64,000 nucleotides of DNA, from the IMG/VR virus record IMGVR_UViG_3300021092_000008, one strand, 5' to 3'. The position numbers and the translations under genes were made by a program. Within the stretch, counting starts at the first letter, position 1, and the number at the start of each line of letters is the position of its first letter. Positions 1 through 64,000 of this stretch are shown in pieces. This DNA comes from a virus. The notes under the pieces are model-generated. The model was not told where the DNA came from and did not search any database. It saw only the letters and a program-made list of their open reading frames with translations.

Positions 1-3000
1 TTGATTATTGACAATAATTTTACTGAAGGATTTGGTGCCACTGCTAGTGTTTCTTCTGTAAAGGGAAAAAATGTTTTATCTATAGAATCAACCGAAACTA
101 AAGCGGTACAAATAAACATTAAAGGAAATGCTTATTTGTTTAATGGTGATACTATAGAGCAAAGAGATAGCACTGGTGAAGTTTTAGCAGCAGGAACTTT
201 AATTGGAGATGTATTCAATGATAAAGCTTTTGTATTAAGAGACTGTGAATTTGCTGTCACTAATACTTTAAAATCATTTAATACTACAAACAAACTATTT
301 TCTGAAACTAAAGTCATTAATATAATCTTAGATAAAAATGCTAGTTTTACTAAGGGTTCTATAATTACATTAACAGATGGCGAAGATAAAGAAGATTCTA
401 ATATTGCTACTGGAGAAGTTTTAGAAGGAACAAATAGACAAAACTCATTAAAAATTAAAGTAATTCCTTTACAAGGATATACAACAGATTTTATTGTAGA
501 TGATGATTACTTTTTAAAAAGTAGTAATTTAAATGACACTCCTAAAGCTAAAATTTTAAATATCTTTTCCTTAAGCGAAAACTTAGAGATTTTTAGTGTA
601 GACGATAAAATAGCAATCGTCAATACAGATCAACCACACCAATTAGCAGTAAATGATAGAATTAATATTGATATAACTCCAGATGATAATTTAACTGAGA
701 CTGTTTATTATGTCAGAAAAAGATTATATCAATCAGCAATTTTAAATGAAGTTTCACATTCTTCTATTATTAAAGATACTGGGATAGGAAATTTCACTTA
801 TTTAAATACAGGATTAGATTATCTATCAGACACTTATACTGATGTAGAATTAATTTTCCAAGATCAAACATTATCTAGAAAAAATATTGGAAAACCAGGA
901 GATCCATATAACGCTAAAGCAACAGTAGTTGTTACGCCAGGTGGTTATGGTGGTATCCAAAGTATTACATTCACAAACAAAGGAAAAAACTATAGAAGAG
1001 GTGATCGTCTAACTATTCCAGATGACATTTTATTCAGATCGAATGGTTCTATTAATAATCAAAGAATTTTAATAGAAGTTGATCATGTTGGTTTAGGATA
1101 TGATAACACATCATTACAGTTAGATAATGTTTTAAATCTTTCAAATGATGATTACTTACTCATAGGTGAAGAGATTGTAAAAATTACTTCGGTAGACACA
1201 AATAATAAAAAAGTATCTATTCTAAGAGCACAGTTAGGAACTACCCCAGTCAATCATTATGATGGCAAAGAAGTTAGTTTATATAAAGGCAATTACAGAT
1301 TCAACGCTGGATATAGACCATTTGGTGATGATCAAAGTAAACCATTTTATATTTCATATAACAATACAGATAAAGAAATTTTTGTTTCTTATCAATATGG
1401 TATTGAATCACCAATTATTTTATTATTAAGTTCTACTTTTTATGATAATAGTATTCCAGCAAAATTAGTTACTTTAAAAACTACTTCAAGCCCAGAATAT
1501 CAATTAGAATTTTCTAGAGATAATATATCGTTTGTAACAAATCCTATTATTGATGTACAAAAGTATTACAAATATAAATTTGATACCAGTCATTACTCTA
1601 TGCTTGGTACATATTTAGATTTTTCTGCTAGCGCCAATTATAATATTTTTACTGAAGAGAAATATACAAATAATATTTCACCAGGAAATGCTGGATCTTT
1701 TCTTTCGGTAAAATTTGGATTTGGTCCAAGTATTTCTTTAAATTCGTATGAAGATAAAGTGCCTTTGAATTATAGTGCTTTCTTTTATTTTATTAAAGCT
1801 TCAAATAATGTAAATACCAAAAATTCTTATTTAAGAATAATAAATGATCCTTTAATTGGCGAAAAAATTATAACATACACTACGGATAATAGATTTGTAT
1901 ATTCATTGTCAAATATTCCAGCTTATGATGGAAGTGGAAATATTCGATATACTACATCATCTGAATATGCCATAGGAAAAATTAATAGCATCAAAATTTT
2001 AGATACTGGTTCCAACTATAAAAAAATTCCTTCTGTTGTTGGAGTTGTCCCAACTAGTTCAAAAAAAGCAGAAGTTGAAATTTCTTATGACTCAATCAAA
2101 AAACAAATTTCTGGTGTAATAATTAATAATCAAGGACAAAATTATTCAAAACCACAATTAGTTATTACTAATGGTGATGGTACTGGTGCTAAATTTGATA
2201 TTATCACATTAAACGGCAAAATTAAAAATGTTAAAGTAACTGATAGAGGATTAAATTATTCTTACAAACCAACAGCAGAAATTATTGAAACAGATGTAAA
2301 AATTTACTTGAGCTCAAATAATATTGGCATTCCACAAAATGTAAAAATTATCCAGAATGGAGTATCATTTAATAATGACAAATCAACGTTACCATCCTTC
2401 AAATCAAATACAACATTAGTTTTAAAAAATATTGGTGACAAAGAATTTAGTGAAGGGGAAATTATATACCAACCATCAACAAAATCTAGAGCTAGGGTAT
2501 CTAAAAATGGGTGGAGGTCAAGAACAAATTTATTAAAAGTTGATAGAATAGATGGCATATTTGTTTCTGGCGAATCAATACAAGGTCTTTCTAGTAAAAA
2601 TACAGCTGTAATTGAAAATCAAATTTACACTGAGTTTGTTCCACAAATTCAGACATCATATGATAACTTAGGATATTATGCTTCTGACAGAGGAAAATTA
2701 AGTACAAACTCCCAAAAATTAACTGATTCTTATTTTTATCAAGATTATTCTTATGTAATTAAATCTAGAACTCCTGTTGATGTTTGGCGAGATTTAATTA
2801 AACAAACTACCCATCCAGCTGGATTCCAATTATTTGGTGAAGTTTTAATTGAGTCTGCGGCTTCTACTAGAATGCCCACCAATCAAAAAGTAATAGAATC
2901 ATATAGTTGTATATCTTTACCACCAATTTCTTTAACTGTAGTAACAACTAAAAAGCAAATCACAACATCAACTTTATCTGTCGATAGTTTAATTGTTGAG

Positions 3001-5766
3001 AGAGGTATTGGATCTATATCCGTAGATACGTTTGATTCTTCTGAATTATTTGCTAGAGAAATAGGATTGCTTACTCCATTTAATGGTGACTTTAGTAATG
3101 ACACTTCTAAAGCAGATGGTGATAGAGTTTTCACAATGTATGATAAAAAAACTAATTTACCAATCAGTGTCAGTAATTCAGAAAATTTAATTATTTCTTT
3201 GGACGGTATAGTTCAACATCCAGAAGAAGCATTTACTGTTTCTGGCACTCAAATTTCTTTTTCAGAACCTCCTCTTGGTGATAGAATTATAGAGGGTCAA
3301 TTAGTAGAAAGTCAAAATTTTTATGGAAGATTAATCAAGTTTAAAAATAGCGGTTTAAATGATAGATATTTTAAACCACTCAAAGATATCACGCCATTGT
3401 TTGATGGGGTAGATACAGTTTTTAATTTGTACTATTCTGATAATACTATAGTAAAGACAGATAAAAACGAAAATTTATTGGTATTTTTAAATGGAGTATT
3501 ACAAAAATCAAAAATAGATTCTAATACTCCTTATGGCAATTCTTATTATATTGATAGATCAGAAGATCCAAACGAAACTGATAAGATTGTATTTTCTCAA
3601 CCACCATTAAATCCAGTAACTACTGAAGATTTACCAGAAAAGTGCTTTATTTACACTGTAGGTAGTTATGAACGATTAACTATTGATACTGAGGTTATTC
3701 AATATAGAGGAGCAGGTCCATATTTAATTAAAGATGAAGTTAGTGGTAGAGTAAGAAAAATAGATGACTCATACTTTGCTTTAGTTTTTATTGATGGTGT
3801 TTTACAACAAGAAAATAAATCATATGAAATTGTAGGTCCTAATATTACTTTTACATCTCCTATACAAAAATATATTGCCAAAGATGGATTTGAAACTTAT
3901 CAAGATGTTTCTGTTATCTTGCTATATGGTAGAGATTTACCAAAAACATTAACAGTGTATGATTTTGAAGCAGATACTTTTTATAATAAAATATCATTAA
4001 CACTATCTGGTGTAAATCTTATTCCAAATTTTGATAGTTTAACAAATCTTTATAGTAATCATTCACCAGAATTTTATTCTCAAAATGTAAAAGTACTACA
4101 AAATAATATTTTATTAGGAGAATTGAAAAAAGTTGATAAAATTGCTAACGATCTTAGATTAATTTTATTAACACCAATAAATCTTTTAGATTCAATTATT
4201 ACTTCTAATAATTTAGTGTTTAGAGTTAATGACAAGTATGATTATACTTTGTCTGGATCATACACTATAAATTCATCTTATGCTGTAAATTCAGACGGAG
4301 AAAGAATATTAGTTAAAGGTAAAAAACAACCATTATGGTTATATGGTTATTCTCTCGGAGATCAAATTGAATCTTACAGAAAAACAAAACATTTCAATTC
4401 TTTAGTTGAAGGTGATTTAATTCAGATTGATGGAGAAAAATCTTACAGAGAAATCATAAATGTTCCTGATATAGTAAAACCAAAAAATTATAATGATGAT
4501 GAAATCATTACTAATGATTTTTATTCTAAAATTACAGTAACAAATTATAATGAAATAACTAGAGGTGAAGGTTTAAGTATTAATGCTGTTATTGACAACG
4601 ATGGTTCTGTTATAGATTTAATTTGGAATAAGAGAGATTTACAATTATTCTTTAGTCAAAATGTTTTACTACAACCAACAGCATATCAGTATTACACAAC
4701 ACCTATAATTGAATTTGTTCCTCAAACAGAAAAAGGTGGTGGCGCTAGAGCAGAAGTTATATCGTATGGTGGAGATATTTTAGATATTGTTTTACTTGAT
4801 GGTGGATCTGGATATACAGAAGCTCCAAAGGTGGTTGTTGCCAGAGGTTATAATAGAATTAAATCTAATCAAAGAAAAATTGATAGTGTAACTAGTTTTG
4901 AACTTATACCAAAAATATATCTACAAGGTTTAATTTCTTCTTCTAGAATTAGTATAATAGCAAACGGAACATTAGGTGTATCTAATCAGATTGTTTCTGT
5001 GGGACAATCTCTTGGTGAAATTAATACTGATATCCAAATAAATGAGATTATTACACCGAAACCACAACAATCAATGGTTTCTTATGCTTTTGCTGCTGTA
5101 TCAAATATTATTTCTACTGATATTATTAAGAAATCCTCTACAACTATATCACCAGCAATTTTACCAAATATCACAACCACAATAAGACCAGAATTACAAT
5201 CTACTACTATTGTAGATACTTCTAGAGAAATTGACCGTTATATTGATGTTGGATTGTTTGATTATAAATCATCAGAATCTTTTGATGGTAGATATGGATT
5301 AACAAATGCTGGATGGAATATAGGATTATATGAAAACAATGCTTTTACTGGCAGTGGTTCTTCCAATGTATCAGGAATGACCTTAGAAGAATTTGAATAT
5401 TATTATCCTAATCTGACTATTGAACAATTTGAAACGAGAAACCTTTCTCATTATCTGGAAGATGGCAGAATTTTTGATTTAGTTCCAGCGTCTGTACAAG
5501 AATTTGGAGCATATTTGGATGCCCCATTATCACCATCAACTACTGTTGTATATGTTACAAGCACAAAAGGATTTCCATCATCTGGATTGTTATTAATTAA
5601 CAAAGAAATAGTTAGATACTCTGGAAAACAAAATGATCGATTTACTGGATTAGATAGAGGTTATTTAGATACTGGAGGTCAAACACATCCTCCTGGCGAC
5701 TATATTAGATCTATCGAAATTGCTGATTTGCCATTGGATTATCCATTAGATCCAGGTCCTGGATAA
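1..5766 (+). CDS. gp7: Baseplate wedge initiator (T4 gp7-like), C-terminal part; 5' end lies upstream of the window
   Basis: Open from base 1 to the TAA at 5764-5766. Contains DSYFYQDYSYVIKS...W...HPAGFQLFGEV, typical of the giant cyanophage gp7-like proteins, plus many GxGY beta modules. Lies directly upstream of gp8. Confidence 0.75.
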   Translation: MIIDNNFTEGFGATASVSSVKGKNVLSIESTETKAVQINIKGNAYLFNGDTIEQRDSTGEVLAAGTLIGDVFNDKAFVLRDCEFAVTNTLKSFNTTNKLFSETKVINIILDKNASFTKGSIITLTDGEDKEDSNIATGEVLEGTNRQNSLKIKVIPLQGYTTDFIVDDDYFLKSSNLNDTPKAKILNIFSLSENLEIFSVDDKIAIVNTDQPHQLAVNDRINIDITPDDNLTETVYYVRKRLYQSAILNEVSHSSIIKDTGIGNFTYLNTGLDYLSDTYTDVELIFQDQTLSRKNIGKPGDPYNAKATVVVTPGGYGGIQSITFTNKGKNYRRGDRLTIPDDILFRSNGSINNQRILIEVDHVGLGYDNTSLQLDNVLNLSNDDYLLIGEEIVKITSVDTNNKKVSILRAQLGTTPVNHYDGKEVSLYKGNYRFNAGYRPFGDDQSKPFYISYNNTDKEIFVSYQYGIESPIILLLSSTFYDNSIPAKLVTLKTTSSPEYQLEFSRDNISFVTNPIIDVQKYYKYKFDTSHYSMLGTYLDFSASANYNIFTEEKYTNNISPGNAGSFLSVKFGFGPSISLNSYEDKVPLNYSAFFYFIKASNNVNTKNSYLRIINDPLIGEKIITYTTDNRFVYSLSNIPAYDGSGNIRYTTSSEYAIGKINSIKILDTGSNYKKIPSVVGVVPTSSKKAEVEISYDSIKKQISGVIINNQGQNYSKPQLVITNGDGTGAKFDIITLNGKIKNVKVTDRGLNYSYKPTAEIIETDVKIYLSSNNIGIPQNVKIIQNGVSFNNDKSTLPSFKSNTTLVLKNIGDKEFSEGEIIYQPSTKSRARVSKNGWRSRTNLLKVDRIDGIFVSGESIQGLSSKNTAVIENQIYTEFVPQIQTSYDNLGYYASDRGKLSTNSQKLTDSYFYQDYSYVIKSRTPVDVWRDLIKQTTHPAGFQLFGEVLIESAASTRMPTNQKVIESYSCISLPPISLTVVTTKKQITTSTLSVDSLIVERGIGSISVDTFDSSELFAREIGLLTPFNGDFSNDTSKADGDRVFTMYDKKTNLPISVSNSENLIISLDGIVQHPEEAFTVSGTQISFSEPPLGDRIIEGQLVESQNFYGRLIKFKNSGLNDRYFKPLKDITPLFDGVDTVFNLYYSDNTIVKTDKNENLLVFLNGVLQKSKIDSNTPYGNSYYIDRSEDPNETDKIVFSQPPLNPVTTEDLPEKCFIYTVGSYERLTIDTEVIQYRGAGPYLIKDEVSGRVRKIDDSYFALVFIDGVLQQENKSYEIVGPNITFTSPIQKYIAKDGFETYQDVSVILLYGRDLPKTLTVYDFEADTFYNKISLTLSGVNLIPNFDSLTNLYSNHSPEFYSQNVKVLQNNILLGELKKVDKIANDLRLILLTPINLLDSIITSNNLVFRVNDKYDYTLSGSYTINSSYAVNSDGERILVKGKKQPLWLYGYSLGDQIESYRKTKHFNSLVEGDLIQIDGEKSYREIINVPDIVKPKNYNDDEIITNDFYSKITVTNYNEITRGEGLSINAVIDNDGSVIDLIWNKRDLQLFFSQNVLLQPTAYQYYTTPIIEFVPQTEKGGGARAEVISYGGDILDIVLLDGGSGYTEAPKVVVARGYNRIKSNQRKIDSVTSFELIPKIYLQGLISSSRISIIANGTLGVSNQIVSVGQSLGEINTDIQINEIITPKPQQSMVSYAFAAVSNIISTDIIKKSSTTISPAILPNITTTIRPELQSTTIVDTSREIDRYIDVGLFDYKSSESFDGRYGLTNAGWNIGLYENNAFTGSGSSNVSGMTLEEFEYYYPNLTIEQFETRNLSHYLEDGRIFDLVPASVQEFGAYLDAPLSPSTTVVYVTSTKGFPSSGLLLINKEIVRYSGKQNDRFTGLDRGYLDTGGQTHPPGDYIRSIEIADLPLDYPLDPGPG

Positions 5767-5770
5767 ACAG

Positions 5771-5784
5771 TATAAATATAAATA
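5771..5784 (+). promoter_or_regulatory. T4-type late promoter, two overlapping TATAAATA boxes
   Basis: TATAAATATAAATA gives exact TATAAATA at 5771-5778 and 5777-5784, upstream of gp8. gp55 is encoded in the window. Confidence 0.85.
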
Positions 5785-5820
5785 ACTTAGAAAAACCTGT
5801 CCCGTCATAGAGAAAATTAA

Positions 5821-7647
5821 ATGCCTGCTATTATCTCCGATAAATTTAGAATTTTTAATGCTCAGCAATTTCTAGAATCCCTTTCGGAAGGTTCTAGTGA
5901 TGTTGGCGAAGAGCGTACAAGAATGTATTTCTTTGTTGGGCGTCCTCAAAGATGGGATGCTTTTTTAGAAATTTATAACAGAAATTCAACTGCTTTTGCT
6001 GTAGGGCAAACAGTATTTGTTGGTAACAACTATGCTAGTGCTACTTTCAAAGGAGTAATTAGAGAAGTTCGTGAAGATAGTCTTCTCCTCTATTCTATTG
6101 GTCCTACTGTTAGTTCTGCTCCTACATTAGGTTCCACTCTTAAATGTTGGGACGGCACAGCAGAAACTGGGGCTCGAGCATTAACAGGTGTATACAGATA
6201 TGCTACAGAAGATGTACCACCACTTCCTTTAGATAATTTAAAGGAAAAGTTTGAATTATATGATGATATCATTGCTGCCAAAAGAATTACTTCAGACTTT
6301 GCTAGAACTGTAATTAGAAGATACAATTGGGATTTAACAGCAAATCCAAAATATGATATGTGGAGACCAGATTATTTTGCCACAGCGAATGGTATCATCG
6401 GAAATCAAAGTGCTACGGGAGCTGCATCAATTGCTGATGCTAAATTCTATGTAATTAATTCTCAATACGAAGTATTTAAATGCTTATATAATGGTACTAC
6501 ACCATTATATCAATCTGGTCAAAATGCTACTAGTGAACCAAAAACAACTCCATCACCAGGATCAGGCACATATGCTGCTGGACTTTATAAGGAAGAAGCA
6601 GGAACAGCTGGATATGTTTGGAAGTATATGTATACTATTCCAACTGATGATGTAATTAGATTCCTATCTACAGATTTTATTCCTATTGTTCAAAAAACTA
6701 ACGCTTCTAGAGCTGCTGTAGAAGCTGCTGCCGTTGCTGGTGCTGTTGATGTTGTTCTTGTTAGAGATCCTGGTGCTAATTTACCAAATGGTACTTTCTA
6801 TGCTCCAATTGTTGGTGACGGATCTGGCGGCAAAGTAACTGTTGTTATTGCTGGTGGATCTGTTACTTCATCAACTGTTACTGATAAAGGAAGTGGATAT
6901 ACTTATGCTTCGGTTCCTTTGGCAACTGGTACTGGTGCTGGAGCTGCTGCTTATGGTTTATTCACAGATTCTGCTTTAACTGCTTCACAAACTGTTGGAG
7001 GAACTGCTACTGGTTCTTTATTTGTGATTCTGCCTCCTCAAGGTGGTCATGGTGGCGCCAATATGGAACAAGAACTTAATGGCAAACGTGTCATGACAAA
7101 TATTCGTCTTACATATGCTGAAGGTTCTGGTGATTTCCCAGTTGACAATGATTTCCGTAGAATTGGAATTATGAGAGATCCATATACCTACGGAACAACA
7201 ACTTATGCTACTATCGATACTTTAAATAATTTATACGCTGTAAAAATTACTGGGGCAACAGCGGGATATCAAGCAGATGAAATTATTACACAAACAGTTA
7301 GCGGTGTGGATGCTTATGGCACTGTAGTTTCTTGGACCCTAGATAGCGGTTCAACAACTTCTGGTGTTCTTAAATATATTCAAACTCCAGATCTACATGC
7401 TTATCAAGGTATTGTTAGAGGTTTTATATCATCAGGTGCTAATCCAATTGTAGGAGGATCATCTGGTGCTTCAGGAACTGTTGATGCTACCACCAATGGA
7501 ACTATTTTGGGAGTTACATTCTTAAATGGTCAAGCTTCACCAGAAATTGAAGCAAACAGTGGCGAAGTAATCTATGTTGAAAACAGAAGATTAATTACAA
7601 GAGCTGCTGATCAGATTGAAGATATTAAATTAGTAATTGAATTTTAA
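5821..7647 (+). CDS. gp8: Baseplate wedge subunit gp8
   Basis: MPAIISDKFRIFNAQQF start, FYVINSQYEVFKCLYN, GYVWKYMYTIP, DFPVDNDFRRIG and the C-terminal SGEVIYVENRRLITRAADQIEDIKLVIEF are characteristic of gp8. Confidence 0.9.
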   Translation: MPAIISDKFRIFNAQQFLESLSEGSSDVGEERTRMYFFVGRPQRWDAFLEIYNRNSTAFAVGQTVFVGNNYASATFKGVIREVREDSLLLYSIGPTVSSAPTLGSTLKCWDGTAETGARALTGVYRYATEDVPPLPLDNLKEKFELYDDIIAAKRITSDFARTVIRRYNWDLTANPKYDMWRPDYFATANGIIGNQSATGAASIADAKFYVINSQYEVFKCLYNGTTPLYQSGQNATSEPKTTPSPGSGTYAAGLYKEEAGTAGYVWKYMYTIPTDDVIRFLSTDFIPIVQKTNASRAAVEAAAVAGAVDVVLVRDPGANLPNGTFYAPIVGDGSGGKVTVVIAGGSVTSSTVTDKGSGYTYASVPLATGTGAGAAAYGLFTDSALTASQTVGGTATGSLFVILPPQGGHGGANMEQELNGKRVMTNIRLTYAEGSGDFPVDNDFRRIGIMRDPYTYGTTTYATIDTLNNLYAVKITGATAGYQADEIITQTVSGVDAYGTVVSWTLDSGSTTSGVLKYIQTPDLHAYQGIVRGFISSGANPIVGGSSGASGTVDATTNGTILGVTFLNGQASPEIEANSGEVIYVENRRLITRAADQIEDIKLVIEF

Positions 7648-7686
7648 TTATAAATTTCTCGTTAATTTTATAGAGAATAATTTACA

Positions 7687-10600
7687 ATGCCACAGAAGAC
7701 ACCACTTAACGTAGTTCCATATTTTGACGATTTTGATCAGTCAAAAAATTTTTATAAGGTTCTTTTTAGACCTGGATATGCTGTTCAAACTAGAGAATTA
7801 ACAACTTTACAATCAATTCTTCAATCACAGATTGAAAGTTATGGTAAATTTAATTTTAAGCAGGGAGAACAAGTAGTTCCTGGTGAAGTTGGGTTAAATA
7901 CAAAAATAAACTACGTTAAGTTGTCTTCTGTATCTGAAGTAGCTGTTAGTGAAGGAGAAAATATTGTATACAAAAAATATGATATTAAGACTCTTATTGG
8001 ATTAAAATTAAGAGGAATTAATTCTAATGTTATTGCTAATGTAATTGATTCTCAATATGCTACGGAAACAGACTCCGATACATTGTATGTAACATATTTG
8101 ACAAGTGGTGATTCCAATAATGAATCTACTTTTAGACAAGGTGAAACGTTAGAAGTTGTTGATGGAATTAATACACCATTACTTGTAGTAGGTACTGATG
8201 GAAGTGTTTTACCAACAAGCATTACAGTTATTGATCCAATTACAGAAGACACTCTTAATCTAAATAACCCAGCGATGGGATTTGCTTCTGCTGTAAAGGT
8301 ACAGGAAGGAATCTATTTTGTAAATGGATATTTTGTAAGGAACGATTCCCAATTATTAATTATTGACAAATATTACGATAAACCATCAGCAAAAATTGGG
8401 TTTACGATTGTAGAAGATATTGTTACTCCAGAAGAAGATCCTTCTTTATATGATATTGCTAGAGGTTATTCAAACTATTCTTCTCCTGGTGCTCATAGAT
8501 TAAAAATTTCTTTAGAATTAAAGAGATTTGATTATAATGCTGTAACTGATAAGAATTTTATTCAATTACTACAGATCAGATCTGGTTCTATCGAATCACT
8601 AATTAAACCAGCTGATTATACTTTATTAGAAGAAACTTTAGCACGAAGAACATACGACGAATCTGGCGATTATGTTGTTAATGATTTTTCATTAGATATT
8701 AGAGAATATTATCAAAGAAATGGCAACGATGGATTTTATCAATATAATCCATCAACTAAATTAGTAAATGGTCTTTCTGAAACGGAAGCAAGCACTAAAA
8801 TGGTCCTTGGAGTTGGACCAGGAAAAGCTTATGTGAGAGGATATGAAATTGTAAATAAGCAAACAAAATATCTAACAGTAAATAAAGCTAGAGATACTTT
8901 AACAAAAGATAACGTAACACTAAAATCTAAAGGTTTATCAAACTTTAAAATTACTAATGTTTATGGAAGCGTTCCTTTAAATACAGTTGGTGATGAATTA
9001 ACTGCTTATCCCAATGTTTTTCTAAATGGTTTATTTAACGATGGCACCATTGGTTTAAATAACACCGAAACTGATACTTATTTTAAACAAACCGTAGATA
9101 GAAGATCACAAAAATTTAGTTTATCTGATGCTACTAAAACTATTTACGTCCAAATACAAGGCGATTTGCCAACACTGGCATCTCAATATCCAACAAAACT
9201 TTGGTTTATCAAAACAAGATCAGGAAGTGTTCCATCTAGTGTAGATTATGTTGACGTAATTGGTCACTCTTTAGTAAATAGACCCCAAGTTTCACCTTCT
9301 CCAGACCAATATTTCGTAGAGTTAACTATTCTTGGTAAAAAGTCTTACTTAGATACTTACTTTAAAGAATATGATGATGCTGGAGCAGCTAAATTAAGAT
9401 ATCTTTACCTCACAGAGCAAAATGCCCTTGCCGCTGGGACGGCTTATTATGGGTGGATTGTCGATTATAATCCAACTATTACCCCTATTATTGGAATAGC
9501 AAAACCAAAAGATTTTTCTTTTAATAAGAGAGCAAACGGATTTAATGAAGATACTGATATTATACTTTCAAGAGGAAAGGTAGGATCTGGTACGGACATA
9601 AACAACCCGTTGACTCCTTATACAGCATCATTCAATTTTTCATATTTTAATCCAGTATTCTTTACCAAGATTATTACAGAATCTGTAATTGATACAGGAT
9701 TTTCTACAGGAAAATACATTACAGGAAAAACTAGTAGAGCTTATGGTGTAATTGAAAACGACACAACAGAAAATTACACTTTTGGAAATACTTTATTTGT
9801 ATCAACTTTATCTGGAACATTTTTACCAGGAGAAACAATTTTTGATGAGGATGGTAATTCTGTTAAAATTGCTACAGAAAATACTATCTCCCATTTTATT
9901 GTTAACTACGGCGGTAATAGTTATAATAATGATGGCACAAAATTAATTATTAATGGATCTACAATAGATGCTGCTAATATAAGAGTTGACGCGTTCGGTG
10001 GTAGAATTTACAGGGCAGTTATTTTAAATAGAACTGTATTATCGGAAACATATGCGGCGCCTCCTGTTGTTACTGCTTTCCCAACGCCAACAGTTCCAGC
10101 AAATGTAGCTAATATTACTCCAGTATTATTTAAAAATACTGTATTAACTTACACACCTCAAAATATTAAATCATTTGCTTCAGATTATAATCAGTATAAA
10201 TTTACATCTGACGTTGATTTAACAGATACTTCATATTCTTCCTATTTACAAATTACTAATTTTACTTTTTCTGGATTGAAGGGAGAAAAATATCTTGAAT
10301 GTAGCGGATTTGGTGCTAGTTTGTCAAGAGATCTTATACAAGGCGACATCATACAATTCAATGATTCCAATAATAATGTAGTAAAGACTATAGTACAATA
10401 TGTAACGGATCCACAAGGAACTACAAAATCTAGAATCTATTTGGATTATGCTTTACAAACAAACATTACTAACAGTAGTATAATACGTGTACGTCCAAAT
10501 GTAGAAAATGTTTCTACTTCTTCATTAATTTATCCAACTGGCAGCAAGCAATTAAAATCTTTAATTAATGACAACAGCGACACAAAATTTAAATATTATA

Positions 10601-13600
10601 TCAGAAAAGATTTTACTACTGATTTATCATCAAGTGGTGGAACAATCACATTCTCCGCTCAATTACCTGTAGGAACACAAAGATTTGTTACTCCGACAGA
10701 AAATAATTATATTTTAACAGTATTAGATAAAGGATCATCAACTATTGTTGATAATGGAGATATTGTTTACATCGATTTTACAGATCCTTCTGTAGTACAG
10801 GTTATTCAATCAACTAATACAAATTCTCAAGTTACAGCTGGTTCTTTTGTCATCAATTTACCAAATACGTATTTCGGTATTATTAATCAAGGTGGAACAT
10901 ATCCAAAATTAAAACTTACCGCCACAGTAGAAGTTAACAAAGCAAAAGCAAGATTAAAAACTTCAATAAGCAACAAAAGAATTATAATTGTATCTTCTGG
11001 AGATAAAGTTATTCCACTAAGGGGGAAAGATTATGATACAGATACAATTGAAGTATTCTCATATTCTGATGTCTATAAACTAAGATACGTTTATGAGGGT
11101 ACATCTACTAATCCACCTAAAGTTGATGCTAACGGTAATTTAATTAGTGGCACGGATATTACTTATAAATTTACTTTTGATGATGGTCAAAGAGATACTT
11201 TCTACGATATTTCCAGAATTGTTCTTAAACCAGGATTTGATGCTCCTTCTGGTCAATTAGTTGTAGCATTTGATTACTTTGAGCATTCTTTAGGAGATTT
11301 TTGTACCGTAGATTCATACTTACATGAAGCGGGAGTTTCTTCGGAGTTAATTCCTACTTTTAATTCTACAGTACATGGAGTTGTTTCATTAAAAGACGTT
11401 ATTGATTTCAGACCAAAAGTAGATTCTAATACTACAATAACTGGATTCCAAGATATATCTATTCTTTCAAATCCAAACAATTTTGATTATGTCAATTTTG
11501 TTGGCGCTGGTGGTGTAGTTTCACTTACACCAGCATCTGATTCTAATTTAGAGTATACAATGTCATTTAGTGAAACACAGTATCTAGACAGAATTGATGG
11601 TGTTTTCTTAACGAAGAAAGGAGATTTTCTAATTAAAGAAGGTAATTCTTCATTAAATCCTTCAAAACCAGAAGCAGTTGATGATGCTATTAGTTTGTGT
11701 TACATACACATCCCATCATTTACTAACACTAGTAAAGATATTAGAATTCTTCCCGTTGATAACAAACGTTATACAATGAGAGATATTGGCAAATTAGAAA
11801 AAAGAATTGAGCGTTTAGAATATTATACTACACTAAGCATCTTAGAACAACAAGCATTAAACATGCAAGTCAAAGATGAAATTGGAATGGACAGATTTAA
11901 ATCTGGTTTTATTGTAGATAATTTCGAAGCTCATAAAATTGGTAATTTACAATCAGTTGATTATAAATGTGCTATTGATACTCAGCAATCTGTGTTGAGA
12001 CCTCAATCAAAAGAAGATAGCATTGGATTAAAAGAAGTTAATATAAGAGAAGATCAACGTATTGTTTCTGGTTATGTCAATAATAATGGAATTATTACTC
12101 TTCCATATAAAGAAGTTAAATTATTAGGAAATAGTAATGCCACCAAAACAATCAATCCAAACGAATTTGTTGTCCTACAATACGTAGGAGATTGTGCTAT
12201 CTTTCCTACTGTAGATCAGTGGTATGATACAAAAACTGCTCCTTTGGTAGTAGATAGTAATACAAAATTAAATACTATATTTTTAGCTAAAAGTGATGTA
12301 AAAGAATCATTTTCTAGTTTACACAACTCATTTATTATTAATTGGGTTGGAACTAATAAATCATTTTTCAATATAGAATCTTTAGCAAACATTAATAGTG
12401 AAGATATTAAATCTTCTGTAAGTTCTGCTTCTGTGTCGAGTAGTTCAAATGTTAGCCCTCAAAATAATGAATTAGCAAAAGGTGTTGGATCTAAAGTTGT
12501 TAATAACACCAAAGTGTCAACTGGATTACAATTTTTCGTAAGATCTATTCCTGTTAGATTTATTGTTCGTAGATTAAAACCCAACACTAAAATTTCTGTT
12601 TTCATGGAAGGTAGAAATATTAATCGTTGGGTTGTTCCTGATACTAAATTTACTGGTATTGCAGAAAATTCACTTTCTACATTTAATTCTTCTTTGATTA
12701 CAGACGATAATGGAAATTTAAGTGGTATTATTTTAATTCCTAATGGTCTTGCTCCAGTAGAAAACAGTAAGTGGACTGGAGATATTAACACTGTTTCTTA
12801 TGATGATTCTTCTGAAGAAATTAAATTTACTACTGGCACAAAAACAATTATATTGACTTCAGGATCTTCTGGATCAATTACTGACAATGTTGATACTTTT
12901 GCTGAAGTCAAGTTTTATGCTACTGGCATTTTGCCAGAAAATCCTTCTAGTATTGTATCAACAGCACCATCATTCTTCAAAGCTAATGAAGGTGTACAGT
13001 TGATTAATAACAACACCCAATCAAAAATTAAACCAAATCCTTTGGCACAAACTTTTAAAGTAGAAAATTATGATGGTGGGGTATTTACTACTGGTTTAGA
13101 TTTGTTCTTCTCAGCAAAAAGTTCTAAGATTCCTATTAGAGTTTATATTTCAAATATAGATACAGATAAACCAGGAAAATATATTGTACCTGGAACTGAA
13201 TCAACTTTATATCCAGATACTTATTTAAAGGTATATTTAACTGGTGATGTAGAAACAATCAAAATTAAAAAATCAGAAGTAGTAGTTGGCAAAAATTCTA
13301 ATGCTAGTGGTCCTATTTCTAAAGTGTACGACAAAAACAATATTTTAGTTGGGGACGAAAATAGCACAGAATTTGAATTAAATAAAGAACAAGTATATAC
13401 GTTAGTTTTAAGTAATCATAATGGCAAATCTTTCGTAGGTGGCAGTACAGGTGAGCCATTGACGATTCCATCAGTTACAACATATAATGCTACTAATAAT
13501 AAATCAGCATTAATTTCTATCACTAAAGATTCTGGTAGAGTTGTTGATTTAAAAGTTACTAATTTAGGAGAAAATTACGAAAGTGCTTCTATTGTTATAG

Positions 13601-15798
13601 AAAGTCCTCAGTTACCTGGAGGCAGCACAGCAACTGGATCTGTTGATGTATCTAATGGAACTATTTACAATGCCAACATTTCCTTATCAGGAAGAGGGTA
13701 TACAGAACCACCTTCAGTTGTTATTAAAGGAATAGGAACAGGTTCTGGAGGAGCCACAATAGAATCACTAATTGAAATTGATACTCCATCTGTACGAATG
13801 GGAATTGCTGTAGATTCTGACGGAGCTATAGTATCAACAACTCCGACAAGATTTGCTTTTGAATATCCAGTTTATTTACAAAATGATGTTAAGTATGCCT
13901 TAAACATTGAAACTGATTCGATTGATTATTTGTTATGGGCATCTAAGTTAGGAGAAGTTGAAAAAGCAACTAGTGCTGTTGTAACCACCCAACCTTTGCT
14001 TGGATCTGTTTACAAATCTCAAAATACGGATAATTGGACTGAAGATCTTTCGGAAGATATTAAATTTACTATGTACAGAGCAGAATTTAATATTTCAAAA
14101 TCTGGTGAATTATTATTATCTAATAAACCATTAGGTTACGAATTATTAGACAAAGATCCTTTTGAAACTAGTGTACGTTCAAATACAAATGCTACTTCAC
14201 CATTATTTAAGAACAACAATTATATTGTAAAACTTTTCCACAGAGATCATGGGTTTGAAGATAAAGGAAACTCATATGCTTTTTACAGAAATGTAGAAGA
14301 TGTTGGCGGTATATCATCTGTTTTATTAAATGCCGAACTATTCAAAGTTTCAAATTCTGGTATTGATACTTACAATATTCTAGGTCCAAATAGAGCAGGA
14401 TCTAGTACATTTGGTGGAGGAAATAAAGTACTAGCAACTTATAACAGAAAGTATGAAAAACTTTATGCTCAAGTTGCTTATCTTCAAGTAAATTCTACAA
14501 AAATTGATAGTTATGTAAAAACTACAAACATAGTACCAGTAGATTCAAATACTACTAATTATATTTCATATTCACAATCAGAATACGAAAAAACATTTAT
14601 CAACGACGAACATTTCTTCACTAATCAAAAAGTTATTGCCTCAAGAGTTAATGAAACAATGAACGAAATTGGCAATTCACTGACGTATAAATTTTTACTT
14701 TCTTCAAAATCAACTAATCTTTCTCCAGTAATTGATTTAAGAACTTCTTCTATCAAAACAATAAGCAATAGAGTAGAAAATTCAGCAGGTAAAGAGAATA
14801 GATATGGTAAGAGAAATCAAGTTTTATCTTTCTTACCAATTTATAATTTATCCATTGCTGTTTTAGGCGCAGCAAATTCTATTGAAGCTAACCAAACTTT
14901 TATTGGAAATAGTTCAAAAGCAGAAGGTTCGGTAATTTCTTTAAGTGGGTCCACAGCACAAGTAAAATTAAAAACTAAAACACCATTTATTAAAAATGAA
15001 ACTGTTACGGTAAAACTAACGAATGGCACCACACTCACGAGTGTTACTGTAACAATTACTGATATTTCTGAATTGACTTATACATTTGATGAAAATTCAA
15101 ATATAGTTTCTTATTTCCCCCAAAATACTTCTATATCTTATCCTAATAAGATTAATGGAAAAGTTGTATCATGGGATTCAGAAGATAAAGAATTGATAGT
15201 TGAAAATTCATATGTTCCAATTAATAATAACTATACTAGTGAGATAACTACTAATAGTCCATACACAAGAGCAGAAAATTATGATTCACAAATACCTGAT
15301 ATTTTTAGAGCAGGCGATGTAATTAAATCTGCTGATGGTAAATATGTTGAAGTTGATCAAATGACATTTACATATGGTGTTGATTATGTAGAAGAGACTA
15401 ATTCAAAAAATAGTTCTTCTCTAGCAAAATATGTAACCAAAGAAGTTTCTATTAATAATCCAGGAACTTCAATTGATTTTAGAATGACGGCAAATATCAA
15501 AGATACTGAAAATATTAAAGTTCTGTATAAAATTAAATTATCATCAGTTCAATCTAATTTTGAAGATATTAATTGGGAATATTTTAATGTAGATGGATCT
15601 CCAAATAATAAAGATCTTGCTAAACCAGCGAACTCTATATCAGGTCAATTTGAAAAACAAGATTTTTATCAGGAATTGAAATATAGTGCTTCTAATTTAC
15701 CAGAATTTGCATCATTTGCTATTAAAATTATTATGAAAACAGATGATCCAGCATATGTTCCCAAGATTCAAGATATAAGAGCTGTAGCTAGTTATTAA
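7687..15798 (+). CDS. Large virion structural protein, DUF4815 / VrlC-like family
   Basis: N-terminal MPQKTPLNVVPYFDDFD...VLFRPGYAVQTRELTTLQSILQ, LARRTYDESGDY, RYTMRDIGKLEKRIERLEYYTTLSILE and NPLAQTF motifs. Usual position after gp8 in cyanomyoviruses. Confidence 0.8.
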   Translation: MPQKTPLNVVPYFDDFDQSKNFYKVLFRPGYAVQTRELTTLQSILQSQIESYGKFNFKQGEQVVPGEVGLNTKINYVKLSSVSEVAVSEGENIVYKKYDIKTLIGLKLRGINSNVIANVIDSQYATETDSDTLYVTYLTSGDSNNESTFRQGETLEVVDGINTPLLVVGTDGSVLPTSITVIDPITEDTLNLNNPAMGFASAVKVQEGIYFVNGYFVRNDSQLLIIDKYYDKPSAKIGFTIVEDIVTPEEDPSLYDIARGYSNYSSPGAHRLKISLELKRFDYNAVTDKNFIQLLQIRSGSIESLIKPADYTLLEETLARRTYDESGDYVVNDFSLDIREYYQRNGNDGFYQYNPSTKLVNGLSETEASTKMVLGVGPGKAYVRGYEIVNKQTKYLTVNKARDTLTKDNVTLKSKGLSNFKITNVYGSVPLNTVGDELTAYPNVFLNGLFNDGTIGLNNTETDTYFKQTVDRRSQKFSLSDATKTIYVQIQGDLPTLASQYPTKLWFIKTRSGSVPSSVDYVDVIGHSLVNRPQVSPSPDQYFVELTILGKKSYLDTYFKEYDDAGAAKLRYLYLTEQNALAAGTAYYGWIVDYNPTITPIIGIAKPKDFSFNKRANGFNEDTDIILSRGKVGSGTDINNPLTPYTASFNFSYFNPVFFTKIITESVIDTGFSTGKYITGKTSRAYGVIENDTTENYTFGNTLFVSTLSGTFLPGETIFDEDGNSVKIATENTISHFIVNYGGNSYNNDGTKLIINGSTIDAANIRVDAFGGRIYRAVILNRTVLSETYAAPPVVTAFPTPTVPANVANITPVLFKNTVLTYTPQNIKSFASDYNQYKFTSDVDLTDTSYSSYLQITNFTFSGLKGEKYLECSGFGASLSRDLIQGDIIQFNDSNNNVVKTIVQYVTDPQGTTKSRIYLDYALQTNITNSSIIRVRPNVENVSTSSLIYPTGSKQLKSLINDNSDTKFKYYIRKDFTTDLSSSGGTITFSAQLPVGTQRFVTPTENNYILTVLDKGSSTIVDNGDIVYIDFTDPSVVQVIQSTNTNSQVTAGSFVINLPNTYFGIINQGGTYPKLKLTATVEVNKAKARLKTSISNKRIIIVSSGDKVIPLRGKDYDTDTIEVFSYSDVYKLRYVYEGTSTNPPKVDANGNLISGTDITYKFTFDDGQRDTFYDISRIVLKPGFDAPSGQLVVAFDYFEHSLGDFCTVDSYLHEAGVSSELIPTFNSTVHGVVSLKDVIDFRPKVDSNTTITGFQDISILSNPNNFDYVNFVGAGGVVSLTPASDSNLEYTMSFSETQYLDRIDGVFLTKKGDFLIKEGNSSLNPSKPEAVDDAISLCYIHIPSFTNTSKDIRILPVDNKRYTMRDIGKLEKRIERLEYYTTLSILEQQALNMQVKDEIGMDRFKSGFIVDNFEAHKIGNLQSVDYKCAIDTQQSVLRPQSKEDSIGLKEVNIREDQRIVSGYVNNNGIITLPYKEVKLLGNSNATKTINPNEFVVLQYVGDCAIFPTVDQWYDTKTAPLVVDSNTKLNTIFLAKSDVKESFSSLHNSFIINWVGTNKSFFNIESLANINSEDIKSSVSSASVSSSSNVSPQNNELAKGVGSKVVNNTKVSTGLQFFVRSIPVRFIVRRLKPNTKISVFMEGRNINRWVVPDTKFTGIAENSLSTFNSSLITDDNGNLSGIILIPNGLAPVENSKWTGDINTVSYDDSSEEIKFTTGTKTIILTSGSSGSITDNVDTFAEVKFYATGILPENPSSIVSTAPSFFKANEGVQLINNNTQSKIKPNPLAQTFKVENYDGGVFTTGLDLFFSAKSSKIPIRVYISNIDTDKPGKYIVPGTESTLYPDTYLKVYLTGDVETIKIKKSEVVVGKNSNASGPISKVYDKNNILVGDENSTEFELNKEQVYTLVLSNHNGKSFVGGSTGEPLTIPSVTTYNATNNKSALISITKDSGRVVDLKVTNLGENYESASIVIESPQLPGGSTATGSVDVSNGTIYNANISLSGRGYTEPPSVVIKGIGTGSGGATIESLIEIDTPSVRMGIAVDSDGAIVSTTPTRFAFEYPVYLQNDVKYALNIETDSIDYLLWASKLGEVEKATSAVVTTQPLLGSVYKSQNTDNWTEDLSEDIKFTMYRAEFNISKSGELLLSNKPLGYELLDKDPFETSVRSNTNATSPLFKNNNYIVKLFHRDHGFEDKGNSYAFYRNVEDVGGISSVLLNAELFKVSNSGIDTYNILGPNRAGSSTFGGGNKVLATYNRKYEKLYAQVAYLQVNSTKIDSYVKTTNIVPVDSNTTNYISYSQSEYEKTFINDEHFFTNQKVIASRVNETMNEIGNSLTYKFLLSSKSTNLSPVIDLRTSSIKTISNRVENSAGKENRYGKRNQVLSFLPIYNLSIAVLGAANSIEANQTFIGNSSKAEGSVISLSGSTAQVKLKTKTPFIKNETVTVKLTNGTTLTSVTVTITDISELTYTFDENSNIVSYFPQNTSISYPNKINGKVVSWDSEDKELIVENSYVPINNNYTSEITTNSPYTRAENYDSQIPDIFRAGDVIKSADGKYVEVDQMTFTYGVDYVEETNSKNSSSLAKYVTKEVSINNPGTSIDFRMTANIKDTENIKVLYKIKLSSVQSNFEDINWEYFNVDGSPNNKDLAKPANSISGQFEKQDFYQELKYSASNLPEFASFAIKIIMKTDDPAYVPKIQDIRAVASY

Positions 15799-15805
15799 TT
15801 TGTAA

Positions 15806-16021
15806 ATGGATTATTTAAAAGTAAGCGGGCACGATGGTCTCGTAAGGGATAATCGTACTGGAGCGATTATAAATACTGATAAAAGTGCCTTCGAAGATGC
15901 GAGAAAAACTCGCTTATCTGCTTCATCATTCAATCAAATACAACAAGACGTTCAACTTCTTAAAGAAGAACTTTCTGATATCAAAAATCTTTTACGAGAG
16001 TTATTAAAAAATGGCAGTTAG
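15806..16021 (+). CDS. Small conserved T4-like phage protein with C-terminal coiled coil
   Basis: KVSGHDGLVRDNRTGAIINTD followed by the heptad segment VQLLKEELSDIKNLLRELL. Overlaps the next ATG. Confidence 0.75.
   Translation: MDYLKVSGHDGLVRDNRTGAIINTDKSAFEDARKTRLSASSFNQIQQDVQLLKEELSDIKNLLRELLKNGS
15868..15875 (+). promoter_or_regulatory. Putative late promoter TATAAATA inside the small ORF, upstream of the 3756-aa fibre gene
   Basis: Exact TATAAATA about 135 bp before the ATG at 16011. Could be coincidental in AT-rich coding DNA. Confidence 0.5.
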
Positions 16022-19000
16022 AAATGTAGCTAAAACCTTCACTCTAGAGCAGCAGAGACAGCAGCTCAATTTGATTGGAGCAGATTTAGGAGATGTATCT
16101 ACTTTAAATACTCCACTGCCTAATACTCTTGCTAGAGCAATTAATTATCTTGATGGTACAGTCTCTTCATATGAAGGGACTGTTTGGTATGTAACTACCA
16201 ACGGCGTGGATTCTGTGGATGTTGATCCTGAATCTCCAGGATATAGAAAAAATCCAGGTAGAACTAGAAATGTTGCTCTTAGAACAGTAAAGTATGCTCT
16301 TGCTCTAGCAAGTTCTGGAGACACAATTCATATTGGTCCTGGAACATTTGAAGAGATTTTCCCTTTAACAATACCTGCTGGCGTAGTTGTCAAAGGTACA
16401 GCAATTAGATCTACAAAAATTGTACCTACTACAGCAACAAGAACTAAAGATTGTTTCTTACTTAATGGCGATACTGGTGTAGAAGATCTTACCATTGGTG
16501 GTATGCTATTTGATCCCCTTCTCAATACAGGATGGGCATTCAGATTTGCGCAAGATAGTATCACATTAGAAAGAAGTCCTTATTTACAAAGAGTTACTGT
16601 TCTCAACAAAGGATCAGTAACTTCTGCTACTGATCCATATGGTTACGATGCTAATGATGCTGGTGGTGGTATCTTAGTTGATGGTGCTGTTGTACAATAC
16701 AATACGCTAGAACCAGCTATTCTTTGTAATGAAATTACACTCATCTGTGCCAATGCTATAGCACTTAAGATTACAAATGGAGCAAGAGTTGAATGGATCA
16801 ACTGTTTCTCTTATTTTGCTGAGTATGGTATTCTTGCCGAGTCTGGCGATCTTGGATTATCAGGTCAAGGTAGAACTCGTCTAAGATTATCTGGTGTTAC
16901 TGGAACTATTTCTCCTAATGATATTGTAAAATATTTTGATGCTTCTGGTAATTTAGTTGCTTCTGGCGTTATAGAATCGACAGCAGTAGGAAATTATTTA
17001 ATTTTAACTAACAAAGGGACTGGTTTTTTTGCTAATGCAGCAGATAGGACAGCAAAAGTTGCTACTCTAGTTGGATCTACCGCTATATCTACCAGTCAAT
17101 TCAAATTTGGTAATGCATCTTTATTCTTTCCAGAAACAACCAGTTACTTAACTTACGCTTCTGATCCTGATTTTGATTTGGGTACTGGTGATTTTACTGT
17201 AGATTTTTGGGTTAGAAGAACAGCATCTAATACTCAAGTTTTATATGATCAAAGAACTCTTGCTGGAGACACCCTCCCAGTCATTTATATTTCTGGTGGT
17301 GTTTTAAGATATTACACAGCAGGTTCTGATAGAATTGTTGGTGCCACTACAATGGCAACAAATACTTGGTATCATGTTGCTCTTTCTAGAAAAACTGGAG
17401 TAACAAGATTATTCTTAAATGGAAATCTTCAAGGATCTCCATATACTGATACTAATGTTTATCCCCAAAGCACCATTAGAATTGGTGCTAATTACAATGG
17501 TACTAGTGGATTAACAGGTTATATTGATGAATTTAGATTAAGTAAAGGTATTGGTAGATATGATACTACTTTCACTCCAGCGTCTTTTGCTTACGCTAAT
17601 GATGATTTTAATACTTTACTTCTCCATCTAGATGGAACAAATAATTCAACAATTATTGTTGATGATTCTGTAGTTATACAAGATATTAGAATTAGAAATG
17701 CTGAAGACACAGCAACTGTAGCAACTGCTGCTAGAATTATTTTGGCAGATTATCAGCAGTTTGGTGCTGAGCTGAGATCTATTTCATCTGCCGCAGAATT
17801 CGGAGATTATGGAGTAAAGGCAGATGGAACTGGATGTAAATTACGTCTCATTTCATTCAACTTAAATTTTGTTGGATCTGGAAAAGATTTTACTGCTGAT
17901 GAAACTAAGGCTATAGAAGGAAACGAAATTGTTGAAGCTAATGGTGGCGATGTTTCATATGTTACGATTGACCAAAGAGGAAATGTAAAAATTGGTGATG
18001 TATTTGAAGTAGATCAAAGACAAGGAACATTAAATTTCGGTTCACAAGCTTTTAGTGTATCAAGTCTTTCTAACATAACAGTTACTGATAACGTAGACTC
18101 AGTAGTTATTACTCCAACAAATATTACTGTTGGTAATCTAGATTTTACTGGAAACACTATTGAAACAACAACAGGTGATATTACTATTGCTCCTGCTGGT
18201 GCTGGAAGTACAACAATTGATAGCAATTTATTTGTAACAGGAACATTTGATATAACTGGAGACATTTCTACAAATGCTGATGTTAACTTTGGTGCTATTA
18301 GTGATCCTTCAACCGTAACTATTGTCGGTCAGTTAAATGCCGATAATCTAAGGATTGATGGCAATACTCTATCATCAACAAATACAAATGGTAATATTAC
18401 TTTAAGTGCTAATGGCACTGGAGTAATTGAAACTGTTAATGATGTTAATCTTGGTACATCTGGAGATTCATCTACACTAACAGTTGTTGGTCAATTCAAT
18501 GCTGATAATTTGAGAATTGATGGGAATACTCTATCATCAACAAACACAAATGGTGATATTATTTTAGATGCTAATGGAACTGGAGATGTAGTTCTTACTG
18601 GTGGAGCATCACAAGATTTTATTATTAATGATGGCACCACACCAACACCAGTAAATAAATTTGTAGTAAATTCAACTACTGGTGATGTTACAACGGAAGG
18701 TGACATAACAATTAAAGGTGGTGATATTACTGTTTCTGCTGTTGCTACTAACGTTGCTATCATTGATAATAACGCTTCTTCGTTTACAATTAAAGAAGGA
18801 ACGAATTCTTATGTAACTTTAAACACTACTAATGGTGGTGAATCAATTACTCTTCACAAAAATACAAACATTGGTGGTAATTTAATTGTAGATGGTGATA
18901 TTACATTTAGAGCAGGTCAAGGATCTAATGGATCAATAACTTTAGGTGATGTATCTACCGACTCAATTGCTTTCAATGCTCAAGTCAGTTCAAATGTATT

Positions 19001-22000
19001 ACCATTAACAAGTAATACATATGATTTTGGTAACACAACATTTAGATGGAAAGATATTTGGACACAATCAAATCTATATGCTGCTAATTTAAGAATCAAC
19101 ACTAATACACTTTCTTCAACAGATACAAACGGAAATATTATTTTTGATCCAAATGGTACTGGTAGTGTTGTAATTACTGGTGGAGCATCACAAAATTTTG
19201 AAATTAACGATGGCGCTACAACTAAATTTAGTGTTGCTTCTACAACTGGCAATACAGTATCTGAAGGAAATCTTACAGTAAAAGGTGGAACTGTTACTGT
19301 TTCTGCTGTTGCTACTAATGTTGCCATCATCGATAATAATGCTGCTTCGTTTACAATTAAAGAAGGAGCAAATTCTTATGTAACATTAAATACTACCGAT
19401 GGTTCTGAGTCCATCACATTACATAAAAATACAACTGTTAATGGCAATTTAACTGTAGATGGAGATATTACTTTTAGAGCTGGTAGTGGATCTGCTGGTA
19501 CTATTACATTAGGTGATATCAATACTGATAATATTGTATTTAATGCTGACATCAACTCAAGCTTCATTCCAGATACAAATGGCACCTACGATTTAGGTTC
19601 TACTTCCCAGAAGTGGAGAACTGTCTATGCTGGCACTGGTGGATATTTTGCCAACCTGTTACTAGATACCAACGTCATTTCATCTACTAATGCTGATGGT
19701 AATATTACCGTTGATCCTAACGGCACAGGAGACTTCATTTTTAAAGGTGGTACTTCCCAAGACTTCTTGATTAATGATGGTGCTGGAACGCCTGTAACTA
19801 AGTTTTCCGTTGCTTCTACAACTGGTGACGTAGTTGCTGAGGGAGACTTAACTGTAAAAGGTGGTGATATTACTGTATCAGCTGTTGCTACTAACGTTGC
19901 TATCATTGACAATAATGCTGCTTCATTTACGATCAAGGAGGGAACAAACTCTTACGTCACTTTAAATACCACAGATACTACAGAATCGATTACTTTACAT
20001 AAAGATACTACGTTCAGTACTAATGTAACTATCACTAGTAATCTTACCGTTAATGGTAACACTACTATCGGTGATTCTGCTATTAATGATACGGTTACAG
20101 TAACTGCTAGAGTTGCTAGTGATTTTGTTCCTTCTACAACAGGAACCAGAGACTTTGGTACATCATCACTGAGGTGGAAAGATCTTTATCTTTCTCGTGG
20201 AGCCTATATTGGTAACTTGAATGTTGATGTGGATGACAACACAATTTCCTCAACAAATACAAACGGAAATATTATTTTTGATCCAAACGGTACTGGTAAT
20301 TTACAATTTACTGGTGGAGCATCACAAAGTTTTGTTATCAATGACGGGTCGGTAAACAAATTTAGTGTTGTATCAACAAGCGGAGATACTACTACAGAAG
20401 GCAATCTAACAGTAAAAGGCGGAACAATTACTGTTTCAAATGCTGCTACTAATATTGCTATTATTGATAATAATGCCAATGCTTTAACAATTAAAGAAGG
20501 CACCAATTCTTATATTACATTAGCATCCACAGACGGTGCCGAATTAATTACTCTACATAGAAATGTATCTGCTAGTGGAACAGTAACTGTAACTGGTAAC
20601 ACCACGCTAAATGGTAGTGTGATACTAGGCGATGCTGCTGCTGATACTTTGGCAGTTAATGCTCAAATTACAACTTCAGTAAATCCAAATTCTTCTGCTG
20701 CTTTTGATTTAGGAACCAGCTCACTAAAATGGCGTGACTTACAATTAAGTCAAAAAGCATATATCGGAAATGTAGGTATTACTGCTAATACAATTGGAAC
20801 AGAAAATGCTAACGGCGATTTAACTATTGATCCTAACGGCACTGGAGATTTCATTTTCAGAGGTGGAACTTCTCAAGACTTCTTGATCAATGATGGTGCT
20901 GCTACCCCAGCAACTAAATTTAGTGTTGCCACCACATCTGGTGATATTGTAACTGAAGGAGATTTAACTGTCAAAGGTGGAGATATTACAGTATCAGCAG
21001 TTGCTACTAATGTTTCTATTATTGACAATAGTGCTTCTGCTTTTACAATTAGCGAAGCATCTAATCCATATATCACACTAGCAACAACAAATGGTTCTGA
21101 GTCCATCACATTACATAAAAATACAACTGTTAATGGCAATTTAACAGTTGATGGCGATATTACATTTAGAGCTGGTAGCAGCACTCCAGGTACAATTACT
21201 CTCGGAGATTTAAATACAGATAATATTGTATTTAATGCTGACATCAACTCAAGCTTCATTCCAGATACAACTGGCACCTACGATTTAGGTTCTACTTCCC
21301 AGAAGTGGAGAGATATTTATATTAGTCAAAAAGCTTATGTCGGTAATTTAGGATTAAGTGTAAATACAATTTCAAGTGAAGATACTGATGGTAATATTTT
21401 ACTGGCTCCTAATGGAAATGGATATGTTGAAGTTATTGGAACAAACGCGTTTATATTACCATTAGGATCAACAGAAGAGCAACCAACTGGCATTGCTGGT
21501 ATGGTTAGATTTAATAGCACAGGAACTTATTTTGAAGGGTATAATGGAACTGCTTGGGGTTCTCTTGGTGGCGTAAGATCTGTAGACAACCAGACATTTA
21601 TTCTTCCAGAAAAAAATCCTGGAGAAGCAAATAATACTTTAGAATTTCATACAGGTGGTGTTTCAAGATTAACACTTGGCAGAACGCTTCCAACGGATCC
21701 TGCTAGTGCTTTATCAATGGAGTTGAGTTCGACTATTCCTACATTCAGAATAAATGCTACTACACAATCAACGAGTATCACAACAGGAGCACTTGTTATC
21801 GCTGGCGGCGTTGGTATTGAAAAAGATCTTTTCATTGGTGGTAATATTAATGTTGCTGGAACAACATTATTTACTGGTACAACAACTAATACAGGAACAA
21901 CTAATTTTGGCATATTAAATGCCACAACAACAGCAGATAGTGTCGGTGAAACTATAACTTCTACAGGAACTGTCGGAACTGATTTCTTATTAGCAACGAC

Positions 22001-25000
22001 TATTAGTACTGTTGCTGTTGGTCATAGAATAACATTTGCTGGAAATTTTTATGCTGATGTAACAGCAATAACTCCTGGATATATCGCCACAGTAAATACT
22101 TCATCAGCTGATCCAACCAGAACTGCTGGAACATATACGGTTGGTCCAGTTTCTGGATCTTTGGCGGGAACTGTTGCTTCTTTCTCTATTACTATTGATG
22201 AAAATGGAGCAGCATCAAATGTTACAATTATTGATGGCGGTGCTGGATTTGCTGTAGCAGAAACTATTACCATACCAGCATCTGATATTGGAGGAACTGG
22301 AGATGATTTAACTTTAACCGTTGCTTCTATTAATGTAAAAATTACTGCTGGTAGTAATTGGGGAACAACTTTAACAGGAGCATTCTTTATCTATGATCCA
22401 TTAAAAATTACAGTTACTAGTGCTGTAGGTATTTCTGCTGGTCAAGATGTTATTACTTTCTTATCAACAAACATAGCATCAGGAACTACAGTTGATTCTA
22501 TAACAGCAACTACTATAACATTAAGTCAAAATGTAAGTTCTCCTTTATCTTCTACTGAAGTTGTATTTGCTAATATAGGTGATGTTATTTTAACTGGTAC
22601 TTTTACAGCAGATTATATTAGATTATATGGCAACGTATTGAGCACCACAAGAGTAAATACAGATTTAATTTTGAAACCAAATGGTATTGGAAAAGTTACT
22701 ACAACTAATGATGTCAATTTTGGAATTGCATCAGACGAATCTATACTCACTATAATTGGTCAAACTAACTTAGATAATATTAGAATTGACGGAAATGTAA
22801 TTAGTTCTAGTGATACTAATGGAAATATTACCTTAACTCCTAATGGCACGGGGGTAGTAGAAACGGTAAATGATGTAAACATAGGTAGACCATTTAATAT
22901 TTTTACAGAAGTTCCTGCCGACGAAGCTATACTTACAGTAATTGGTCAGACTAATATAGATAATATTAGGATTGATGGTAATACAATTAGTGTTACTGAT
23001 TACAATGGAAACTTAGTATTATCACCTAGTGGAGATGGTTTTGTACAAACATTAAGCGATGTATTTTTTGGTGTTAGTGGAAATGAGTCTAAACTTACAA
23101 TTGTTGGTGAGTTAGTAGTAGATACATTCAGTTTGAATGGTTCTACTTTATCTACGTCAGGAAATTTAACTATTCAAGGTGGTCCAACACATACAGTTAC
23201 AATTCAAACACCAACACAAGTCAATAAAAATACAACTTTTGGAAATACAACCACACCATTAGATGTAACAGTAACTGTAAATGGTGATTTACAAGTAGAT
23301 AATATTAACATTAATGGCAATACAATTAGCACAACCAACGACAATGCTGATTTAATTATTACTGGTAATGGCACTGGCGGTGCTTACATTGAACAGATTA
23401 GAATAGTAGATAATATTATTTCAACACCAACTAATACAACTTTAATTTTAGATCCAAAAGTTGTTGGTGATGAAACAGGAGATGTTATAGTAAATGCTAA
23501 TCTTGCTGTATTGGGAACTACTTCATTAGAAAGTGTTTCGGTTGAGCAAACCCAATCAGGTAATATTAAAATAGAAAATAATAATATTATCGCTACCAAT
23601 ACCAACGGTAGTATAATTTTAGAGGCTAATGGTGCTGGTACAATACAAACTATTAACGATGTTAACTTTGGTACTATTGGAGATTTATCAACATTTACTG
23701 TTGTTGGTGAAACACAAATTGACAATATTAATATTAATGGTAATACAATAACATCTACAAACAGTGGTGGTCTTATTTTAGAAACATTATCGATAACAAA
23801 TAATGTATTAGGATCAAGCATTGTAAACTCTAATATTGTTATCACTCCTAATGGAGCAGGAAAGACAGTCACTAGTAAAGATGTAGATATCACTGCTACA
23901 TTAACTGTAGTTGGGCAACTCAATGCTGATAATTTAAGGTTAGATGGTAATGTAATTAGTTCTACAAATACTAACGGCAATATTACTTTAACGCCTAATG
24001 GATCTGGTGTAGTAGAAACTGTAAATGATGTTAACTTTGGTACATTAGCAGATTTTTCAACGCTGACAGTAAAAGGTCAGTTTAATATTGACAACGTAAG
24101 AATTGATGATAGTACTATTTCTTCTATTGACACAACAGGTGTTATTGTAGAAACATTAAAAGTGACGGGCAATGTTCTTTCCTCAATCGGTTCAAATGCT
24201 AGTATTGTATTAACTCCAAATGGGGCTGGAAAAGTTACTACAGTTAATGATGTTGATTTTGGTACTTCTACTGATTTATCAACCTTAACAGTATTAGGTC
24301 AATTTAATATTGACAATATTCGTGTTGATGGCAATGTAATTAGTTCCACAAATACTAATGGTAATATTACTTTAACGCCTGATGGCACAGGTGTAGTAGA
24401 AACTGTAAATGATGTAAACATAGGTAGATTAGAAGATCTTTCTACATTAACAGTATTAGGTCAATTTAATATTGATAATATTCGTGTTGATGCTAGCACT
24501 ATTTCTTCTATCGACACAACAGGTGTTATTGTAGAAACTTTACAGATTACTGGCAATACACTTTCATCTGTTGCTACAAATGGAGATATCAATATTACTC
24601 CAGATGGAACTGGCAGAATTGTTACTACCAAACAAGTAAATATCACGAACACGTTAAATGTAGTTGGTCAATTTAATATTGATAATATTCGTGTTGATGG
24701 CAATGTAATTAGCTCCACAAATACTGATGGTAATATCACTTTAACTCCTAATGGATTTGGTGTAGTAGAAACTGTAAATGACGTTAATTTTGGTACAGTA
24801 GCAGACAATTCTACTTTGACAATAGTTGGACAGTTTAATGCTGATAATATTAGAATTGACACTAGCACTATTTCTTCTATCGACACAACAGGTGTTATTG
24901 TAGAAACTTTAAAAATCACTGGAAATATTTTATCTTCAATAGATGGAAATGCTGATATTGTATTAACACCTAATGGAAGTGGTAAAACAACTACAAGTAA

Positions 25001-27281
25001 AGATGTAGATATCACTTCTACCTTAACTGTAGTTGGTGAAGTCAATGCTGATAATTTAAGATTAGATGGTAATGTAATTAGCTCGACAAACGCCGATGGT
25101 AATATTACGTTAACTCCTAACGGCACTGGTGTAGTAGAAACTGTAAATAATGTTAACTTTGGTACAGTTTCTGATTTATCTATACTTACTGTAGTTGGCG
25201 AAGTTCAAATTGATGATATCAATATCAACGGCAGTACCATTACAAATACACAAGTTATTAATGGAGATATTACCATTACAGCGAATGGTAATGGTGGTGT
25301 GGTAATTGAAGAAATTAGAATTGTATCAAATGAAATTACTTCCTCAAATACTTTAATTGTCATCGATCCTGGAGTAGTAGGAAATAATAGCGGTGATGTA
25401 CAGATTAGAGGTAATTTAATTGTAGACGGAGTTACAACTACCGTAAACTCATCCACAATTTCTATTGATGATAAAAATATTGAATTAGGTGCCATAGATA
25501 CACCATCAGATCCTGCTGCTAATGGTGGTGGTATTACACTACACGCGACTCAAGATAAGACTATTACTTGGAATGCTTCTAGCAATTATTGGACTACTAA
25601 TGTAGGTCTAGAAGTTCAAGGCGATTTATATGTTGATGGTGGTGCTGTATATCATAATTCATTAACCGATAAATTAACCGTCAACAACTTAGAATTTACT
25701 ACTAATGCTATTAAATCAAATAGTGGTGATCTTAATTTTGATGTAAGTAACTCAACAAACGATTTTGTATTTAATGGTCAGTTAACTGGTTCAAATGCTA
25801 TCGTAGCTAGAACTGTTAATTATACTCAGACATTAGGAATTGATATTCCTACAGGCAGTTTAACAACCATAGGAGATTTAACTTCAAGAAATATAGTTAC
25901 TAGAAATGGATTAATTCTTTCTGGAAATCAACTAATTCAAAATATTTCTTATAATACAAAATCTTTTGGTGTTATCTGTAGATTAAGTACTTTTGATCCT
26001 GATGTTCCTTTAATTAGTAATGGTTCTTATTCCAACATAGTATTATCTGGCGGATCTGGATCTGGTGCTGTAATTTCTGTATTGGTTGAAAGCCAAAATA
26101 TTCTACCAGAAAATATTGCTTTTGTAAGTGGTGGATTTGGTTATTTAATAAATGATTCATTAACTGGTAATATTGGTGGTTATACTATAACTTTCTCAGT
26201 TACTGATGTTTCTGGATCTGGTATTAATATCAAACCATCAACAAATGGTATTGTACAAATTGATACTACTACTGGATTAAGAGTTCCTGTTGGTAATTTC
26301 GCTCAAAGACCAACAACAGAAGCTGTTAGGGGATTAATTAGATTCAATACCGAACAGTGGGGATTTGAAGGTTATGATGGAAACCAATGGGGATCTGTAG
26401 GTGGAGTAAGAGATGTTGATGGTAATACTTATTTAATTGCCGAATCTGCTCCAGCAGCAAATGAAAACATCTTCTATTTCTATAATAATTCTGTAAATTC
26501 TACTAGATTATCTATTTCAAAATTAGAATTTGATACAGTAAGAACTATTTCTACAATATTCAATGCCAGCAAAAAATATGATTTAGTATTCAGTGAATCT
26601 GCTGGTGTGAGCAAGTTAGAATTACAAGGCGATGTTCTTGAATTAACTTCAACAGTATCATCTGGTAATTTGCTAACTGTTAAAAAATCTAGTGGTGTTG
26701 ATCCAGAAATTTTAGAACTAAGAAATACAAATCTATCATTAAATAATGACATTTTAAATATCAATTTTAATAATGCTCCTATTATTTCAACAAACAAAGA
26801 TACTCTAACTTTAAATATTAATGGAACTGATTTTATTAGATTCTCAAATCAAGGATCAGGAACTGCTGCTATTGAAATAGATTATGATGATCAGGGAACA
26901 TTTGAAACGTTTGTAGATAACACAGGCAAATTTGTAAATCTAGATGATTTTACAATTAAAGGTATTTCTGGGGTATCATTTACTCAAGACATTATTATTG
27001 GTACATGTGATACTAACATTTATAGATCTGGTAAAGTATTAGTACAAACTTCTTCTGCCGCTTCGGAATATGAAATAACAGAGCTTACATTTGTTGTAGA
27101 TGATTCCAATAATGTTTATTTCTCCGAAAGTAGTGATGTATTTACTGGACAAAAATTAGTTGAATATTCATTAGGCGTAATAAATGGTGTGCTAAATATT
27201 ACAGTAAATAAAATCCCTGGATATGATGATCCTAATGTTGAATTTACATCAAAATTCACAAGTACTTTAATTAAAAAATAA
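16011..27281 (+). CDS. Giant tail fibre / structural protein: N-terminal pectin-lyase-like beta-helix, LamG/ConA-like domain and long repeated shaft
   Basis: WYVTTNG...TVKYAL...GDTIHIGPGTFEEIFPL beta-helix start. LamG-like DFTVDFW...WYHVALSR...LFLNG...GYIDEFRLSKG. Five units of about 190 aa and many DNLRIDGN-ISSTNTNGNITL repeats. Confidence 0.75.
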   Translation: MAVRNVAKTFTLEQQRQQLNLIGADLGDVSTLNTPLPNTLARAINYLDGTVSSYEGTVWYVTTNGVDSVDVDPESPGYRKNPGRTRNVALRTVKYALALASSGDTIHIGPGTFEEIFPLTIPAGVVVKGTAIRSTKIVPTTATRTKDCFLLNGDTGVEDLTIGGMLFDPLLNTGWAFRFAQDSITLERSPYLQRVTVLNKGSVTSATDPYGYDANDAGGGILVDGAVVQYNTLEPAILCNEITLICANAIALKITNGARVEWINCFSYFAEYGILAESGDLGLSGQGRTRLRLSGVTGTISPNDIVKYFDASGNLVASGVIESTAVGNYLILTNKGTGFFANAADRTAKVATLVGSTAISTSQFKFGNASLFFPETTSYLTYASDPDFDLGTGDFTVDFWVRRTASNTQVLYDQRTLAGDTLPVIYISGGVLRYYTAGSDRIVGATTMATNTWYHVALSRKTGVTRLFLNGNLQGSPYTDTNVYPQSTIRIGANYNGTSGLTGYIDEFRLSKGIGRYDTTFTPASFAYANDDFNTLLLHLDGTNNSTIIVDDSVVIQDIRIRNAEDTATVATAARIILADYQQFGAELRSISSAAEFGDYGVKADGTGCKLRLISFNLNFVGSGKDFTADETKAIEGNEIVEANGGDVSYVTIDQRGNVKIGDVFEVDQRQGTLNFGSQAFSVSSLSNITVTDNVDSVVITPTNITVGNLDFTGNTIETTTGDITIAPAGAGSTTIDSNLFVTGTFDITGDISTNADVNFGAISDPSTVTIVGQLNADNLRIDGNTLSSTNTNGNITLSANGTGVIETVNDVNLGTSGDSSTLTVVGQFNADNLRIDGNTLSSTNTNGDIILDANGTGDVVLTGGASQDFIINDGTTPTPVNKFVVNSTTGDVTTEGDITIKGGDITVSAVATNVAIIDNNASSFTIKEGTNSYVTLNTTNGGESITLHKNTNIGGNLIVDGDITFRAGQGSNGSITLGDVSTDSIAFNAQVSSNVLPLTSNTYDFGNTTFRWKDIWTQSNLYAANLRINTNTLSSTDTNGNIIFDPNGTGSVVITGGASQNFEINDGATTKFSVASTTGNTVSEGNLTVKGGTVTVSAVATNVAIIDNNAASFTIKEGANSYVTLNTTDGSESITLHKNTTVNGNLTVDGDITFRAGSGSAGTITLGDINTDNIVFNADINSSFIPDTNGTYDLGSTSQKWRTVYAGTGGYFANLLLDTNVISSTNADGNITVDPNGTGDFIFKGGTSQDFLINDGAGTPVTKFSVASTTGDVVAEGDLTVKGGDITVSAVATNVAIIDNNAASFTIKEGTNSYVTLNTTDTTESITLHKDTTFSTNVTITSNLTVNGNTTIGDSAINDTVTVTARVASDFVPSTTGTRDFGTSSLRWKDLYLSRGAYIGNLNVDVDDNTISSTNTNGNIIFDPNGTGNLQFTGGASQSFVINDGSVNKFSVVSTSGDTTTEGNLTVKGGTITVSNAATNIAIIDNNANALTIKEGTNSYITLASTDGAELITLHRNVSASGTVTVTGNTTLNGSVILGDAAADTLAVNAQITTSVNPNSSAAFDLGTSSLKWRDLQLSQKAYIGNVGITANTIGTENANGDLTIDPNGTGDFIFRGGTSQDFLINDGAATPATKFSVATTSGDIVTEGDLTVKGGDITVSAVATNVSIIDNSASAFTISEASNPYITLATTNGSESITLHKNTTVNGNLTVDGDITFRAGSSTPGTITLGDLNTDNIVFNADINSSFIPDTTGTYDLGSTSQKWRDIYISQKAYVGNLGLSVNTISSEDTDGNILLAPNGNGYVEVIGTNAFILPLGSTEEQPTGIAGMVRFNSTGTYFEGYNGTAWGSLGGVRSVDNQTFILPEKNPGEANNTLEFHTGGVSRLTLGRTLPTDPASALSMELSSTIPTFRINATTQSTSITTGALVIAGGVGIEKDLFIGGNINVAGTTLFTGTTTNTGTTNFGILNATTTADSVGETITSTGTVGTDFLLATTISTVAVGHRITFAGNFYADVTAITPGYIATVNTSSADPTRTAGTYTVGPVSGSLAGTVASFSITIDENGAASNVTIIDGGAGFAVAETITIPASDIGGTGDDLTLTVASINVKITAGSNWGTTLTGAFFIYDPLKITVTSAVGISAGQDVITFLSTNIASGTTVDSITATTITLSQNVSSPLSSTEVVFANIGDVILTGTFTADYIRLYGNVLSTTRVNTDLILKPNGIGKVTTTNDVNFGIASDESILTIIGQTNLDNIRIDGNVISSSDTNGNITLTPNGTGVVETVNDVNIGRPFNIFTEVPADEAILTVIGQTNIDNIRIDGNTISVTDYNGNLVLSPSGDGFVQTLSDVFFGVSGNESKLTIVGELVVDTFSLNGSTLSTSGNLTIQGGPTHTVTIQTPTQVNKNTTFGNTTTPLDVTVTVNGDLQVDNININGNTISTTNDNADLIITGNGTGGAYIEQIRIVDNIISTPTNTTLILDPKVVGDETGDVIVNANLAVLGTTSLESVSVEQTQSGNIKIENNNIIATNTNGSIILEANGAGTIQTINDVNFGTIGDLSTFTVVGETQIDNININGNTITSTNSGGLILETLSITNNVLGSSIVNSNIVITPNGAGKTVTSKDVDITATLTVVGQLNADNLRLDGNVISSTNTNGNITLTPNGSGVVETVNDVNFGTLADFSTLTVKGQFNIDNVRIDDSTISSIDTTGVIVETLKVTGNVLSSIGSNASIVLTPNGAGKVTTVNDVDFGTSTDLSTLTVLGQFNIDNIRVDGNVISSTNTNGNITLTPDGTGVVETVNDVNIGRLEDLSTLTVLGQFNIDNIRVDASTISSIDTTGVIVETLQITGNTLSSVATNGDINITPDGTGRIVTTKQVNITNTLNVVGQFNIDNIRVDGNVISSTNTDGNITLTPNGFGVVETVNDVNFGTVADNSTLTIVGQFNADNIRIDTSTISSIDTTGVIVETLKITGNILSSIDGNADIVLTPNGSGKTTTSKDVDITSTLTVVGEVNADNLRLDGNVISSTNADGNITLTPNGTGVVETVNNVNFGTVSDLSILTVVGEVQIDDININGSTITNTQVINGDITITANGNGGVVIEEIRIVSNEITSSNTLIVIDPGVVGNNSGDVQIRGNLIVDGVTTTVNSSTISIDDKNIELGAIDTPSDPAANGGGITLHATQDKTITWNASSNYWTTNVGLEVQGDLYVDGGAVYHNSLTDKLTVNNLEFTTNAIKSNSGDLNFDVSNSTNDFVFNGQLTGSNAIVARTVNYTQTLGIDIPTGSLTTIGDLTSRNIVTRNGLILSGNQLIQNISYNTKSFGVICRLSTFDPDVPLISNGSYSNIVLSGGSGSGAVISVLVESQNILPENIAFVSGGFGYLINDSLTGNIGGYTITFSVTDVSGSGINIKPSTNGIVQIDTTTGLRVPVGNFAQRPTTEAVRGLIRFNTEQWGFEGYDGNQWGSVGGVRDVDGNTYLIAESAPAANENIFYFYNNSVNSTRLSISKLEFDTVRTISTIFNASKKYDLVFSESAGVSKLELQGDVLELTSTVSSGNLLTVKKSSGVDPEILELRNTNLSLNNDILNINFNNAPIISTNKDTLTLNINGTDFIRFSNQGSGTAAIEIDYDDQGTFETFVDNTGKFVNLDDFTIKGISGVSFTQDIIIGTCDTNIYRSGKVLVQTSSAASEYEITELTFVVDDSNNVYFSESSDVFTGQKLVEYSLGVINGVLNITVNKIPGYDDPNVEFTSKFTSTLIKK
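18600..21420 (+). repeat. Five tandem units of about 565 bp (190 aa) in the 3756-aa fibre
   Basis: The core KGGxxTVSxxATNVAIIDNNAxxFTIKEGxNSYxTLxTTxGxESITLHKN recurs near 18715, 19280, 19855, 20415 and 20975. Confidence 0.85.
22600..25330 (+). repeat. Tandem 50-90 aa shaft repeats in the 3756-aa fibre
   Basis: Recurring DN[IL]R[ILV]DGNVISSTNTNGNITLTPNGxGVVETVNDVNFG...STLTVxGQF and TISSIDTTGVIVETL. Confidence 0.85.
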
Positions 27282-27283
27282 TA

Positions 27284-27847
27284 ATGTCTAAGCAAAATTT
27301 TATTGCTGGTAAAGGATTCAGTGTAGAAGATAATGATGGTGTAGTAACTTCTTTTATAGAAGTAGCTTCTGGTCATAATATTGAACTAAAAAACTTAACG
27401 ACGCTTAATCAAAATCATACTTTTTTGGGTGACCTGTCCCAAAAAAATGATTATATTTTAGTTGCTAGAACTACTTTTAATCAGGCTACTCAAACTTTTA
27501 CATTGGGTGATTATACACAGACATTAGGTGTTTATCCACAACTTCCCAATAACTCGTTGAACATAATAAAAAGTAGTATTGTTGCTACAAATGCTTCCGA
27601 TAGTTCTTACAGACTATCTTTAAATTATGATCTGTCTGTTTTATGTACTAATAATACTATTACACAAATTAGTGATATTGAAACATCTTTTGCCGAAGAT
27701 TTTCCAACAGGATTTATTTGGTCTGTAGTACCATATATACAAAATAGATTTTTATCATTTACTGCTACTGGTAATCCAGGAACTGCTAATCAGCAAGTTT
27801 TGTGGATGTGTTATCTACAAATCATCTCATCAACATTTTTAACATAA
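27284..27847 (+). CDS. Hypothetical virion-associated protein
   Basis: 187-aa ORF tightly packed between the two fibre genes. No motif recognised. Confidence 0.65.
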   Translation: MSKQNFIAGKGFSVEDNDGVVTSFIEVASGHNIELKNLTTLNQNHTFLGDLSQKNDYILVARTTFNQATQTFTLGDYTQTLGVYPQLPNNSLNIIKSSIVATNASDSSYRLSLNYDLSVLCTNNTITQISDIETSFAEDFPTGFIWSVVPYIQNRFLSFTATGNPGTANQQVLWMCYLQIISSTFLT

Positions 27848-27850
27848 ATA
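27843..27850 (+). promoter_or_regulatory. Late promoter variant CATAAATA upstream of the 5704-aa fibre gene
   Basis: CATAAATA overlaps the stop codon of the preceding ORF, the same arrangement as at 45014. Confidence 0.6.
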
Positions 27851-27903
27851 CCTTTATATAAAAGGTTTTTCACTTTTAACAGCAAATACGGGGCTATTGA
27901 AAA

Positions 27904-30900
27904 ATGAGCTTAAAGTTCAATCCTAACAAGCAAATTATTGAATCAACTGAGCTTAATATAAACGGTAAATCTTTCGTAACTATAAGTTCGGGAGAAGGAC
28001 TTGAAAGTAAGGAAATTATTAGAGTAGTTAGAAAAAATGGTGCTTCTAGAGTAGGTCTTAATAGGACTGGCGAAAGGATAGCAAAAGTAAATATTACTAA
28101 TCCTGGAGTTGGATATTTAATTACTCCAACTATTACAGTATCACAACCAGATATTATTAGCCGAAATTCAAAAGTAGCTGTTCTAAGTGCTGTAAGAGAT
28201 CCAGATACTGGAAGTATTATTTCAGTTATTATTACAGATCCTGGTAGAGGATATTCTCAACCACCAACAATAGTATTTGCAGAAGCTCCTTTAGGTGGAG
28301 TTACCGCTCAGGGTACGTGTGAATTAGACACTATTGACTTTGAATTAGATGTTCTTGGTGCTATTAGAACATCTGCTTCTATTGTTAGCGATAGTGCTAC
28401 GGTTACTAATTTAAACGTACAAAATTTTGTAACTCCTGGTATTTTACTTAGAGCTCCACGTCTAGGTTCATACACAAATTTAACAAATGCGAATCTACCT
28501 TTTTACGGTCAAACTGTTTATCCAGAGTTAACTGCTACTCCTCCTCTACAAGATCAAAGTAGAAGAATTGCCACCACAGAATTTGTTTACAATGTTGCCA
28601 CAAATGACGTAGGTGGTCGTATCTATGTTTCTTCTGAAATTGGTAGTGATACAAATAATGGTAGATCTCCTGCCAAACCAGTTAGGACAATCAAAAAAGC
28701 TGCTCAATTAGCAGCTGCTACTCCAAGTAGAGAAACTTTAATTGTTGCTGGTGGCGAATATTACGAAGATAACCCAATTTCAATTCCACCATTGTGTTCG
28801 GTTATTGGTGATAACTTACGTTTAGTAATCGTTAGACCAGTAAATCCAGGGCGCCATATGTTCAAGGCGTCCAACCAAAACTATATGAATGGTCTTACCT
28901 TCCGTGATGCTTTGGATTCGGAAGGTAACCCAGTATATACTCATAACTTTGCTTTTGTATTTGATGATAAGCAAAGATTTTACTTTGATGATGAGATTGG
29001 TGGAAATGATACTAGAATTGATGGGACAGAATCTTTCAGAAGAAGGTTCCCAATCGGTCACAAAATGTTCGGGCAAAAAAGTGCCATTCTTAACATTAAA
29101 GAACATACTGGTGACGTTGCTAAATTAAATGCTTTAATTACAGCAGGAACTAATATTGTTGGGCAACAAACGTCGTGTTCAGCAACTTTAACGTCTATTA
29201 TTTCTGCTACTCCTGCTCCTGATTATGTGTGGGAAGCTGAGCAAGAATATTTAGTTGGGGATATTGTAAGAGTAAGCAATTCAATTTATAAAGTAACCAC
29301 CTCAGGAAGTAGTGGAACTATTGCTTATAGTGGTGTATTAGCTACACCAAAAAATGCTGTAAACGGATCATCTGCATATATCTATTTGGGTGATAGAAGA
29401 GAAGCATCTTTAAATATTACAGTAAATGATAATTCTCCATCACAGTCTTTTGCTGATGATGAAGTTATTTCATACGTAATAAATTCTGTTACTTATCTAG
29501 CTAACGTAGCATTATTTAAATCAACTAGAGCAGAAGGTGAAGTTGTAAAATATGGCGAGACAGAATTAAGAGAATACATTGTAGAAGAAATTGATGCTAG
29601 TAAATGGTCTACTCACCCAACGCCAGGTGATAATGGTCAATTAACTCCTGGTAGTGGTGGTATAATTTTTAAATTTGCTGGTCTTCATGAATTTAAAGAA
29701 TTCGATATTGTTTTTATATCAAAACCAAATAATGCCCCAGTTGCTTTAAATTCATTCTTTGGTTTTCAAAGAGTTGATCAAGTTTTATATGATGCTGACG
29801 GTTTTTCTAGAAGAATTGTCGTTAAGAAACAAATTCAACCAAGTTACACCTCAGTATATTTACCACCAATTGGACAGTGTAAAGCAAAAGCAAAAACAAA
29901 GTATGTCGAGATTTCGCTATTAAACTCTCCATATGGATTTACTGATTCTACATTTACATCATATAGATTTATAGATGCTGTAACATTTATTAGAAATAAT
30001 AGAGATTTTATCGCTGAAGAAATTACTGGAGCAATTAGTTCTCGTTATCCAGATTTTGTCTATCCTGGTACAAATGCTAGTAGATTAAGATTTAAAGATG
30101 CTAGAAATTTAATCTACAAAAATTTAGATTTTATTGCCGATGAAGCTATTGGATGGTTGTGGAATGAATCAAACTTTGCTACTTGGGGAGCAGCAAACTT
30201 AGCATTAAAAAGTAAATGCCGTAGAGATGTCAAGATCTTTTTAAGAGGTCTGGCAAATGATTTATATGACGGATCAAATAAGAGTACAATTGTTGTAACC
30301 AGATCTTATTTTAATGCCATTACTGGAGTGCCAATTCCTAATGGTCTTGTTGGTGTTGAACCTCAATCTATTGCTGTTTTCACCAAAGCTGCTGAATATG
30401 CAAAATTAGCTGTTAACAATTCATTGCCTATAACTCCAACTTATTCGCCGTTAAAAGCATATAGAGATCTTTCAATAACTCATGATCCAACAACATACTT
30501 AACTGTTGGGGAAAATAATTGTGCTAACGTTAAAACCGCTATTACTACTTTAACAACCATTTTAACTAGTGCTATTAGTGCTGGCAATTTGACTGGATTA
30601 CCACCAGTTAGTTCTGACGATGGTGCTTCAGATGGAGAAAATCTTTGTAAGAGAGATCTTAAACATATTTTAAATGCTGTTATTGCCGATCTCCCATATG
30701 GTGGCAACGCTACTTCAATCGAAGCGGCAAAATCATATAGAAATAATTCTACTCAATCAGTTGAATATATTGATAACCAGCATAGACAATCTCGTTTTGC
30801 TTTCCAATTAGCAAGAGATTATGCTATTCTTGCCATGAGAAATTGGCAAACAAAAATTAGTCTGAAGTTTAAAAAAGATAGTGATATTGTTGAAGTTGTT

Positions 30901-33900
30901 TCAGCAGCAGGAACAATTGGTCTTGTTCCCAAAATGAGATTATATTCTTATAATAATCTAGAACAACAAGTAGAAACAGATTACTTCATTAAAGAAGTTG
31001 TATCTCCAACTCAAATAAGAATCTGGAAATTTAATACAGGTCTTTCTGGAGCAGATCACACTTTTGCTGATGGTGAAATAACAGGCTTTAAAACAAGAAA
31101 TATTAATTTAAAACTTAGTGAAGGTGAAACATCATTTACACCAATTTGGACAGATGATTTAGTTCCAAGAACTACCAACTATCCAGAATTTCCAGAATGT
31201 ACTAACGTTGCTGTTACATTAACAAACTTATTTACTTTAATTGATGATATTGTAGTAAACAATACGGATGATCGTTACTTTGACGCTACAAATCAGATAG
31301 AATTTAATAAAGATTTTATTGCTGAGGAAGTTAATGGTTGGTTAAAAGAGACATATGATGGATTTGCTTATCCATTACCAACTTTTACCAAAACAGTTAT
31401 TGATACTTCAAACGCTGATGCTTATCCATCTTTTATTCAAATAACTAATACTGCAAAAGTAAAGGTAGGGCAATTAGTAACTAGCGGTGACGCTATTCAA
31501 GATAATACATACATTACTTCTATTGATGTAGAAAATAAAATTTTATATCTAAGTAAATCATTAGAAAGTGAGATGGATAGTGTTACTATTCATCCTGATG
31601 TATATCTTGATGAGTCGATGAGATATAAGGACGCTTCTAACCTTATTCTCAAAAACAAAAACGAAATTACTGACAAAGCACTTGCTCAGATTGCTGTAGA
31701 ATTTCCAGACTTCGTTTTCCCTGGAAATTCAGTTACTGACGAATTCAGTAGATTTGCTGATGGATACCGTTTAATTACTCAAAATATCAAAGAAATTGTT
31801 GATCGTTCTTCAGCAGAAGTTGCTGTACAACATCCAGATTTTTATTTCCCTGCCGATGCTCAAACTACAAAGAGATCAAGATTTAAAGATGCTTATCGAT
31901 TAATCCAATTAAACAAACAGGAAATTATTGATACTGCTTATGCTACTATGGAAGCAAATGGTCTTCCATCCCCAGCTCCAACTGATCTAGAATCTAAGTG
32001 TAAGCGTGACATTGGTTTGTTAGTTGATTACGTATCACTTGATGTATTTGTTGGTGGCAACACCTATGCCAGAAAGTTTGTTCTAACATATTTCAATGGC
32101 AACACATTTATTCCAGATGGTTTGGAAGGAGAAGTTCCTCAGTCAATAACAGCATTCAATGCTGCTAGAGATTTGATGAAGCAAGCTATTGCTAATCAAT
32201 TAACAGTTAAAGATTTAACCATCACTCCTGGTGCTGCTACTTATGGTGGAGGTGGTGGAAACATTCCAAATGATAATGTTGGCGCTTGTGCTGATGTTCA
32301 ATCTGCTATCACATCATTAGTTGCTGTTGTAACTGACGTACTAACATCATTAAACATCAATAATCTAGTAAAAGAAAATGATGGCAACAATAACCGTTAC
32401 GAAGATTCGGCGGATTTAATTTATAATAACAAGCAAGAAATTATTGATCGTGCTGCTGCTCAGATTGCTGTGGAGTATCCAGATTTCTATTATCCTGGCG
32501 ATCCTCAAACTACATCTTCTTCAAGATTTAGAGATTCGTATCGTTTAATTCAGCAGAATAGGCAGCAAATTATTGACCGTGCTGCTGCTGAAATTGCTAT
32601 ACAATTCCCAGATTTCTATTATCCTGGAGATGCTCAAACAACTCCTACATCTAGATTTAAAGATGCTTATCGTTTAATTCAATTAAATCGAGATGAAATT
32701 ATAGCAAATGCTTATGCTGCTATTTTAATATTCAATCCAGAATTTGTAAATCCAAATCCACAAAAATGCCAGAGAGATATTGGTATTTTCGTCGATGCTT
32801 TATCTTTGGATATTTCTAATGGTGGTGGTAATACATATACTCGTAAATTTGTACTACAATATTTTAATAATGGTATTCCTATTTCCAATGGTCTTCTAGG
32901 AGAAGAAGCGGAATCAAATGTTGCTTTTAATAAAGCAAGAGACGAGATGAATAGGGCTGTTGCTAACCAGTTAACAGTTAAAGATCTTACTATTACCGCA
33001 GATCCAACACCTGGATCTGGAACTGTATCGAATACAAATCCCGACTCCTGTGCTAACGTTCAAGCAGCTATTACTAGCTTAGCACTTATTGTCACAGATA
33101 GAATTACTGCTGGTAATATAATTGGTTTACCATCTGAAACAACAGGAACGATTCCTGCTGGGGAAGCAAAGTGTAAGAGAGATTTAGCATACTTTGTTGA
33201 TTCTGTATCTCTAGATTTAACTTTAAAATCAAACAAATATTCACGTAAATTTGTACTACAATATTTTAATAATGGTATTCCTATTTCCAATGGTCTTGTA
33301 GACGAAACAGCTCAATCTGTAGTTGCTTTTAACATGGCTCGTGACATGATGAAGAATGCGATTACTAACCAGTTGTTCGCTAAAGATCTTACAATTACTC
33401 CAGACCCAGCACCTGGATCTGGAGCTGTATCAAATACAAATCCTAACTCCTGTACTAACGTAAGATCTACTATTGATACTTTATCTTCATTGATTACAGC
33501 AAGAATTACCGCAGGTAATTTAACTGGTCTTCCAGCAGAAGTAGAACCAGTTACACTCAAGGGAGAAACAAAGTGTAAGAGAGATATTGGGCAATTTGTT
33601 ATTGCTATTGAAGCTGATTTACGTCAATTAACCGATTTCAATACGAGAACATTCTTATCACGTTATTTCACTCCCGATGGTTCTTCTTGGATTAGTAATG
33701 GATTACAAAATGAGGAAGCACAATCTGTAGTTGCTTTTAACAAAGCAAGAGATGTAATTAATCAAGCGATCACCAATCAACTTTATTACAAAGACCTCAC
33801 AATTACAGCAGATCCTGTAACAGGAAGCAATGCCAATCCTTCTTCGTGTGCTGATGTTCAAACAGCAATTACAACTCTAACGACACTTGTAACAACCAGA

Positions 33901-36900
33901 ATTACTGCTGGAAACTTAGGAACAACCAAAAGTTCTTTCCTTGCTGCTGCTACTTACGATGTTTTAGTTGGAGAAATTAAGTGTAAGCGTGATGTTAAGA
34001 AGTTTGTAGAAGCAGTTTCTTTAGATGTATTTACTAAAGGTAACAAATATTCAAGAGAATTTGTAAATCAATATTTCACAAATGTTTCAAGTCCTCTTTC
34101 AAATGGATTAGTAAACGAAGAAACTCAATCTATCACAGCATTCAACATGGCTCGTGATATGATGAGGAAAGCAGTAACTAATCAATTAACAATTAAGGAT
34201 TTAACTATTACTGCAGGACCAGCCCAATATAACGGAAGTGGTGGCAATATCCCAAATCTGCCTTCAGGAACTGCTGCAGCATGTGTTGATGTTCAAGCAG
34301 GAATCGCATCGTTAAGTAAGATTATTACTGATGTCATTACTGCTGGATCTTTAACTGGATTAGATGCTTTCCCAGAAACACAAGGAGTGTTTGGAATTGG
34401 TGAAACAAAATGTCGTAGAGACATTGGTATCATTGTTGATGCTGTAGCAAAAGACGTTGCTGACGGTAGTAACTGGAGATCAGTAACTGCTGCTAGATCT
34501 TATTTCCAAGAAGGGCAACCAATTTCAAATGGTCTGGTTGATGAAGAAGCAGCATCTATTTTTGCTTTTAATAAAGCAAGAGATCTCATGATTCTTGCCA
34601 TAAGAAACCAATTGAACTATCGTGATTTATCAATTACTGCTGATCCAGAAAGATTAACAAACTTTGATAAATTTGTCTGCTCTGATGTTGCTTCAGGAAT
34701 TACTACTTTAGTTTCTATTATTACTACAACTATTAATGATGGTGATTTAGATTCTTTATCTGGAATAACTGTAAATAGAGGAACATATTCATTTAACGAA
34801 ATTAAGTGTAAGAGAGATATTAAGCTTCTTATTGATGCTGTCATTAATGATATAACTTTAAATGATAGCAACGCAAATAGTATTAACTATGCCAATTTAT
34901 ACAAGGAGCAAAACGGTAACATCAAATTAATCGATAATCAACTAATTCAATCTGTTGCCGCTTTCAGAAAAGCAAGAGATCTATGTATCCTTGCTATGAG
35001 AAATTGGATTGAATTCCCAGGAAAACAATATTATCAGAAGGAGTATACAGATCTTGATTATGTAAGAGATGAGTTCTTAATTATTGATACTGAAACTCCT
35101 TATTGCCAGAATGTTGCCACTGCTATTACAAATAGATTTGATTTAATCATTAATATTTTAACTGGTGATGCTGAAAATTCAAATCTAGATACAGCTAATC
35201 AAATTGCTATTAATGAAAACTTTATTATTAACGAAGCATTAGCATCAGGAGAAGTTTCTTTCCCTGGTGTTTCAATTCCAAACATTACTAAATGTAAGAG
35301 AGATTTAAGAATTATCCTTCGCTCCGTACAACGTGATATAATTCTTGGTGGTACTGTTGGTATTGTTCGTTCAGCAGATTCTTATTTAACTGGAGCAACT
35401 TTAGATGTAGGTTTTGTTGGCGATCAATTAGGTAAGACTTTACACATTTACGATTATGCCAAGCATATGGCAATTGCTGCCACAAGAAATTGGAATTTTG
35501 AAATTAGAGACTGTACGACAGTAAGCGGAAATAATGTAGTAACAGTTCCTAACACAAATGGCGTTGTTCTTGGAATGAGAGTATCTGCTAATGAGTTTAG
35601 ATACACTGATCTTACCCCAGATTCATATGCTTATGTAATTGGAATTAATAGAGGAAGCAATACAATAACTTTAGGTAACTCTAAGTCATTGACAGCTGCT
35701 GCTTTCCCAGCAAATGCTTCAACAACAACAGCAAAACTATTCTTCTCATTTAGTGAAGTAGGTGCTCCATGGTTTGATGCTGCTAATAACATCACTGCTA
35801 ATAAGACATTTATTAAGCAGGAAGCAGTTGGATACATTGAAAATATCTATCCATATCTAACCACACTTAATCCTTCAACTTCATTAGCTAATCTTGTTTC
35901 TCAGTATGATAATGCTACATGCCAAAGAGATATTGGTTATGTATTAGATGCTCTCATTTTTGATTTAAGATATGGCGGCAACTCAGAAACTATTAAAGCT
36001 GCCGAATTATATAGAAATGCTTCTGGTCACCTTGACTATATTGGTAATCAACTAGTTCAAAGTATAGAAACTTTTGAAAAGGTAAAAGATCTAGCAGTCC
36101 TTGCTATGAGAAATTGGAAGACTAGTGCTACTACAACGTATACTAAACAATTTGCCACAGCAGATTATGTCGTAAACAATGATATATTACCAGATCCTGC
36201 TGGATATCCACAGTGTGCTTTCGTGGAAGCATCAATAGAATCTTTATTCCAGCAGTTTGTTGACATCATCACAAATGATTCTGGAGGAACTAAAATTGAT
36301 GCTGCTAGACTTATTGCTAGAAACTTTAAATATATCGCTGAGGAAGCAGTAGGTGCTGCTAACGAGGAGTATCCTCTTGTAACAATTCCAAATGAAGCAA
36401 AATGTTTGAGAGACACTCAATTAATTATGACCGCTTGGATTAAAGATTTAATTACTGGAGGCAACTCTGCTACAATTCAAGCAACTCAATCTTATTTAAC
36501 AAATACTGGCGCTGTTACTTTTATTCAGGATGAACTACAAAAGAGTAGATATGCTTATGAGTACGCTAAAAATCTAGTTAAATTAGCAGTTACAAATAAT
36601 TTACCTGATCCAGGAGAATATACAGACGAAGATCCATTTACTGATTTATCTATTCTCCCAGATCCTCTTACTAATGACAATACAGATCCAACGTCATGTG
36701 CTTCAGTACAAAGCACCATAGAAACTTTATGGAGTATTCTTGATAGTACTTTAGCTCAATCTGGAGCTCCATTACCAGCAGCTACTTATGGCACTCAATA
36801 CAATCCTCGTAAATACTTCCCAGCAAACTTCCCTGGTATTTTTGCTGGTGATTATTTCCAAGGTTTACAAAGAGCGTCTACGGATGAATTCATTACAGAA

Positions 36901-39900
36901 GACACATCCTATCCAGAATGTGCCAATATTATTACTACATTAATTAATCTATTTGCCATCTTAGATGCTGTGCTAAATGGTGGAGATTTACCAGAGGCTA
37001 CTAATGATAACGTTGCTTTAGTTGTTAGAAATCGAGGAACTCTTTACAACCCAACAATTGTACAAGGTTCTGGTACAATGATTGATGCTGGTAACAGACC
37101 AGTAATTCGTGGTAGAATGATTAATGCCAATGACATTATTGAAACTTCTCCATATATTCAAAACTGTTCGATTATTTCATTCTTAGGTGGTGGTGGTTGT
37201 GAAGTTGATGGTTCTAAGATTAAACAAATTAACGTTCCTCGTCCAGGTTTGAAAGAAGATGGATCATCAAAGCTTGCCCCACAAGGTAAATCGATGGTTG
37301 CTAACGCCTTCACTATTATTTCACAGGGAGGCACTGGATACTTAGTTAAGAATGATGGTTACACTCAGTTGGTATCTGTATTCTGTATCTTCTGCCAAGA
37401 TGGTATTCTTGCCGAATCTGGTGGATATGCTTCTGTTACCAACTCTGCTTCAAACTTTGGTACATATGCTCTACGTGCTACTGGATATAGAGAAGAACCA
37501 TATGTATTTGATATTGCTACCATTAGCGAAATTGGTGTTACGGGCGCTGGTAAAACAATATTCCGTGTAGATGGATTAGGAAGAAGACCACAAGAAAACT
37601 TTGTTGTTAAAATTGATGGATATGAAAATGTCGTATCAGACATTGAATTTTTTATAACTGTAGTATCTCAAACAACAGTTGGTGGAACTGGAGAAGTTAG
37701 TTCTAGAATTGAGTTAAATGATGCTCTTTTAATAAAAAATAAAGAATCTGGTCAGATAGTCAATCTCAACACTTCAGAATTAATTAATAAAACAATTAGA
37801 TTATTCAGACCATCTATCATTAACTCTTCTGGTCATTCGTTTGAATATATTGGTTCTGGTATTAATTACTATGCTCTACCAGAAAATGGTGGACAGAAGA
37901 TTGAAGATAACGAGCAAGTATCACAAAGTTACGGTAGAGTATATGCTTCTGGTACTGATGAGGCAGGTGACTTCAAGGTAGGTCGTACCGTGAAGATGGA
38001 AAACAGAACTGGTAACATTTACTTTACTGGTCAAGTATCTATCTCGGAAATTGAATTCTTACGTATTCGTGGTGGTGATCTTGTTGTTACTGGATTTGAT
38101 GCTTCGCCAACATTAGGTGGTGCTGCTGCTACAAACCAAAAACTACCAACACAGAAAGCTGTTAGAGACTTTGTAACTAATAACCTAGGTCCATATTTTG
38201 GTAAACCATATTCAACAAATCCAGTTCCAAATGCTCTTGTAGAACTAGGAAATGATGGTAAGATTAATCTAGATCAAATTCCACCTATCAGACCATTTAA
38301 AGTTTATACAGTAGAAAACACTTCCCAAAGACTTGCTTTAGAAGGATTAAATTCTGGTGATATTGCTGTACAAGTTACAAGATTGAATGATACTATCAGT
38401 GCTTCTGATGTTGATGTAGCAAATAATAAAATCTTTACTCCTAAAACTGGATTCTCTAGCGGTCAAATTCTTTCAATTGTATCAAGTCCAGTTAACCCAA
38501 TTCAAACAACTGATGGTCCTATAGTTGCTGGAGAGTCTTATTATCTTATTGTTCTTCCAAATAATTTTGTTCAGTTAGCAGCATCTCCAGAAAATGTTAT
38601 TGACGAAATTCCTATAACAATTACTGACGCTGGATCTGGCAATACAGAAGTTCAAATCGCTACTGGTACAGTTTCATATATTTTAAATAATGATGTAGAT
38701 ACTCAATTTTTAGCTTATCCTCCAAATATATCCACAACATTTACAACTGGATCATTAGTTATTGGTTCGGCAACAGGTGCTATTGGTTCAGTAACTAGTA
38801 CTTTATATGGTACTGTATTCTCAATTTCAGTTTCTGGCGGTGGTAATGTTTATTTAAATGAAACTCCATCTGTAGTTATCTCTGCTCCGAATCAAGGTGA
38901 TGGTGTTCAAGCAACAGCAACTCCTGTTGTTGTTGGTAGTAGAATTTCGGCAGTTGAAATTACCAATAAAGGAAGTGGATATGATACCACACCAACTGTA
39001 TCTATTTCTATAGGAGAAGTTGCTTGGTCAGCAAATCAAACATATCTTGTCGATGATTTAATTTTTGTTGGAACAAATCTTTATAAAGTAACAACAGAGG
39101 GAACTTCAGGAACATCTGCTTTCTCTGGTCAATCTGGCATTCCTCAACCAGCAGATGGTGGTACATGTTTCTATGTTTACGTCGGGGAAAGAGCTCAATT
39201 AACATCTTTTGTTGAAAGTAGAGTTTCTATTAATATTGAAAATTCTGTTAAATTTACTGATGTTGACAATATTAATAGTCATAATGCTACTCCTGTCACA
39301 GTAAACATATCTAGAGTTGTTAATACATCAGGATCAAATGAATTTAACTGGGTTCCACTGACATCAGCTTCTATTGATGCTGCTTCTATTACTACTGGTA
39401 CTATTTCTACTTCTAGATTAGCATTACCTAATACTGGTTCAGCAAACTCGTTTACATTCTTAAGGGGCGATCAATCATTTAAACCAGTTGTACAAGGTGT
39501 TAAATTACCAGAATCTAAATTCTTAGTAAAAACTGTTCTATTCTCACCTGGAAGTGGTGATCCTTTAATCCCGCCAGTAAACTACATCACTATTCCATTA
39601 ACGAGTTTAATACAAACTGGACAGAGAGTTATTGGTAATGGTGTGTCAGCAGATACAATTGTTCTTGAAATATTAACTGTTGGTGGTAATACTAGAGTTG
39701 TATTAAGTTCTACGCTAATTAATGATGTCCCTGTTGGTACAGTATTTACCATTATAAGAACAGAAACTGCATTACAATTTGATTCTAACTTTACCAAAGG
39801 AGCATATGCTGCTGGCATCTTTATAGAAAGTCCAGGTAACTATTACACTTCAACTATTACCAATGGTAATATAGGAGAAAATACAATTAGCGTAGTTGAC

Positions 39901-42900
39901 GTTACCAAAGCTGTTATTGGGCAAAAGGTAACTGCTGAGGGAGTTGCTACCAATGCTATTATCACCAGCATTCAGCTTGATAGTGGAACTTCGGGAACAA
40001 TTACTTTATCAGCAAATAATACTGCTAATATAGTAAACAAAGAAGTTCAGTTTGGAGTTCCATTCTCAACTGGTACGTTCAATAACGTAGAACTATTCGG
40101 TTCAAATACAGGTTCTGGTGCTAAAGCAACATTTACTGTTCAAAATGGTTTAATTACTAATGCCCTTATAACTGATGGTGGTAATGGATATACAGAAGAT
40201 TTTGATATCGATCCCATTCCAGGTGCTTTAGGATTAGGAACTGGCGCTAAACTTACTGTTCTTGCTTCAACTCAGCAAACATACTTCTCTAGCATCGAAA
40301 TGGATGTCAAGAGAGTTACAAATCAAACAACATCATTAGATCCTTTTGGTACAGTTGGTGTTGCTAGATTCCAGAAATCACAATATACATATGGTCCTGA
40401 TGGAGCAGTTACTTTAAAAACTGGTCCAGAATCAGGATTAGATTCTGACTTACTTGATGGTAAGCAAGGTGTATTCTATCTTGATGCTTCAAACTTAGAA
40501 TCTGGCACTCTAAGACCAGATAGATTATCTGGTACATATTCAATTGATATTACTGGCAAATCTGGTACTACAACTAGAGTAGAAACTATAACAGATTCCA
40601 TCAACGCTGTACCAGCTCCTTCTGCTTACGGATCAGGTTTAAGTTTGGCAGCAAGAATATCTTCTAATTTTAGATCTTCTCTAGTTGATAGAACCTTAGA
40701 AGATGAAGGAGAGCGTGTAACATTACTGACTATTAGACCATCTGGTATTGGTACAGATGCTAGTAATGGTGGTTTAAAACAGTTAGCATTTACTGATGGT
40801 ACTCTTAACGTTGGTACAGGTGGTGGTGGTGCTAGTTCTTCTACAACTCTTGATGATGTTGTTCCAAATATGTACATTCGTGGTACAGGAAACATTATCC
40901 CAACTGATCCAACAAACGCTTTCTCACCTTGGTATAAGGTATGGACTTCTGGTAATGATGGATTTGGATCTGGATTAGATGCTGATAAACTACAAGCAAA
41001 AGATGCCAAGTTCTATACAAATGCTCTAAACCTTGATGGTGGCAGCATCAATGATTCCAGATTACAACCAATAATGTCTTCTAAGAAATTCTTAGAATCA
41101 TTAACTACTGTTAGATATATTGACAAAGCACACTATGAAATTTATTTCTCTGGAAGATTAAATAACGGAGATCTTAACTTCGTAATTGGCACCACTTACT
41201 CATTATACAATGATATTCTCCAAGTAGTTGGTCAAGCAACATTAAAGCTGATAGAGCAAAAATTCCCTGTAGAAGAGGTTAAAACAGAACTTAATTACGT
41301 AATTCTTACAATTCAATTAGATAGTGGTTCTATTGGTTCTGCTACAAAAATTGGATTTACTGGTTTTGAACAAACATGGAATTCACTAAGACTTTCGCCA
41401 TTTGCCACCTATACTTCTTCTACATTACAAGATGATGGTACTGGAGCTAGATTAATCTTAGGAAGAAATGATGGTAACAATGTTGCCAACAACACTCCTT
41501 CTAGTGGTGCTATCATTGATTTCCATTCAAGCGGAGCATTCAATGAATATGATGTAAGATTCCAAGTCACTGGGGGTACTACTAATAGTGGTAATGGTGC
41601 TTTAAATATTACTGGTAATGGATTTACTTATAACAGCAATACTGTCTGGCACTCTGGAAATGACACTGATATTTCAGGTCTGAATGCCAACTTCTTACAA
41701 GGTATTACAAAATCTCAGGTAATGAGATCTGATGAGAATACAGCAACGGCTGGATCATTAACCGTAACTGGAGTTACAACATTATCAAGTTTCGTAACTA
41801 TTAATGACGCTGCTCAATTAGCAGATAACACAATTATTGATCCTGATATTTATTCTAACAAAGTTATTGCTGGTAATTTAGCAGATGGTGGAGGATTCTC
41901 TGTTATTGGTATTGGCGGTAATGCTGGAGTAGGTAAATCTTGGGCAATAGGTCATAATGGAACTTCATTGTACTTTGGTATTGGCGATGGAAGTGCTGCT
42001 GATACATTAACAACATGGGCACAAGTAGATGCCGACAGAACAATTAGATTCTTTGCTAAAAATAATAGCTCAATATTCTTCAGTTCTGGTACTAATGATT
42101 ATAGAATTTGGAATGAAAATAATGATGGTTCTGGTTCTGGTTTAGATGCCGATCTCTTAGATGATAGAGATTGGAACTCTAGAGATAAATCAATTCTCAG
42201 AACTTCTGGATCTCATATTGCTGGTGGTTTATACATTAATGATGGCACTAAATATCAAACTTCAAACTTTGGTTTCTTAATTAGGCATTCTGATGCCAAT
42301 GGTGTAAGTGCTGGTGCTGGTGGTAGACTAGATTTTGTATTTGGAGACGATGCTTCTAAAGCAGCAGATCAAACTGTATCAACTCTTCGTACATTCTCAT
42401 TTGATAAATCTGGTCAATTAATTCTTCCAGCGCCTACAGGTACTTCTCCATTATCTGTAACTTCTACGACTAAAGTAACAAATTTAAATGTTGATTTACT
42501 AGATGATCAGGATGGTAGTTATTATACAAACGTCAACAATGCTAATGCTGGTACTTTAGCTGCTGTTAGAGGTGGTACAGGAATCAATGCTTATGCTATT
42601 GGTGATATGTTGTATGCTTCAGCAACAACCCCAACACTAGCAAAATTAAATATTGGTACTACCAACCAAATTCTTACAGTAAATTCTGACGCCACTGCTC
42701 CTAAATGGACCTCACCATCAGCGATTAATATTGGATCAGCAACTAAAATTGCTGTTACATCAGATGCTGCTACATCAACTAATTTGGTGGTTGGATTCTT
42801 CTCATCTACAGAAACCCCAGCAGATATTAAATATAGCTCAGACTCTTCACTTGGATTATTCTTTAATCCATCTGTAGGAAGATTAACAGCTAAAACATTC

Positions 42901-45018
42901 AATGGAGCTTTAAGTGGAAATGCTACAAGTGCTACTAACGTTTCTGCTGGTGGTGCTGCTGGATCTCTACTTTATCAATCAGGAACAAATACAACAACAG
43001 TTTTAGGAATTGGTACTTCTGGTCAGGTATTGGTAGTAGGTGGGTCTTCGGCTCCTATTTGGACAGCACAAATTAACATTACTGCTGGTAATATTAATGG
43101 TGGAGTTCGAGGGCAAGTATTATATCAATCTGGCGTTGGAGCAACAGCAAAATTACCTGTAGGTGCTGCTGGATCTTTACTCCAGACTAATGGAACTAAT
43201 CAAAATCCTTCATGGGTGGCACAAAATACAATCACTGCTGGCAACATACATGCTGGTGTTGCTGGCGATCTCTTATATCAATCTGCTGCCTCAACAACTT
43301 CTAAGTTAACCATTGGATCTGCTGGTCAGGTATTGGTAGTAAATACCAATGCTACGGCTCCTTCTTGGACAGCACAAAGCAATATTACTGCTGGTAATAT
43401 TGCTAGCGTTGATGGTGATACTGGATCTTTACTATATCAATCTGCCGTAAATGTTACGTCCAAGTTCTCACAAGGAACAGCTGGTCAAGTATTAAGTTCA
43501 CAAGGAACTGGAGCAGCTCCTCTTTGGATCAACCAATCTTCTATTACTGCTGGTAACATACATGCTGGTGTACGTGGCGATCTCTTATATCAATCTAACG
43601 TTGGAACAACTGTTAAATTAAATATTGGATCTGCTGGTCAGGTATTGGTAGTAAATGCTGGTGCTACGGCTCCTTCTTGGGTAGCACAAAATACAATCAC
43701 TGCTGGTAATGTGGATGGTGGAGCTATTGGTGAAGTTCTATATCAATCTGCTGCTGGAGCAACAGCTAAATTGCCAGTATCAAATTCTGGATTTATTTTA
43801 TCAACTCAAGGAGCAAATAACCCACCTGCTTGGATTAATCCAAATACAATTACTGCTGGTAATATTAGTGGTGGTGCTGCTGGAGAAATTCTATATCAAT
43901 CTGGTACTGGAGCAACAGCAAAACTTCCTGTGGCAGCAGCATCTGCTGGACAAGTTCTTGCTCTAAGTTCCTCCAAATTACCAGTTTATATTAATCAATC
44001 TTCAATTGTTGCTGGCAACATTACCAGCATCGCCGCCGATACCAATAAAATTTTGTATCAGTCTGCCGTTAATACTACATCTAAATTACCAACAGGCGAG
44101 GCTGGTCAAATATTAAGGTCTGGTGGAAGCCTTGCTGTTCCTGGTTGGGTTGCCCAATCAACTCTTACTGTTGGAGCTGCTGCTAACGTATCAGGTGGTG
44201 GTGCTGGACAAATACATTACCAAAGCGGTCCTGGAGCAACGGCATTCTTAGCGGCAGGACAGAATACACAGGTTCTGATTGGTGGAGCAGCGGCGCCTGC
44301 TTGGTCTAATATTTCTGGTCTTTCTGTTGCCTCTGCTGCAAATATTACTGCTGGTGTTGCTGGCGATCTCTTATATCAATCTGCTGCCTCAACAACTGTT
44401 AAATTAAACATTGGATCTGCTGGTCAGGTATTAGTTGTTAACACTGGCGCTAGTGCCCCAACGTGGGTTAACCCATCAACATTAACCGTAGGTAATGCTA
44501 CCACAGCAGTCAATACCACTGCTGGTATGCCTAATAATACTGACACTGTTTTAAATGCTCGTATTATTAGAAACAACAATAGCACCAGCGCCAATGACGG
44601 TATGTATATTGGTTATGGTAATACTAATAGTGGTCTTACTAGATTGTATGGCGGTGGTTCTACTTCAAATAGGTTAGAAATCAATTCCGCAGGTAATGTT
44701 ACTGTAACTGGTACAGTAACAGCAAGTTCTGATATCAGACTTAAGAAAAATATCAAAACAATTGAAAATGCTTTAGATAAAGTTCTAAATCTTAGAGGTG
44801 TAGAATTTGATCGAATTGATATTGATACTCACCAGATTGGTTTAATTGCTCAAGAGGTTGAGGAAGTTATTCCAGAAGTTATATTTGAAAATGAAGATGG
44901 CATGAAGACTGTTGCTTATGCTAATATGGTATCAGTCCTCATTGAGGCAATCAAAGAACAACAAATTCAAATAAATATGCTACAAGAGGAAATTAAATCT
45001 CTCAAAGACAAACCATAA
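27904..45018 (+). CDS. Giant tail fibre (5704 aa): split beta-helix, array of 12 phycobiliprotein-like helical domains, repeated distal shaft, C-terminal peptidase S74 intramolecular chaperone
   Basis: RIATTEFV and RIYVS...GSDTNNG...RTIKKA beta-helix start. Twelve C-x-R-D repeats. GLDADLLD fibre motifs. Eleven LYQS-type repeats. C-terminal SDIRLKKNI...GLIAQEVEEVIPEV...YANMVSVLIEAIKE. Confidence 0.85.
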   Translation: MSLKFNPNKQIIESTELNINGKSFVTISSGEGLESKEIIRVVRKNGASRVGLNRTGERIAKVNITNPGVGYLITPTITVSQPDIISRNSKVAVLSAVRDPDTGSIISVIITDPGRGYSQPPTIVFAEAPLGGVTAQGTCELDTIDFELDVLGAIRTSASIVSDSATVTNLNVQNFVTPGILLRAPRLGSYTNLTNANLPFYGQTVYPELTATPPLQDQSRRIATTEFVYNVATNDVGGRIYVSSEIGSDTNNGRSPAKPVRTIKKAAQLAAATPSRETLIVAGGEYYEDNPISIPPLCSVIGDNLRLVIVRPVNPGRHMFKASNQNYMNGLTFRDALDSEGNPVYTHNFAFVFDDKQRFYFDDEIGGNDTRIDGTESFRRRFPIGHKMFGQKSAILNIKEHTGDVAKLNALITAGTNIVGQQTSCSATLTSIISATPAPDYVWEAEQEYLVGDIVRVSNSIYKVTTSGSSGTIAYSGVLATPKNAVNGSSAYIYLGDRREASLNITVNDNSPSQSFADDEVISYVINSVTYLANVALFKSTRAEGEVVKYGETELREYIVEEIDASKWSTHPTPGDNGQLTPGSGGIIFKFAGLHEFKEFDIVFISKPNNAPVALNSFFGFQRVDQVLYDADGFSRRIVVKKQIQPSYTSVYLPPIGQCKAKAKTKYVEISLLNSPYGFTDSTFTSYRFIDAVTFIRNNRDFIAEEITGAISSRYPDFVYPGTNASRLRFKDARNLIYKNLDFIADEAIGWLWNESNFATWGAANLALKSKCRRDVKIFLRGLANDLYDGSNKSTIVVTRSYFNAITGVPIPNGLVGVEPQSIAVFTKAAEYAKLAVNNSLPITPTYSPLKAYRDLSITHDPTTYLTVGENNCANVKTAITTLTTILTSAISAGNLTGLPPVSSDDGASDGENLCKRDLKHILNAVIADLPYGGNATSIEAAKSYRNNSTQSVEYIDNQHRQSRFAFQLARDYAILAMRNWQTKISLKFKKDSDIVEVVSAAGTIGLVPKMRLYSYNNLEQQVETDYFIKEVVSPTQIRIWKFNTGLSGADHTFADGEITGFKTRNINLKLSEGETSFTPIWTDDLVPRTTNYPEFPECTNVAVTLTNLFTLIDDIVVNNTDDRYFDATNQIEFNKDFIAEEVNGWLKETYDGFAYPLPTFTKTVIDTSNADAYPSFIQITNTAKVKVGQLVTSGDAIQDNTYITSIDVENKILYLSKSLESEMDSVTIHPDVYLDESMRYKDASNLILKNKNEITDKALAQIAVEFPDFVFPGNSVTDEFSRFADGYRLITQNIKEIVDRSSAEVAVQHPDFYFPADAQTTKRSRFKDAYRLIQLNKQEIIDTAYATMEANGLPSPAPTDLESKCKRDIGLLVDYVSLDVFVGGNTYARKFVLTYFNGNTFIPDGLEGEVPQSITAFNAARDLMKQAIANQLTVKDLTITPGAATYGGGGGNIPNDNVGACADVQSAITSLVAVVTDVLTSLNINNLVKENDGNNNRYEDSADLIYNNKQEIIDRAAAQIAVEYPDFYYPGDPQTTSSSRFRDSYRLIQQNRQQIIDRAAAEIAIQFPDFYYPGDAQTTPTSRFKDAYRLIQLNRDEIIANAYAAILIFNPEFVNPNPQKCQRDIGIFVDALSLDISNGGGNTYTRKFVLQYFNNGIPISNGLLGEEAESNVAFNKARDEMNRAVANQLTVKDLTITADPTPGSGTVSNTNPDSCANVQAAITSLALIVTDRITAGNIIGLPSETTGTIPAGEAKCKRDLAYFVDSVSLDLTLKSNKYSRKFVLQYFNNGIPISNGLVDETAQSVVAFNMARDMMKNAITNQLFAKDLTITPDPAPGSGAVSNTNPNSCTNVRSTIDTLSSLITARITAGNLTGLPAEVEPVTLKGETKCKRDIGQFVIAIEADLRQLTDFNTRTFLSRYFTPDGSSWISNGLQNEEAQSVVAFNKARDVINQAITNQLYYKDLTITADPVTGSNANPSSCADVQTAITTLTTLVTTRITAGNLGTTKSSFLAAATYDVLVGEIKCKRDVKKFVEAVSLDVFTKGNKYSREFVNQYFTNVSSPLSNGLVNEETQSITAFNMARDMMRKAVTNQLTIKDLTITAGPAQYNGSGGNIPNLPSGTAAACVDVQAGIASLSKIITDVITAGSLTGLDAFPETQGVFGIGETKCRRDIGIIVDAVAKDVADGSNWRSVTAARSYFQEGQPISNGLVDEEAASIFAFNKARDLMILAIRNQLNYRDLSITADPERLTNFDKFVCSDVASGITTLVSIITTTINDGDLDSLSGITVNRGTYSFNEIKCKRDIKLLIDAVINDITLNDSNANSINYANLYKEQNGNIKLIDNQLIQSVAAFRKARDLCILAMRNWIEFPGKQYYQKEYTDLDYVRDEFLIIDTETPYCQNVATAITNRFDLIINILTGDAENSNLDTANQIAINENFIINEALASGEVSFPGVSIPNITKCKRDLRIILRSVQRDIILGGTVGIVRSADSYLTGATLDVGFVGDQLGKTLHIYDYAKHMAIAATRNWNFEIRDCTTVSGNNVVTVPNTNGVVLGMRVSANEFRYTDLTPDSYAYVIGINRGSNTITLGNSKSLTAAAFPANASTTTAKLFFSFSEVGAPWFDAANNITANKTFIKQEAVGYIENIYPYLTTLNPSTSLANLVSQYDNATCQRDIGYVLDALIFDLRYGGNSETIKAAELYRNASGHLDYIGNQLVQSIETFEKVKDLAVLAMRNWKTSATTTYTKQFATADYVVNNDILPDPAGYPQCAFVEASIESLFQQFVDIITNDSGGTKIDAARLIARNFKYIAEEAVGAANEEYPLVTIPNEAKCLRDTQLIMTAWIKDLITGGNSATIQATQSYLTNTGAVTFIQDELQKSRYAYEYAKNLVKLAVTNNLPDPGEYTDEDPFTDLSILPDPLTNDNTDPTSCASVQSTIETLWSILDSTLAQSGAPLPAATYGTQYNPRKYFPANFPGIFAGDYFQGLQRASTDEFITEDTSYPECANIITTLINLFAILDAVLNGGDLPEATNDNVALVVRNRGTLYNPTIVQGSGTMIDAGNRPVIRGRMINANDIIETSPYIQNCSIISFLGGGGCEVDGSKIKQINVPRPGLKEDGSSKLAPQGKSMVANAFTIISQGGTGYLVKNDGYTQLVSVFCIFCQDGILAESGGYASVTNSASNFGTYALRATGYREEPYVFDIATISEIGVTGAGKTIFRVDGLGRRPQENFVVKIDGYENVVSDIEFFITVVSQTTVGGTGEVSSRIELNDALLIKNKESGQIVNLNTSELINKTIRLFRPSIINSSGHSFEYIGSGINYYALPENGGQKIEDNEQVSQSYGRVYASGTDEAGDFKVGRTVKMENRTGNIYFTGQVSISEIEFLRIRGGDLVVTGFDASPTLGGAAATNQKLPTQKAVRDFVTNNLGPYFGKPYSTNPVPNALVELGNDGKINLDQIPPIRPFKVYTVENTSQRLALEGLNSGDIAVQVTRLNDTISASDVDVANNKIFTPKTGFSSGQILSIVSSPVNPIQTTDGPIVAGESYYLIVLPNNFVQLAASPENVIDEIPITITDAGSGNTEVQIATGTVSYILNNDVDTQFLAYPPNISTTFTTGSLVIGSATGAIGSVTSTLYGTVFSISVSGGGNVYLNETPSVVISAPNQGDGVQATATPVVVGSRISAVEITNKGSGYDTTPTVSISIGEVAWSANQTYLVDDLIFVGTNLYKVTTEGTSGTSAFSGQSGIPQPADGGTCFYVYVGERAQLTSFVESRVSINIENSVKFTDVDNINSHNATPVTVNISRVVNTSGSNEFNWVPLTSASIDAASITTGTISTSRLALPNTGSANSFTFLRGDQSFKPVVQGVKLPESKFLVKTVLFSPGSGDPLIPPVNYITIPLTSLIQTGQRVIGNGVSADTIVLEILTVGGNTRVVLSSTLINDVPVGTVFTIIRTETALQFDSNFTKGAYAAGIFIESPGNYYTSTITNGNIGENTISVVDVTKAVIGQKVTAEGVATNAIITSIQLDSGTSGTITLSANNTANIVNKEVQFGVPFSTGTFNNVELFGSNTGSGAKATFTVQNGLITNALITDGGNGYTEDFDIDPIPGALGLGTGAKLTVLASTQQTYFSSIEMDVKRVTNQTTSLDPFGTVGVARFQKSQYTYGPDGAVTLKTGPESGLDSDLLDGKQGVFYLDASNLESGTLRPDRLSGTYSIDITGKSGTTTRVETITDSINAVPAPSAYGSGLSLAARISSNFRSSLVDRTLEDEGERVTLLTIRPSGIGTDASNGGLKQLAFTDGTLNVGTGGGGASSSTTLDDVVPNMYIRGTGNIIPTDPTNAFSPWYKVWTSGNDGFGSGLDADKLQAKDAKFYTNALNLDGGSINDSRLQPIMSSKKFLESLTTVRYIDKAHYEIYFSGRLNNGDLNFVIGTTYSLYNDILQVVGQATLKLIEQKFPVEEVKTELNYVILTIQLDSGSIGSATKIGFTGFEQTWNSLRLSPFATYTSSTLQDDGTGARLILGRNDGNNVANNTPSSGAIIDFHSSGAFNEYDVRFQVTGGTTNSGNGALNITGNGFTYNSNTVWHSGNDTDISGLNANFLQGITKSQVMRSDENTATAGSLTVTGVTTLSSFVTINDAAQLADNTIIDPDIYSNKVIAGNLADGGGFSVIGIGGNAGVGKSWAIGHNGTSLYFGIGDGSAADTLTTWAQVDADRTIRFFAKNNSSIFFSSGTNDYRIWNENNDGSGSGLDADLLDDRDWNSRDKSILRTSGSHIAGGLYINDGTKYQTSNFGFLIRHSDANGVSAGAGGRLDFVFGDDASKAADQTVSTLRTFSFDKSGQLILPAPTGTSPLSVTSTTKVTNLNVDLLDDQDGSYYTNVNNANAGTLAAVRGGTGINAYAIGDMLYASATTPTLAKLNIGTTNQILTVNSDATAPKWTSPSAINIGSATKIAVTSDAATSTNLVVGFFSSTETPADIKYSSDSSLGLFFNPSVGRLTAKTFNGALSGNATSATNVSAGGAAGSLLYQSGTNTTTVLGIGTSGQVLVVGGSSAPIWTAQINITAGNINGGVRGQVLYQSGVGATAKLPVGAAGSLLQTNGTNQNPSWVAQNTITAGNIHAGVAGDLLYQSAASTTSKLTIGSAGQVLVVNTNATAPSWTAQSNITAGNIASVDGDTGSLLYQSAVNVTSKFSQGTAGQVLSSQGTGAAPLWINQSSITAGNIHAGVRGDLLYQSNVGTTVKLNIGSAGQVLVVNAGATAPSWVAQNTITAGNVDGGAIGEVLYQSAAGATAKLPVSNSGFILSTQGANNPPAWINPNTITAGNISGGAAGEILYQSGTGATAKLPVAAASAGQVLALSSSKLPVYINQSSIVAGNITSIAADTNKILYQSAVNTTSKLPTGEAGQILRSGGSLAVPGWVAQSTLTVGAAANVSGGGAGQIHYQSGPGATAFLAAGQNTQVLIGGAAAPAWSNISGLSVASAANITAGVAGDLLYQSAASTTVKLNIGSAGQVLVVNTGASAPTWVNPSTLTVGNATTAVNTTAGMPNNTDTVLNARIIRNNNSTSANDGMYIGYGNTNSGLTRLYGGGSTSNRLEINSAGNVTVTGTVTASSDIRLKKNIKTIENALDKVLNLRGVEFDRIDIDTHQIGLIAQEVEEVIPEVIFENEDGMKTVAYANMVSVLIEAIKEQQIQINMLQEEIKSLKDKP
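29965..36984 (+). repeat. Array of 12 nested globin/phycobiliprotein-like helical domains
   Basis: 12 N-segments ([RK][FY]xDAxxLIxxNxxxIxxxA...P), 12 C-x-R-D-[ILVT] motifs and 12 downstream C-xx-[VI]-xxx-[IL]-xx-L motifs, counted directly in the translation. Confidence 0.75.
42595..44490 (+). repeat. Eleven distal fibre repeats of about 50 aa
   Basis: Consensus GxLLYQSxxxxTxKLxIGxAGQVLxxxxxxxAPxWxxQxxITAGNI. Ten copies have YQS and one has YAS. Confidence 0.85.
44728..45018 (+). other. Peptidase S74 intramolecular chaperone / autocleavage domain of the giant fibre
   Basis: S-D-x-R-L-K at 44728-44745, GLIAQEV motif and terminal coiled coil. Implies a homotrimeric fibre. Confidence 0.9.
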
Positions 45019-45021
45019 ATA
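45014..45021 (+). promoter_or_regulatory. Late promoter variant CATAAATA
   Basis: Overlaps the TAA of the giant fibre gene and precedes a small ORF with a GAGG ribosome-binding site. Confidence 0.6.
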
Positions 45022-45069
45022 ATTATGTTACAATATCCTTCGTACAGTATTATTAAAGAGGAACTTATT

Positions 45070-45282
45070 ATGTCTACTGACACTACCGCTCTTAGAGAAA
45101 ATTTTGAGAATCAACTCAAAAATATTAATGAGCAAATTACCAAACTTGAAGAAGATCTATCAAAAGCAAGAGAGTATAGAACCAAACTACAAGGGGGTCT
45201 AGAAACTCTCCAAATTTTAGATCCTAAGGAAGAAGTTTCAGCAGAAGAAACTCCCGTTTCCGAAACTGAAGTTGTAGAATGA
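45070..45282 (+). CDS. Small coiled-coil protein with acidic tail (possible fibre assembly factor)
   Basis: ATG at 45070 follows GAGGAAC, so it is preferred over the track start at 45025. Heptad segment LRENFENQLKNINEQITKLEEDL...KLQGGLETL. Confidence 0.7.
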   Translation: MSTDTTALRENFENQLKNINEQITKLEEDLSKAREYRTKLQGGLETLQILDPKEEVSAEETPVSETEVVE

Positions 45283-45289
45283 TTAAACC

Positions 45290-45310
45290 ACCCCCTTCGG
45301 GGGGTTTTTT
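45290..45310 (+). terminator. Rho-independent terminator with cUUCGg tetraloop
   Basis: ACCCCC-TTCG-GGGGGT followed by a T-tract. Confidence 0.9.
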
Positions 45311-45323
45311 ATTGTGAGGTGAT

Positions 45324-45767
45324 ATGAAATTTGAATCTATTATAGGGCAATATTTAAATAAAAAACAAGCGTTTTCTTATCCATCACAATTCGCAATGAT
45401 CCGTATTGTGTATAAAGATTTGGGCGATAATAAATTGATGTCTCAAAATTGGTATGAGTATCAATATCCTAGGGGTAGACCTTATAGACAAGAGTATCAT
45501 AAGTATGAATATATTACAGAAAAAGAAGTAATATTTCAATCATATAATATGGATTGGGAATTGAATTGTAATTATCAATTTAATTATGTGAACGGATTTT
45601 GGATTGCCATGCCTTGTGGGGAATGTATCGTAAAAGGAATTAGAATTAACAGTGAGGTTAAATTTAATGATTCTCAGTACATAGCAAAAGATACTGGTTA
45701 TGATGCTGACGGTAGATTAGTTTTTGGCAAGTCTACTGGCGGACCCTTCATTTTTGATAGGGTATAA
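45324..45767 (+). CDS. cpeT: T-type phycobiliprotein lyase (CpcT/CpeT family), short phage form
   Basis: GQYLNKKQAFSYPSQFAMIRI, QNWYEY...PYRQ and DTGYDADGRLVFG...GPFIFDR match the N..QA...P..F..I / PYRQ / D.G.D..G..V.G...PF.F pattern of CpcT/CpeT. GAGGTG RBS. Located just upstream of gp13 as in other cyanomyoviruses. Confidence 0.85.
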   Translation: MKFESIIGQYLNKKQAFSYPSQFAMIRIVYKDLGDNKLMSQNWYEYQYPRGRPYRQEYHKYEYITEKEVIFQSYNMDWELNCNYQFNYVNGFWIAMPCGECIVKGIRINSEVKFNDSQYIAKDTGYDADGRLVFGKSTGGPFIFDRV

Positions 45768-45770
45768 ATA
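45763..45770 (+). promoter_or_regulatory. T4 late promoter TATAAATA
   Basis: Exact consensus 21 bp upstream of the gp13 ATG. Confidence 0.85.
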
Positions 45771-45791
45771 TAAAAAAGAGTATTTAAATAC

Positions 45792-46622
45792 ATGGCAAGA
45801 CCATCTACTCGCCAGGGGTTAATTGATTACTGTAAACGTCAACTTGGTTATCCTGTGTTACAGATTAACATAGATAATGATCAAGTTGATGATATTATTG
45901 ATACAGCTATTCAGTTTTATCAAGAGTGGCACTATGATGGCGTGGAAACAATGTACTTAAAGCATGAAATTACCGAAGACGATTATAATAGATTTGACAG
46001 TTCAGACGAATCAGAAACTACCTTAGATCCTTATTCTGCTACGTGGGAAAATAGAAATAATTTTATAGAAGTTCCAGATCATGTTATTGGTATCACCAAA
46101 GTATTTGGCGTTTCTTCTAATTGGGTTCGTAATGATTTGTTTGGTTTAAGCAACCAGTATTTCTTGATGGATATTTTTTCATTCTCATCTGGGTTTGCTT
46201 TTGGTAATTTTGACATGCCAAATTATTATATGATTCGTCAGTATTTTGAAACGCTTGACATGGTTGTTAATACTGGTGCTGTAGTACAATTTAGATTTAA
46301 CAAACGTCAAGATCGTTTATATATTGATATTGATAAATCAAGATTGATACCAGGCAATTATCTATTAATCGAATGCCATCGTGCTTTAGATCCAGAAAAC
46401 TGGTCTCAAGTATATAACGATAGCTTCCTCAAAAGATATGCTACTGCTTTAATGAAGAAGCAATGGGGACAGAATTTAATTAAGTACAATAACATAACTC
46501 TTCCTGGTGGAGTAAATTTAAATGGAAGACAGTTGTATGAAGATGCTATTGCTGAGATACAACAATTAGAAGATGATATGCCTACTAAGTATACACTCCC
46601 ACCAATCGATATGATCGGATAA
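45792..46622 (+). CDS. gp13: Neck protein gp13
   Basis: LIDYCKRQLGYPVLQINI, KQWGQNLIKY...LPGGVNLNG and terminal PPIDMIG. Synteny. Confidence 0.92.
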   Translation: MARPSTRQGLIDYCKRQLGYPVLQINIDNDQVDDIIDTAIQFYQEWHYDGVETMYLKHEITEDDYNRFDSSDESETTLDPYSATWENRNNFIEVPDHVIGITKVFGVSSNWVRNDLFGLSNQYFLMDIFSFSSGFAFGNFDMPNYYMIRQYFETLDMVVNTGAVVQFRFNKRQDRLYIDIDKSRLIPGNYLLIECHRALDPENWSQVYNDSFLKRYATALMKKQWGQNLIKYNNITLPGGVNLNGRQLYEDAIAEIQQLEDDMPTKYTLPPIDMIG

Positions 46623-46623
46623 T

Positions 46624-47508
46624 ATGCCTACCAGTCCTTATTTTCCCACGTATTATGATGGATACCAAGGGGAACAAAATCTATTACAAGATTTAGCAGA
46701 CGAACAGATTAAATTGTTTGGTTCTGATATCTACTATCTACCCAGGACTATTTTAAAGGAAGGTCCTTTGGGGGATGATGATGTTATCTATTCAAAATAT
46801 GAAGATCAATTTCAAATTGAAATGCTTCTACAAAATGTAGAGGGATTTGGAAATCAATCAGAATTCATTAGTAAATTTGGATTAAGAATTACTGATGAAA
46901 TTAGATTTACTGTGTCTCAAAGAAGATGGCAACAAGCTTCTAATAATCATACATTAACAATTCCAGAAAGACCCAATGAAGGTGATTTGCTTTACGTCCC
47001 ATTGACTAAAGCTTTATATGAAATAAAATTTGTACAAAGAATTAGTCCTTTTTTCCAGTTGGGAAAAATTTATTTCTACACTATTGTAGCAGAAATTTAC
47101 GAAATTGGCAGTGATAATATTGATACTGGTGTTGATGAAATTGATGAAATAGAGCAGTTGTTTAGTTCTGCTATTGGTTTAATTATGAGTTCTGGTGGTA
47201 TTGGAAATTTCACACCAGGAGAATTAGTAACTAGCACCCCTGGTAATATTATGGCAAAAGTTAAATCATGGGATTCAACAACCAGAGTATTACAATTAGT
47301 TAATCGTACTGGAAATTTTGCTGACGAAGACACCATTACTGGGGATGATAGCGGAGCTGTGTGGGAGGTAGGATCATTTGATACTCTAAATAATACTAAT
47401 AGCAATTATGATAAGAATAGAGATTTTGAAGATGCTGGTGACGATATAGTTGACTGGGCAGAAAGAAATCCTTTTGGTGAATATGGTAATTTTACAGGTA
47501 GTATCTGA
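46624..47508 (+). CDS. gp14: Neck protein gp14
   Basis: EQNLLQDLADEQIKLFGSDIYYLPR, SKFGL, RPNEGDLLY, PFFQLGK and NPFG. Confidence 0.92.
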   Translation: MPTSPYFPTYYDGYQGEQNLLQDLADEQIKLFGSDIYYLPRTILKEGPLGDDDVIYSKYEDQFQIEMLLQNVEGFGNQSEFISKFGLRITDEIRFTVSQRRWQQASNNHTLTIPERPNEGDLLYVPLTKALYEIKFVQRISPFFQLGKIYFYTIVAEIYEIGSDNIDTGVDEIDEIEQLFSSAIGLIMSSGGIGNFTPGELVTSTPGNIMAKVKSWDSTTRVLQLVNRTGNFADEDTITGDDSGAVWEVGSFDTLNNTNSNYDKNRDFEDAGDDIVDWAERNPFGEYGNFTGSI

Positions 47509-48317
47509 TGTTAGGACGACATTTTTATAACGAAGCAATTAAAAAAACTGTAGTTGGTTTTGGAACTCTATTCAATAATATTGAAATTAGAAAGATAGAT
47601 CCACAAACAGGAGATGTTCTAGAAGTTGAAAAGGTTCCTATTGCTTATGGTCCTAAACAAAAATTTCTAACTAGGATTGAACAGAATTTAGATACTACTT
47701 CAAAAAGAAGAGTTGCTATCGTATTACCTAGAATTTATTTTGAATTGTCTAACGTATCTTATGATGGGTCTAGAAAAACTAGTCCGATTCAAAAGTATAG
47801 AAATATTATAGATGACAACGGAAATGAAGTAAAGGTTCAATATGTTCCCGTACCTTATAATTTAGAATTTGAACTTGGTATTATTGCTAAGAACCAAGAT
47901 GATGGTCTACAAATTTTAGAGCAAATATTACCATTTTTTCAACCAAATTTTAATATCACTCTTAACATGATCCCAGACATGAATGAGAAAAAAGATATTC
48001 AAATTTGTTTAAATAATATTAATTATGAGGATGATTGGGATGGAGATTTTCTATCAAGAAGAACAATTGTTTGGACTTTAAATTTTACAGCAAAATCATA
48101 TATCTACGGTCCATTTAACCAGGCTGATATCATTCGTAAAGCAATAATTTACGAGACACTCGGAGATCTGAATGAACATAAGAGAAATGCTAAATTTACA
48201 TATACACCAAAAGCTCTCCAAGATAAAGATGCAGATGGAGATATTGATCAAGCTGATGATTTGTTAGTTGTTGCTGACGATGACTTTGGATTTAACGAGG
48301 GCATAGAATTGTATTGA
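47508..48317 (+). CDS. gp15: Tail sheath stabiliser / completion protein gp15
   Basis: HFYNEAIKKTVVGFGTLFNNI, VPIAYGPKQKFL, PVPYN, QILEQILPFFQP. Confidence 0.92.
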   Translation: MLGRHFYNEAIKKTVVGFGTLFNNIEIRKIDPQTGDVLEVEKVPIAYGPKQKFLTRIEQNLDTTSKRRVAIVLPRIYFELSNVSYDGSRKTSPIQKYRNIIDDNGNEVKVQYVPVPYNLEFELGIIAKNQDDGLQILEQILPFFQPNFNITLNMIPDMNEKKDIQICLNNINYEDDWDGDFLSRRTIVWTLNFTAKSYIYGPFNQADIIRKAIIYETLGDLNEHKRNAKFTYTPKALQDKDADGDIDQADDLLVVADDDFGFNEGIELY

Positions 48318-48321
48318 TCTT

Positions 48322-48738
48322 ATGAATGAGTTTGAAAAAAATATGGAACAAATATTTGACATTGATGTTGTAAAACCAGAGAATATTGAAATAACACCAG
48401 TTGCTCCTAAGAAGCAAGAAGACCCAGAAAAAGATTATGAATATACCAGGGGTCAGTTATACGATCTCATAGAGAAAGGTCAGGAGGCGGTACAAGGCGC
48501 CTTAGAGGTTGCTCAGGAGTCTGGACACCCTAGAGCGTATGAAGTCGCTGTAAACGCTATGAAGCAGGTCTCAGACATGACCGATAAGCTTATAGATTTA
48601 CAGAAGAAGATGAAAGATCTAGATGCTCCAATAAAAGGTTCTGCTCCAACAACTGTAAACAATACTATGTTTCTTGGTTCTACAGCTGATCTACAGAAGA
48701 TGCTCAAAGAAATGGGCAAGAAAATTTCAGAAGAATAA
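48322..48738 (+). CDS. gp16: Terminase small subunit gp16
   Basis: DYEYTRGQL...HPRAYEV...NNTMFLGSTADLQKML. Confidence 0.92.
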   Translation: MNEFEKNMEQIFDIDVVKPENIEITPVAPKKQEDPEKDYEYTRGQLYDLIEKGQEAVQGALEVAQESGHPRAYEVAVNAMKQVSDMTDKLIDLQKKMKDLDAPIKGSAPTTVNNTMFLGSTADLQKMLKEMGKKISEE

Positions 48739-48741
48739 ATA
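48734..48741 (+). promoter_or_regulatory. Late promoter variant AATAAATA
   Basis: Overlaps the gp16 stop codon, 10 bp upstream of the next ATG. Confidence 0.5.
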
Positions 48742-48751
48742 ATAATAAAAA

Positions 48752-49009
48752 ATGTCTTACATTAGATACGATAAGGATAACAATCCAGTTGATGCTCAAC
48801 CAGAATCATATTCAGTTACTCTTTATTCTGGAACTGAAGGTTGGTCAACTATGACATATGATGTATGGAATGGTGATTATGTGCCAAGGAATTCAGACAA
48901 TACTGTAAGAACTCCTGGAACATATCAAGCAAGAAATTCTGATAATACTACCAGAACTCCTGCTGCCTATCAACGTTATGATACAACTAACAATCCAATA
49001 CTAATATAA
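48752..49009 (+). CDS. Hypothetical protein with short internal repeats
   Basis: RNSDNTxRTPxxYQ occurs twice. RYDxxNNP occurs at both ends. Confidence 0.7.
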   Translation: MSYIRYDKDNNPVDAQPESYSVTLYSGTEGWSTMTYDVWNGDYVPRNSDNTVRTPGTYQARNSDNTTRTPAAYQRYDTTNNPILI

Positions 49010-49106
49010 ACTTCGTGCTTGGGATTGCTAACATAACATGTCTTAATTGCTACTTCACGATACTAAAGTATACTATATAATAAATTGCCGTCTTATTGTA
49101 AGTCTT

Positions 49107-49337
49107 ATGAATATTAAAACCTGTCCTAAATGCGGGGCGAACTGGATTAATGGGCAGCATTACTGGAGTGGAACTAACAAAAAAGGAGATGATACAACAT
49201 TAGCTTCTTTGGTTTGTGATAAATTCGGTGATAATACTTGCATCAATCCATGTAAAGGAACTACAGAAGGTGATGGGTGGAAGAAGAGAATGGAAGATTT
49301 AAATTTAATGTCCGTTTATAAACAAAATTATGGCTGA
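49107..49337 (+). CDS. Small Cys-rich (putative Zn-binding) protein
   Basis: CPKC...GQHYW...LVC...CINPC. ATG at 49107 preferred over the TTG at 49047. Overlaps the gp17 start. Confidence 0.7.
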   Translation: MNIKTCPKCGANWINGQHYWSGTNKKGDDTTLASLVCDKFGDNTCINPCKGTTEGDGWKKRMEDLNLMSVYKQNYG

Positions 49338-50979
49338 TGGTGTATATCTTGGTAATCCTTTATTAAAAAAAGCAAATGTTCCTATTGATTTTACTAGGGA
49401 ACAAATTGAAGAATATATTAAATGTAAAGAAGACCCCGTTTACTTTGCTTTAAATTATGTCAAAATTGTTTCTGTTGATGAAGGTCTTATTCCTTTTAGG
49501 ATGTATGAATTCCAAAAAGAATTAGTTGATAAATTTCATAACAATAGATTCAATATTGCTAAGTTGCCACGTCAGACAGGCAAATCTACTGTTGTGGTTT
49601 CTTATCTACTTCACTATGCTTTGTTTAATGATAGTTCCAACATTGGTATTCTTGCCAACAAAGCATCCACTGCTCGTGACCTATTAGGAAGATTACAGAC
49701 AGCATACGAGAATCTTCCTAAATGGTTACAGCAAGGTGTGATCGTTTGGAACAAGGGTTCTATGGAACTTGAGAATGGTTCCAAGATTATGGCGGCATCT
49801 ACATCAGCATCTGCTGTTCGAGGGATGTCATTTAATATCATCTTCCTGGACGAATTTGCTTTCGTTCCAAATCATATTGCAGATGACTTTTTCTCATCTG
49901 TATATCCTACTATTTCATCTGGACAAAAAACTAAAGTTATTATTATTTCTACTCCATATGGTATGAACCACTTTTATAAGTTGTGGGTAGATGCACAAAA
50001 TGAACGCAACAATTATATTTGGACAGAAGTTCATTGGTCTGAAGTTCCTGGTCGTGATTCAAAGTGGAAAGAAGAAACAATCAAGAACACTTCAGAACGC
50101 CAGTTTACTCAAGAATTTGAGTGTGAATTTTTAGGGTCTGTTGATACATTAATTGCTGCTTCTAAATTACGTTCATTAGTTTTTGATACTCCAACTAGTA
50201 GTAATAAGGGATTAGATGTTTATGAATCTCCCAACGAGAAATCAGAATATATCATAACAGCTGACGTGTCAAGAGGCATTGGTGGTGATTACTCTGCTTT
50301 CATTGTATTTGATATTACTACAGTTCCATATAAAATTGTAGCGAAGTATAGAAACAATGAAATAAAACCAATGTTGTTTCCTAATATAATTAATGATTTA
50401 GCAAGAGCATATAATAATGCTTACGTGTTGTGTGAGGTTAACGATGTTGGAGATCAAGTAGCATCTATTTTAAACTATGATTTAGAATATCCTAATGTAT
50501 TAATGTGTTCAATGCGAGGTCGTGCTGGACAAATAGTTGGACAAGGATTTTCTGGAAGTAAAACTCAACTTGGAGTTAAAATGAGTATTACTGTCAAAAA
50601 AATTGGTTGCGCCAACCTCAAAACAATTATTGAAGATGATAAATTATTGTTTAGAGATTATGAAATTATATCTGAACTCACTACATTTATCCAGAAAAAA
50701 CAATCATTTGAAGCAGATGAAGGTTATCATGATGACTTAGTAATGTGTTTGGTTATTTTTGCTTGGTTGGCAGTACAAGATTACTTTAAAGAAATGACGG
50801 ATAATGATGTTCGTCAAAGAATTTACGAAGAGCAAAAAAATCAAATTGAACAAGATATGTCTCCATTTGGTTTTATTGTAACTGGATTGGAAGGTGATGA
50901 GGGATTTGTTGAAAGTGGTTCTTTATGGGAATATGGTGATACTCAAGAAGATGTCTCGTATATGTGGAGTCATTATTAA
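49330..50979 (+). CDS. gp17: Terminase large subunit gp17
   Basis: YLGNPLLKKAN, Walker A PRQTGKST, Walker B IFLDEFAF, ISTP motif, nuclease motifs TADVSRG and HDDLVM. Confidence 0.97.
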   Translation: MADGVYLGNPLLKKANVPIDFTREQIEEYIKCKEDPVYFALNYVKIVSVDEGLIPFRMYEFQKELVDKFHNNRFNIAKLPRQTGKSTVVVSYLLHYALFNDSSNIGILANKASTARDLLGRLQTAYENLPKWLQQGVIVWNKGSMELENGSKIMAASTSASAVRGMSFNIIFLDEFAFVPNHIADDFFSSVYPTISSGQKTKVIIISTPYGMNHFYKLWVDAQNERNNYIWTEVHWSEVPGRDSKWKEETIKNTSERQFTQEFECEFLGSVDTLIAASKLRSLVFDTPTSSNKGLDVYESPNEKSEYIITADVSRGIGGDYSAFIVFDITTVPYKIVAKYRNNEIKPMLFPNIINDLARAYNNAYVLCEVNDVGDQVASILNYDLEYPNVLMCSMRGRAGQIVGQGFSGSKTQLGVKMSITVKKIGCANLKTIIEDDKLLFRDYEIISELTTFIQKKQSFEADEGYHDDLVMCLVIFAWLAVQDYFKEMTDNDVRQRIYEEQKNQIEQDMSPFGFIVTGLEGDEGFVESGSLWEYGDTQEDVSYMWSHY

Positions 50980-51209
50980 TGGATATAGAAGATCAGTTTA
51001 CACTAAATCATCTTTTATTTAAAGAGAGAAGGTGTAGGTCTTGCTTAAAAGTAAAAGATCTTCTATCAGATTTTTACTTAACCAGAAAAGACAGGTCATC
51101 GTGTTTATCTGCTTATTCATATGAATGTAAAGAATGTACGTCAAAGAGAATAAAGCAATCAAGAAAAAATAAAAATATCGATTTTAAATGGGAGTATCCT
51201 GATTGGTAA
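50979..51209 (+). CDS. Small zinc-finger protein (CxxC...CxxC)
   Basis: RCRSC...FY...AYSYECKEC and terminal YPDW. ATG at 50979 is coupled to the gp17 stop (TAATG). Confidence 0.75.
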   Translation: MDIEDQFTLNHLLFKERRCRSCLKVKDLLSDFYLTRKDRSSCLSAYSYECKECTSKRIKQSRKNKNIDFKWEYPDW

Positions 51210-51249
51210 AGTGTTCATGCACTCTTTCCCCAGTTAAAAGAATCAATTT

Positions 51250-51257
51250 ACTAAATA
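51250..51257 (+). promoter_or_regulatory. Late promoter variant ACTAAATA upstream of gp18
   Basis: TAAATA core, with an AGGAG RBS before the ATG at 51296. Confidence 0.6.
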
Positions 51258-51295
51258 ATTTTAGATCAAAATGAAATCTTTACAAGGAGAAAAAC

Positions 51296-53725
51296 ATGGC
51301 AAGTCAGGTATCGCCTGGAATTACTATTAAGGAGCGTGACCTATCTAATGCTGTTGTTATTGGTGCTCAACAAATCAACGCCGCTTTTGCATCTTCATTC
51401 AAAAAAGGACCAATTGGAAAAGTAACTAGCGTAAGTTCACAAAAAGAACTTGTTAATATTTTTGGGAAACCCTCGGACGCTAACGCAGAAGATTGGTTTG
51501 TTGCATCTGAATTTTTGGGTTATGGTGGTAGATTGTCAGTTGTACGCGCTGCTACTAATGTGTTGAACGCAACTAGCGGCACAGCTGGTGTCCTAGTTAG
51601 AAACGAAACGGATTGGGCAGCAGGAGCTGGCACATCAGAAGTTTATGTTGCCAAAACATCTGGATCTTGGGGTAATAGTTTAAAAGTAGTTTTAGTAGAT
51701 CGTGGTGCAGATCAATACGTTACATTCTCATCAGTTCCATCTGGAATGGCGGCAGGTACTGACGTTGCATTTAGCGGTGGTAAACTAGGAGAGGTTCTTT
51801 CTTGGGACACAACAACTAAAACCGCAGCAGTTATTTTAAACGATCCCACTGTTCGCCTAACCACTAGTGATACGTTAGCATCACCAGAACTTGGTGTAGT
51901 TGCTACAACATCTAACCTGTCTGGTGGTACACTTTATACTGCTGCAACTGGCGTAGCAACTACTGGTGGATCTGGAACTGGTCTAACAGTAAACACCACA
52001 GTTACTGTTGGTTCGGTTCTAACTTTTGCGGCAGGAAGTGGCGGAACTTTATATGTAACCGCAAACAACGTTACCACAACTGGCGGAACTGGAACTGGTT
52101 TAACAGTAAACATTGTTGCAGCTGCAGGATCAATTACTGGAATCGTAATTGCAAACGCTGGTACTGGTTATACAGTTGGTGATACAATCACAATTGCTGG
52201 CGGTGGTAGTAATGCAACATTTGTTGTTTCAACAGTAAAAGGTGCAGTTTCTGCAGTTGCAGTTGCTGCTGGCGGAGTTGGTTATCTTGTTAATGATACA
52301 ATAACTATTTCTGGTACAACAGGAACATCCGCTACTTTCAAAGTTGCTACTGTTACTGACACAAATATTTCTATTACTGCAGTATCAGATTGGTATTCAA
52401 ATACAAATATTCCAGGCACAGATCTCAAACTAACTGCTATTGGCATAAGACCAGGAACATCACAATATGCATCTGATACTGGTGTTTCTTATGATGAACT
52501 TCATGTGGTAGTTATTGATATTGATGGTCAAGTTTCTGGGGCAAAAAATACTATTCTAGAAAGATTGACACACCTTTCCAAGTTAACAGATGGTAAGAGT
52601 TCAGAAGGTGCCGCAACTTATTATAAAGATGTAATTAATTCAAATTCAGCATACATCTTTGCTGGTGCTACTGTTAGTGGTTTTACAAATCCTTCTTCTC
52701 TCGGGGCGGGACAAACTTGGGATCAAACAGCATCTGCATCTGCTGTAAGTGGCGGAAAACTTAATCTTTCTGGACTAAAAGTTTCAGATCTTAAGTTTGG
52801 AATAGATGATTATGCATATACTAATGCTGAAATTGGAGATGCTTATGATCTATTTTTAGACACAGAAACTATTAAGATTGATTTTATTTTGATGGGTGGT
52901 TCTATGACTTTAGAAACTAACTCAAAATCAAAGGCATCAAAAGTTATTTCTATTGCCGCTAGTAGAAAAGATTGTGTCGCTTTCGTTTCTGCTCACAAAG
53001 GAAATCAAATCGGAACTAATGGTGCTTTAACTGCTACTCAACAAAGAGAGAATACAATTAACTTTTTCAATGGTTTAACTTCAACTTCATACGCTGTGTT
53101 TGATAGCGGTTACAAATATTTCTATGATCGCTTTAATGACAAGTATCGTTACTTACCATGTAACGGTGATATCGCTGGTCTATGTGTATCTACTTCTGCT
53201 GCCTTAGATGATTGGTATTCTCCTGCTGGTTTAAACAGAGGTTCTTTAAGAAACGCTGTTAAACTTGCTTATAACCCAAATAAAGCAGATAGAGATGAAC
53301 TCTATCAGAATAGAATCAATCCTATTGTTTCTTTCCCTGGTTCTGGCGTAACTCTATTTGGAGATAAGACCGCTCTTGCTTCTCCTTCCGCATTTGATAG
53401 AATTAATGTTCGTCGTTTATTCCTCAATATTGAGAAGAGAGTAGAAGGTCTTGCTAAGCAAGTTCTATTTGAACAGAACGATGAGATCACAAGATCATCG
53501 TTTGCTAGCGCCATTAATTCGTACATGGCAGAAATTCAAGCAAGAAGAGGCGTGACCGACTTCTTAGTTGTTTGTGATGACACTAACAATACACCTGATG
53601 TTATTGATCGTAACGAATTTGTTGCTGAATTGTTTATCAAACCAACTCGTTCAATCAATTATGTATCAGTAACATTTACTGCTACTAAGACTGGTGTTTC
53701 GTTTGCTGAAGTAATTGGTCAGTAA
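51296..53725 (+). CDS. gp18: Tail sheath protein gp18 with inserted beta-rich domains
   Basis: SPGITIKERDL, WYSPAGLNRG, RDELYQNRINP, FGDKT, FDRINVRRLF, FEQND, IKPTRSINY. Confidence 0.97.
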   Translation: MASQVSPGITIKERDLSNAVVIGAQQINAAFASSFKKGPIGKVTSVSSQKELVNIFGKPSDANAEDWFVASEFLGYGGRLSVVRAATNVLNATSGTAGVLVRNETDWAAGAGTSEVYVAKTSGSWGNSLKVVLVDRGADQYVTFSSVPSGMAAGTDVAFSGGKLGEVLSWDTTTKTAAVILNDPTVRLTTSDTLASPELGVVATTSNLSGGTLYTAATGVATTGGSGTGLTVNTTVTVGSVLTFAAGSGGTLYVTANNVTTTGGTGTGLTVNIVAAAGSITGIVIANAGTGYTVGDTITIAGGGSNATFVVSTVKGAVSAVAVAAGGVGYLVNDTITISGTTGTSATFKVATVTDTNISITAVSDWYSNTNIPGTDLKLTAIGIRPGTSQYASDTGVSYDELHVVVIDIDGQVSGAKNTILERLTHLSKLTDGKSSEGAATYYKDVINSNSAYIFAGATVSGFTNPSSLGAGQTWDQTASASAVSGGKLNLSGLKVSDLKFGIDDYAYTNAEIGDAYDLFLDTETIKIDFILMGGSMTLETNSKSKASKVISIAASRKDCVAFVSAHKGNQIGTNGALTATQQRENTINFFNGLTSTSYAVFDSGYKYFYDRFNDKYRYLPCNGDIAGLCVSTSAALDDWYSPAGLNRGSLRNAVKLAYNPNKADRDELYQNRINPIVSFPGSGVTLFGDKTALASPSAFDRINVRRLFLNIEKRVEGLAKQVLFEQNDEITRSSFASAINSYMAEIQARRGVTDFLVVCDDTNNTPDVIDRNEFVAELFIKPTRSINYVSVTFTATKTGVSFAEVIGQ

Positions 53726-53756
53726 TTTCATCACAAATTTTACGAGGTAAAAAACA

Positions 53757-54380
53757 ATGGCAACCAAAATTTCTAATTTCATCTCACAGATTGGACAAGG
53801 CGTTAAGCCTAATATGTTCTATGTTGAGATTCCTTTCCCAACCGCTGGCAACGGATTGAAAGGTGGAACAATTAGCGCCGATGACCAAGGATTAGTTAAC
53901 TTACTTTGTAAGTCAGCAGCTCTTCCAGCATCACAATTAGGTGTTATCGAAGTTCCTTTCCGTGGAAGAACAGTCAAGATCGCTGGTGATAGAACCTTTG
54001 ATACTTGGACTGCTACCTTCTTCAATGATAAAGATATGAAGATTCGTGGATTATTCGAGCAGTGGTTAGAAGCTATCAACACTCATGATAACAACAACGC
54101 CCCTCTCTTTACTCCATCTGTAGATGGTTCAACTGGTTATGCTCAACTTCTAAAAGTTAAGCAACTAGAAAAGAACTCATCGACAGAACCAACAACTGCT
54201 GCTATCTTAAGAGAGTATTCTTTACACTATGCTTTCCCAACTAACGTTTCTCAAATTGATCTTGCTTATGATAGCAATGATCAGATTGAAGAATTTACAG
54301 TTGAATTCCAATATTCTTATTGGACAGTTGCAACTGCTGGTACAAGATCTGGTTCTTCAAACCGTATTGTAAATCAGTAA
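53757..54380 (+). CDS. gp19: Tail tube protein gp19
   Basis: LCKSAALPAS...VPFRGRTVKIAGDRTFDTW...IEEFTVEFQYSYW. Confidence 0.96.
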   Translation: MATKISNFISQIGQGVKPNMFYVEIPFPTAGNGLKGGTISADDQGLVNLLCKSAALPASQLGVIEVPFRGRTVKIAGDRTFDTWTATFFNDKDMKIRGLFEQWLEAINTHDNNNAPLFTPSVDGSTGYAQLLKVKQLEKNSSTEPTTAAILREYSLHYAFPTNVSQIDLAYDSNDQIEEFTVEFQYSYWTVATAGTRSGSSNRIVNQ

Positions 54381-54386
54381 TAAATA
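54379..54386 (+). promoter_or_regulatory. Late promoter variant AATAAATA upstream of gp20
   Basis: Located in the gp19-gp20 gap. Confidence 0.6.
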
Positions 54387-54412
54387 GTATATAACTGAGT
54401 TCTACCATTACT

Positions 54413-56143
54413 ATGAGTCAACTATTTGGATTTCTAATTAACAAGGAGGGTGGAAATAGGGGTCAATCTCCTATTTCCCCAAACCAAGATGATAACATAG
54501 CCACCGTAGCAGGTGGCTATTTTGGCACATATGTAGATACAGAAGCTGTTGCTAAGAACGAATACGAATATATCAAAAGATATAGGGATATGGCAATGCA
54601 CCCTGAATGTGATTCAGCGGTAGATGAAATTGTCAACGAGTTTGTTGTTAGCGATGCTGATGATTCCCCTGTACAGGTTGAGTTATCTAATTTAGAAATT
54701 AGTGATACATTAAAATCAAAAATTATCAATGAATTTAATTACATTAAAAGGTTATTACAATTTGATAAAAAATGCCATAACATTATTCGTAATTGGTATG
54801 TAGACGGAAGAATATTTTACCACAAAGTTATTGATTTAGACAACCCCAAAAAAGGTATTTTAGAATTAAGGTATGTCGATCCGCTCAAATTAAAAAAAGT
54901 AAGGCAGCAAATTAAAGATACAAATGCTGATGCTCACTTAATGAGAGGGTCAGCAATGGAATATGATTGGGGAGATTATATAGAATATTATCTTTACAAT
55001 CCAAAAGGTTTTACTACTTCATTACCATCTAATTCCCCATCAGATTATTCTGTTGCTAACGGTATTAAGATAGCAGTAGATTCTATTGCTACTGCTGATT
55101 GTGGTGTAAAAGATCTTAACAAAAAGATGACGTTAAGTTTCTTACACAAAGCAATCAAAGCACTCAACCAGTTAAGAATGATTGAAGATTCGCTGGTTAT
55201 CTATAGATTATCTCGTGCCCCAGAAAGAAGAATTTTTTACATTGATGTTGGTAATCTTCCTAAAGTAAAAGCAGAGCAATACCTTCGTGAGGTTATGGCT
55301 CGCTATAGAAATAAACTTGTCTATGATGCTAGCACTGGAGAGATTCGTGATGATAAAAAGCATATGTCGATGCTTGAAGACTTCTGGTTACCTCGCCGTG
55401 AAGGTGGTAGAGGAACTGAAATCACTACACTCCCAGGCGGTCAGAACCTTGGTGAACTCAAGGACGTTGAGTATTTCAAAAAGAAACTTTACAACTCACT
55501 CAACCTACCACCTTCCCGCCTTACTGATGACAACAAAGGGTTTAATCTTGGTAAGACCACAGAGGTTCTCAGGGATGAACTTAAGTTTACTAAATTTATC
55601 GGAAGACTTCGTAAAAAATTCAGTGAGTTATTCCACGATATTCTCAAAACACAATTAATCCTCAAAGGTATTATCACTCCCGAAGATTGGGAGGATATGG
55701 AAGAACATATCCAATATGACTACTTGTTTGATAATCACTTTAATGAATTAAAAGAACAAGAACTCAATCTTCAAAGAATTCAACTTGTTACCCAAATGGA
55801 TCCATTTGTTGGTAAGTATTTCTCAGTTGAATATATTCGTCGCCAAGTATTAATGCAAACTGAGCAAGAATACAAGGAAATGGATAAGCAAATGAAGAAA
55901 GAAATTAAATCTGGATTGGCAGTTAATCCTGTAGATCTTAATGCCATGAGTACAATGGATGCTCAAAATTCTGCTTTCGCTCCAGAGATTCAGGATATGC
56001 AAGCACAAGCTTCATTTGATAGAGATCAAGAATCCGCTGATGCTGCATTTGATAGGAATGAAAAATCTGCTGATGCTGCTGCTAGTAGAGAAATGAAGGC
56101 GCTAAAGTCTCAACCAAAACCAAAAACAAGTTCTACTAAATAG
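54413..56143 (+). CDS. gp20: Portal protein gp20
   Basis: WYVDGR, LHKAIKALNQLRMIEDSLVIYRLSRAPERRIFYIDVGNLPK, EDFWLPRREGGRGTEITTLPGGQNLG. Confidence 0.98.
   Translation: MSQLFGFLINKEGGNRGQSPISPNQDDNIATVAGGYFGTYVDTEAVAKNEYEYIKRYRDMAMHPECDSAVDEIVNEFVVSDADDSPVQVELSNLEISDTLKSKIINEFNYIKRLLQFDKKCHNIIRNWYVDGRIFYHKVIDLDNPKKGILELRYVDPLKLKKVRQQIKDTNADAHLMRGSAMEYDWGDYIEYYLYNPKGFTTSLPSNSPSDYSVANGIKIAVDSIATADCGVKDLNKKMTLSFLHKAIKALNQLRMIEDSLVIYRLSRAPERRIFYIDVGNLPKVKAEQYLREVMARYRNKLVYDASTGEIRDDKKHMSMLEDFWLPRREGGRGTEITTLPGGQNLGELKDVEYFKKKLYNSLNLPPSRLTDDNKGFNLGKTTEVLRDELKFTKFIGRLRKKFSELFHDILKTQLILKGIITPEDWEDMEEHIQYDYLFDNHFNELKEQELNLQRIQLVTQMDPFVGKYFSVEYIRRQVLMQTEQEYKEMDKQMKKEIKSGLAVNPVDLNAMSTMDAQNSAFAPEIQDMQAQASFDRDQESADAAFDRNEKSADAAASREMKALKSQPKPKTSSTK
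56135..56142 (+). promoter_or_regulatory. Late promoter variant ACTAAATA
   Basis: At the gp20 stop, upstream of the small core gene and gp21. Confidence 0.55.
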
Positions 56144-56163
56144 AATATAACTTTATTATTAAT

Positions 56164-56334
56164 ATGGAATCGACTTTAGATATTATTAATTTACTTCATG
56201 CCAATAAAAAGGCAGATGCTTTAGAGAAGATTGATGATCTTCTCTACAAAAAAGCTGCCGAAGTTATTGACAATTATAAGAAAGTAGTTGCCGCTACTTA
56301 CTTTGACGAACCAGTAGACACAGAAGAACAATGA
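56164..56334 (+). CDS. Small prohead core protein (gp67-like); missing from the ORF track
   Basis: Manual translation gives MESTLDIINLLHANKKADALEKIDDLLYKKAAEVIDNYKKVVAATYFDEPVDTEEQ (56 aa). Its stop overlaps the gp21 start (ATGA). Lies between gp20 and gp21. Confidence 0.75.
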   Translation: MESTLDIINLLHANKKADALEKIDDLLYKKAAEVIDNYKKVVAATYFDEPVDTEEQ

Positions 56335-56975
56335 AACTCATCACGGAAAATATCGAGAACGTTCAAGTACTCGTAGAAGAAAAGAATGGAAAGAAAAATC
56401 TTTACATTGAAGGAGTGTTTCTACAATCAGAAACAAAAAACCGCAATGGAAGGATTTATCCTTTCGATATTTTAAATCGTGAAGTAGAAAGATACAATCA
56501 AGAATATGTATCTGCTGGTCGTGCTCTAGGTGAACTAGGACATCCTGATGGACCTAGCGTAAATCTAGATCGTGTATCCCATAAGATTGTGTCTCTTCGC
56601 TCTGAAGGCACAAACTTTATTGGTAAAGCACGTATCTTAGATACACCTATGGGACAAATTGCTAAGTCACTTCTTGAGGAAGGAGTAAAGCTTGGTGTTT
56701 CTTCTAGAGGCATGGGTTCTTTAGAAGAAAAGAATGGTGTGAAATATGTTCGTGATGATTTCATGCTTGCTACTGCTGCTGATATTGTAGCAGATCCCTC
56801 CGCACCTGACGCTTTTGTTCAGGGAATTATGGAAGGTAAAGAGTGGGTCTGGGACAACGGACTTCTAAAAGAATACCGTGTTTCCGAAATTAAGCAATAT
56901 ATTTCGGGAGCGACCCGTAAAAATTTAGAGGAAAGAAAGTTAAAAGCATTTACTGCTTTCCTTTCAAATCTATAA
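56331..56975 (+). CDS. gp21: Prohead protease gp21
   Basis: MKLITE, IEGVFLQ...NRNGRIYP, ALGELGHP, GVSSRGMGS, DIVADPSAPDA. Confidence 0.97.
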   Translation: MKLITENIENVQVLVEEKNGKKNLYIEGVFLQSETKNRNGRIYPFDILNREVERYNQEYVSAGRALGELGHPDGPSVNLDRVSHKIVSLRSEGTNFIGKARILDTPMGQIAKSLLEEGVKLGVSSRGMGSLEEKNGVKYVRDDFMLATAADIVADPSAPDAFVQGIMEGKEWVWDNGLLKEYRVSEIKQYISGATRKNLEERKLKAFTAFLSNL

Positions 56976-56979
56976 ATTT

Positions 56980-56987
56980 GATAAATA
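56980..56987 (+). promoter_or_regulatory. Late promoter variant GATAAATA upstream of gp22
   Basis: In the gp21-gp22 gap. A GAGG RBS follows. Confidence 0.6.
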
Positions 56988-57030
56988 ATTCATAGAATAA
57001 ATTTAATGTAGAATTACGAGGAATACTCAA

Positions 57031-58194
57031 ATGTCAGATAGATTAAACGAAAAGTTTGAGGAGCTTGTATCTGGTGCTGGAATTATTGTAGAAGCTGGCG
57101 ACCCAATGCCTACCGTTAATGCTTCTGTAATTCCTGGAGGATCAGGTTCTGCTCCTAGCGGACAAGTTAATGATGCTCAAACTAGAGGTGGTGGTCATGA
57201 TCCACAACCTACAGTAACAACACAAGCTGTTGCTCCTTACCACCAATCAATTACTGATCTTGGCGGAACTTCAACAACTCCACATGAGCATGATGAAGAT
57301 GGTGAAGAAAATCCTGGTGCTAAAGCAGCTGCTCCTGTTGGTGCTAAGGCTGCTCAAAGCGATGGAACCGCTCAAACTTCTCACATTCATGACCCAGGCG
57401 AAATGGGTAAAACTCCTAGTGTTGGTGTAGAAGTAGCGTATGGTACTCACACTGGTCCAAATGTAACCTACCCAATTAAGCCTTCATACGAAGAACTTGA
57501 TCTATCTAGCGACGTTGCTGCTCTCACCGAAGGGGAAGATCTTTCGGAAGATTTCAAAGCAAAAGCAAAAACAATTTTAGAAGCCGCCGTAACTTCAAAA
57601 TTAAATGAAGAGTATGCTAAATTAAACGAGCAGTTTGAAGCTCGTGTTGCTGAGCAAGTAGAAATTGTTAAGAAAGAACTTGCTGAGCAAGTAGAAGGAA
57701 CAATCAATTATGCTATCAACAACTGGCTAGAAGAAAATCAAGTCAGTGTTGATCGTGGTGTCCGTAATGAAATCACTGAAGATTTCATTGCTGGTCTCAA
57801 AAATCTATTCCAAGAACATTACATCAGCATTCCTGATGAAAAAATTGATGTTCTTGAAGGAATGACCGACGAGCTTCGTGAGATGGAACAACGCCTCAAT
57901 GAACAAATTGAGCGTAACGTGGAATTAAATAATCGTCTTTCTGAGTCAACCCGTGTAGTTATTCTGAATCAAATTTCAGAAGGACTTGCCGATACTCAGA
58001 AAGAAAAGCTTGCTTCTTTATCAGAGGGTGTCAATTTTGAATCCCCTGAAAAATTTGCTGAAGCAGTAAAGACTCTACGTGAGTCATATTTCCCTCAGTC
58101 AGTTACTAAAGAAGTAAGTGACGAAACTCCAGTAGATGGCGATGTAACACCAGCAATGGCTGCTTACCTCAATGCTATCGCTCGCTGGAAGTGA
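57031..58194 (+). CDS. gp22: Prohead scaffold protein gp22
   Basis: LSEDFKAKAKTILEAAV, WLEEN, EDFIAGLKNLFQEHYI, GLADTQKEKL, LRESYF. Acidic coiled coil with a low-complexity N-terminus. Confidence 0.93.
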   Translation: MSDRLNEKFEELVSGAGIIVEAGDPMPTVNASVIPGGSGSAPSGQVNDAQTRGGGHDPQPTVTTQAVAPYHQSITDLGGTSTTPHEHDEDGEENPGAKAAAPVGAKAAQSDGTAQTSHIHDPGEMGKTPSVGVEVAYGTHTGPNVTYPIKPSYEELDLSSDVAALTEGEDLSEDFKAKAKTILEAAVTSKLNEEYAKLNEQFEARVAEQVEIVKKELAEQVEGTINYAINNWLEENQVSVDRGVRNEITEDFIAGLKNLFQEHYISIPDEKIDVLEGMTDELREMEQRLNEQIERNVELNNRLSESTRVVILNQISEGLADTQKEKLASLSEGVNFESPEKFAEAVKTLRESYFPQSVTKEVSDETPVDGDVTPAMAAYLNAIARWK

Positions 58195-58199
58195 TACTT

Positions 58200-58207
58200 T
58201 ATAAATA
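58200..58207 (+). promoter_or_regulatory. T4 late promoter TATAAATA upstream of gp23
   Basis: Exact consensus, with an AAGGAG RBS before the ATG at 58257. Confidence 0.9.
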
Positions 58208-58256
58208 ATTATCATCAAACCCACACAATCTTTTCCAAAAAAAGAAGGAGAAACAA

Positions 58257-59663
58257 ATGTTTAACGCTAAACTTCTCCAGGAAAAGTGGGCACCTGTTCT
58301 AAATCACTCGGAAGCTCCCGCTATCCAAGATCGTTACAAGCAGGCTGTTACCGCTGTTCTCCTGGAAAATCAAGAAAGAGCCCTACGTGAAGAGCGTAAC
58401 ATCCTCAATGAGGTTGCTGTAAACTCACTAGGCGCTGGAACTATTGATCCAGCTGGTTCAGCTCTATCAACCGCCAACACTGGTGGACTTGCTGGTTTCG
58501 ATCCAATTCTAATCAGCCTAGTTCGTCGTTCAATGCCAAACCTCATGGCTTATGACGTTTGTGGTGTTCAACCAATGAGCGGTCCTAATGGACTTATCTT
58601 TGCCATGAGATCACGTTACGAGAATCAAGCTGGCGAAGAAGCTCTATTCAACGAACCAGATACTGGATTCACTGCTGGTTACGACGCAACTACTGGCGCT
58701 TACACCCCAAGAACTGGTGCTGGTGTTGGTGGAGATTCTGAAGGTAACAATCCTTCTCTACTTAACGACGCTACCCCTGGCACTTATGAAGTTGCTCGTG
58801 GTATGAGCCGTGAAGACCTAGAAAGAATGGGCGAGTCAGGTCGTCTATTCCGTGAGATGTCATTCAGCATCGAGAAGACTTCGGTTACCGCCAAGTCAAG
58901 AGCCCTCAAAGCTGAGTACACTCTAGAACTTGCTCAAGACCTTAAGGCTATTCATGGTCTTGATGCTGAGCAAGAACTTGCTAACATTCTTTCAAGTGAA
59001 GTTCTTGCCGAAATCAACCGTGAAGTTGTTCGTACCGTTTACCGTGTTGCCAAGAAAGGCGCTCAGAATAACGTTGCTACCGCTGGTGTATTTGACCTCG
59101 ACGTTGATTCCAACGGTCGTTGGACGGTTGAAAAGTGGAAGGGTCTACTCTTCCAGATTGAAAGAGATTGTAACGCTATTGCCCAAGACACTCGTAGAGG
59201 CAAGGGTAACTTCCTCATCTGCTCAGCTGACGTTGCTTCAGCTCTAGCGATGGCTGGTACTCTCGATTATTCCTCAGGTCTCGGCGGCGCTGGTGGTCCT
59301 TCCCTCAGTGGTGTTGATGACACTGGCAACCTTGCTGTTGGTACAATCAATGGTAGAATCAAGGTCTTTGTTGATCCTTATGCTGCTAATGTTTCTGATA
59401 AGCATTACTACCTCGTAGGTTATAAGGGTTCTTCACCATATGACGCTGGATTCTTCTACTGCCCATATGTACCCCTCCAGATGCTCCGTTCGATTGATCC
59501 TAACACCTTCCAGCCTAAAATTGGCTTCAAGACTCGTTACGGCATGGTATCGAACCCATTCGTCACCACCAACGGTGCTTACAACGGCACTCCAGATGGC
59601 GAGACTCTCACCCCTAATGCTAACATGTACTACAGAAGAGTACAAGTTAAGAACCTCATGTGA
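58257..59663 (+). CDS. gp23: Major capsid protein gp23
   Basis: LQEKWAPVL, LLENQE, GVQPMSGPNGLIFAMR, KSRALKAEYTLELAQDLKAIHGLDAEQEL, YCPYVPLQ, FQPKIGFKTRYG. Confidence 0.99.
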   Translation: MFNAKLLQEKWAPVLNHSEAPAIQDRYKQAVTAVLLENQERALREERNILNEVAVNSLGAGTIDPAGSALSTANTGGLAGFDPILISLVRRSMPNLMAYDVCGVQPMSGPNGLIFAMRSRYENQAGEEALFNEPDTGFTAGYDATTGAYTPRTGAGVGGDSEGNNPSLLNDATPGTYEVARGMSREDLERMGESGRLFREMSFSIEKTSVTAKSRALKAEYTLELAQDLKAIHGLDAEQELANILSSEVLAEINREVVRTVYRVAKKGAQNNVATAGVFDLDVDSNGRWTVEKWKGLLFQIERDCNAIAQDTRRGKGNFLICSADVASALAMAGTLDYSSGLGGAGGPSLSGVDDTGNLAVGTINGRIKVFVDPYAANVSDKHYYLVGYKGSSPYDAGFFYCPYVPLQMLRSIDPNTFQPKIGFKTRYGMVSNPFVTTNGAYNGTPDGETLTPNANMYYRRVQVKNLM

Positions 59664-59681
59664 TTCATCACTGGTTCATCT

Positions 59682-59705
59682 AGACCCCTTCGGGGGTCTT
59701 TTTTT
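59682..59705 (+). terminator. Rho-independent terminator after gp23
   Basis: AGACCCC-TTCG-GGGGTCT followed by a T-tract. Confidence 0.92.
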
Positions 59706-59710
59706 ATGCA

Positions 59711-59718
59711 GATAAATA
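59711..59718 (+). promoter_or_regulatory. Late promoter variant GATAAATA upstream of gp3
   Basis: Immediately after the terminator, where it could restart late transcription. Confidence 0.65.
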
Positions 59719-59739
59719 GTAGTAGCTTGGGAAGTTGAC

Positions 59740-60249
59740 ATGCCTGCCAAATGGTTTGATGAACAACCAAAAAATAGGAATTTCTTAACTCCTATTGGTT
59801 TTAAATTAAATTTAGAAATTTTTAATAGTGTAGATTTTTTCTGCCAATCAATAAATCTTCCTGATGTAAACATGCCGTTTACTGACGTACCAACAAGATT
59901 TAGATCGTTTCCAATTGTTCCTGGTGGTGGAATGCAATTTGGTGATCTAAGAATTAGATTTATTATTGATGAAGATTTACACAATTATAACTCTATTCAT
60001 TCGTGGATCAAAAAAAATTCTGGGGCTAACGAACATCCAGATATGCCAGAGTATTCACATGGTCAATTGTTTATTCTGACATCTAATTTTAATACAAATA
60101 GAATTGTAGATTTTGAAAATTTATTTCCTATTAGTTTAACTGATATTACTTTTGATTCTACAGCAACCGATGTAGAATATTTTACTGCTGACATATCATT
60201 CAAATTTACTGACTACACTATTCGTGATAAAAACTTTAAACCAATATGA
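59740..60249 (+). CDS. gp3: Tail tube terminator / completion protein gp3
   Basis: NRNFLTPIGFK, FFCQSINLP, FIIDEDLHNY, LFPISL. Position after gp23. Confidence 0.88.
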   Translation: MPAKWFDEQPKNRNFLTPIGFKLNLEIFNSVDFFCQSINLPDVNMPFTDVPTRFRSFPIVPGGGMQFGDLRIRFIIDEDLHNYNSIHSWIKKNSGANEHPDMPEYSHGQLFILTSNFNTNRIVDFENLFPISLTDITFDSTATDVEYFTADISFKFTDYTIRDKNFKPI

Positions 60250-60722
60250 AATTTGAAACTATAGTATCTCTCTTTGAAGGCATAAAAAATCAATGGAAAG
60301 AAGATTCAGAAATTGATTTCCAATTTAAAAATAAACAATATTCGGAAGATCTAGCAAGGTTATCTTTAGAGATACCTTTTCAACACAATAAATATTTAAA
60401 CCATTATACAGATCTTAATGGTATTAAAACCAGTTTAGAATTTAATCTTAGAAAATTAATAAAAAATAAAAGAGAATATTACGGCGGCGAAGCAGACGCT
60501 AAAGTATATGCCGAAAAACCATTTGGATCTAGTATTAAAACATCAGACAAGATGAGAGTTTATCTTGAATCAGATGAGGATATTATTAATTTAGAAGCAA
60601 AAATTAAATACGTAGACCAAGCATTATATTTTCTAGATCAGGTTTTAAGAATGATTTCGCAAAGAAATTATCACATTAAGAATGCTATTGAATGGGAAAA
60701 ATTCATCAATGGAAATACATGA
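60246..60722 (+). CDS. uvsY: Recombination mediator UvsY
   Basis: WKEDSEID, IPFQHNKY, YYGG, RNYHIKNAIEWEKF. Directly upstream of uvsW. Confidence 0.9.
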   Translation: MKFETIVSLFEGIKNQWKEDSEIDFQFKNKQYSEDLARLSLEIPFQHNKYLNHYTDLNGIKTSLEFNLRKLIKNKREYYGGEADAKVYAEKPFGSSIKTSDKMRVYLESDEDIINLEAKIKYVDQALYFLDQVLRMISQRNYHIKNAIEWEKFINGNT

Positions 60723-62185
60723 TGTCAAATATTATCATCCGTAAGAAGAACGAAGTCTTTTTAAAGTTGGAGTCCGAACCTCATGTTCATCGTGAGTTGT
60801 CGGACTATTTTTCTTTTGAAATGCCAGAAGCAAAATTTTTAAAAAGAAATCCTAGATATCGTTATTGGGATGGGGTCATTCATTTGTATTCCCCAGGTAC
60901 AGGAGAATTATATGGCGGGTTACTTCCCCATTTAAAACAATGGTGTCAAGAAAGAAGTTACCAGTTATCTTATGAAACAGATAAATGGTATGGCGATGTA
61001 GAAGAAAAAAATCAAATGGTTTCTCCCGCTGGGGTTAAAGTGTTTATGGATAAGATCTGTAAATTTGCTCCTAGAGATTACCAGTACTCAACTGTATATC
61101 AAGCATTAAAAAATAATAGAGGGTTGTTTTTATCTCCTACAGGATCTGGTAAATCATTAATGATCTATTCGATTGTGAGATATTATGTAGCTACGGGAAA
61201 GAAAATTTTATTAGTTGTTCCTACTACTTCTCTCGTTGAACAAATGGTAAAAGATTTTGGAGAATATGGTTGGAGCACCGAGGAGAATGTACATACAATA
61301 TATTCGGGCAAAGATAAGAACACAGATAAGCCTGTCATCATTTCTACATGGCAGTCAATCTACAAATTCCCCAAAAGGTATTTTGACGATATTGACTGTG
61401 TTATTGGCGATGAAGCACACCTATTTAAGTCAAAGTCCCTCACAGGAATTATGACAAAACTTCATAATGCCAAGTATCGTTTTGGATTTACTGGAACATT
61501 AGATGGATCTAAGACACATAAGTGGGTGCTAGAAGGATTGTTTGGTGCCTGTGAAAAAGTTACAAAGACTGATGATCTAATTAAACAAGGGCACCTATCA
61601 AATCTTCGTATCAAAATTCTTGTATGTAAACACGAGTATCAATATTTTGAAGACTATCATTCTGAAATTGAATACTTAGTGAACAATCGTAAAAGAAACA
61701 ATTTAATTAAAAACCTTGTACGTGATTTAGAAGGCAACACATTAGTTTTATTTAACTATGTCGAGAAACATGGTGAACCTTTGTATGAATTAATAAATAA
61801 TGATATCGGAGAAAAAAGAAAAATTTTCTTCGTACACGGTTCCGTTGATGTTGAAAATAGAGAGCAAGTTAGAGTAATTACTGAGCAAGAAAATGATGCT
61901 GTAATTATTGCTTCTTACGGAACATTCTCAACTGGAATTAATATTAAAAGATTACACAATATTGTATTTGCTTCACCATCTAAATCAAGAATTAGAAATC
62001 TTCAGTCAATCGGAAGAGTTCTTCGTAAAGGTGAAGGAAAAGATATAGCAACTCTTTATGATATAGCTGATGATATATCAAATGGTAATCGTCAAAATTA
62101 TACTTTAAATCATTTGGTAGAACGCATCAAAATTTATCAAGAAGAAAATTTTAAATACGAAACTATAACAATAAATTTAAAATAA
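60719..62185 (+). CDS. uvsW: SF2 DNA helicase UvsW
   Basis: PRDYQ, SPTGSGKS, GDEAH, GFTGT, ASYGTFSTGINI, LQSIGRVLR. Start placed at the ATG overlapping the uvsY stop. Confidence 0.96.
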   Translation: MMSNIIIRKKNEVFLKLESEPHVHRELSDYFSFEMPEAKFLKRNPRYRYWDGVIHLYSPGTGELYGGLLPHLKQWCQERSYQLSYETDKWYGDVEEKNQMVSPAGVKVFMDKICKFAPRDYQYSTVYQALKNNRGLFLSPTGSGKSLMIYSIVRYYVATGKKILLVVPTTSLVEQMVKDFGEYGWSTEENVHTIYSGKDKNTDKPVIISTWQSIYKFPKRYFDDIDCVIGDEAHLFKSKSLTGIMTKLHNAKYRFGFTGTLDGSKTHKWVLEGLFGACEKVTKTDDLIKQGHLSNLRIKILVCKHEYQYFEDYHSEIEYLVNNRKRNNLIKNLVRDLEGNTLVLFNYVEKHGEPLYELINNDIGEKRKIFFVHGSVDVENREQVRVITEQENDAVIIASYGTFSTGINIKRLHNIVFASPSKSRIRNLQSIGRVLRKGEGKDIATLYDIADDISNGNRQNYTLNHLVERIKIYQEENFKYETITINLK

Positions 62186-62580
62186 TGGAAGAAGAATTTT
62201 ATTCAATTATAAAATTAGTATCAGGTGAAGAAATTATTGCTAAAGTATGTTACTTGCCAGATGAAGATAGTTTATTAATTGAAAATCCTTTAAAGGTAGA
62301 AAGAATGTCACATAAGAAAGGATCTCATTCTGATGGGTTTACTCTCAACGAATGGATCCATGCTACTTATGATAATATGTTTGTAATACCTAAAAGTGCT
62401 GTTATTACAATGACTGAACTAGATAAAAAAATTGAAGGGTATTACATCAGAATGGTAAACAATGAAGAACTATCTAATGAAGTTGATGTGAAACCAGAAC
62501 GTTTATCTAAACGAATGGGTTACTTAGGATCAGTAACTGATACTAAAAAATACTTAGAAGATATATTTAAAAGAAGCTAA
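62185..62580 (+). CDS. Conserved cyanophage protein with Sm-like N-terminal fold
   Basis: IKLVSGEEIIAKV...IENP...W and terminal MGYLGSV...LEDIF. Lies between uvsW and gp55. Confidence 0.75.
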   Translation: MEEEFYSIIKLVSGEEIIAKVCYLPDEDSLLIENPLKVERMSHKKGSHSDGFTLNEWIHATYDNMFVIPKSAVITMTELDKKIEGYYIRMVNNEELSNEVDVKPERLSKRMGYLGSVTDTKKYLEDIFKRS

Positions 62581-62612
62581 AAGCTATATATCCTTTGAAC
62601 CCTGACAGAGTT

Positions 62613-62641
62613 ATTGTACTGGGTTTTTGAGATCTTGTCAA
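62613..62641 (-). promoter_or_regulatory. Sigma70-like promoter on the minus strand (antisense)
   Basis: Reverse complement reads TTGACA (62641-62636), 17 bp spacer, TACAAT (62618-62613). Confidence 0.65.
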
Positions 62642-62647
62642 GCCCCC

Positions 62648-62676
62648 TTGACATTTTGTGAGGAATCCTTTATACT
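62648..62676 (+). promoter_or_regulatory. Host sigma70-like early/middle promoter driving gp55 and gp47
   Basis: TTGACA (62648-62653), 17 bp spacer, TATACT (62671-62676), 22 bp upstream of the ATG at 62699. Confidence 0.88.
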
Positions 62677-62698
62677 CGTATCAAGACTAACAAATCAT

Positions 62699-63190
62699 AT
62701 GAGCAAGAAAAATACAGAGTATTATGTAAATAACAAAGAATTTTTAGAAGCAATAACTGTGTTTAAAAAACAAGTTAATGAAGCTAAGAAAAACGATCTT
62801 GCTCGCCCACGTATCACTAGGTATATTGGTGATTGTTTTTTAAAGATCGCTACACATTTATCCTATAAACCAAACTTTGTCAACTATACTTTTAGAGATG
62901 ACATGATCTCCGATGGTGTAGAAAATTGTGTACAATACATTGATAACTTTGATCCAGAAAAATCACAGAATCCGTTTGCTTATTTCACACAAATTATTTA
63001 CTATGCCTTCTTAAGAAGGATTCAAAAAGAAAAGAAACAGTTAGAAATTAAAAATAAAATTTTAGAAAAGTCTGGATACGACCATGTAATGTATACAGAA
63101 AGCTACAATGGAGATATGGCTGGTATGAATTCCAGTTATTCTGATATGACAGGCATCAAAGAATCACTTGAGATTAGGAACAAAAGATGA
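62699..63190 (+). CDS. gp55: Late-transcription sigma factor gp55
   Basis: YYVNNKEFL, KIATHLSYKPNFVNY, DDMISDG, NFDPEKSQNPFAYFTQIIYYAFLRRIQKEK. ATG at 62699 chosen because the track start lies inside the promoter region. Confidence 0.96.
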   Translation: MSKKNTEYYVNNKEFLEAITVFKKQVNEAKKNDLARPRITRYIGDCFLKIATHLSYKPNFVNYTFRDDMISDGVENCVQYIDNFDPEKSQNPFAYFTQIIYYAFLRRIQKEKKQLEIKNKILEKSGYDHVMYTESYNGDMAGMNSSYSDMTGIKESLEIRNKR

Positions 63191-64000
63191 CAATTGCTCT
63201 TATTACAGATCAACATTTAGATGGTCGTAAAGGAAGTTTAGTTTTTTGGGAATACTTTAAAAAGTTTTACGATGAAATTTTCTTCCCCACACTTAAAAAA
63301 CATAATATCAAAACTGTTATTGATCTTGGAGACACATTCGATAATAGAAAGAGTATTGATTTTAATGTTTGGAATCGTATTCGGAAGCATTATTTTGATC
63401 GCCTCAGGGATTCTGGTATTTCCGTTCATATGATTCTTGGTAATCATTGTACATACTATAAAAATACAAACGAGATCAACTCCCCAGAACTTCTTTTACA
63501 GGAATACGATAACATTCAAATCTATTCCAAACCAGAGACAGTAATGATTGATGGCACTAAAATTCTTATGATGCCATGGATCAATTCTTCTAACATGGAA
63601 GAAACAATGGCATGGATTAATGATACCAGTGCTGAGATTGCTATGGGTCATTTAGAACTGAATGGATTTGTAGTTACCCCAGGAACAAAAATGGATCATG
63701 GTATGGATCCTTCCATCTTTAAAAAATTCAAACAAGTATTCTCTGGGCACTTTCATCATAAATCTTCTAGAGGAAACATTACCTACTTAGGTAATCCTTA
63801 CCAAATGTTTTGGAACGATTATAAAGACGAGCGAGGATTTCATCTCTATGAACCAAAGACCAATAAACTCAAGCGGGTCAAGAACCCTTATGAGATTTTC
63901 CAGAAAGTATTTTATAATGATTCTACTGGTTCTCATCTCAGCATCGATCCCTCTCAGTTTACAAATTCTTATGTCAAGATTATCGTAGAAGAGAAAAAAG
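63187..64000 (+). CDS. gp47: Recombination endonuclease subunit gp47 (Mre11/SbcD-like), partial at the 3' end; missing from the ORF track
   Basis: Manual translation from ATG 63187: MTIALITDQHLDGRK...DLGDTFDNRK...ILGNH...PWIN...MGHLEL...SGHFH...YLGNPY, which are metallophosphoesterase motifs. Confidence 0.95.
   Translation, partial: MTIALITDQHLDGRKGSLVFWEYFKKFYDEIFFPTLKKHNIKTVIDLGDTFDNRKSIDFNVWNRIRKHYFDRLRDSGISVHMILGNHCTYYKNTNEINSPELLLQEYDNIQIYSKPETVMIDGTKILMMPWINSSNMEETMAWINDTSAEIAMGHLELNGFVVTPGTKMDHGMDPSIFKKFKQVFSGHFHHKSSRGNITYLGNPYQMFWNDYKDERGFHLYEPKTNKLKRVKNPYEIFQKVFYNDSTGSHLSIDPSQFTNSYVKIIVEEKK

What the first reader, a model, noticed from the sequence alone, without database searches (positions are those of the whole stretch)
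27904..45767. Candidate new system: giant virion fibre with 12 phycobiliprotein-like domains encoded next to a CpcT/CpeT bilin lyase
Seen: the 5704-aa fibre has 12 C-x-R-D-[ILVT] motifs, 10 of them preceded by Lys. Cys codons are at 30217, 30646, 31999, 32767, 33172, 33574, 33982, 34411, 34807, 35293, 35920 and 36403, e.g. KCKRDIGLLVDYVSLDVFVGG and KCLRDTQLIM. There are also 12 second Cys motifs at 30520, 31198, 32287, 33049, 33451, 33847, 34282, 34678, 35104, 36214, 36697 and 36919, e.g. DPAGYPQCAFVEASIESLF. Twelve N-segments all keep an Asp, e.g. FDAANNITANKTFIKQEAVGYIENIYP. A T-type lyase gene starts 306 bp after the fibre stop. Established: phycocyanin binds bilin at C-x-R-D (alpha KCARDIGYYLR, beta ACLRDMEIILR). 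Beta subunits carry a second bilin at Cys153/155 (DPAGITPGDCSALASEIASYF), contacted by the Asp of RLDAVNRITSNA. CpcT-family lyases act at that second site. Inference: each repeat is a phycobiliprotein globin core lacking the X/Y dimerisation helices, with both bilin pockets retained. That would allow up to 24 bilins per chain. The phage lyase may chromophorylate the phage's own fibre rather than host antennae, giving a pigmented virion for light sensing, photoprotection or host mimicry.
Basis: partly seen in the sequence, partly recalled or inferred. Interest (0 to 1): 0.95.

Follow-up and report, generated by a model that had tools for sequence, protein, structure and literature searches.

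The report
Phycobiliprotein-like domains in cyanophage fibre
A giant tail-fibre protein of a marine T4-like cyanophage contains 12 domains that are true relatives of the host's light-harvesting phycobiliproteins and keep both pigment-attachment sites; each of the phage's two such genes lies beside its own bilin-lyase gene, so it can now be tested whether virus particles carry pigment and sense light, but pigment binding is not shown.

Summary
ORF 27904-45018 encodes 5704 aa. All 12 C-x-R-D cysteines and all 12 second cysteines sit in frame at the stated codons. cpeT starts 306 nt after the fibre stop.

The homology to phycobiliproteins (PBPs) is real:
- Pfam PF00502 scores 91 bits over the array.
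- Profiles of the repeat hit only PBPs in the PDB (best E 5e-7).
- hhalign against CpcA gives 95% probability.
- An AlphaFold model matches PBPs only (phycoerythrin beta, Z 15, rmsd 2.4 Å over 144 residues), and it starts after the X/Y helices.

Among 1448 repeat cores in 149 diverged proteins, 94% keep CxRD. The two cysteines are never lost together, which argues against an obligatory disulfide.

Of 26 cyanomyovirus genomes, 21 carry both the repeat and cpeT, 4 carry neither, 1 carries the repeat only, and none carries cpeT only. A gp20 tree shows this is essentially one phylogenetic split. This genome has two PBP-like giant genes, each beside its own cpeT paralogue (46% identical).

P-HM1, P-HM2 and S-PM2 have the repeat and need light to adsorb. 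P-SSM2 and P-SSP7 lack it and adsorb in the dark.

Bilin attachment is inferred, not shown. This scan has already flagged the same thing on other DNA (29 notes, at least 25 genomes). I found no paper describing it.

The parts
27904..45018 (+). Giant virion fibre gene, 5704 aa
   Evidence: Open frame and translation. Relatives in 275 cyanophage records are annotated tail fiber, short tail fiber, tail protein or structural protein.
29893..36999 (+). Array of 12 phycobiliprotein-like domains: 12 N-hairpins (helices A/B with the conserved Asp), 12 cores (helices E-G with K-C-x-R-D) and 12 final helices each preceded by the second Cys
   Evidence: Profile scan of the window. PF00502 E 9.6e-26 over this region. 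PDB profile hits are all PBPs. The order N N C H C N N N N C H N N N C H C H C H C H C H C H N C N C H N C H H is bracket-balanced.
35761..36303 (+). Unit that was folded (Cys codons 35920 and 36214)
   Evidence: AF2 gave pLDDT 79 and pTM 0.77. The Foldseek top 50 are all PBPs, TM 0.51-0.62. VIA gave Z 15.0 to phycoerythrin beta 5aqd_M, model 1-171 against chain 32-184.
33115..35184 (+). Five tandem 'core-only' units (helices E, F, G, H) whose A/B hairpins lie upstream at 31252-32613
   Evidence: Profile positions about 45-177 only. The two-unit AF2 model shows four confident helices per unit. N and core counts balance.
44728..44880 (+). C-terminal intramolecular chaperone domain (Peptidase_S74), typical of trimeric tail fibres and spikes
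   Evidence: PF13884, E 7.8e-16, 58.6 bits.
45025..45282 (+). Small ORF (85 aa; the likely start is 45071, behind an AAGAGG site), Glu/Lys-rich, no family match
45290..45305 (+). G+C-rich hairpin followed by a T-run (terminator-like), 18 nt before the cpeT ATG
   Evidence: 4 overlapping calls of this hairpin found against 0.3 expected; sequence.
45324..45767 (+). cpeT-1, a short phage-type T-type bilin lyase homologue (147 aa)
   Evidence: PF06206, 36.1 bits against a cut-off of 21. Weak PDB matches to CpcT 4o4o and phage CpeT 5hi8. It is 46% identical to a second copy at G000:2222-2674.
45763..45770 (+). T4-type late promoter box TATAAATA at the cpeT stop, ahead of the next structural gene
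46624..47508 (+). gp14 neck protein. It shows that cpeT-1 lies inside the late structural module.
   Evidence: PF11649, E 2.1e-22.

Best explanation
Shown: the central 2,400 residues of this tail-fibre-type protein are 12 domains homologous to phycobiliproteins. Each is a globin-type A-B-E-F-G-H fold without the X/Y dimerisation hairpin. The domains are apparently nested, with one domain inserted in the B-E loop of another. Each domain keeps the Cys82/84-x-Arg-Asp bilin site. Nearly all keep a Cys at the N-cap of the last helix (the beta-153 position) and the Asp that contacts that bilin in beta subunits. Inferred: late in infection the apo-domains are chromophorylated with host-made (or phage-made) bilin. 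The second Cys would be served by the phage's own T-type lyase. The first Cys would be served by a host S-type lyase or by autocatalysis, as I recall for ApcE. The released virion would then carry up to 24 thioether-linked bilins per chain. The most likely use is light sensing by the fibre, which would explain the light-dependent adsorption of cyanomyoviruses. Photoprotection or simple stabilisation of the fold are alternatives.
For: Homology:
- PF00502 scores 91 bits.
- Unit profiles hit only PBPs in the PDB, best E 5e-7 and 2.7e-6, with the repeat Cys aligned on Cys84.
- hhalign gives 95% probability, E 2e-8, against CpcA. Against CpcB it places the second Cys opposite beta-Cys153 and the Asp opposite beta-Asp39.

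Fold:
- The Foldseek top 50 are all PBPs.
- VIA gives Z 15 to PE beta, 14 to ApcE and 13.8 to APC, with other globins at 11 or below.

Constraint:
- CxRD is kept in 94% of 1448 cores from 149 proteins that are under 50% identical to each other. In the rest of the unit only a handful of positions are comparably conserved (mean column identity 22%), and HMMER no longer aligns the C-terminal half to PBPs.
- Cys1 is kept in 96% of units, Arg 92%, Asp 96%, Cys2 91%, and the N-helix Asp 97%.
- Units that lose the Cys also lose R/D.
- Cys1 and Cys2 are never lost together (184/6/9/0).

Lyase link:
- 21 of 21 cpeT-carrying phages have the repeat.
- cpeT lies within 3 kb of a PBP-like gene in the window, L003, L020, L024, L025, S-PM2, Syn1, S-RSM4, S-CAM1 and S-CAM3.
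- This genome has two PBP-like genes, each with its own adjacent cpeT paralogue.
- cpeT always sits among late structural genes.

Phenotype:
- P-HM1 and P-HM2 (repeat present) do not adsorb in the dark.
- P-SSM2 and P-SSP7 (repeat absent) do adsorb in the dark.
- S-PM2 adsorption needs light but not host photosynthesis (PMC6628666).
- The roles of phage cpeT, pebS and pcyA are called unresolved in PMC3037559 and PMC2984593.
Against: - No bilin has been shown on any cyanophage particle, and I know of no report of coloured or autofluorescent virions.
- The co-occurrence is phylogenetically confounded. All 21 double-positive phages form one gp20 clade. P-SSM2, S-SSM7, S-SM2 and B23 form its sister clade, and S-CRM01 is an outgroup.
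- B23 has six units but no detectable cpeT.
- In Syn9, P-RSM6, Syn19 and others, cpeT lies 50 kb or more from the PBP-like gene.
- P-SSM2 carries bilin-synthesis genes (pebS, pcyA; PMC2984593) without the repeat or cpeT, so those genes are not explained.
- No ho1 or bilin reductase is found in the 156.6 kb held for this phage, which is 81% complete.
- A single unit scores only about 15 bits against PF00502.
- The Cys2 to beta-153 alignment has low confidence.
- The phenotype correlation rests on n=5 and follows the same phylogenetic split.
Confidence: 0.45

Rival explanations
1. The domains are apo, purely structural or adhesive helical modules that descend from a captured host phycobiliprotein gene. 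The conserved Cys, Arg and Asp would serve folding, metal binding, or inter-domain or inter-chain disulfides in oxidising seawater. cpeT would be an ordinary host-directed auxiliary gene whose linkage to the fibre reflects shared ancestry and its placement in variable tail-fibre islands.
For: - The co-occurrence collapses to about one split on the gp20 tree.
- B23 has the repeat without cpeT.
- cpeT is far from the PBP-like gene in many phages.
- No pigmented virions have been reported.
- The X/Y helices and the alpha-beta partner that complete PBP pockets are missing.
Against: - In a merely structural descendant, the chromophore-contact residues should be the least constrained, not the most constrained, positions.
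- The two Cys are never lost together.
- Cys is otherwise avoided in this protein: 9 in 3335 aa outside the array.
- A second cpeT copy sits beside the second PBP-like gene.
Confidence: 0.38
2. The domains act inside the infected cell, or on entry, as mimics of host phycobiliproteins. They would bind host lyases, linkers or free bilins (a sponge or decoy) rather than functioning as a pigmented fibre outside the cell.
For: The pocket and attachment motifs are conserved. The phage lyase ΦCpeT is reported to bind PEB tightly without transferring it to host CpeB; this is my recollection of Gasper et al. 2017, a paper that is not held.
Against: - The protein has a tail-fibre architecture with a C-terminal S74 chaperone.
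- Its relatives are annotated as structural or tail proteins.
- It lies in the late structural module.
- A decoy would not need 12-36 copies on a multi-thousand-residue (5704 aa here) fibre.
Confidence: 0.08
3. The resemblance to phycobiliproteins is convergent or a chance motif match in a helical repeat.
For: Single units are below the Pfam cut-off. A single-sequence phmmer search against the PDB finds nothing. Helical folds give middling Z scores easily (note).
Against: - Two independent profiles hit only PBPs (96 and 127 sequences within the loose reporting limits, every one of the 60 listed a PBP) and nothing else.
- hhalign gives 95% probability.
- PBPs occupy the top 8 VIA ranks and the top 50 Foldseek ranks over the full domain length.
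Confidence: 0.02

Closest known systems
Phycobiliprotein beta subunits (CpeB, CpcB; Pfam PF00502)
   Same: Same A-B-E-F-G-H globin-type fold (Z 15, rmsd 2.4 Å, 144 residues). Cys82-x-Arg-Asp on helix E, a second Cys just before helix H as at beta-153/155, and an Asp on helix B as at beta-39.
   Different: No X/Y helices and no alpha/beta partner. Twelve copies sit in one 5704-aa virion fibre, apparently nested. The Cys1-Cys2 spacing is about 95 residues, against 71 in CpcB (Cys82 to Cys153), with a longer G-H loop. In sequence the CxRD motif is closest to CpcA (K-C-x-R-D-I-G-Y). No pigment has been shown.
ApcE (core-membrane linker) phycobiliprotein domain
   Same: A single PBP-type domain embedded in a large multidomain protein, with a loop insertion (VIA rank 2, Z 14.0, 4xxi_A). 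From my own knowledge it attaches its bilin autocatalytically, which is a precedent for lyase-free loading of the first Cys.
   Different: ApcE is a cellular antenna component with one domain. It has no second Cys site and no association with a virion.
Phage T-type lyase ΦCpeT of P-HM1 (PDB 5hi8) and cyanobacterial CpcT (4o4o)
   Same: cpeT-1 and cpeT-2 match PF06206 above the cut-off, and cpeT-1 weakly matches both solved proteins. They are short, like ΦCpeT.
   Different: There are two diverged copies (46% identity) in one phage, each beside a PBP-like giant gene. The substrate is unknown.
Light-dependent adsorption of cyanomyoviruses (Jia et al. 2010; Liu et al. 2019, PMC6628666)
   Same: The phages reported to need light to adsorb (S-PM2, P-HM1, P-HM2) all carry the repeat. 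Those that adsorb in the dark (P-SSM2, P-SSP7) do not.
   Different: The published work names no photoreceptor and leaves open whether the host receptor or the tail fibre senses light. The link made here is a correlation from five phages.

Membership tests
Phycobiliprotein (Pfam PF00502) | Sequence profile match | tested here: met
   The array as a whole scores 91 bits against a cut-off of 22.2. Single units score only about 15 bits. The reverse profiles hit only PBPs, best E 5e-7. hhalign gives 95% probability.
Phycobiliprotein (Pfam PF00502) | Globin-type fold with helices A, B, E, F, G, H | tested here: met
   AF2 pLDDT 79. Foldseek top 50 all PBPs. VIA Z 15.0, 14.0 and 13.8 to PE beta, ApcE and APC.
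Phycobiliprotein (Pfam PF00502) | N-terminal X/Y helical hairpin that makes the alpha-beta monomer | tested here: not met
   The structural alignments start at PBP residue 32-34 or later. The model has only two helices before helix E.
Phycobiliprotein (Pfam PF00502) | Cys82/84 with Arg and Asp two and three residues on (central bilin site) | tested here: met
   12 of 12 units in the window. 94% of 1448 cores elsewhere. HMMER aligns it on Cys84.
Phycobiliprotein (Pfam PF00502) | Beta-type second site: Cys153/155 before helix H, plus Asp39 | tested here: inconclusive
   Cys2 directly precedes the last helix in the model, and hhalign places it opposite beta-Cys153 and the Asp opposite Asp39, but with low per-column confidence. 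Conservation is 91% and 97%.
Phycobiliprotein (Pfam PF00502) | Covalently bound bilin chromophore | not testable with these tools
   Needs spectroscopy, Zn-blot or mass spectrometry.
T-type bilin lyase (CpeT/CpcT, PF06206) | Profile match above the curated cut-off | tested here: met
   cpeT-1 scores 36.1 bits and cpeT-2 44.4 bits, against a cut-off of 21.
T-type bilin lyase (CpeT/CpcT, PF06206) | Bilin binding and transfer to a Cys153-type site | not testable with these tools
   Biochemical assay needed.
Phage tail fibre or spike with an intramolecular chaperone | C-terminal Peptidase_S74 chaperone domain | tested here: met
   PF13884, 58.6 bits against a cut-off of 22.
Phage tail fibre or spike with an intramolecular chaperone | Presence in the virion | not tested
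   Supported only by the annotations of relatives ('structural protein', 'tail protein') and by its position in the late structural module.

The most novel reading that the evidence does not exclude
T4-like cyanophage particles carry covalently bound bilins on phycobiliprotein-derived domains of their fibres, loaded by the phage's own T-type lyase. These domains act as a photoreceptor on the virion that gates adsorption by light. This would be the first pigment-based light sensor on a virus particle, and it would explain the light-dependent adsorption of cyanophages that has been known since 1979.
Probability: 0.28. Interest if true: 0.97.

Novelty: new variant of a known kind. Interest (0 to 1): 0.86.

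Why it matters
Three long-standing puzzles become directly testable with existing isolates such as S-PM2, P-HM1/2 and Syn9:
- What phage cpeT is for. Its role is called 'unresolved' in PMC3037559.
- Why some cyanomyoviruses adsorb only in the light, independently of host photosynthesis (PMC6628666).
- What the giant cysteine-bearing fibre proteins do.

If the domains bind bilin, this would be the first chromophore-bearing virion structure and a new branch of the phycobiliprotein family: monomeric, lacking X/Y, nested, with up to 36 matched profile stretches per chain. Such domains could also be useful as small fluorescent tags. If they do not bind bilin, it remains a clear case of a host antenna protein recruited as a building block of a phage fibre.

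Tried and rejected
- A single unit searched by phmmer against the PDB found nothing.
- The search for related loci with the unit alignment failed because no conserved stretch was found. A single long query worked.
- The two-unit 'core-only' AF2 model gave no meaningful PDB match as a whole. It therefore cannot show how core-only units are completed. Nesting rests on the balanced N/core counts only.
- My first N-hairpin HMM was contaminated by linker regions. I replaced it with a strict motif.
- The search for homologous proteins in the 'near' length range returned only fragments of giant proteins and no stand-alone homologues or PBPs.
The environmental context of the 30-36-repeat proteins was therefore not examined.
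- Gasper et al. 2017 on ΦCpeT is not held. What I say about it is from memory.
- No ho1, bilin reductase or psbA is present in the 156.6 kb held for this phage.
- The intradomain disulfide idea was tested by co-loss of the two Cys and is not supported. I could not measure the SG-SG distance because model coordinates are not exposed.
- Co-occurrence as independent evidence is downgraded after the gp20 tree.
Full report
**1. What is there**

The window comes from a 156.6-kb IMG/VR record of a T4-like cyanomyovirus, estimated 81% complete. By portal protein gp20 its nearest isolates are S-CAM3 (77% identity), S-CAM1, S-RSM4, Syn1 and S-PM2.

ORF 27904-45018 (+) encodes 5704 aa. It ends in a Peptidase_S74 intramolecular chaperone domain (PF13884, 58.6 bits), which is the hallmark of trimeric fibres and spikes. 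It lies upstream of the neck, sheath, portal and capsid genes.

Downstream of the fibre stop the order is:
- a small ORF (45025-45282);
- a G+C-rich hairpin with a T-run (45290-45305);
- cpeT (45324-45767; PF06206, 36 bits against a cut-off of 21);
- a late-promoter box TATAAATA at 45763;
- the next structural genes, including gp14.

**2.

The protein has 35 Cys. Of these, 26 lie in the 2369-aa array and 9 in the remaining 3335 aa.

A profile scan finds the array only in this ORF of the window, between 29893 and 36999. It comprises six 'full' units, six 'core-only' units, six isolated N-hairpins and one orphan last helix.

**3. Homology to phycobiliproteins**

- Pfam PF00502 scores 91 bits (E 9.6e-26) over the array. 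Single units reach only about 15 bits, always in the same register (profile positions 27-108), and only when the N-hairpin is included.
- A profile of the 11 window units searched against all PDB sequences returns only phycobiliproteins. The best hit is C-phycocyanin alpha at E 5e-7, with the repeat's K-C-x-R-D-I-G-Y aligned on K-C-A-R-D-I-G-Y of CpcA.
- A 115-sequence profile that adds units from 30 IMG/VR loci gives the same result (E 2.7e-6).
- hhalign against CpcA and CpcB alignments, built from cyanobacterial loci fetched with a motif pattern, gives 95.3% probability (E 2e-8) for CpcA and 95.6% for CpcA plus CpcB together. For CpcB alone it gives 69.6% (E 4e-5). That alignment puts the N-helix Asp on beta-Asp39 and the second Cys on beta-Cys153, but with low column confidence.

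**4. Fold**

AlphaFold2, run without templates on the 115-row alignment, models window 35761-36303 at pLDDT 79 and pTM 0.77. The helices are at residues 3-13, 15-29, 51-71, 75-82, 95-116 and 153-170. Cys1 is on the third long helix, and Cys2 is the residue before the last helix.

The Foldseek top 50 PDB hits are all phycobiliproteins, mostly beta subunits, with TM 0.51-0.62 over about 175 columns. An independent all-against-representatives search with VIA-align ranks these hits first:

| Hit | Z | Details |
|---|---|---|
| Phycoerythrin beta (5aqd_M) | 15.0 | rmsd 2.4 Å, 144 residues, chain residues 32-184 |
| ApcE bilin-binding domain | 14.0 | |
| Allophycocyanins | 13-14 | |

Other globin-like sensors score Z 11 or below.

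BFVD holds the same fold only in cyanophage or uncultured-phage proteins named 'structural', 'tail' or 'hypothetical'.

**5. Constraint on the pigment-site residues**

Conservation in about 205 units from 31 giant proteins:

| Position | Conserved |
|---|---|
| Cys1 | 96% |
| Arg | 92% (Asp in 11 units) |
| Asp | 96% |
| Cys2 | 91% |
| N-helix Asp | 97% |

An exhaustive HMMER search of 1.84 billion representatives finds 1536 clusters at E ≤ 0.001, of which 556 are at E ≤ 1e-30, with up to 36 matched profile stretches per protein. In the best 149 proteins, 1448 cores carry CxRD in 94.4% of cases, CxDD in 1.9% and neither in 3.7%. None of the ten proteins looked up carries an informative name.

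Units that lose the Cys also lose R/D (for example FRRN and AFRAN).

Among 199 cores with an adjacent last helix, both Cys are present in 184, only Cys2 in 9, only Cys1 in 6, and neither in 0. The two cysteines therefore do not behave as an obligatory disulfide pair.

**6. Nested architecture**

With a strict motif for the N-hairpin, the window protein has 12 N-hairpins and 12 cores in a bracket-balanced order. L001 has 12 and 12, L002 has 13 and 13, and many smaller proteins have 4 and 4. Truncated ORFs and regex errors account for some imbalances.

The five tandem core-only units fold as four confident helices each. They lack A/B helices of their own. The likeliest reading is repeated insertion of one domain into the B-E loop of another. 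This is inference only.

**7. Link to cpeT**

In 50,697 phage records the repeat is found only in cyanophages (275 records). cpeT is found in 311 cyanophage records.

Whole-record searches of 25 isolates plus this genome gave the following:

| Repeat | cpeT | Genomes |
|---|---|---|
| present | present | 21 |
| absent | absent | 4 (P-SSM2, S-SM2, S-SSM7, S-CRM01) |
| present | absent | 1 (B23) |
| absent | present | 0 |

A gp20 tree shows that the 21 double-positives form one clade. P-SSM2, S-SSM7, S-SM2 and B23 form its sister clade (support 98/95), and S-CRM01 lies outside. The association therefore amounts to about one event, and twelve of the isolates were picked from the hit lists of one feature or the other. 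It is weak as independent evidence.

Two findings are stronger:
- cpeT lies within 3 kb of a PBP-like giant gene in the window, L003, L020, L024, L025, S-PM2, Syn1, S-RSM4, S-CAM1 and S-CAM3. It lies on different sides in different lineages.
- This genome has two PBP-like giant genes and two cpeT paralogues that are 46% identical. One pair is the window's. The other is arranged as 2OG-oxygenase, cpeT-2 (G000:2222-2674), two small ORFs, a 3660-aa PBP-like gene (G000:3677-14659) and a tail-collar gene.

In Syn9, P-RSM6 and others, cpeT is not adjacent to a PBP-like gene. It still sits in the baseplate module next to gp5.

**8. Phenotype correlation from the literature**

Liu et al. 2019 (PMC6628666) report the following:
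- P-HM1 and P-HM2 do not adsorb in the dark.
- P-SSM2 and P-SSP7 do adsorb in the dark.
- In S-PM2, light-dependent adsorption does not depend on host photosynthesis.

P-HM1, P-HM2 and S-PM2 carry the repeat. P-SSM2 and P-SSP7 do not. This is five phages, and the pattern follows the same phylogenetic split.

Sullivan et al. 2010 and Clokie et al. 2010 call the roles of phage cpeT, pebS and pcyA unresolved.

**9. Verdict**

The structural claim is established as far as computation allows. Chromophorylation is the best-supported functional reading (about 0.45), but it is an inference.

Arguments against it:
- No pigmented virions have been reported.
- B23 has the repeat without cpeT.
- P-SSM2 carries bilin-synthesis genes (pebS, pcyA; PMC2984593) without the repeat or cpeT.
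- No bilin-synthesis genes are found in the held part of this genome.

I found no paper describing PBP-like domains in phage structural proteins. This scan has flagged the same feature before on other DNA: 29 notes in at least 25 genomes, with similar verdicts. Those notes are not independent evidence.

Noticed in passing
Outside the window: G000:C1:1575-15998 (locus L202): A second PBP-like giant gene (3660 aa, at least 5 units) is preceded by a 2OG-Fe(II) oxygenase gene, a second cpeT (150 aa, 46% identical to the window's) and two small ORFs. It is followed by a tail-collar-domain gene. The arrangement resembles that in S-PM2.
   Followed up: partly
window 29893-36999: The N-hairpins and cores of the PBP-like domains are bracket-balanced (12 and 12), which suggests domains inserted within domains. 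The same balance is seen in L001, L002 and several 4-unit proteins.
   Followed up: partly
window 1-27281: Three further giant ORFs lie upstream: 1-5766 (runs to the window's first base, so its 5' end may lie beyond the window); 7687-15798 (2703 aa, DUF4815); and 16011-27281 (3756 aa, Laminin_G_3/ConA-like). A gp8-like baseplate gene is at 5821-7647. None of them contains PBP-like units.
   Followed up: partly
L031 (NC_006820, S-PM2) 7929-19268: The RefSeq record lists 16 tRNA features with coordinates inside the 3779-aa 'short tail fiber' CDS, all under one locus tag. This looks like an annotation or coordinate artefact in the record.
   Followed up: no
Loci L006, L021, L023-L030 (units listed): A minority of units have C-x-D-D instead of C-x-R-D (for example QDCLDDV and NCRDDI). 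A few units have lost the Cys together with R/D (TKFRRNL and KPAFRANI).
   Followed up: partly
Phage records W07, W15, W16, W23 versus W01, W04, W06 and others: Phage CpeT comes in two classes. One is a full-length, host-like form (PF06206 E 1e-32 to 1e-43, frames of 183-230 aa) that lies just upstream of a PBP-like gene in Syn1, S-RSM4, S-CAM1 and S-CAM3. The other is a short form (frames of about 134-190 aa, weak split matches), usually next to gp5.
   Followed up: no
MN695335 (B23) 206341-208902: B23 and B3 carry six PBP-like units in a 1513-aa ORF. These are the best tblastn match to the window's units (45% identity). By gp20, however, B23 sits with S-SM2 in the clade that otherwise lacks the repeat, and it has no cpeT. 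This suggests lateral transfer of the fibre module.
   Followed up: partly

What the first reader, a model, noticed from the sequence alone, without database searches (positions are those of the whole stretch)
29965..36984. Nested (Russian-doll) architecture: the 12 helical domains form a balanced bracket structure
Seen: N is the helix-A/B segment (29965, 30088, 31273, 31621, 31750, 31879, 32395, 32524, 32653, 35182, 35770, 36292) and C is the CxRD plus second-Cys segment. The order is N1 N2 C1 C2 | N3 N4 N5 N6 C3 N7 N8 N9 C4 C5 C6 C7 C8 C9 | N10 C10a N11 C11 N12 C12 C10b. The counts balance exactly if whole domains are inserted into loops of other domains. Sequence subtypes support the pairing independently. 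N1/N3 (NxDFIAEE) pair with C2/C9 (IDNQxxQS...LAMRNW). N6/N9 (RFKDAYRLIQLN) pair with C3/C4 (GGNTYxRKFVL). N5/N8 (DxYRLIxQN...AExAxQ) pair with C7/C5 (KxNKYSRxFV). N4/N7 (AQIAVExPDF) pair with C8/C6 (ETKCxRDIG). Inference: the array grew by recursive domain-in-domain insertion, up to six levels deep. This would give a branched, out-and-back arm rather than beads on a string, and would hide the domains from linear HMM searches.
Basis: partly seen in the sequence, partly recalled or inferred. Interest (0 to 1): 0.85.

Follow-up and report, generated by a model that had tools for sequence, protein, structure and literature searches.

The report
Nested pigment-protein domains in cyanophage fibre
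A giant tail-fibre protein of a virus of cyanobacteria contains 12 copies of the host's light-harvesting pigment-protein fold inserted one inside another six deep, and its gene lies beside a pigment-attaching enzyme gene, so it can now be tested whether the virus particle carries pigment and uses it to attach to cells only in light.

Summary
The bracket pattern is real. Among 117 full-length relatives (3-15 domains, 25 different strings), 113 have equal counts in valid bracket order; shuffles give about 23. Close relatives lack exactly one N unit plus C5, which are not adjacent. AlphaFold of N7-C6 (pLDDT 91, pTM 0.91) shows N9+C4 as a phycobiliprotein-beta globin core (rmsd about 2 A); weak globin matches span N7+C6. 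The domains keep both bilin sites (Cys84-Arg-Asp; Cys155 with Asp39). A CpeT bilin-lyase gene lies 305 bp downstream, and a second cpeT sits beside a second such fibre in this genome. Corrections: mid-level subtype pairings are only partly resolved; most gains add N and C apart, so growth looks like paired recombination more than whole-domain insertion; nesting does not hide the domains from Pfam. Six-level nesting has a precedent (Si3 of cyanobacterial RpoC2). Pigment binding is inferred, not shown. This scan noted the same architecture and the cpeT idea on other phage genomes.

The parts
27904..45018 (+). Giant tail-fibre gene, 5,704 aa (PHROG 5342/4527; same position and family as S-PM2 p091)
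28609..28953 (+). First half of a conserved host module (probably a beta-helix; not folded here) into which the whole array is inserted
   Evidence: the two halves are 20-81 aa apart in P0043/77/83 and P0009 but 2,726 aa apart here
29965..30087 (+). N1 (helices A/B of domain 1; partner C2)
30088..30585 (+). Domain 2, contiguous N2+C1, in the B-E loop of domain 1
30637..31266 (+). C2 (helices E-H of domain 1) with a roughly 100-aa beta-rich-looking insert at about 30871-31173 in the G-H loop
   Evidence: sequence
31273..31620 (+). N3 (partner C9) followed by a roughly 85-aa small module (31360-31620) weakly repeated later in the fibre
31621..31878 (+). N4 and N5, 43 aa each (partners C8 and C7)
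31879..32349 (+). Domain 6, contiguous N6+C3, first child of domain 5
32395..32652 (+). N7 and N8 (partners C6 and C5); domain 7 is the second child of domain 5
32653..33114 (+). Domain 9, contiguous N9+C4, innermost (depth 6); phycobiliprotein-beta globin core
   Evidence: model residues 86-241 on phycocyanin beta 32-172, rmsd 1.9-2.1 A over 131-132 residues, Z about 16
33163..35169 (+). Return run C5 (33163-33516), C6 (33565-33912), C7 (33973-34347), C8 (34402-34743), C9 (34798-35169), each CxRD to second-Cys helix
35182..35493 (+). N10 + C10a (helices A-G of domain 10)
35494..35763 (+). Small beta-strand module in the G-H loop of domain 10
   Evidence: strands in a low-confidence model
35767..36279 (+). 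Domain 11, contiguous N11+C11, in the G-H loop of domain 10
36292..36762 (+). Domain 12, contiguous N12+C12, in the G-H loop of domain 10
36916..36984 (+). C10b, helix H with the second Cys of domain 10
   Evidence: its packing on domain 10 is not shown (inconclusive)
37129..37503 (+). Second half of the split host module
44728..44880 (+). Peptidase S74 intramolecular chaperone (suggests a trimeric fibre)
   Evidence: E 1.7e-15
45025..45282 (+). Small ORF (up to 85 aa) between fibre and cpeT
45290..45313 (+). Terminator-like hairpin with T run just before cpeT
45324..45767 (+). CpeT/CpcT-family (T-type) bilin lyase gene, 147 aa
   Evidence: PF06206 36.1 bits, cut-off 21; CpcT 4o4o E 0.0024, phage 5hi8 E 0.025

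Best explanation
The region is a self-nested array of 12 phycobiliprotein-beta-like globin domains in a cyanophage tail fibre. Each domain is N (helices A, B) + E-F-G + H. A child domain plugs into the parent's B-E loop (or the G-H loop in domain 10), so the chain runs out through the N halves and returns through the C halves. The tree is D1[D2], D3[D4[D5[D6, D7[D8[D9]]]]], D10[D11, D12], and the whole array sits inside a split host module. SHOWN by computation: counts, order, fold of the inner domain, coupled gain and loss (about 0.9). INFERRED: levels are gained or lost mostly by recombination between offset copies with one crossover in the N run and one in the C run, which keeps the balance and makes hybrid units (about 0.6). 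INFERRED: during assembly the domains receive host bilins by thioether bonds, at the Cys84-type site (host S/U lyase or spontaneously) and at the Cys155-type site (the phage CpeT next door), giving a pigmented fibre arm (about 0.6). SPECULATIVE: the pigment makes the fibre light-responsive and gates adsorption (about 0.3); light screening or plain stabilisation are the alternatives.
For: Balance in 113/117 homologues against 23 by chance. P0003 and P0006 lack one N unit and exactly C5, about 175 aa apart. With stand-alone domains as references, the outermost N points to the last C in 67 cases, to the first in 3, elsewhere in 7. AlphaFold2 on a natural, unspliced alignment: pLDDT 90.6, pTM 0.91. 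N9+C4 matches phycocyanin/phycoerythrin beta, Z 16-17.7. Two globins align over model residues 1-508 and 1-510, i.e. N7+C6; none over the crossed ranges 1-376 or 43-508 (Z only 5.8-6.9). Bilin residues: Cys in 444/448 E segments, CxRD in 410/448, helix-A Asp in 387/411; this Asp aligns with beta Asp39 and the second Cys, weakly, with beta Cys153; second Cys in 466/643 nested-family domains against 8/99 in the tandem family. T-type lyases serve Cys-beta155 (PMC2327270). Both cpeT genes of this genome flank a domain-bearing fibre. cpeT lies within 2 kb upstream of the fibre in 37 of 80 viral loci and just downstream in four close relatives. In 21 isolates: both 15, cpeT only 0, domains only 2, neither 4. 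P-HM1 (domains, cpeT) does not adsorb in the dark, P-SSM2 (neither) does, though less (PMC6628666).
Against: No coordinates were available, so N8-C5 and N7-C6 contacts were not seen directly. Middle-level pairing is weakly resolved by sequence (rank 30/2,880; inner references 36 LIFO, 25 other, 2 FIFO); the extra C is most often one position inward of the extra N's partner. The domain-10 model is poor (pLDDT 54). Nothing here shows bound pigment. In nine isolates cpeT is tens of kb from the domain-bearing gene, and the P-HM1 fibre genes next to cpeT have no such domain. Co-occurrence follows clades, and 7 of the 21 genomes were chosen for having the domains. A terminator separates fibre and cpeT. 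No ho1, pcyA or pebS in the 81% complete genome. The light contrast is two phages, and P-SSM2 adsorption is still raised by light.
Confidence: 0.55

Rival explanations
1. Same nested architecture, but no pigment: the domains are a stiff structural spacer or host-binding arm borrowed from phycobiliproteins; the cysteines form disulfides or are relics, and cpeT acts on host phycobiliproteins and sits here by synteny.
For: No direct evidence of bilin. cpeT is far from the domain-bearing gene in nine isolates. Helices X and Y are missing. The related tandem family lacks the second Cys and the Asp yet is widespread. The literature treats phage cpeT as a host-directed gene (PMC10452541; PMC13041748).
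Against: Arg and Asp of CxRD and the helix-A Asp are kept together with both Cys, which a disulfide would not need. In phycobiliprotein beta chains the two sites lie far apart (own knowledge). Two cpeT genes flank two fibres in two different arrangements in one genome. The role of phage cpeT is called unresolved (PMC3037559).
Confidence: 0.3
2. N and C halves do complement one-to-one, but not in strict bracket order: crossed pairing among the near-identical middle levels, or swapping between the three chains of a trimeric fibre.
For: The S74 chaperone suggests a trimer. 29 other orders fit the similarity matrices better in the middle block. Offsets of one level in indel comparisons. Only a monomer was modelled.
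Against: No invalid order is needed in 113/117 proteins. The model places N9 with C4 and suggests N7 with C6. Linkers are short and constant (N to N 43 aa, H to next E about 40 aa). Hybrid units explain the offsets.
Confidence: 0.12
3. The N runs and C runs are independent tandem repeats with folds of their own, and the balance is coincidence.
For: Both runs look like ordinary tandem repeats, and gains are often separate segments.
Against: Counts match across 25 architectures. N+C together make one globin fold. The tandem family shows the intact N-E-H unit repeated.
Confidence: 0.02

Closest known systems
Si3 insertion of cyanobacterial RNA polymerase RpoC2 (PMC13114784)
   Same: Recursive nesting of homologous domains, six levels; cited there as the complex extreme among 48,551 insertion events.
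   Different: Si3 is built from small hybrid-motif domains in a conserved enzyme (8-10 domains). Here the unit is a roughly 160-aa helical globin, uses two loops, branches, and varies from 3 to 15 copies in 25 arrangements. 'Globin' and 'phycobili' do not occur in that survey.
Phycobiliprotein beta subunits (CpcB, CpeB; Pfam PF00502)
   Same: Globin core A-B-E-F-G-H at about 2 A rmsd; Cys84-x-Arg-Asp; Cys153/155 and Asp39 equivalents.
   Different: No helices X/Y; 13-19% identity in the structural match; domains are split and fused inside a 5,704-aa virion protein; pigment not shown.
Cyanomyophage giant tail fibres, PHROG 5342 and 4527 (S-PM2 p091; S-CAM1, Syn1, S-RSM4 'short tail fibre')
   Same: Same family, position and flanking modules; S-PM2 p091 itself reads NEH NNNN EH EH EH EH.
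   Different: Annotated only as tail fibre; I found no paper describing the fold or the nesting. This copy has 12 domains and a branch.
Tandem family of giant cyanophage virion proteins (P0043, P0077, P0083; probably PHROG 701/18802-related)
   Same: Same domain with CxRD (90/100).
   Different: About 35 copies that look like beads on a string (N halves detected only in part), mostly without the second Cys and the helix-A Asp.
T-type bilin lyases CpcT/CpeT and phage CpeT (PDB 4o4o, 5hi8)
   Same: Window ORF 45324-45767 passes the Pfam cut-off.
   Different: Short (147 aa) phage type; substrate unknown; proposed here to be the phage's own fibre.

Membership tests
Phycobiliprotein (PF00502) | Globin fold with helices A, B, E, F, G, H | tested here: met
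   Z 16-17.7, rmsd 1.9-2.1 A over 131-139 residues; best phytochrome-unrelated globin Z about 10
Phycobiliprotein (PF00502) | Sequence homology above the Pfam cut-off | tested here: met
   87.2 bits for the protein (cut-off 22.2), no single stretch significant; 34/82 single domains match at E<0.01; profile hits 90 PDB sequences, the 60 shown all phycobiliproteins or derivatives
Phycobiliprotein (PF00502) | Cys84 site C-x-R-D | tested here: met
   12/12 here; 410/448 in relatives
Phycobiliprotein beta subunit | Cys153/155 before helix H and Asp39 in helix A | tested here: met
   Asp aligned; Cys aligned only in a sub-threshold stretch there, but the structural match runs to chain residue 172; 12/12 second Cys here
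Light-harvesting phycobiliprotein subunit | Helices X and Y for alpha-beta assembly; free subunit of a phycobilisome | tested here: not met
   low-rmsd matches start at chain residue 31-33; N units are 43 aa apart; domains are internal to a virion protein
Light-harvesting phycobiliprotein subunit | Covalently bound bilin | not testable with these tools
   needs spectroscopy or mass spectrometry
Recursive self-nested domain array (Si3-like architecture) | Homologous domains inserted in each other's loops, several levels | tested here: met
   outer contacts seen only indirectly
Si3 of RpoC2 | Hybrid-motif beta domains in RNA polymerase | tested here: not met
   all-helical globin domains in a phage fibre
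Nesting in the G-H loop (domain 10) | C10b completes domain 10 after domains 11 and 12 | tested here: inconclusive
   sequence parse and spacing fit; model pLDDT 54 recovers domains 11 and 12 as separate globins but does not show C10b on domain 10
T4-like cyanomyophage tail fibre (PHROG 5342) | Profile match and position in the tail gene cluster | tested here: met
   capsid protein 88% identical to a 196,280-bp record, the length of S-PM2
T4-like cyanomyophage tail fibre (PHROG 5342) | Presence in the virion | not testable with these tools
   inferred from annotation of relatives
T-type bilin lyase (PF06206) | Profile match | tested here: met
T-type bilin lyase (PF06206) | Attaches bilin to a Cys155-type site | not testable with these tools
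   enzyme assay needed

The most novel reading that the evidence does not exclude
Many cyanomyophage virions carry a branched, rigid arm of self-nested phycobiliprotein domains loaded with bilin by the phage's own CpeT. It acts as a light-responsive part of the tail that permits adsorption only in daylight, which would make it a pigment-based photoreceptor on a virus particle and give phage cpeT its true substrate.
Probability: 0.25. Interest if true: 0.95.

Novelty: new variant of a known kind. Interest (0 to 1): 0.78.

Why it matters
Structure and evolution: six-level self-nesting was the cited extreme of domain insertion (Si3). This is a second, all-helical case that branches and is actively gaining and losing levels, so the rules of balanced growth can be read from natural variants. 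Cyanophage biology: two open questions become directly testable with cultured phages such as S-PM2, S-CAM1 or Syn1. One is what phage cpeT is for ('unresolved', PMC3037559). [quoted passage not shown] If the fibre is pigmented, cpeT would be a virion-maturation gene rather than a host-metabolism gene.

Tried and rejected
Foldseek against PDB gave no hit at E<=0.001 for the 515-aa model; phycoerythrins appeared at E 0.05-0.17 with probability 1.0. AlphaFold of the domain 10-12 block with only six sequences was too poor to test C10b. A whole-unit paired-indel test was mixed: exact LIFO match is the modal outcome in 6 of 13 architecture pairs and a one-position offset in 7, with small margins; I take it as evidence for coupled change at one level, not for exact ancestry of pairs. 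In the NENENNNEEE group LIFO did not beat random. A capsid-based sample of viral contigs was too fragmentary for a co-occurrence test. Gasper et al. 2017 on phage CpeT is not held, so I cite nothing from it. Literature searches for phycobiliprotein-like or nested domains in phage fibres found nothing relevant; subscription journals are not covered. No ho1, pcyA/pebS or psbA/D in the incomplete own genome. Cellular genomes gave one weak hit. I did not build N and C trees; I used similarity-matrix tests instead. I sent no complex-prediction job, because split halves and enzyme-substrate pairs would not have discriminated. My note of 38 loci with cpeT counted S-CAM1; the figure for the 80 viral loci is 37.
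Full report
Setting. The finding lies in ORF 27904-45018 (+, 5,704 aa), among T4-like baseplate, neck, sheath and capsid genes. It matches tail-fibre PHROGs 5342 and 4527, ends in an S74 chaperone and sits where S-PM2 p091 sits. The region has relatives in 358 phage records, all cyanophages or one unassigned marine virus. The genome is an 81% complete, 156.6-kb virus record.

Observation. Independent HMMs for the three parts give NNEHEH NNNNEH NNNEHEHEHEHEHEH NE NEH NEH H, which parses under D = N D* E D* H. The tree is D1[D2], D3[D4[D5[D6, D7[D8[D9]]]]], D10[D11, D12], six deep.

Chance. Of 117 full-length homologues (three tandem-type proteins set aside), 113 have equal N and E counts in valid bracket order. 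They hold 3 to 15 domains in 25 strings. Shuffled counts match in 23 cases on average (max 37), and 17 valid orders are expected by chance. The four exceptions are off by one unit; I did not check whether these are detection misses.

What the domain is. Pfam Phycobilisome scores E 1.4e-24 for the protein. A profile of contiguous domains finds phycocyanin and phycoerythrin chains in the PDB. AlphaFold2 of N7-C6 on 50 natural, unspliced rows gave pLDDT 90.6 and pTM 0.91. Model residues 86-241 (N9+C4) superpose on phycocyanin beta 32-172 at about 2 A, Z about 16, and on phycoerythrin beta up to Z 17.7. So N is helices A-B, the CxRD segment is E-F-G, and the second Cys starts helix H. Helices X and Y are absent. 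The insertion sites are the B-E loop and, for domain 10, the G-H loop.

Which N goes with which C. The model pairs N9 with C4, which excludes first-with-first pairing in that fragment. In the wide search two globins align from model residue 1 to 508-510 (1moh_A: 135 of 142 residues, rmsd 4.1, Z 5.8; 4uii_B: Z 6.9), as expected for N7+C6; no row shows the crossed ranges. This is weak and indirect. In the window, N-N and C-C similarities correlate at r 0.79 under LIFO, 0.42 under first-with-first, P 0.015 against order-valid random pairings; LIFO wins in 81 of 91 proteins. Stand-alone domains, whose pairing is unambiguous, point the outermost N to the last C in 67 of 77 cases. Relatives at about 72-80% identity lack one N unit and exactly C5, 175 aa apart. 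Middle levels are not resolved by sequence alone: LIFO ranks 30th of 2,880 orders. The G-H nesting of domain 10 rests on the parse and on canonical spacing; its model was poor.

How it grew (inference). When two relatives differ by one domain, the extra N and extra C are apart in 9 of 13 architecture pairs and at the same or neighbouring level; adjacent additions are mostly stand-alone domains. N8 resembles inner-type N9/N6 at its 5' end (0.71-0.73 DNA identity) and outer-type N7 at its 3' end (0.80); C5 is mostly C4-like. A double crossover between offset copies, one in the N run and one in the C run, adds a level in one step, keeps the balance and makes such hybrids. Two separate duplications under selection for balance cannot be excluded. 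The whole array is itself inserted in a module whose halves are 20-81 aa apart in other proteins and 2,726 aa apart here (lead from note e1-5631973).

Function. Both bilin sites of a beta subunit are conserved: CxRD in 410 of 448 segments, the helix-A Asp in 387 of 411, the second Cys in 72% of nested-family domains against 8% of the tandem family in a test that did not use the H model. T-type lyases attach bilin at Cys-beta155 (PMC2327270). A CpeT-family gene lies at 45324-45767, 305 bp after the fibre, behind a small ORF and a terminator. The genome has a second cpeT about 1 kb before a second fibre with five such domains. cpeT is within 2 kb upstream of the fibre in 37 of 80 viral loci, just downstream in four close relatives, and near such a fibre in S-PM2, S-CAM1 and S-WAM2. 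Among 21 isolates none has cpeT without the domains; among the 13 chosen blind, 8 have both, 4 neither and 1 domains only. Against this: in nine isolates the two genes are far apart, the pattern follows clades, and no pigment has been observed. P-HM1, with both, does not adsorb in the dark, whereas P-SSM2, with neither, does (PMC6628666); this is suggestive only.

Comparison and verdict. Six-level recursive nesting is known from Si3 of cyanobacterial RpoC2 (PMC13114784), so the architecture is a new variant of a known kind: helical, branched, two insertion loops, highly variable. The domains are phycobiliprotein homologues but not light-harvesting subunits, since X/Y are missing. I found no paper describing them in phage fibres. 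Earlier AI notes of this scan report the same nesting and the cpeT idea on other genomes; I count them as leads, not support. Odds: nesting 0.9, pigmented fibre 0.6, light-gated adsorption through it 0.25. Interest 0.78.

Noticed in passing
window:45324-45767: CpeT/CpcT-family lyase gene inside the late structural cluster, between the fibre and the neck genes, behind a terminator-like hairpin.
   Followed up: yes
G000:C1:2189-2674 and 3671-14659 (outside the window): Second cpeT and a second fibre with five domains, string NNNEHEHEH NEH NEH.
   Followed up: yes
window:28609-28953 and 37129-37503: Two halves of one conserved module, contiguous in window ORF 16011-27281 and in tandem-family proteins, enclose the whole array: a further level of nesting.
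   Followed up: partly
window:30871-31173, 31360-31620, 35494-35763: Small beta-rich-looking modules inserted in the same loops as the globin children; the second is weakly repeated near aa 3981-4027.
   Followed up: partly
P0043, P0077, P0083: A second family of 6,200-6,600-aa proteins with 34-36 tandem copies of the domain, keeping CxRD but mostly lacking the second Cys.
   Followed up: partly
P0009; P0010 and L016/L059: Most elaborate relatives: 15 domains with repeated branching (P0009) and an unbranched seven-deep nest.
   Followed up: no
L009:7238-12236 and 12165 onward; L007:6497-12500: The fibre reading frame is split or short in these loci while near-identical loci are intact; assembly error or frameshift.
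   Followed up: no
L186 (Saprospiraceae MAG contig, 155 kb): Only hit in cellular genomes: three weak domains in a long ORF; possibly a phage contig in the bin.
   Followed up: partly
window:40600-44700: Long run of Gly-rich repeats (motif G.LLYQS) before the S74 chaperone.
   Followed up: no
window:51893-52357: An earlier scan note (e1-5631980) reports a self-nested beta-domain insertion in the tail sheath gene; not checked.
   Followed up: no
AlphaFold model residues 59-85 (N8 helix B): In many structural matches helices X/Y of phycobiliproteins align with the parent's helix B, hinting that the parent packs where X/Y would; rmsd rises to 3-4 A in most.
   Followed up: no
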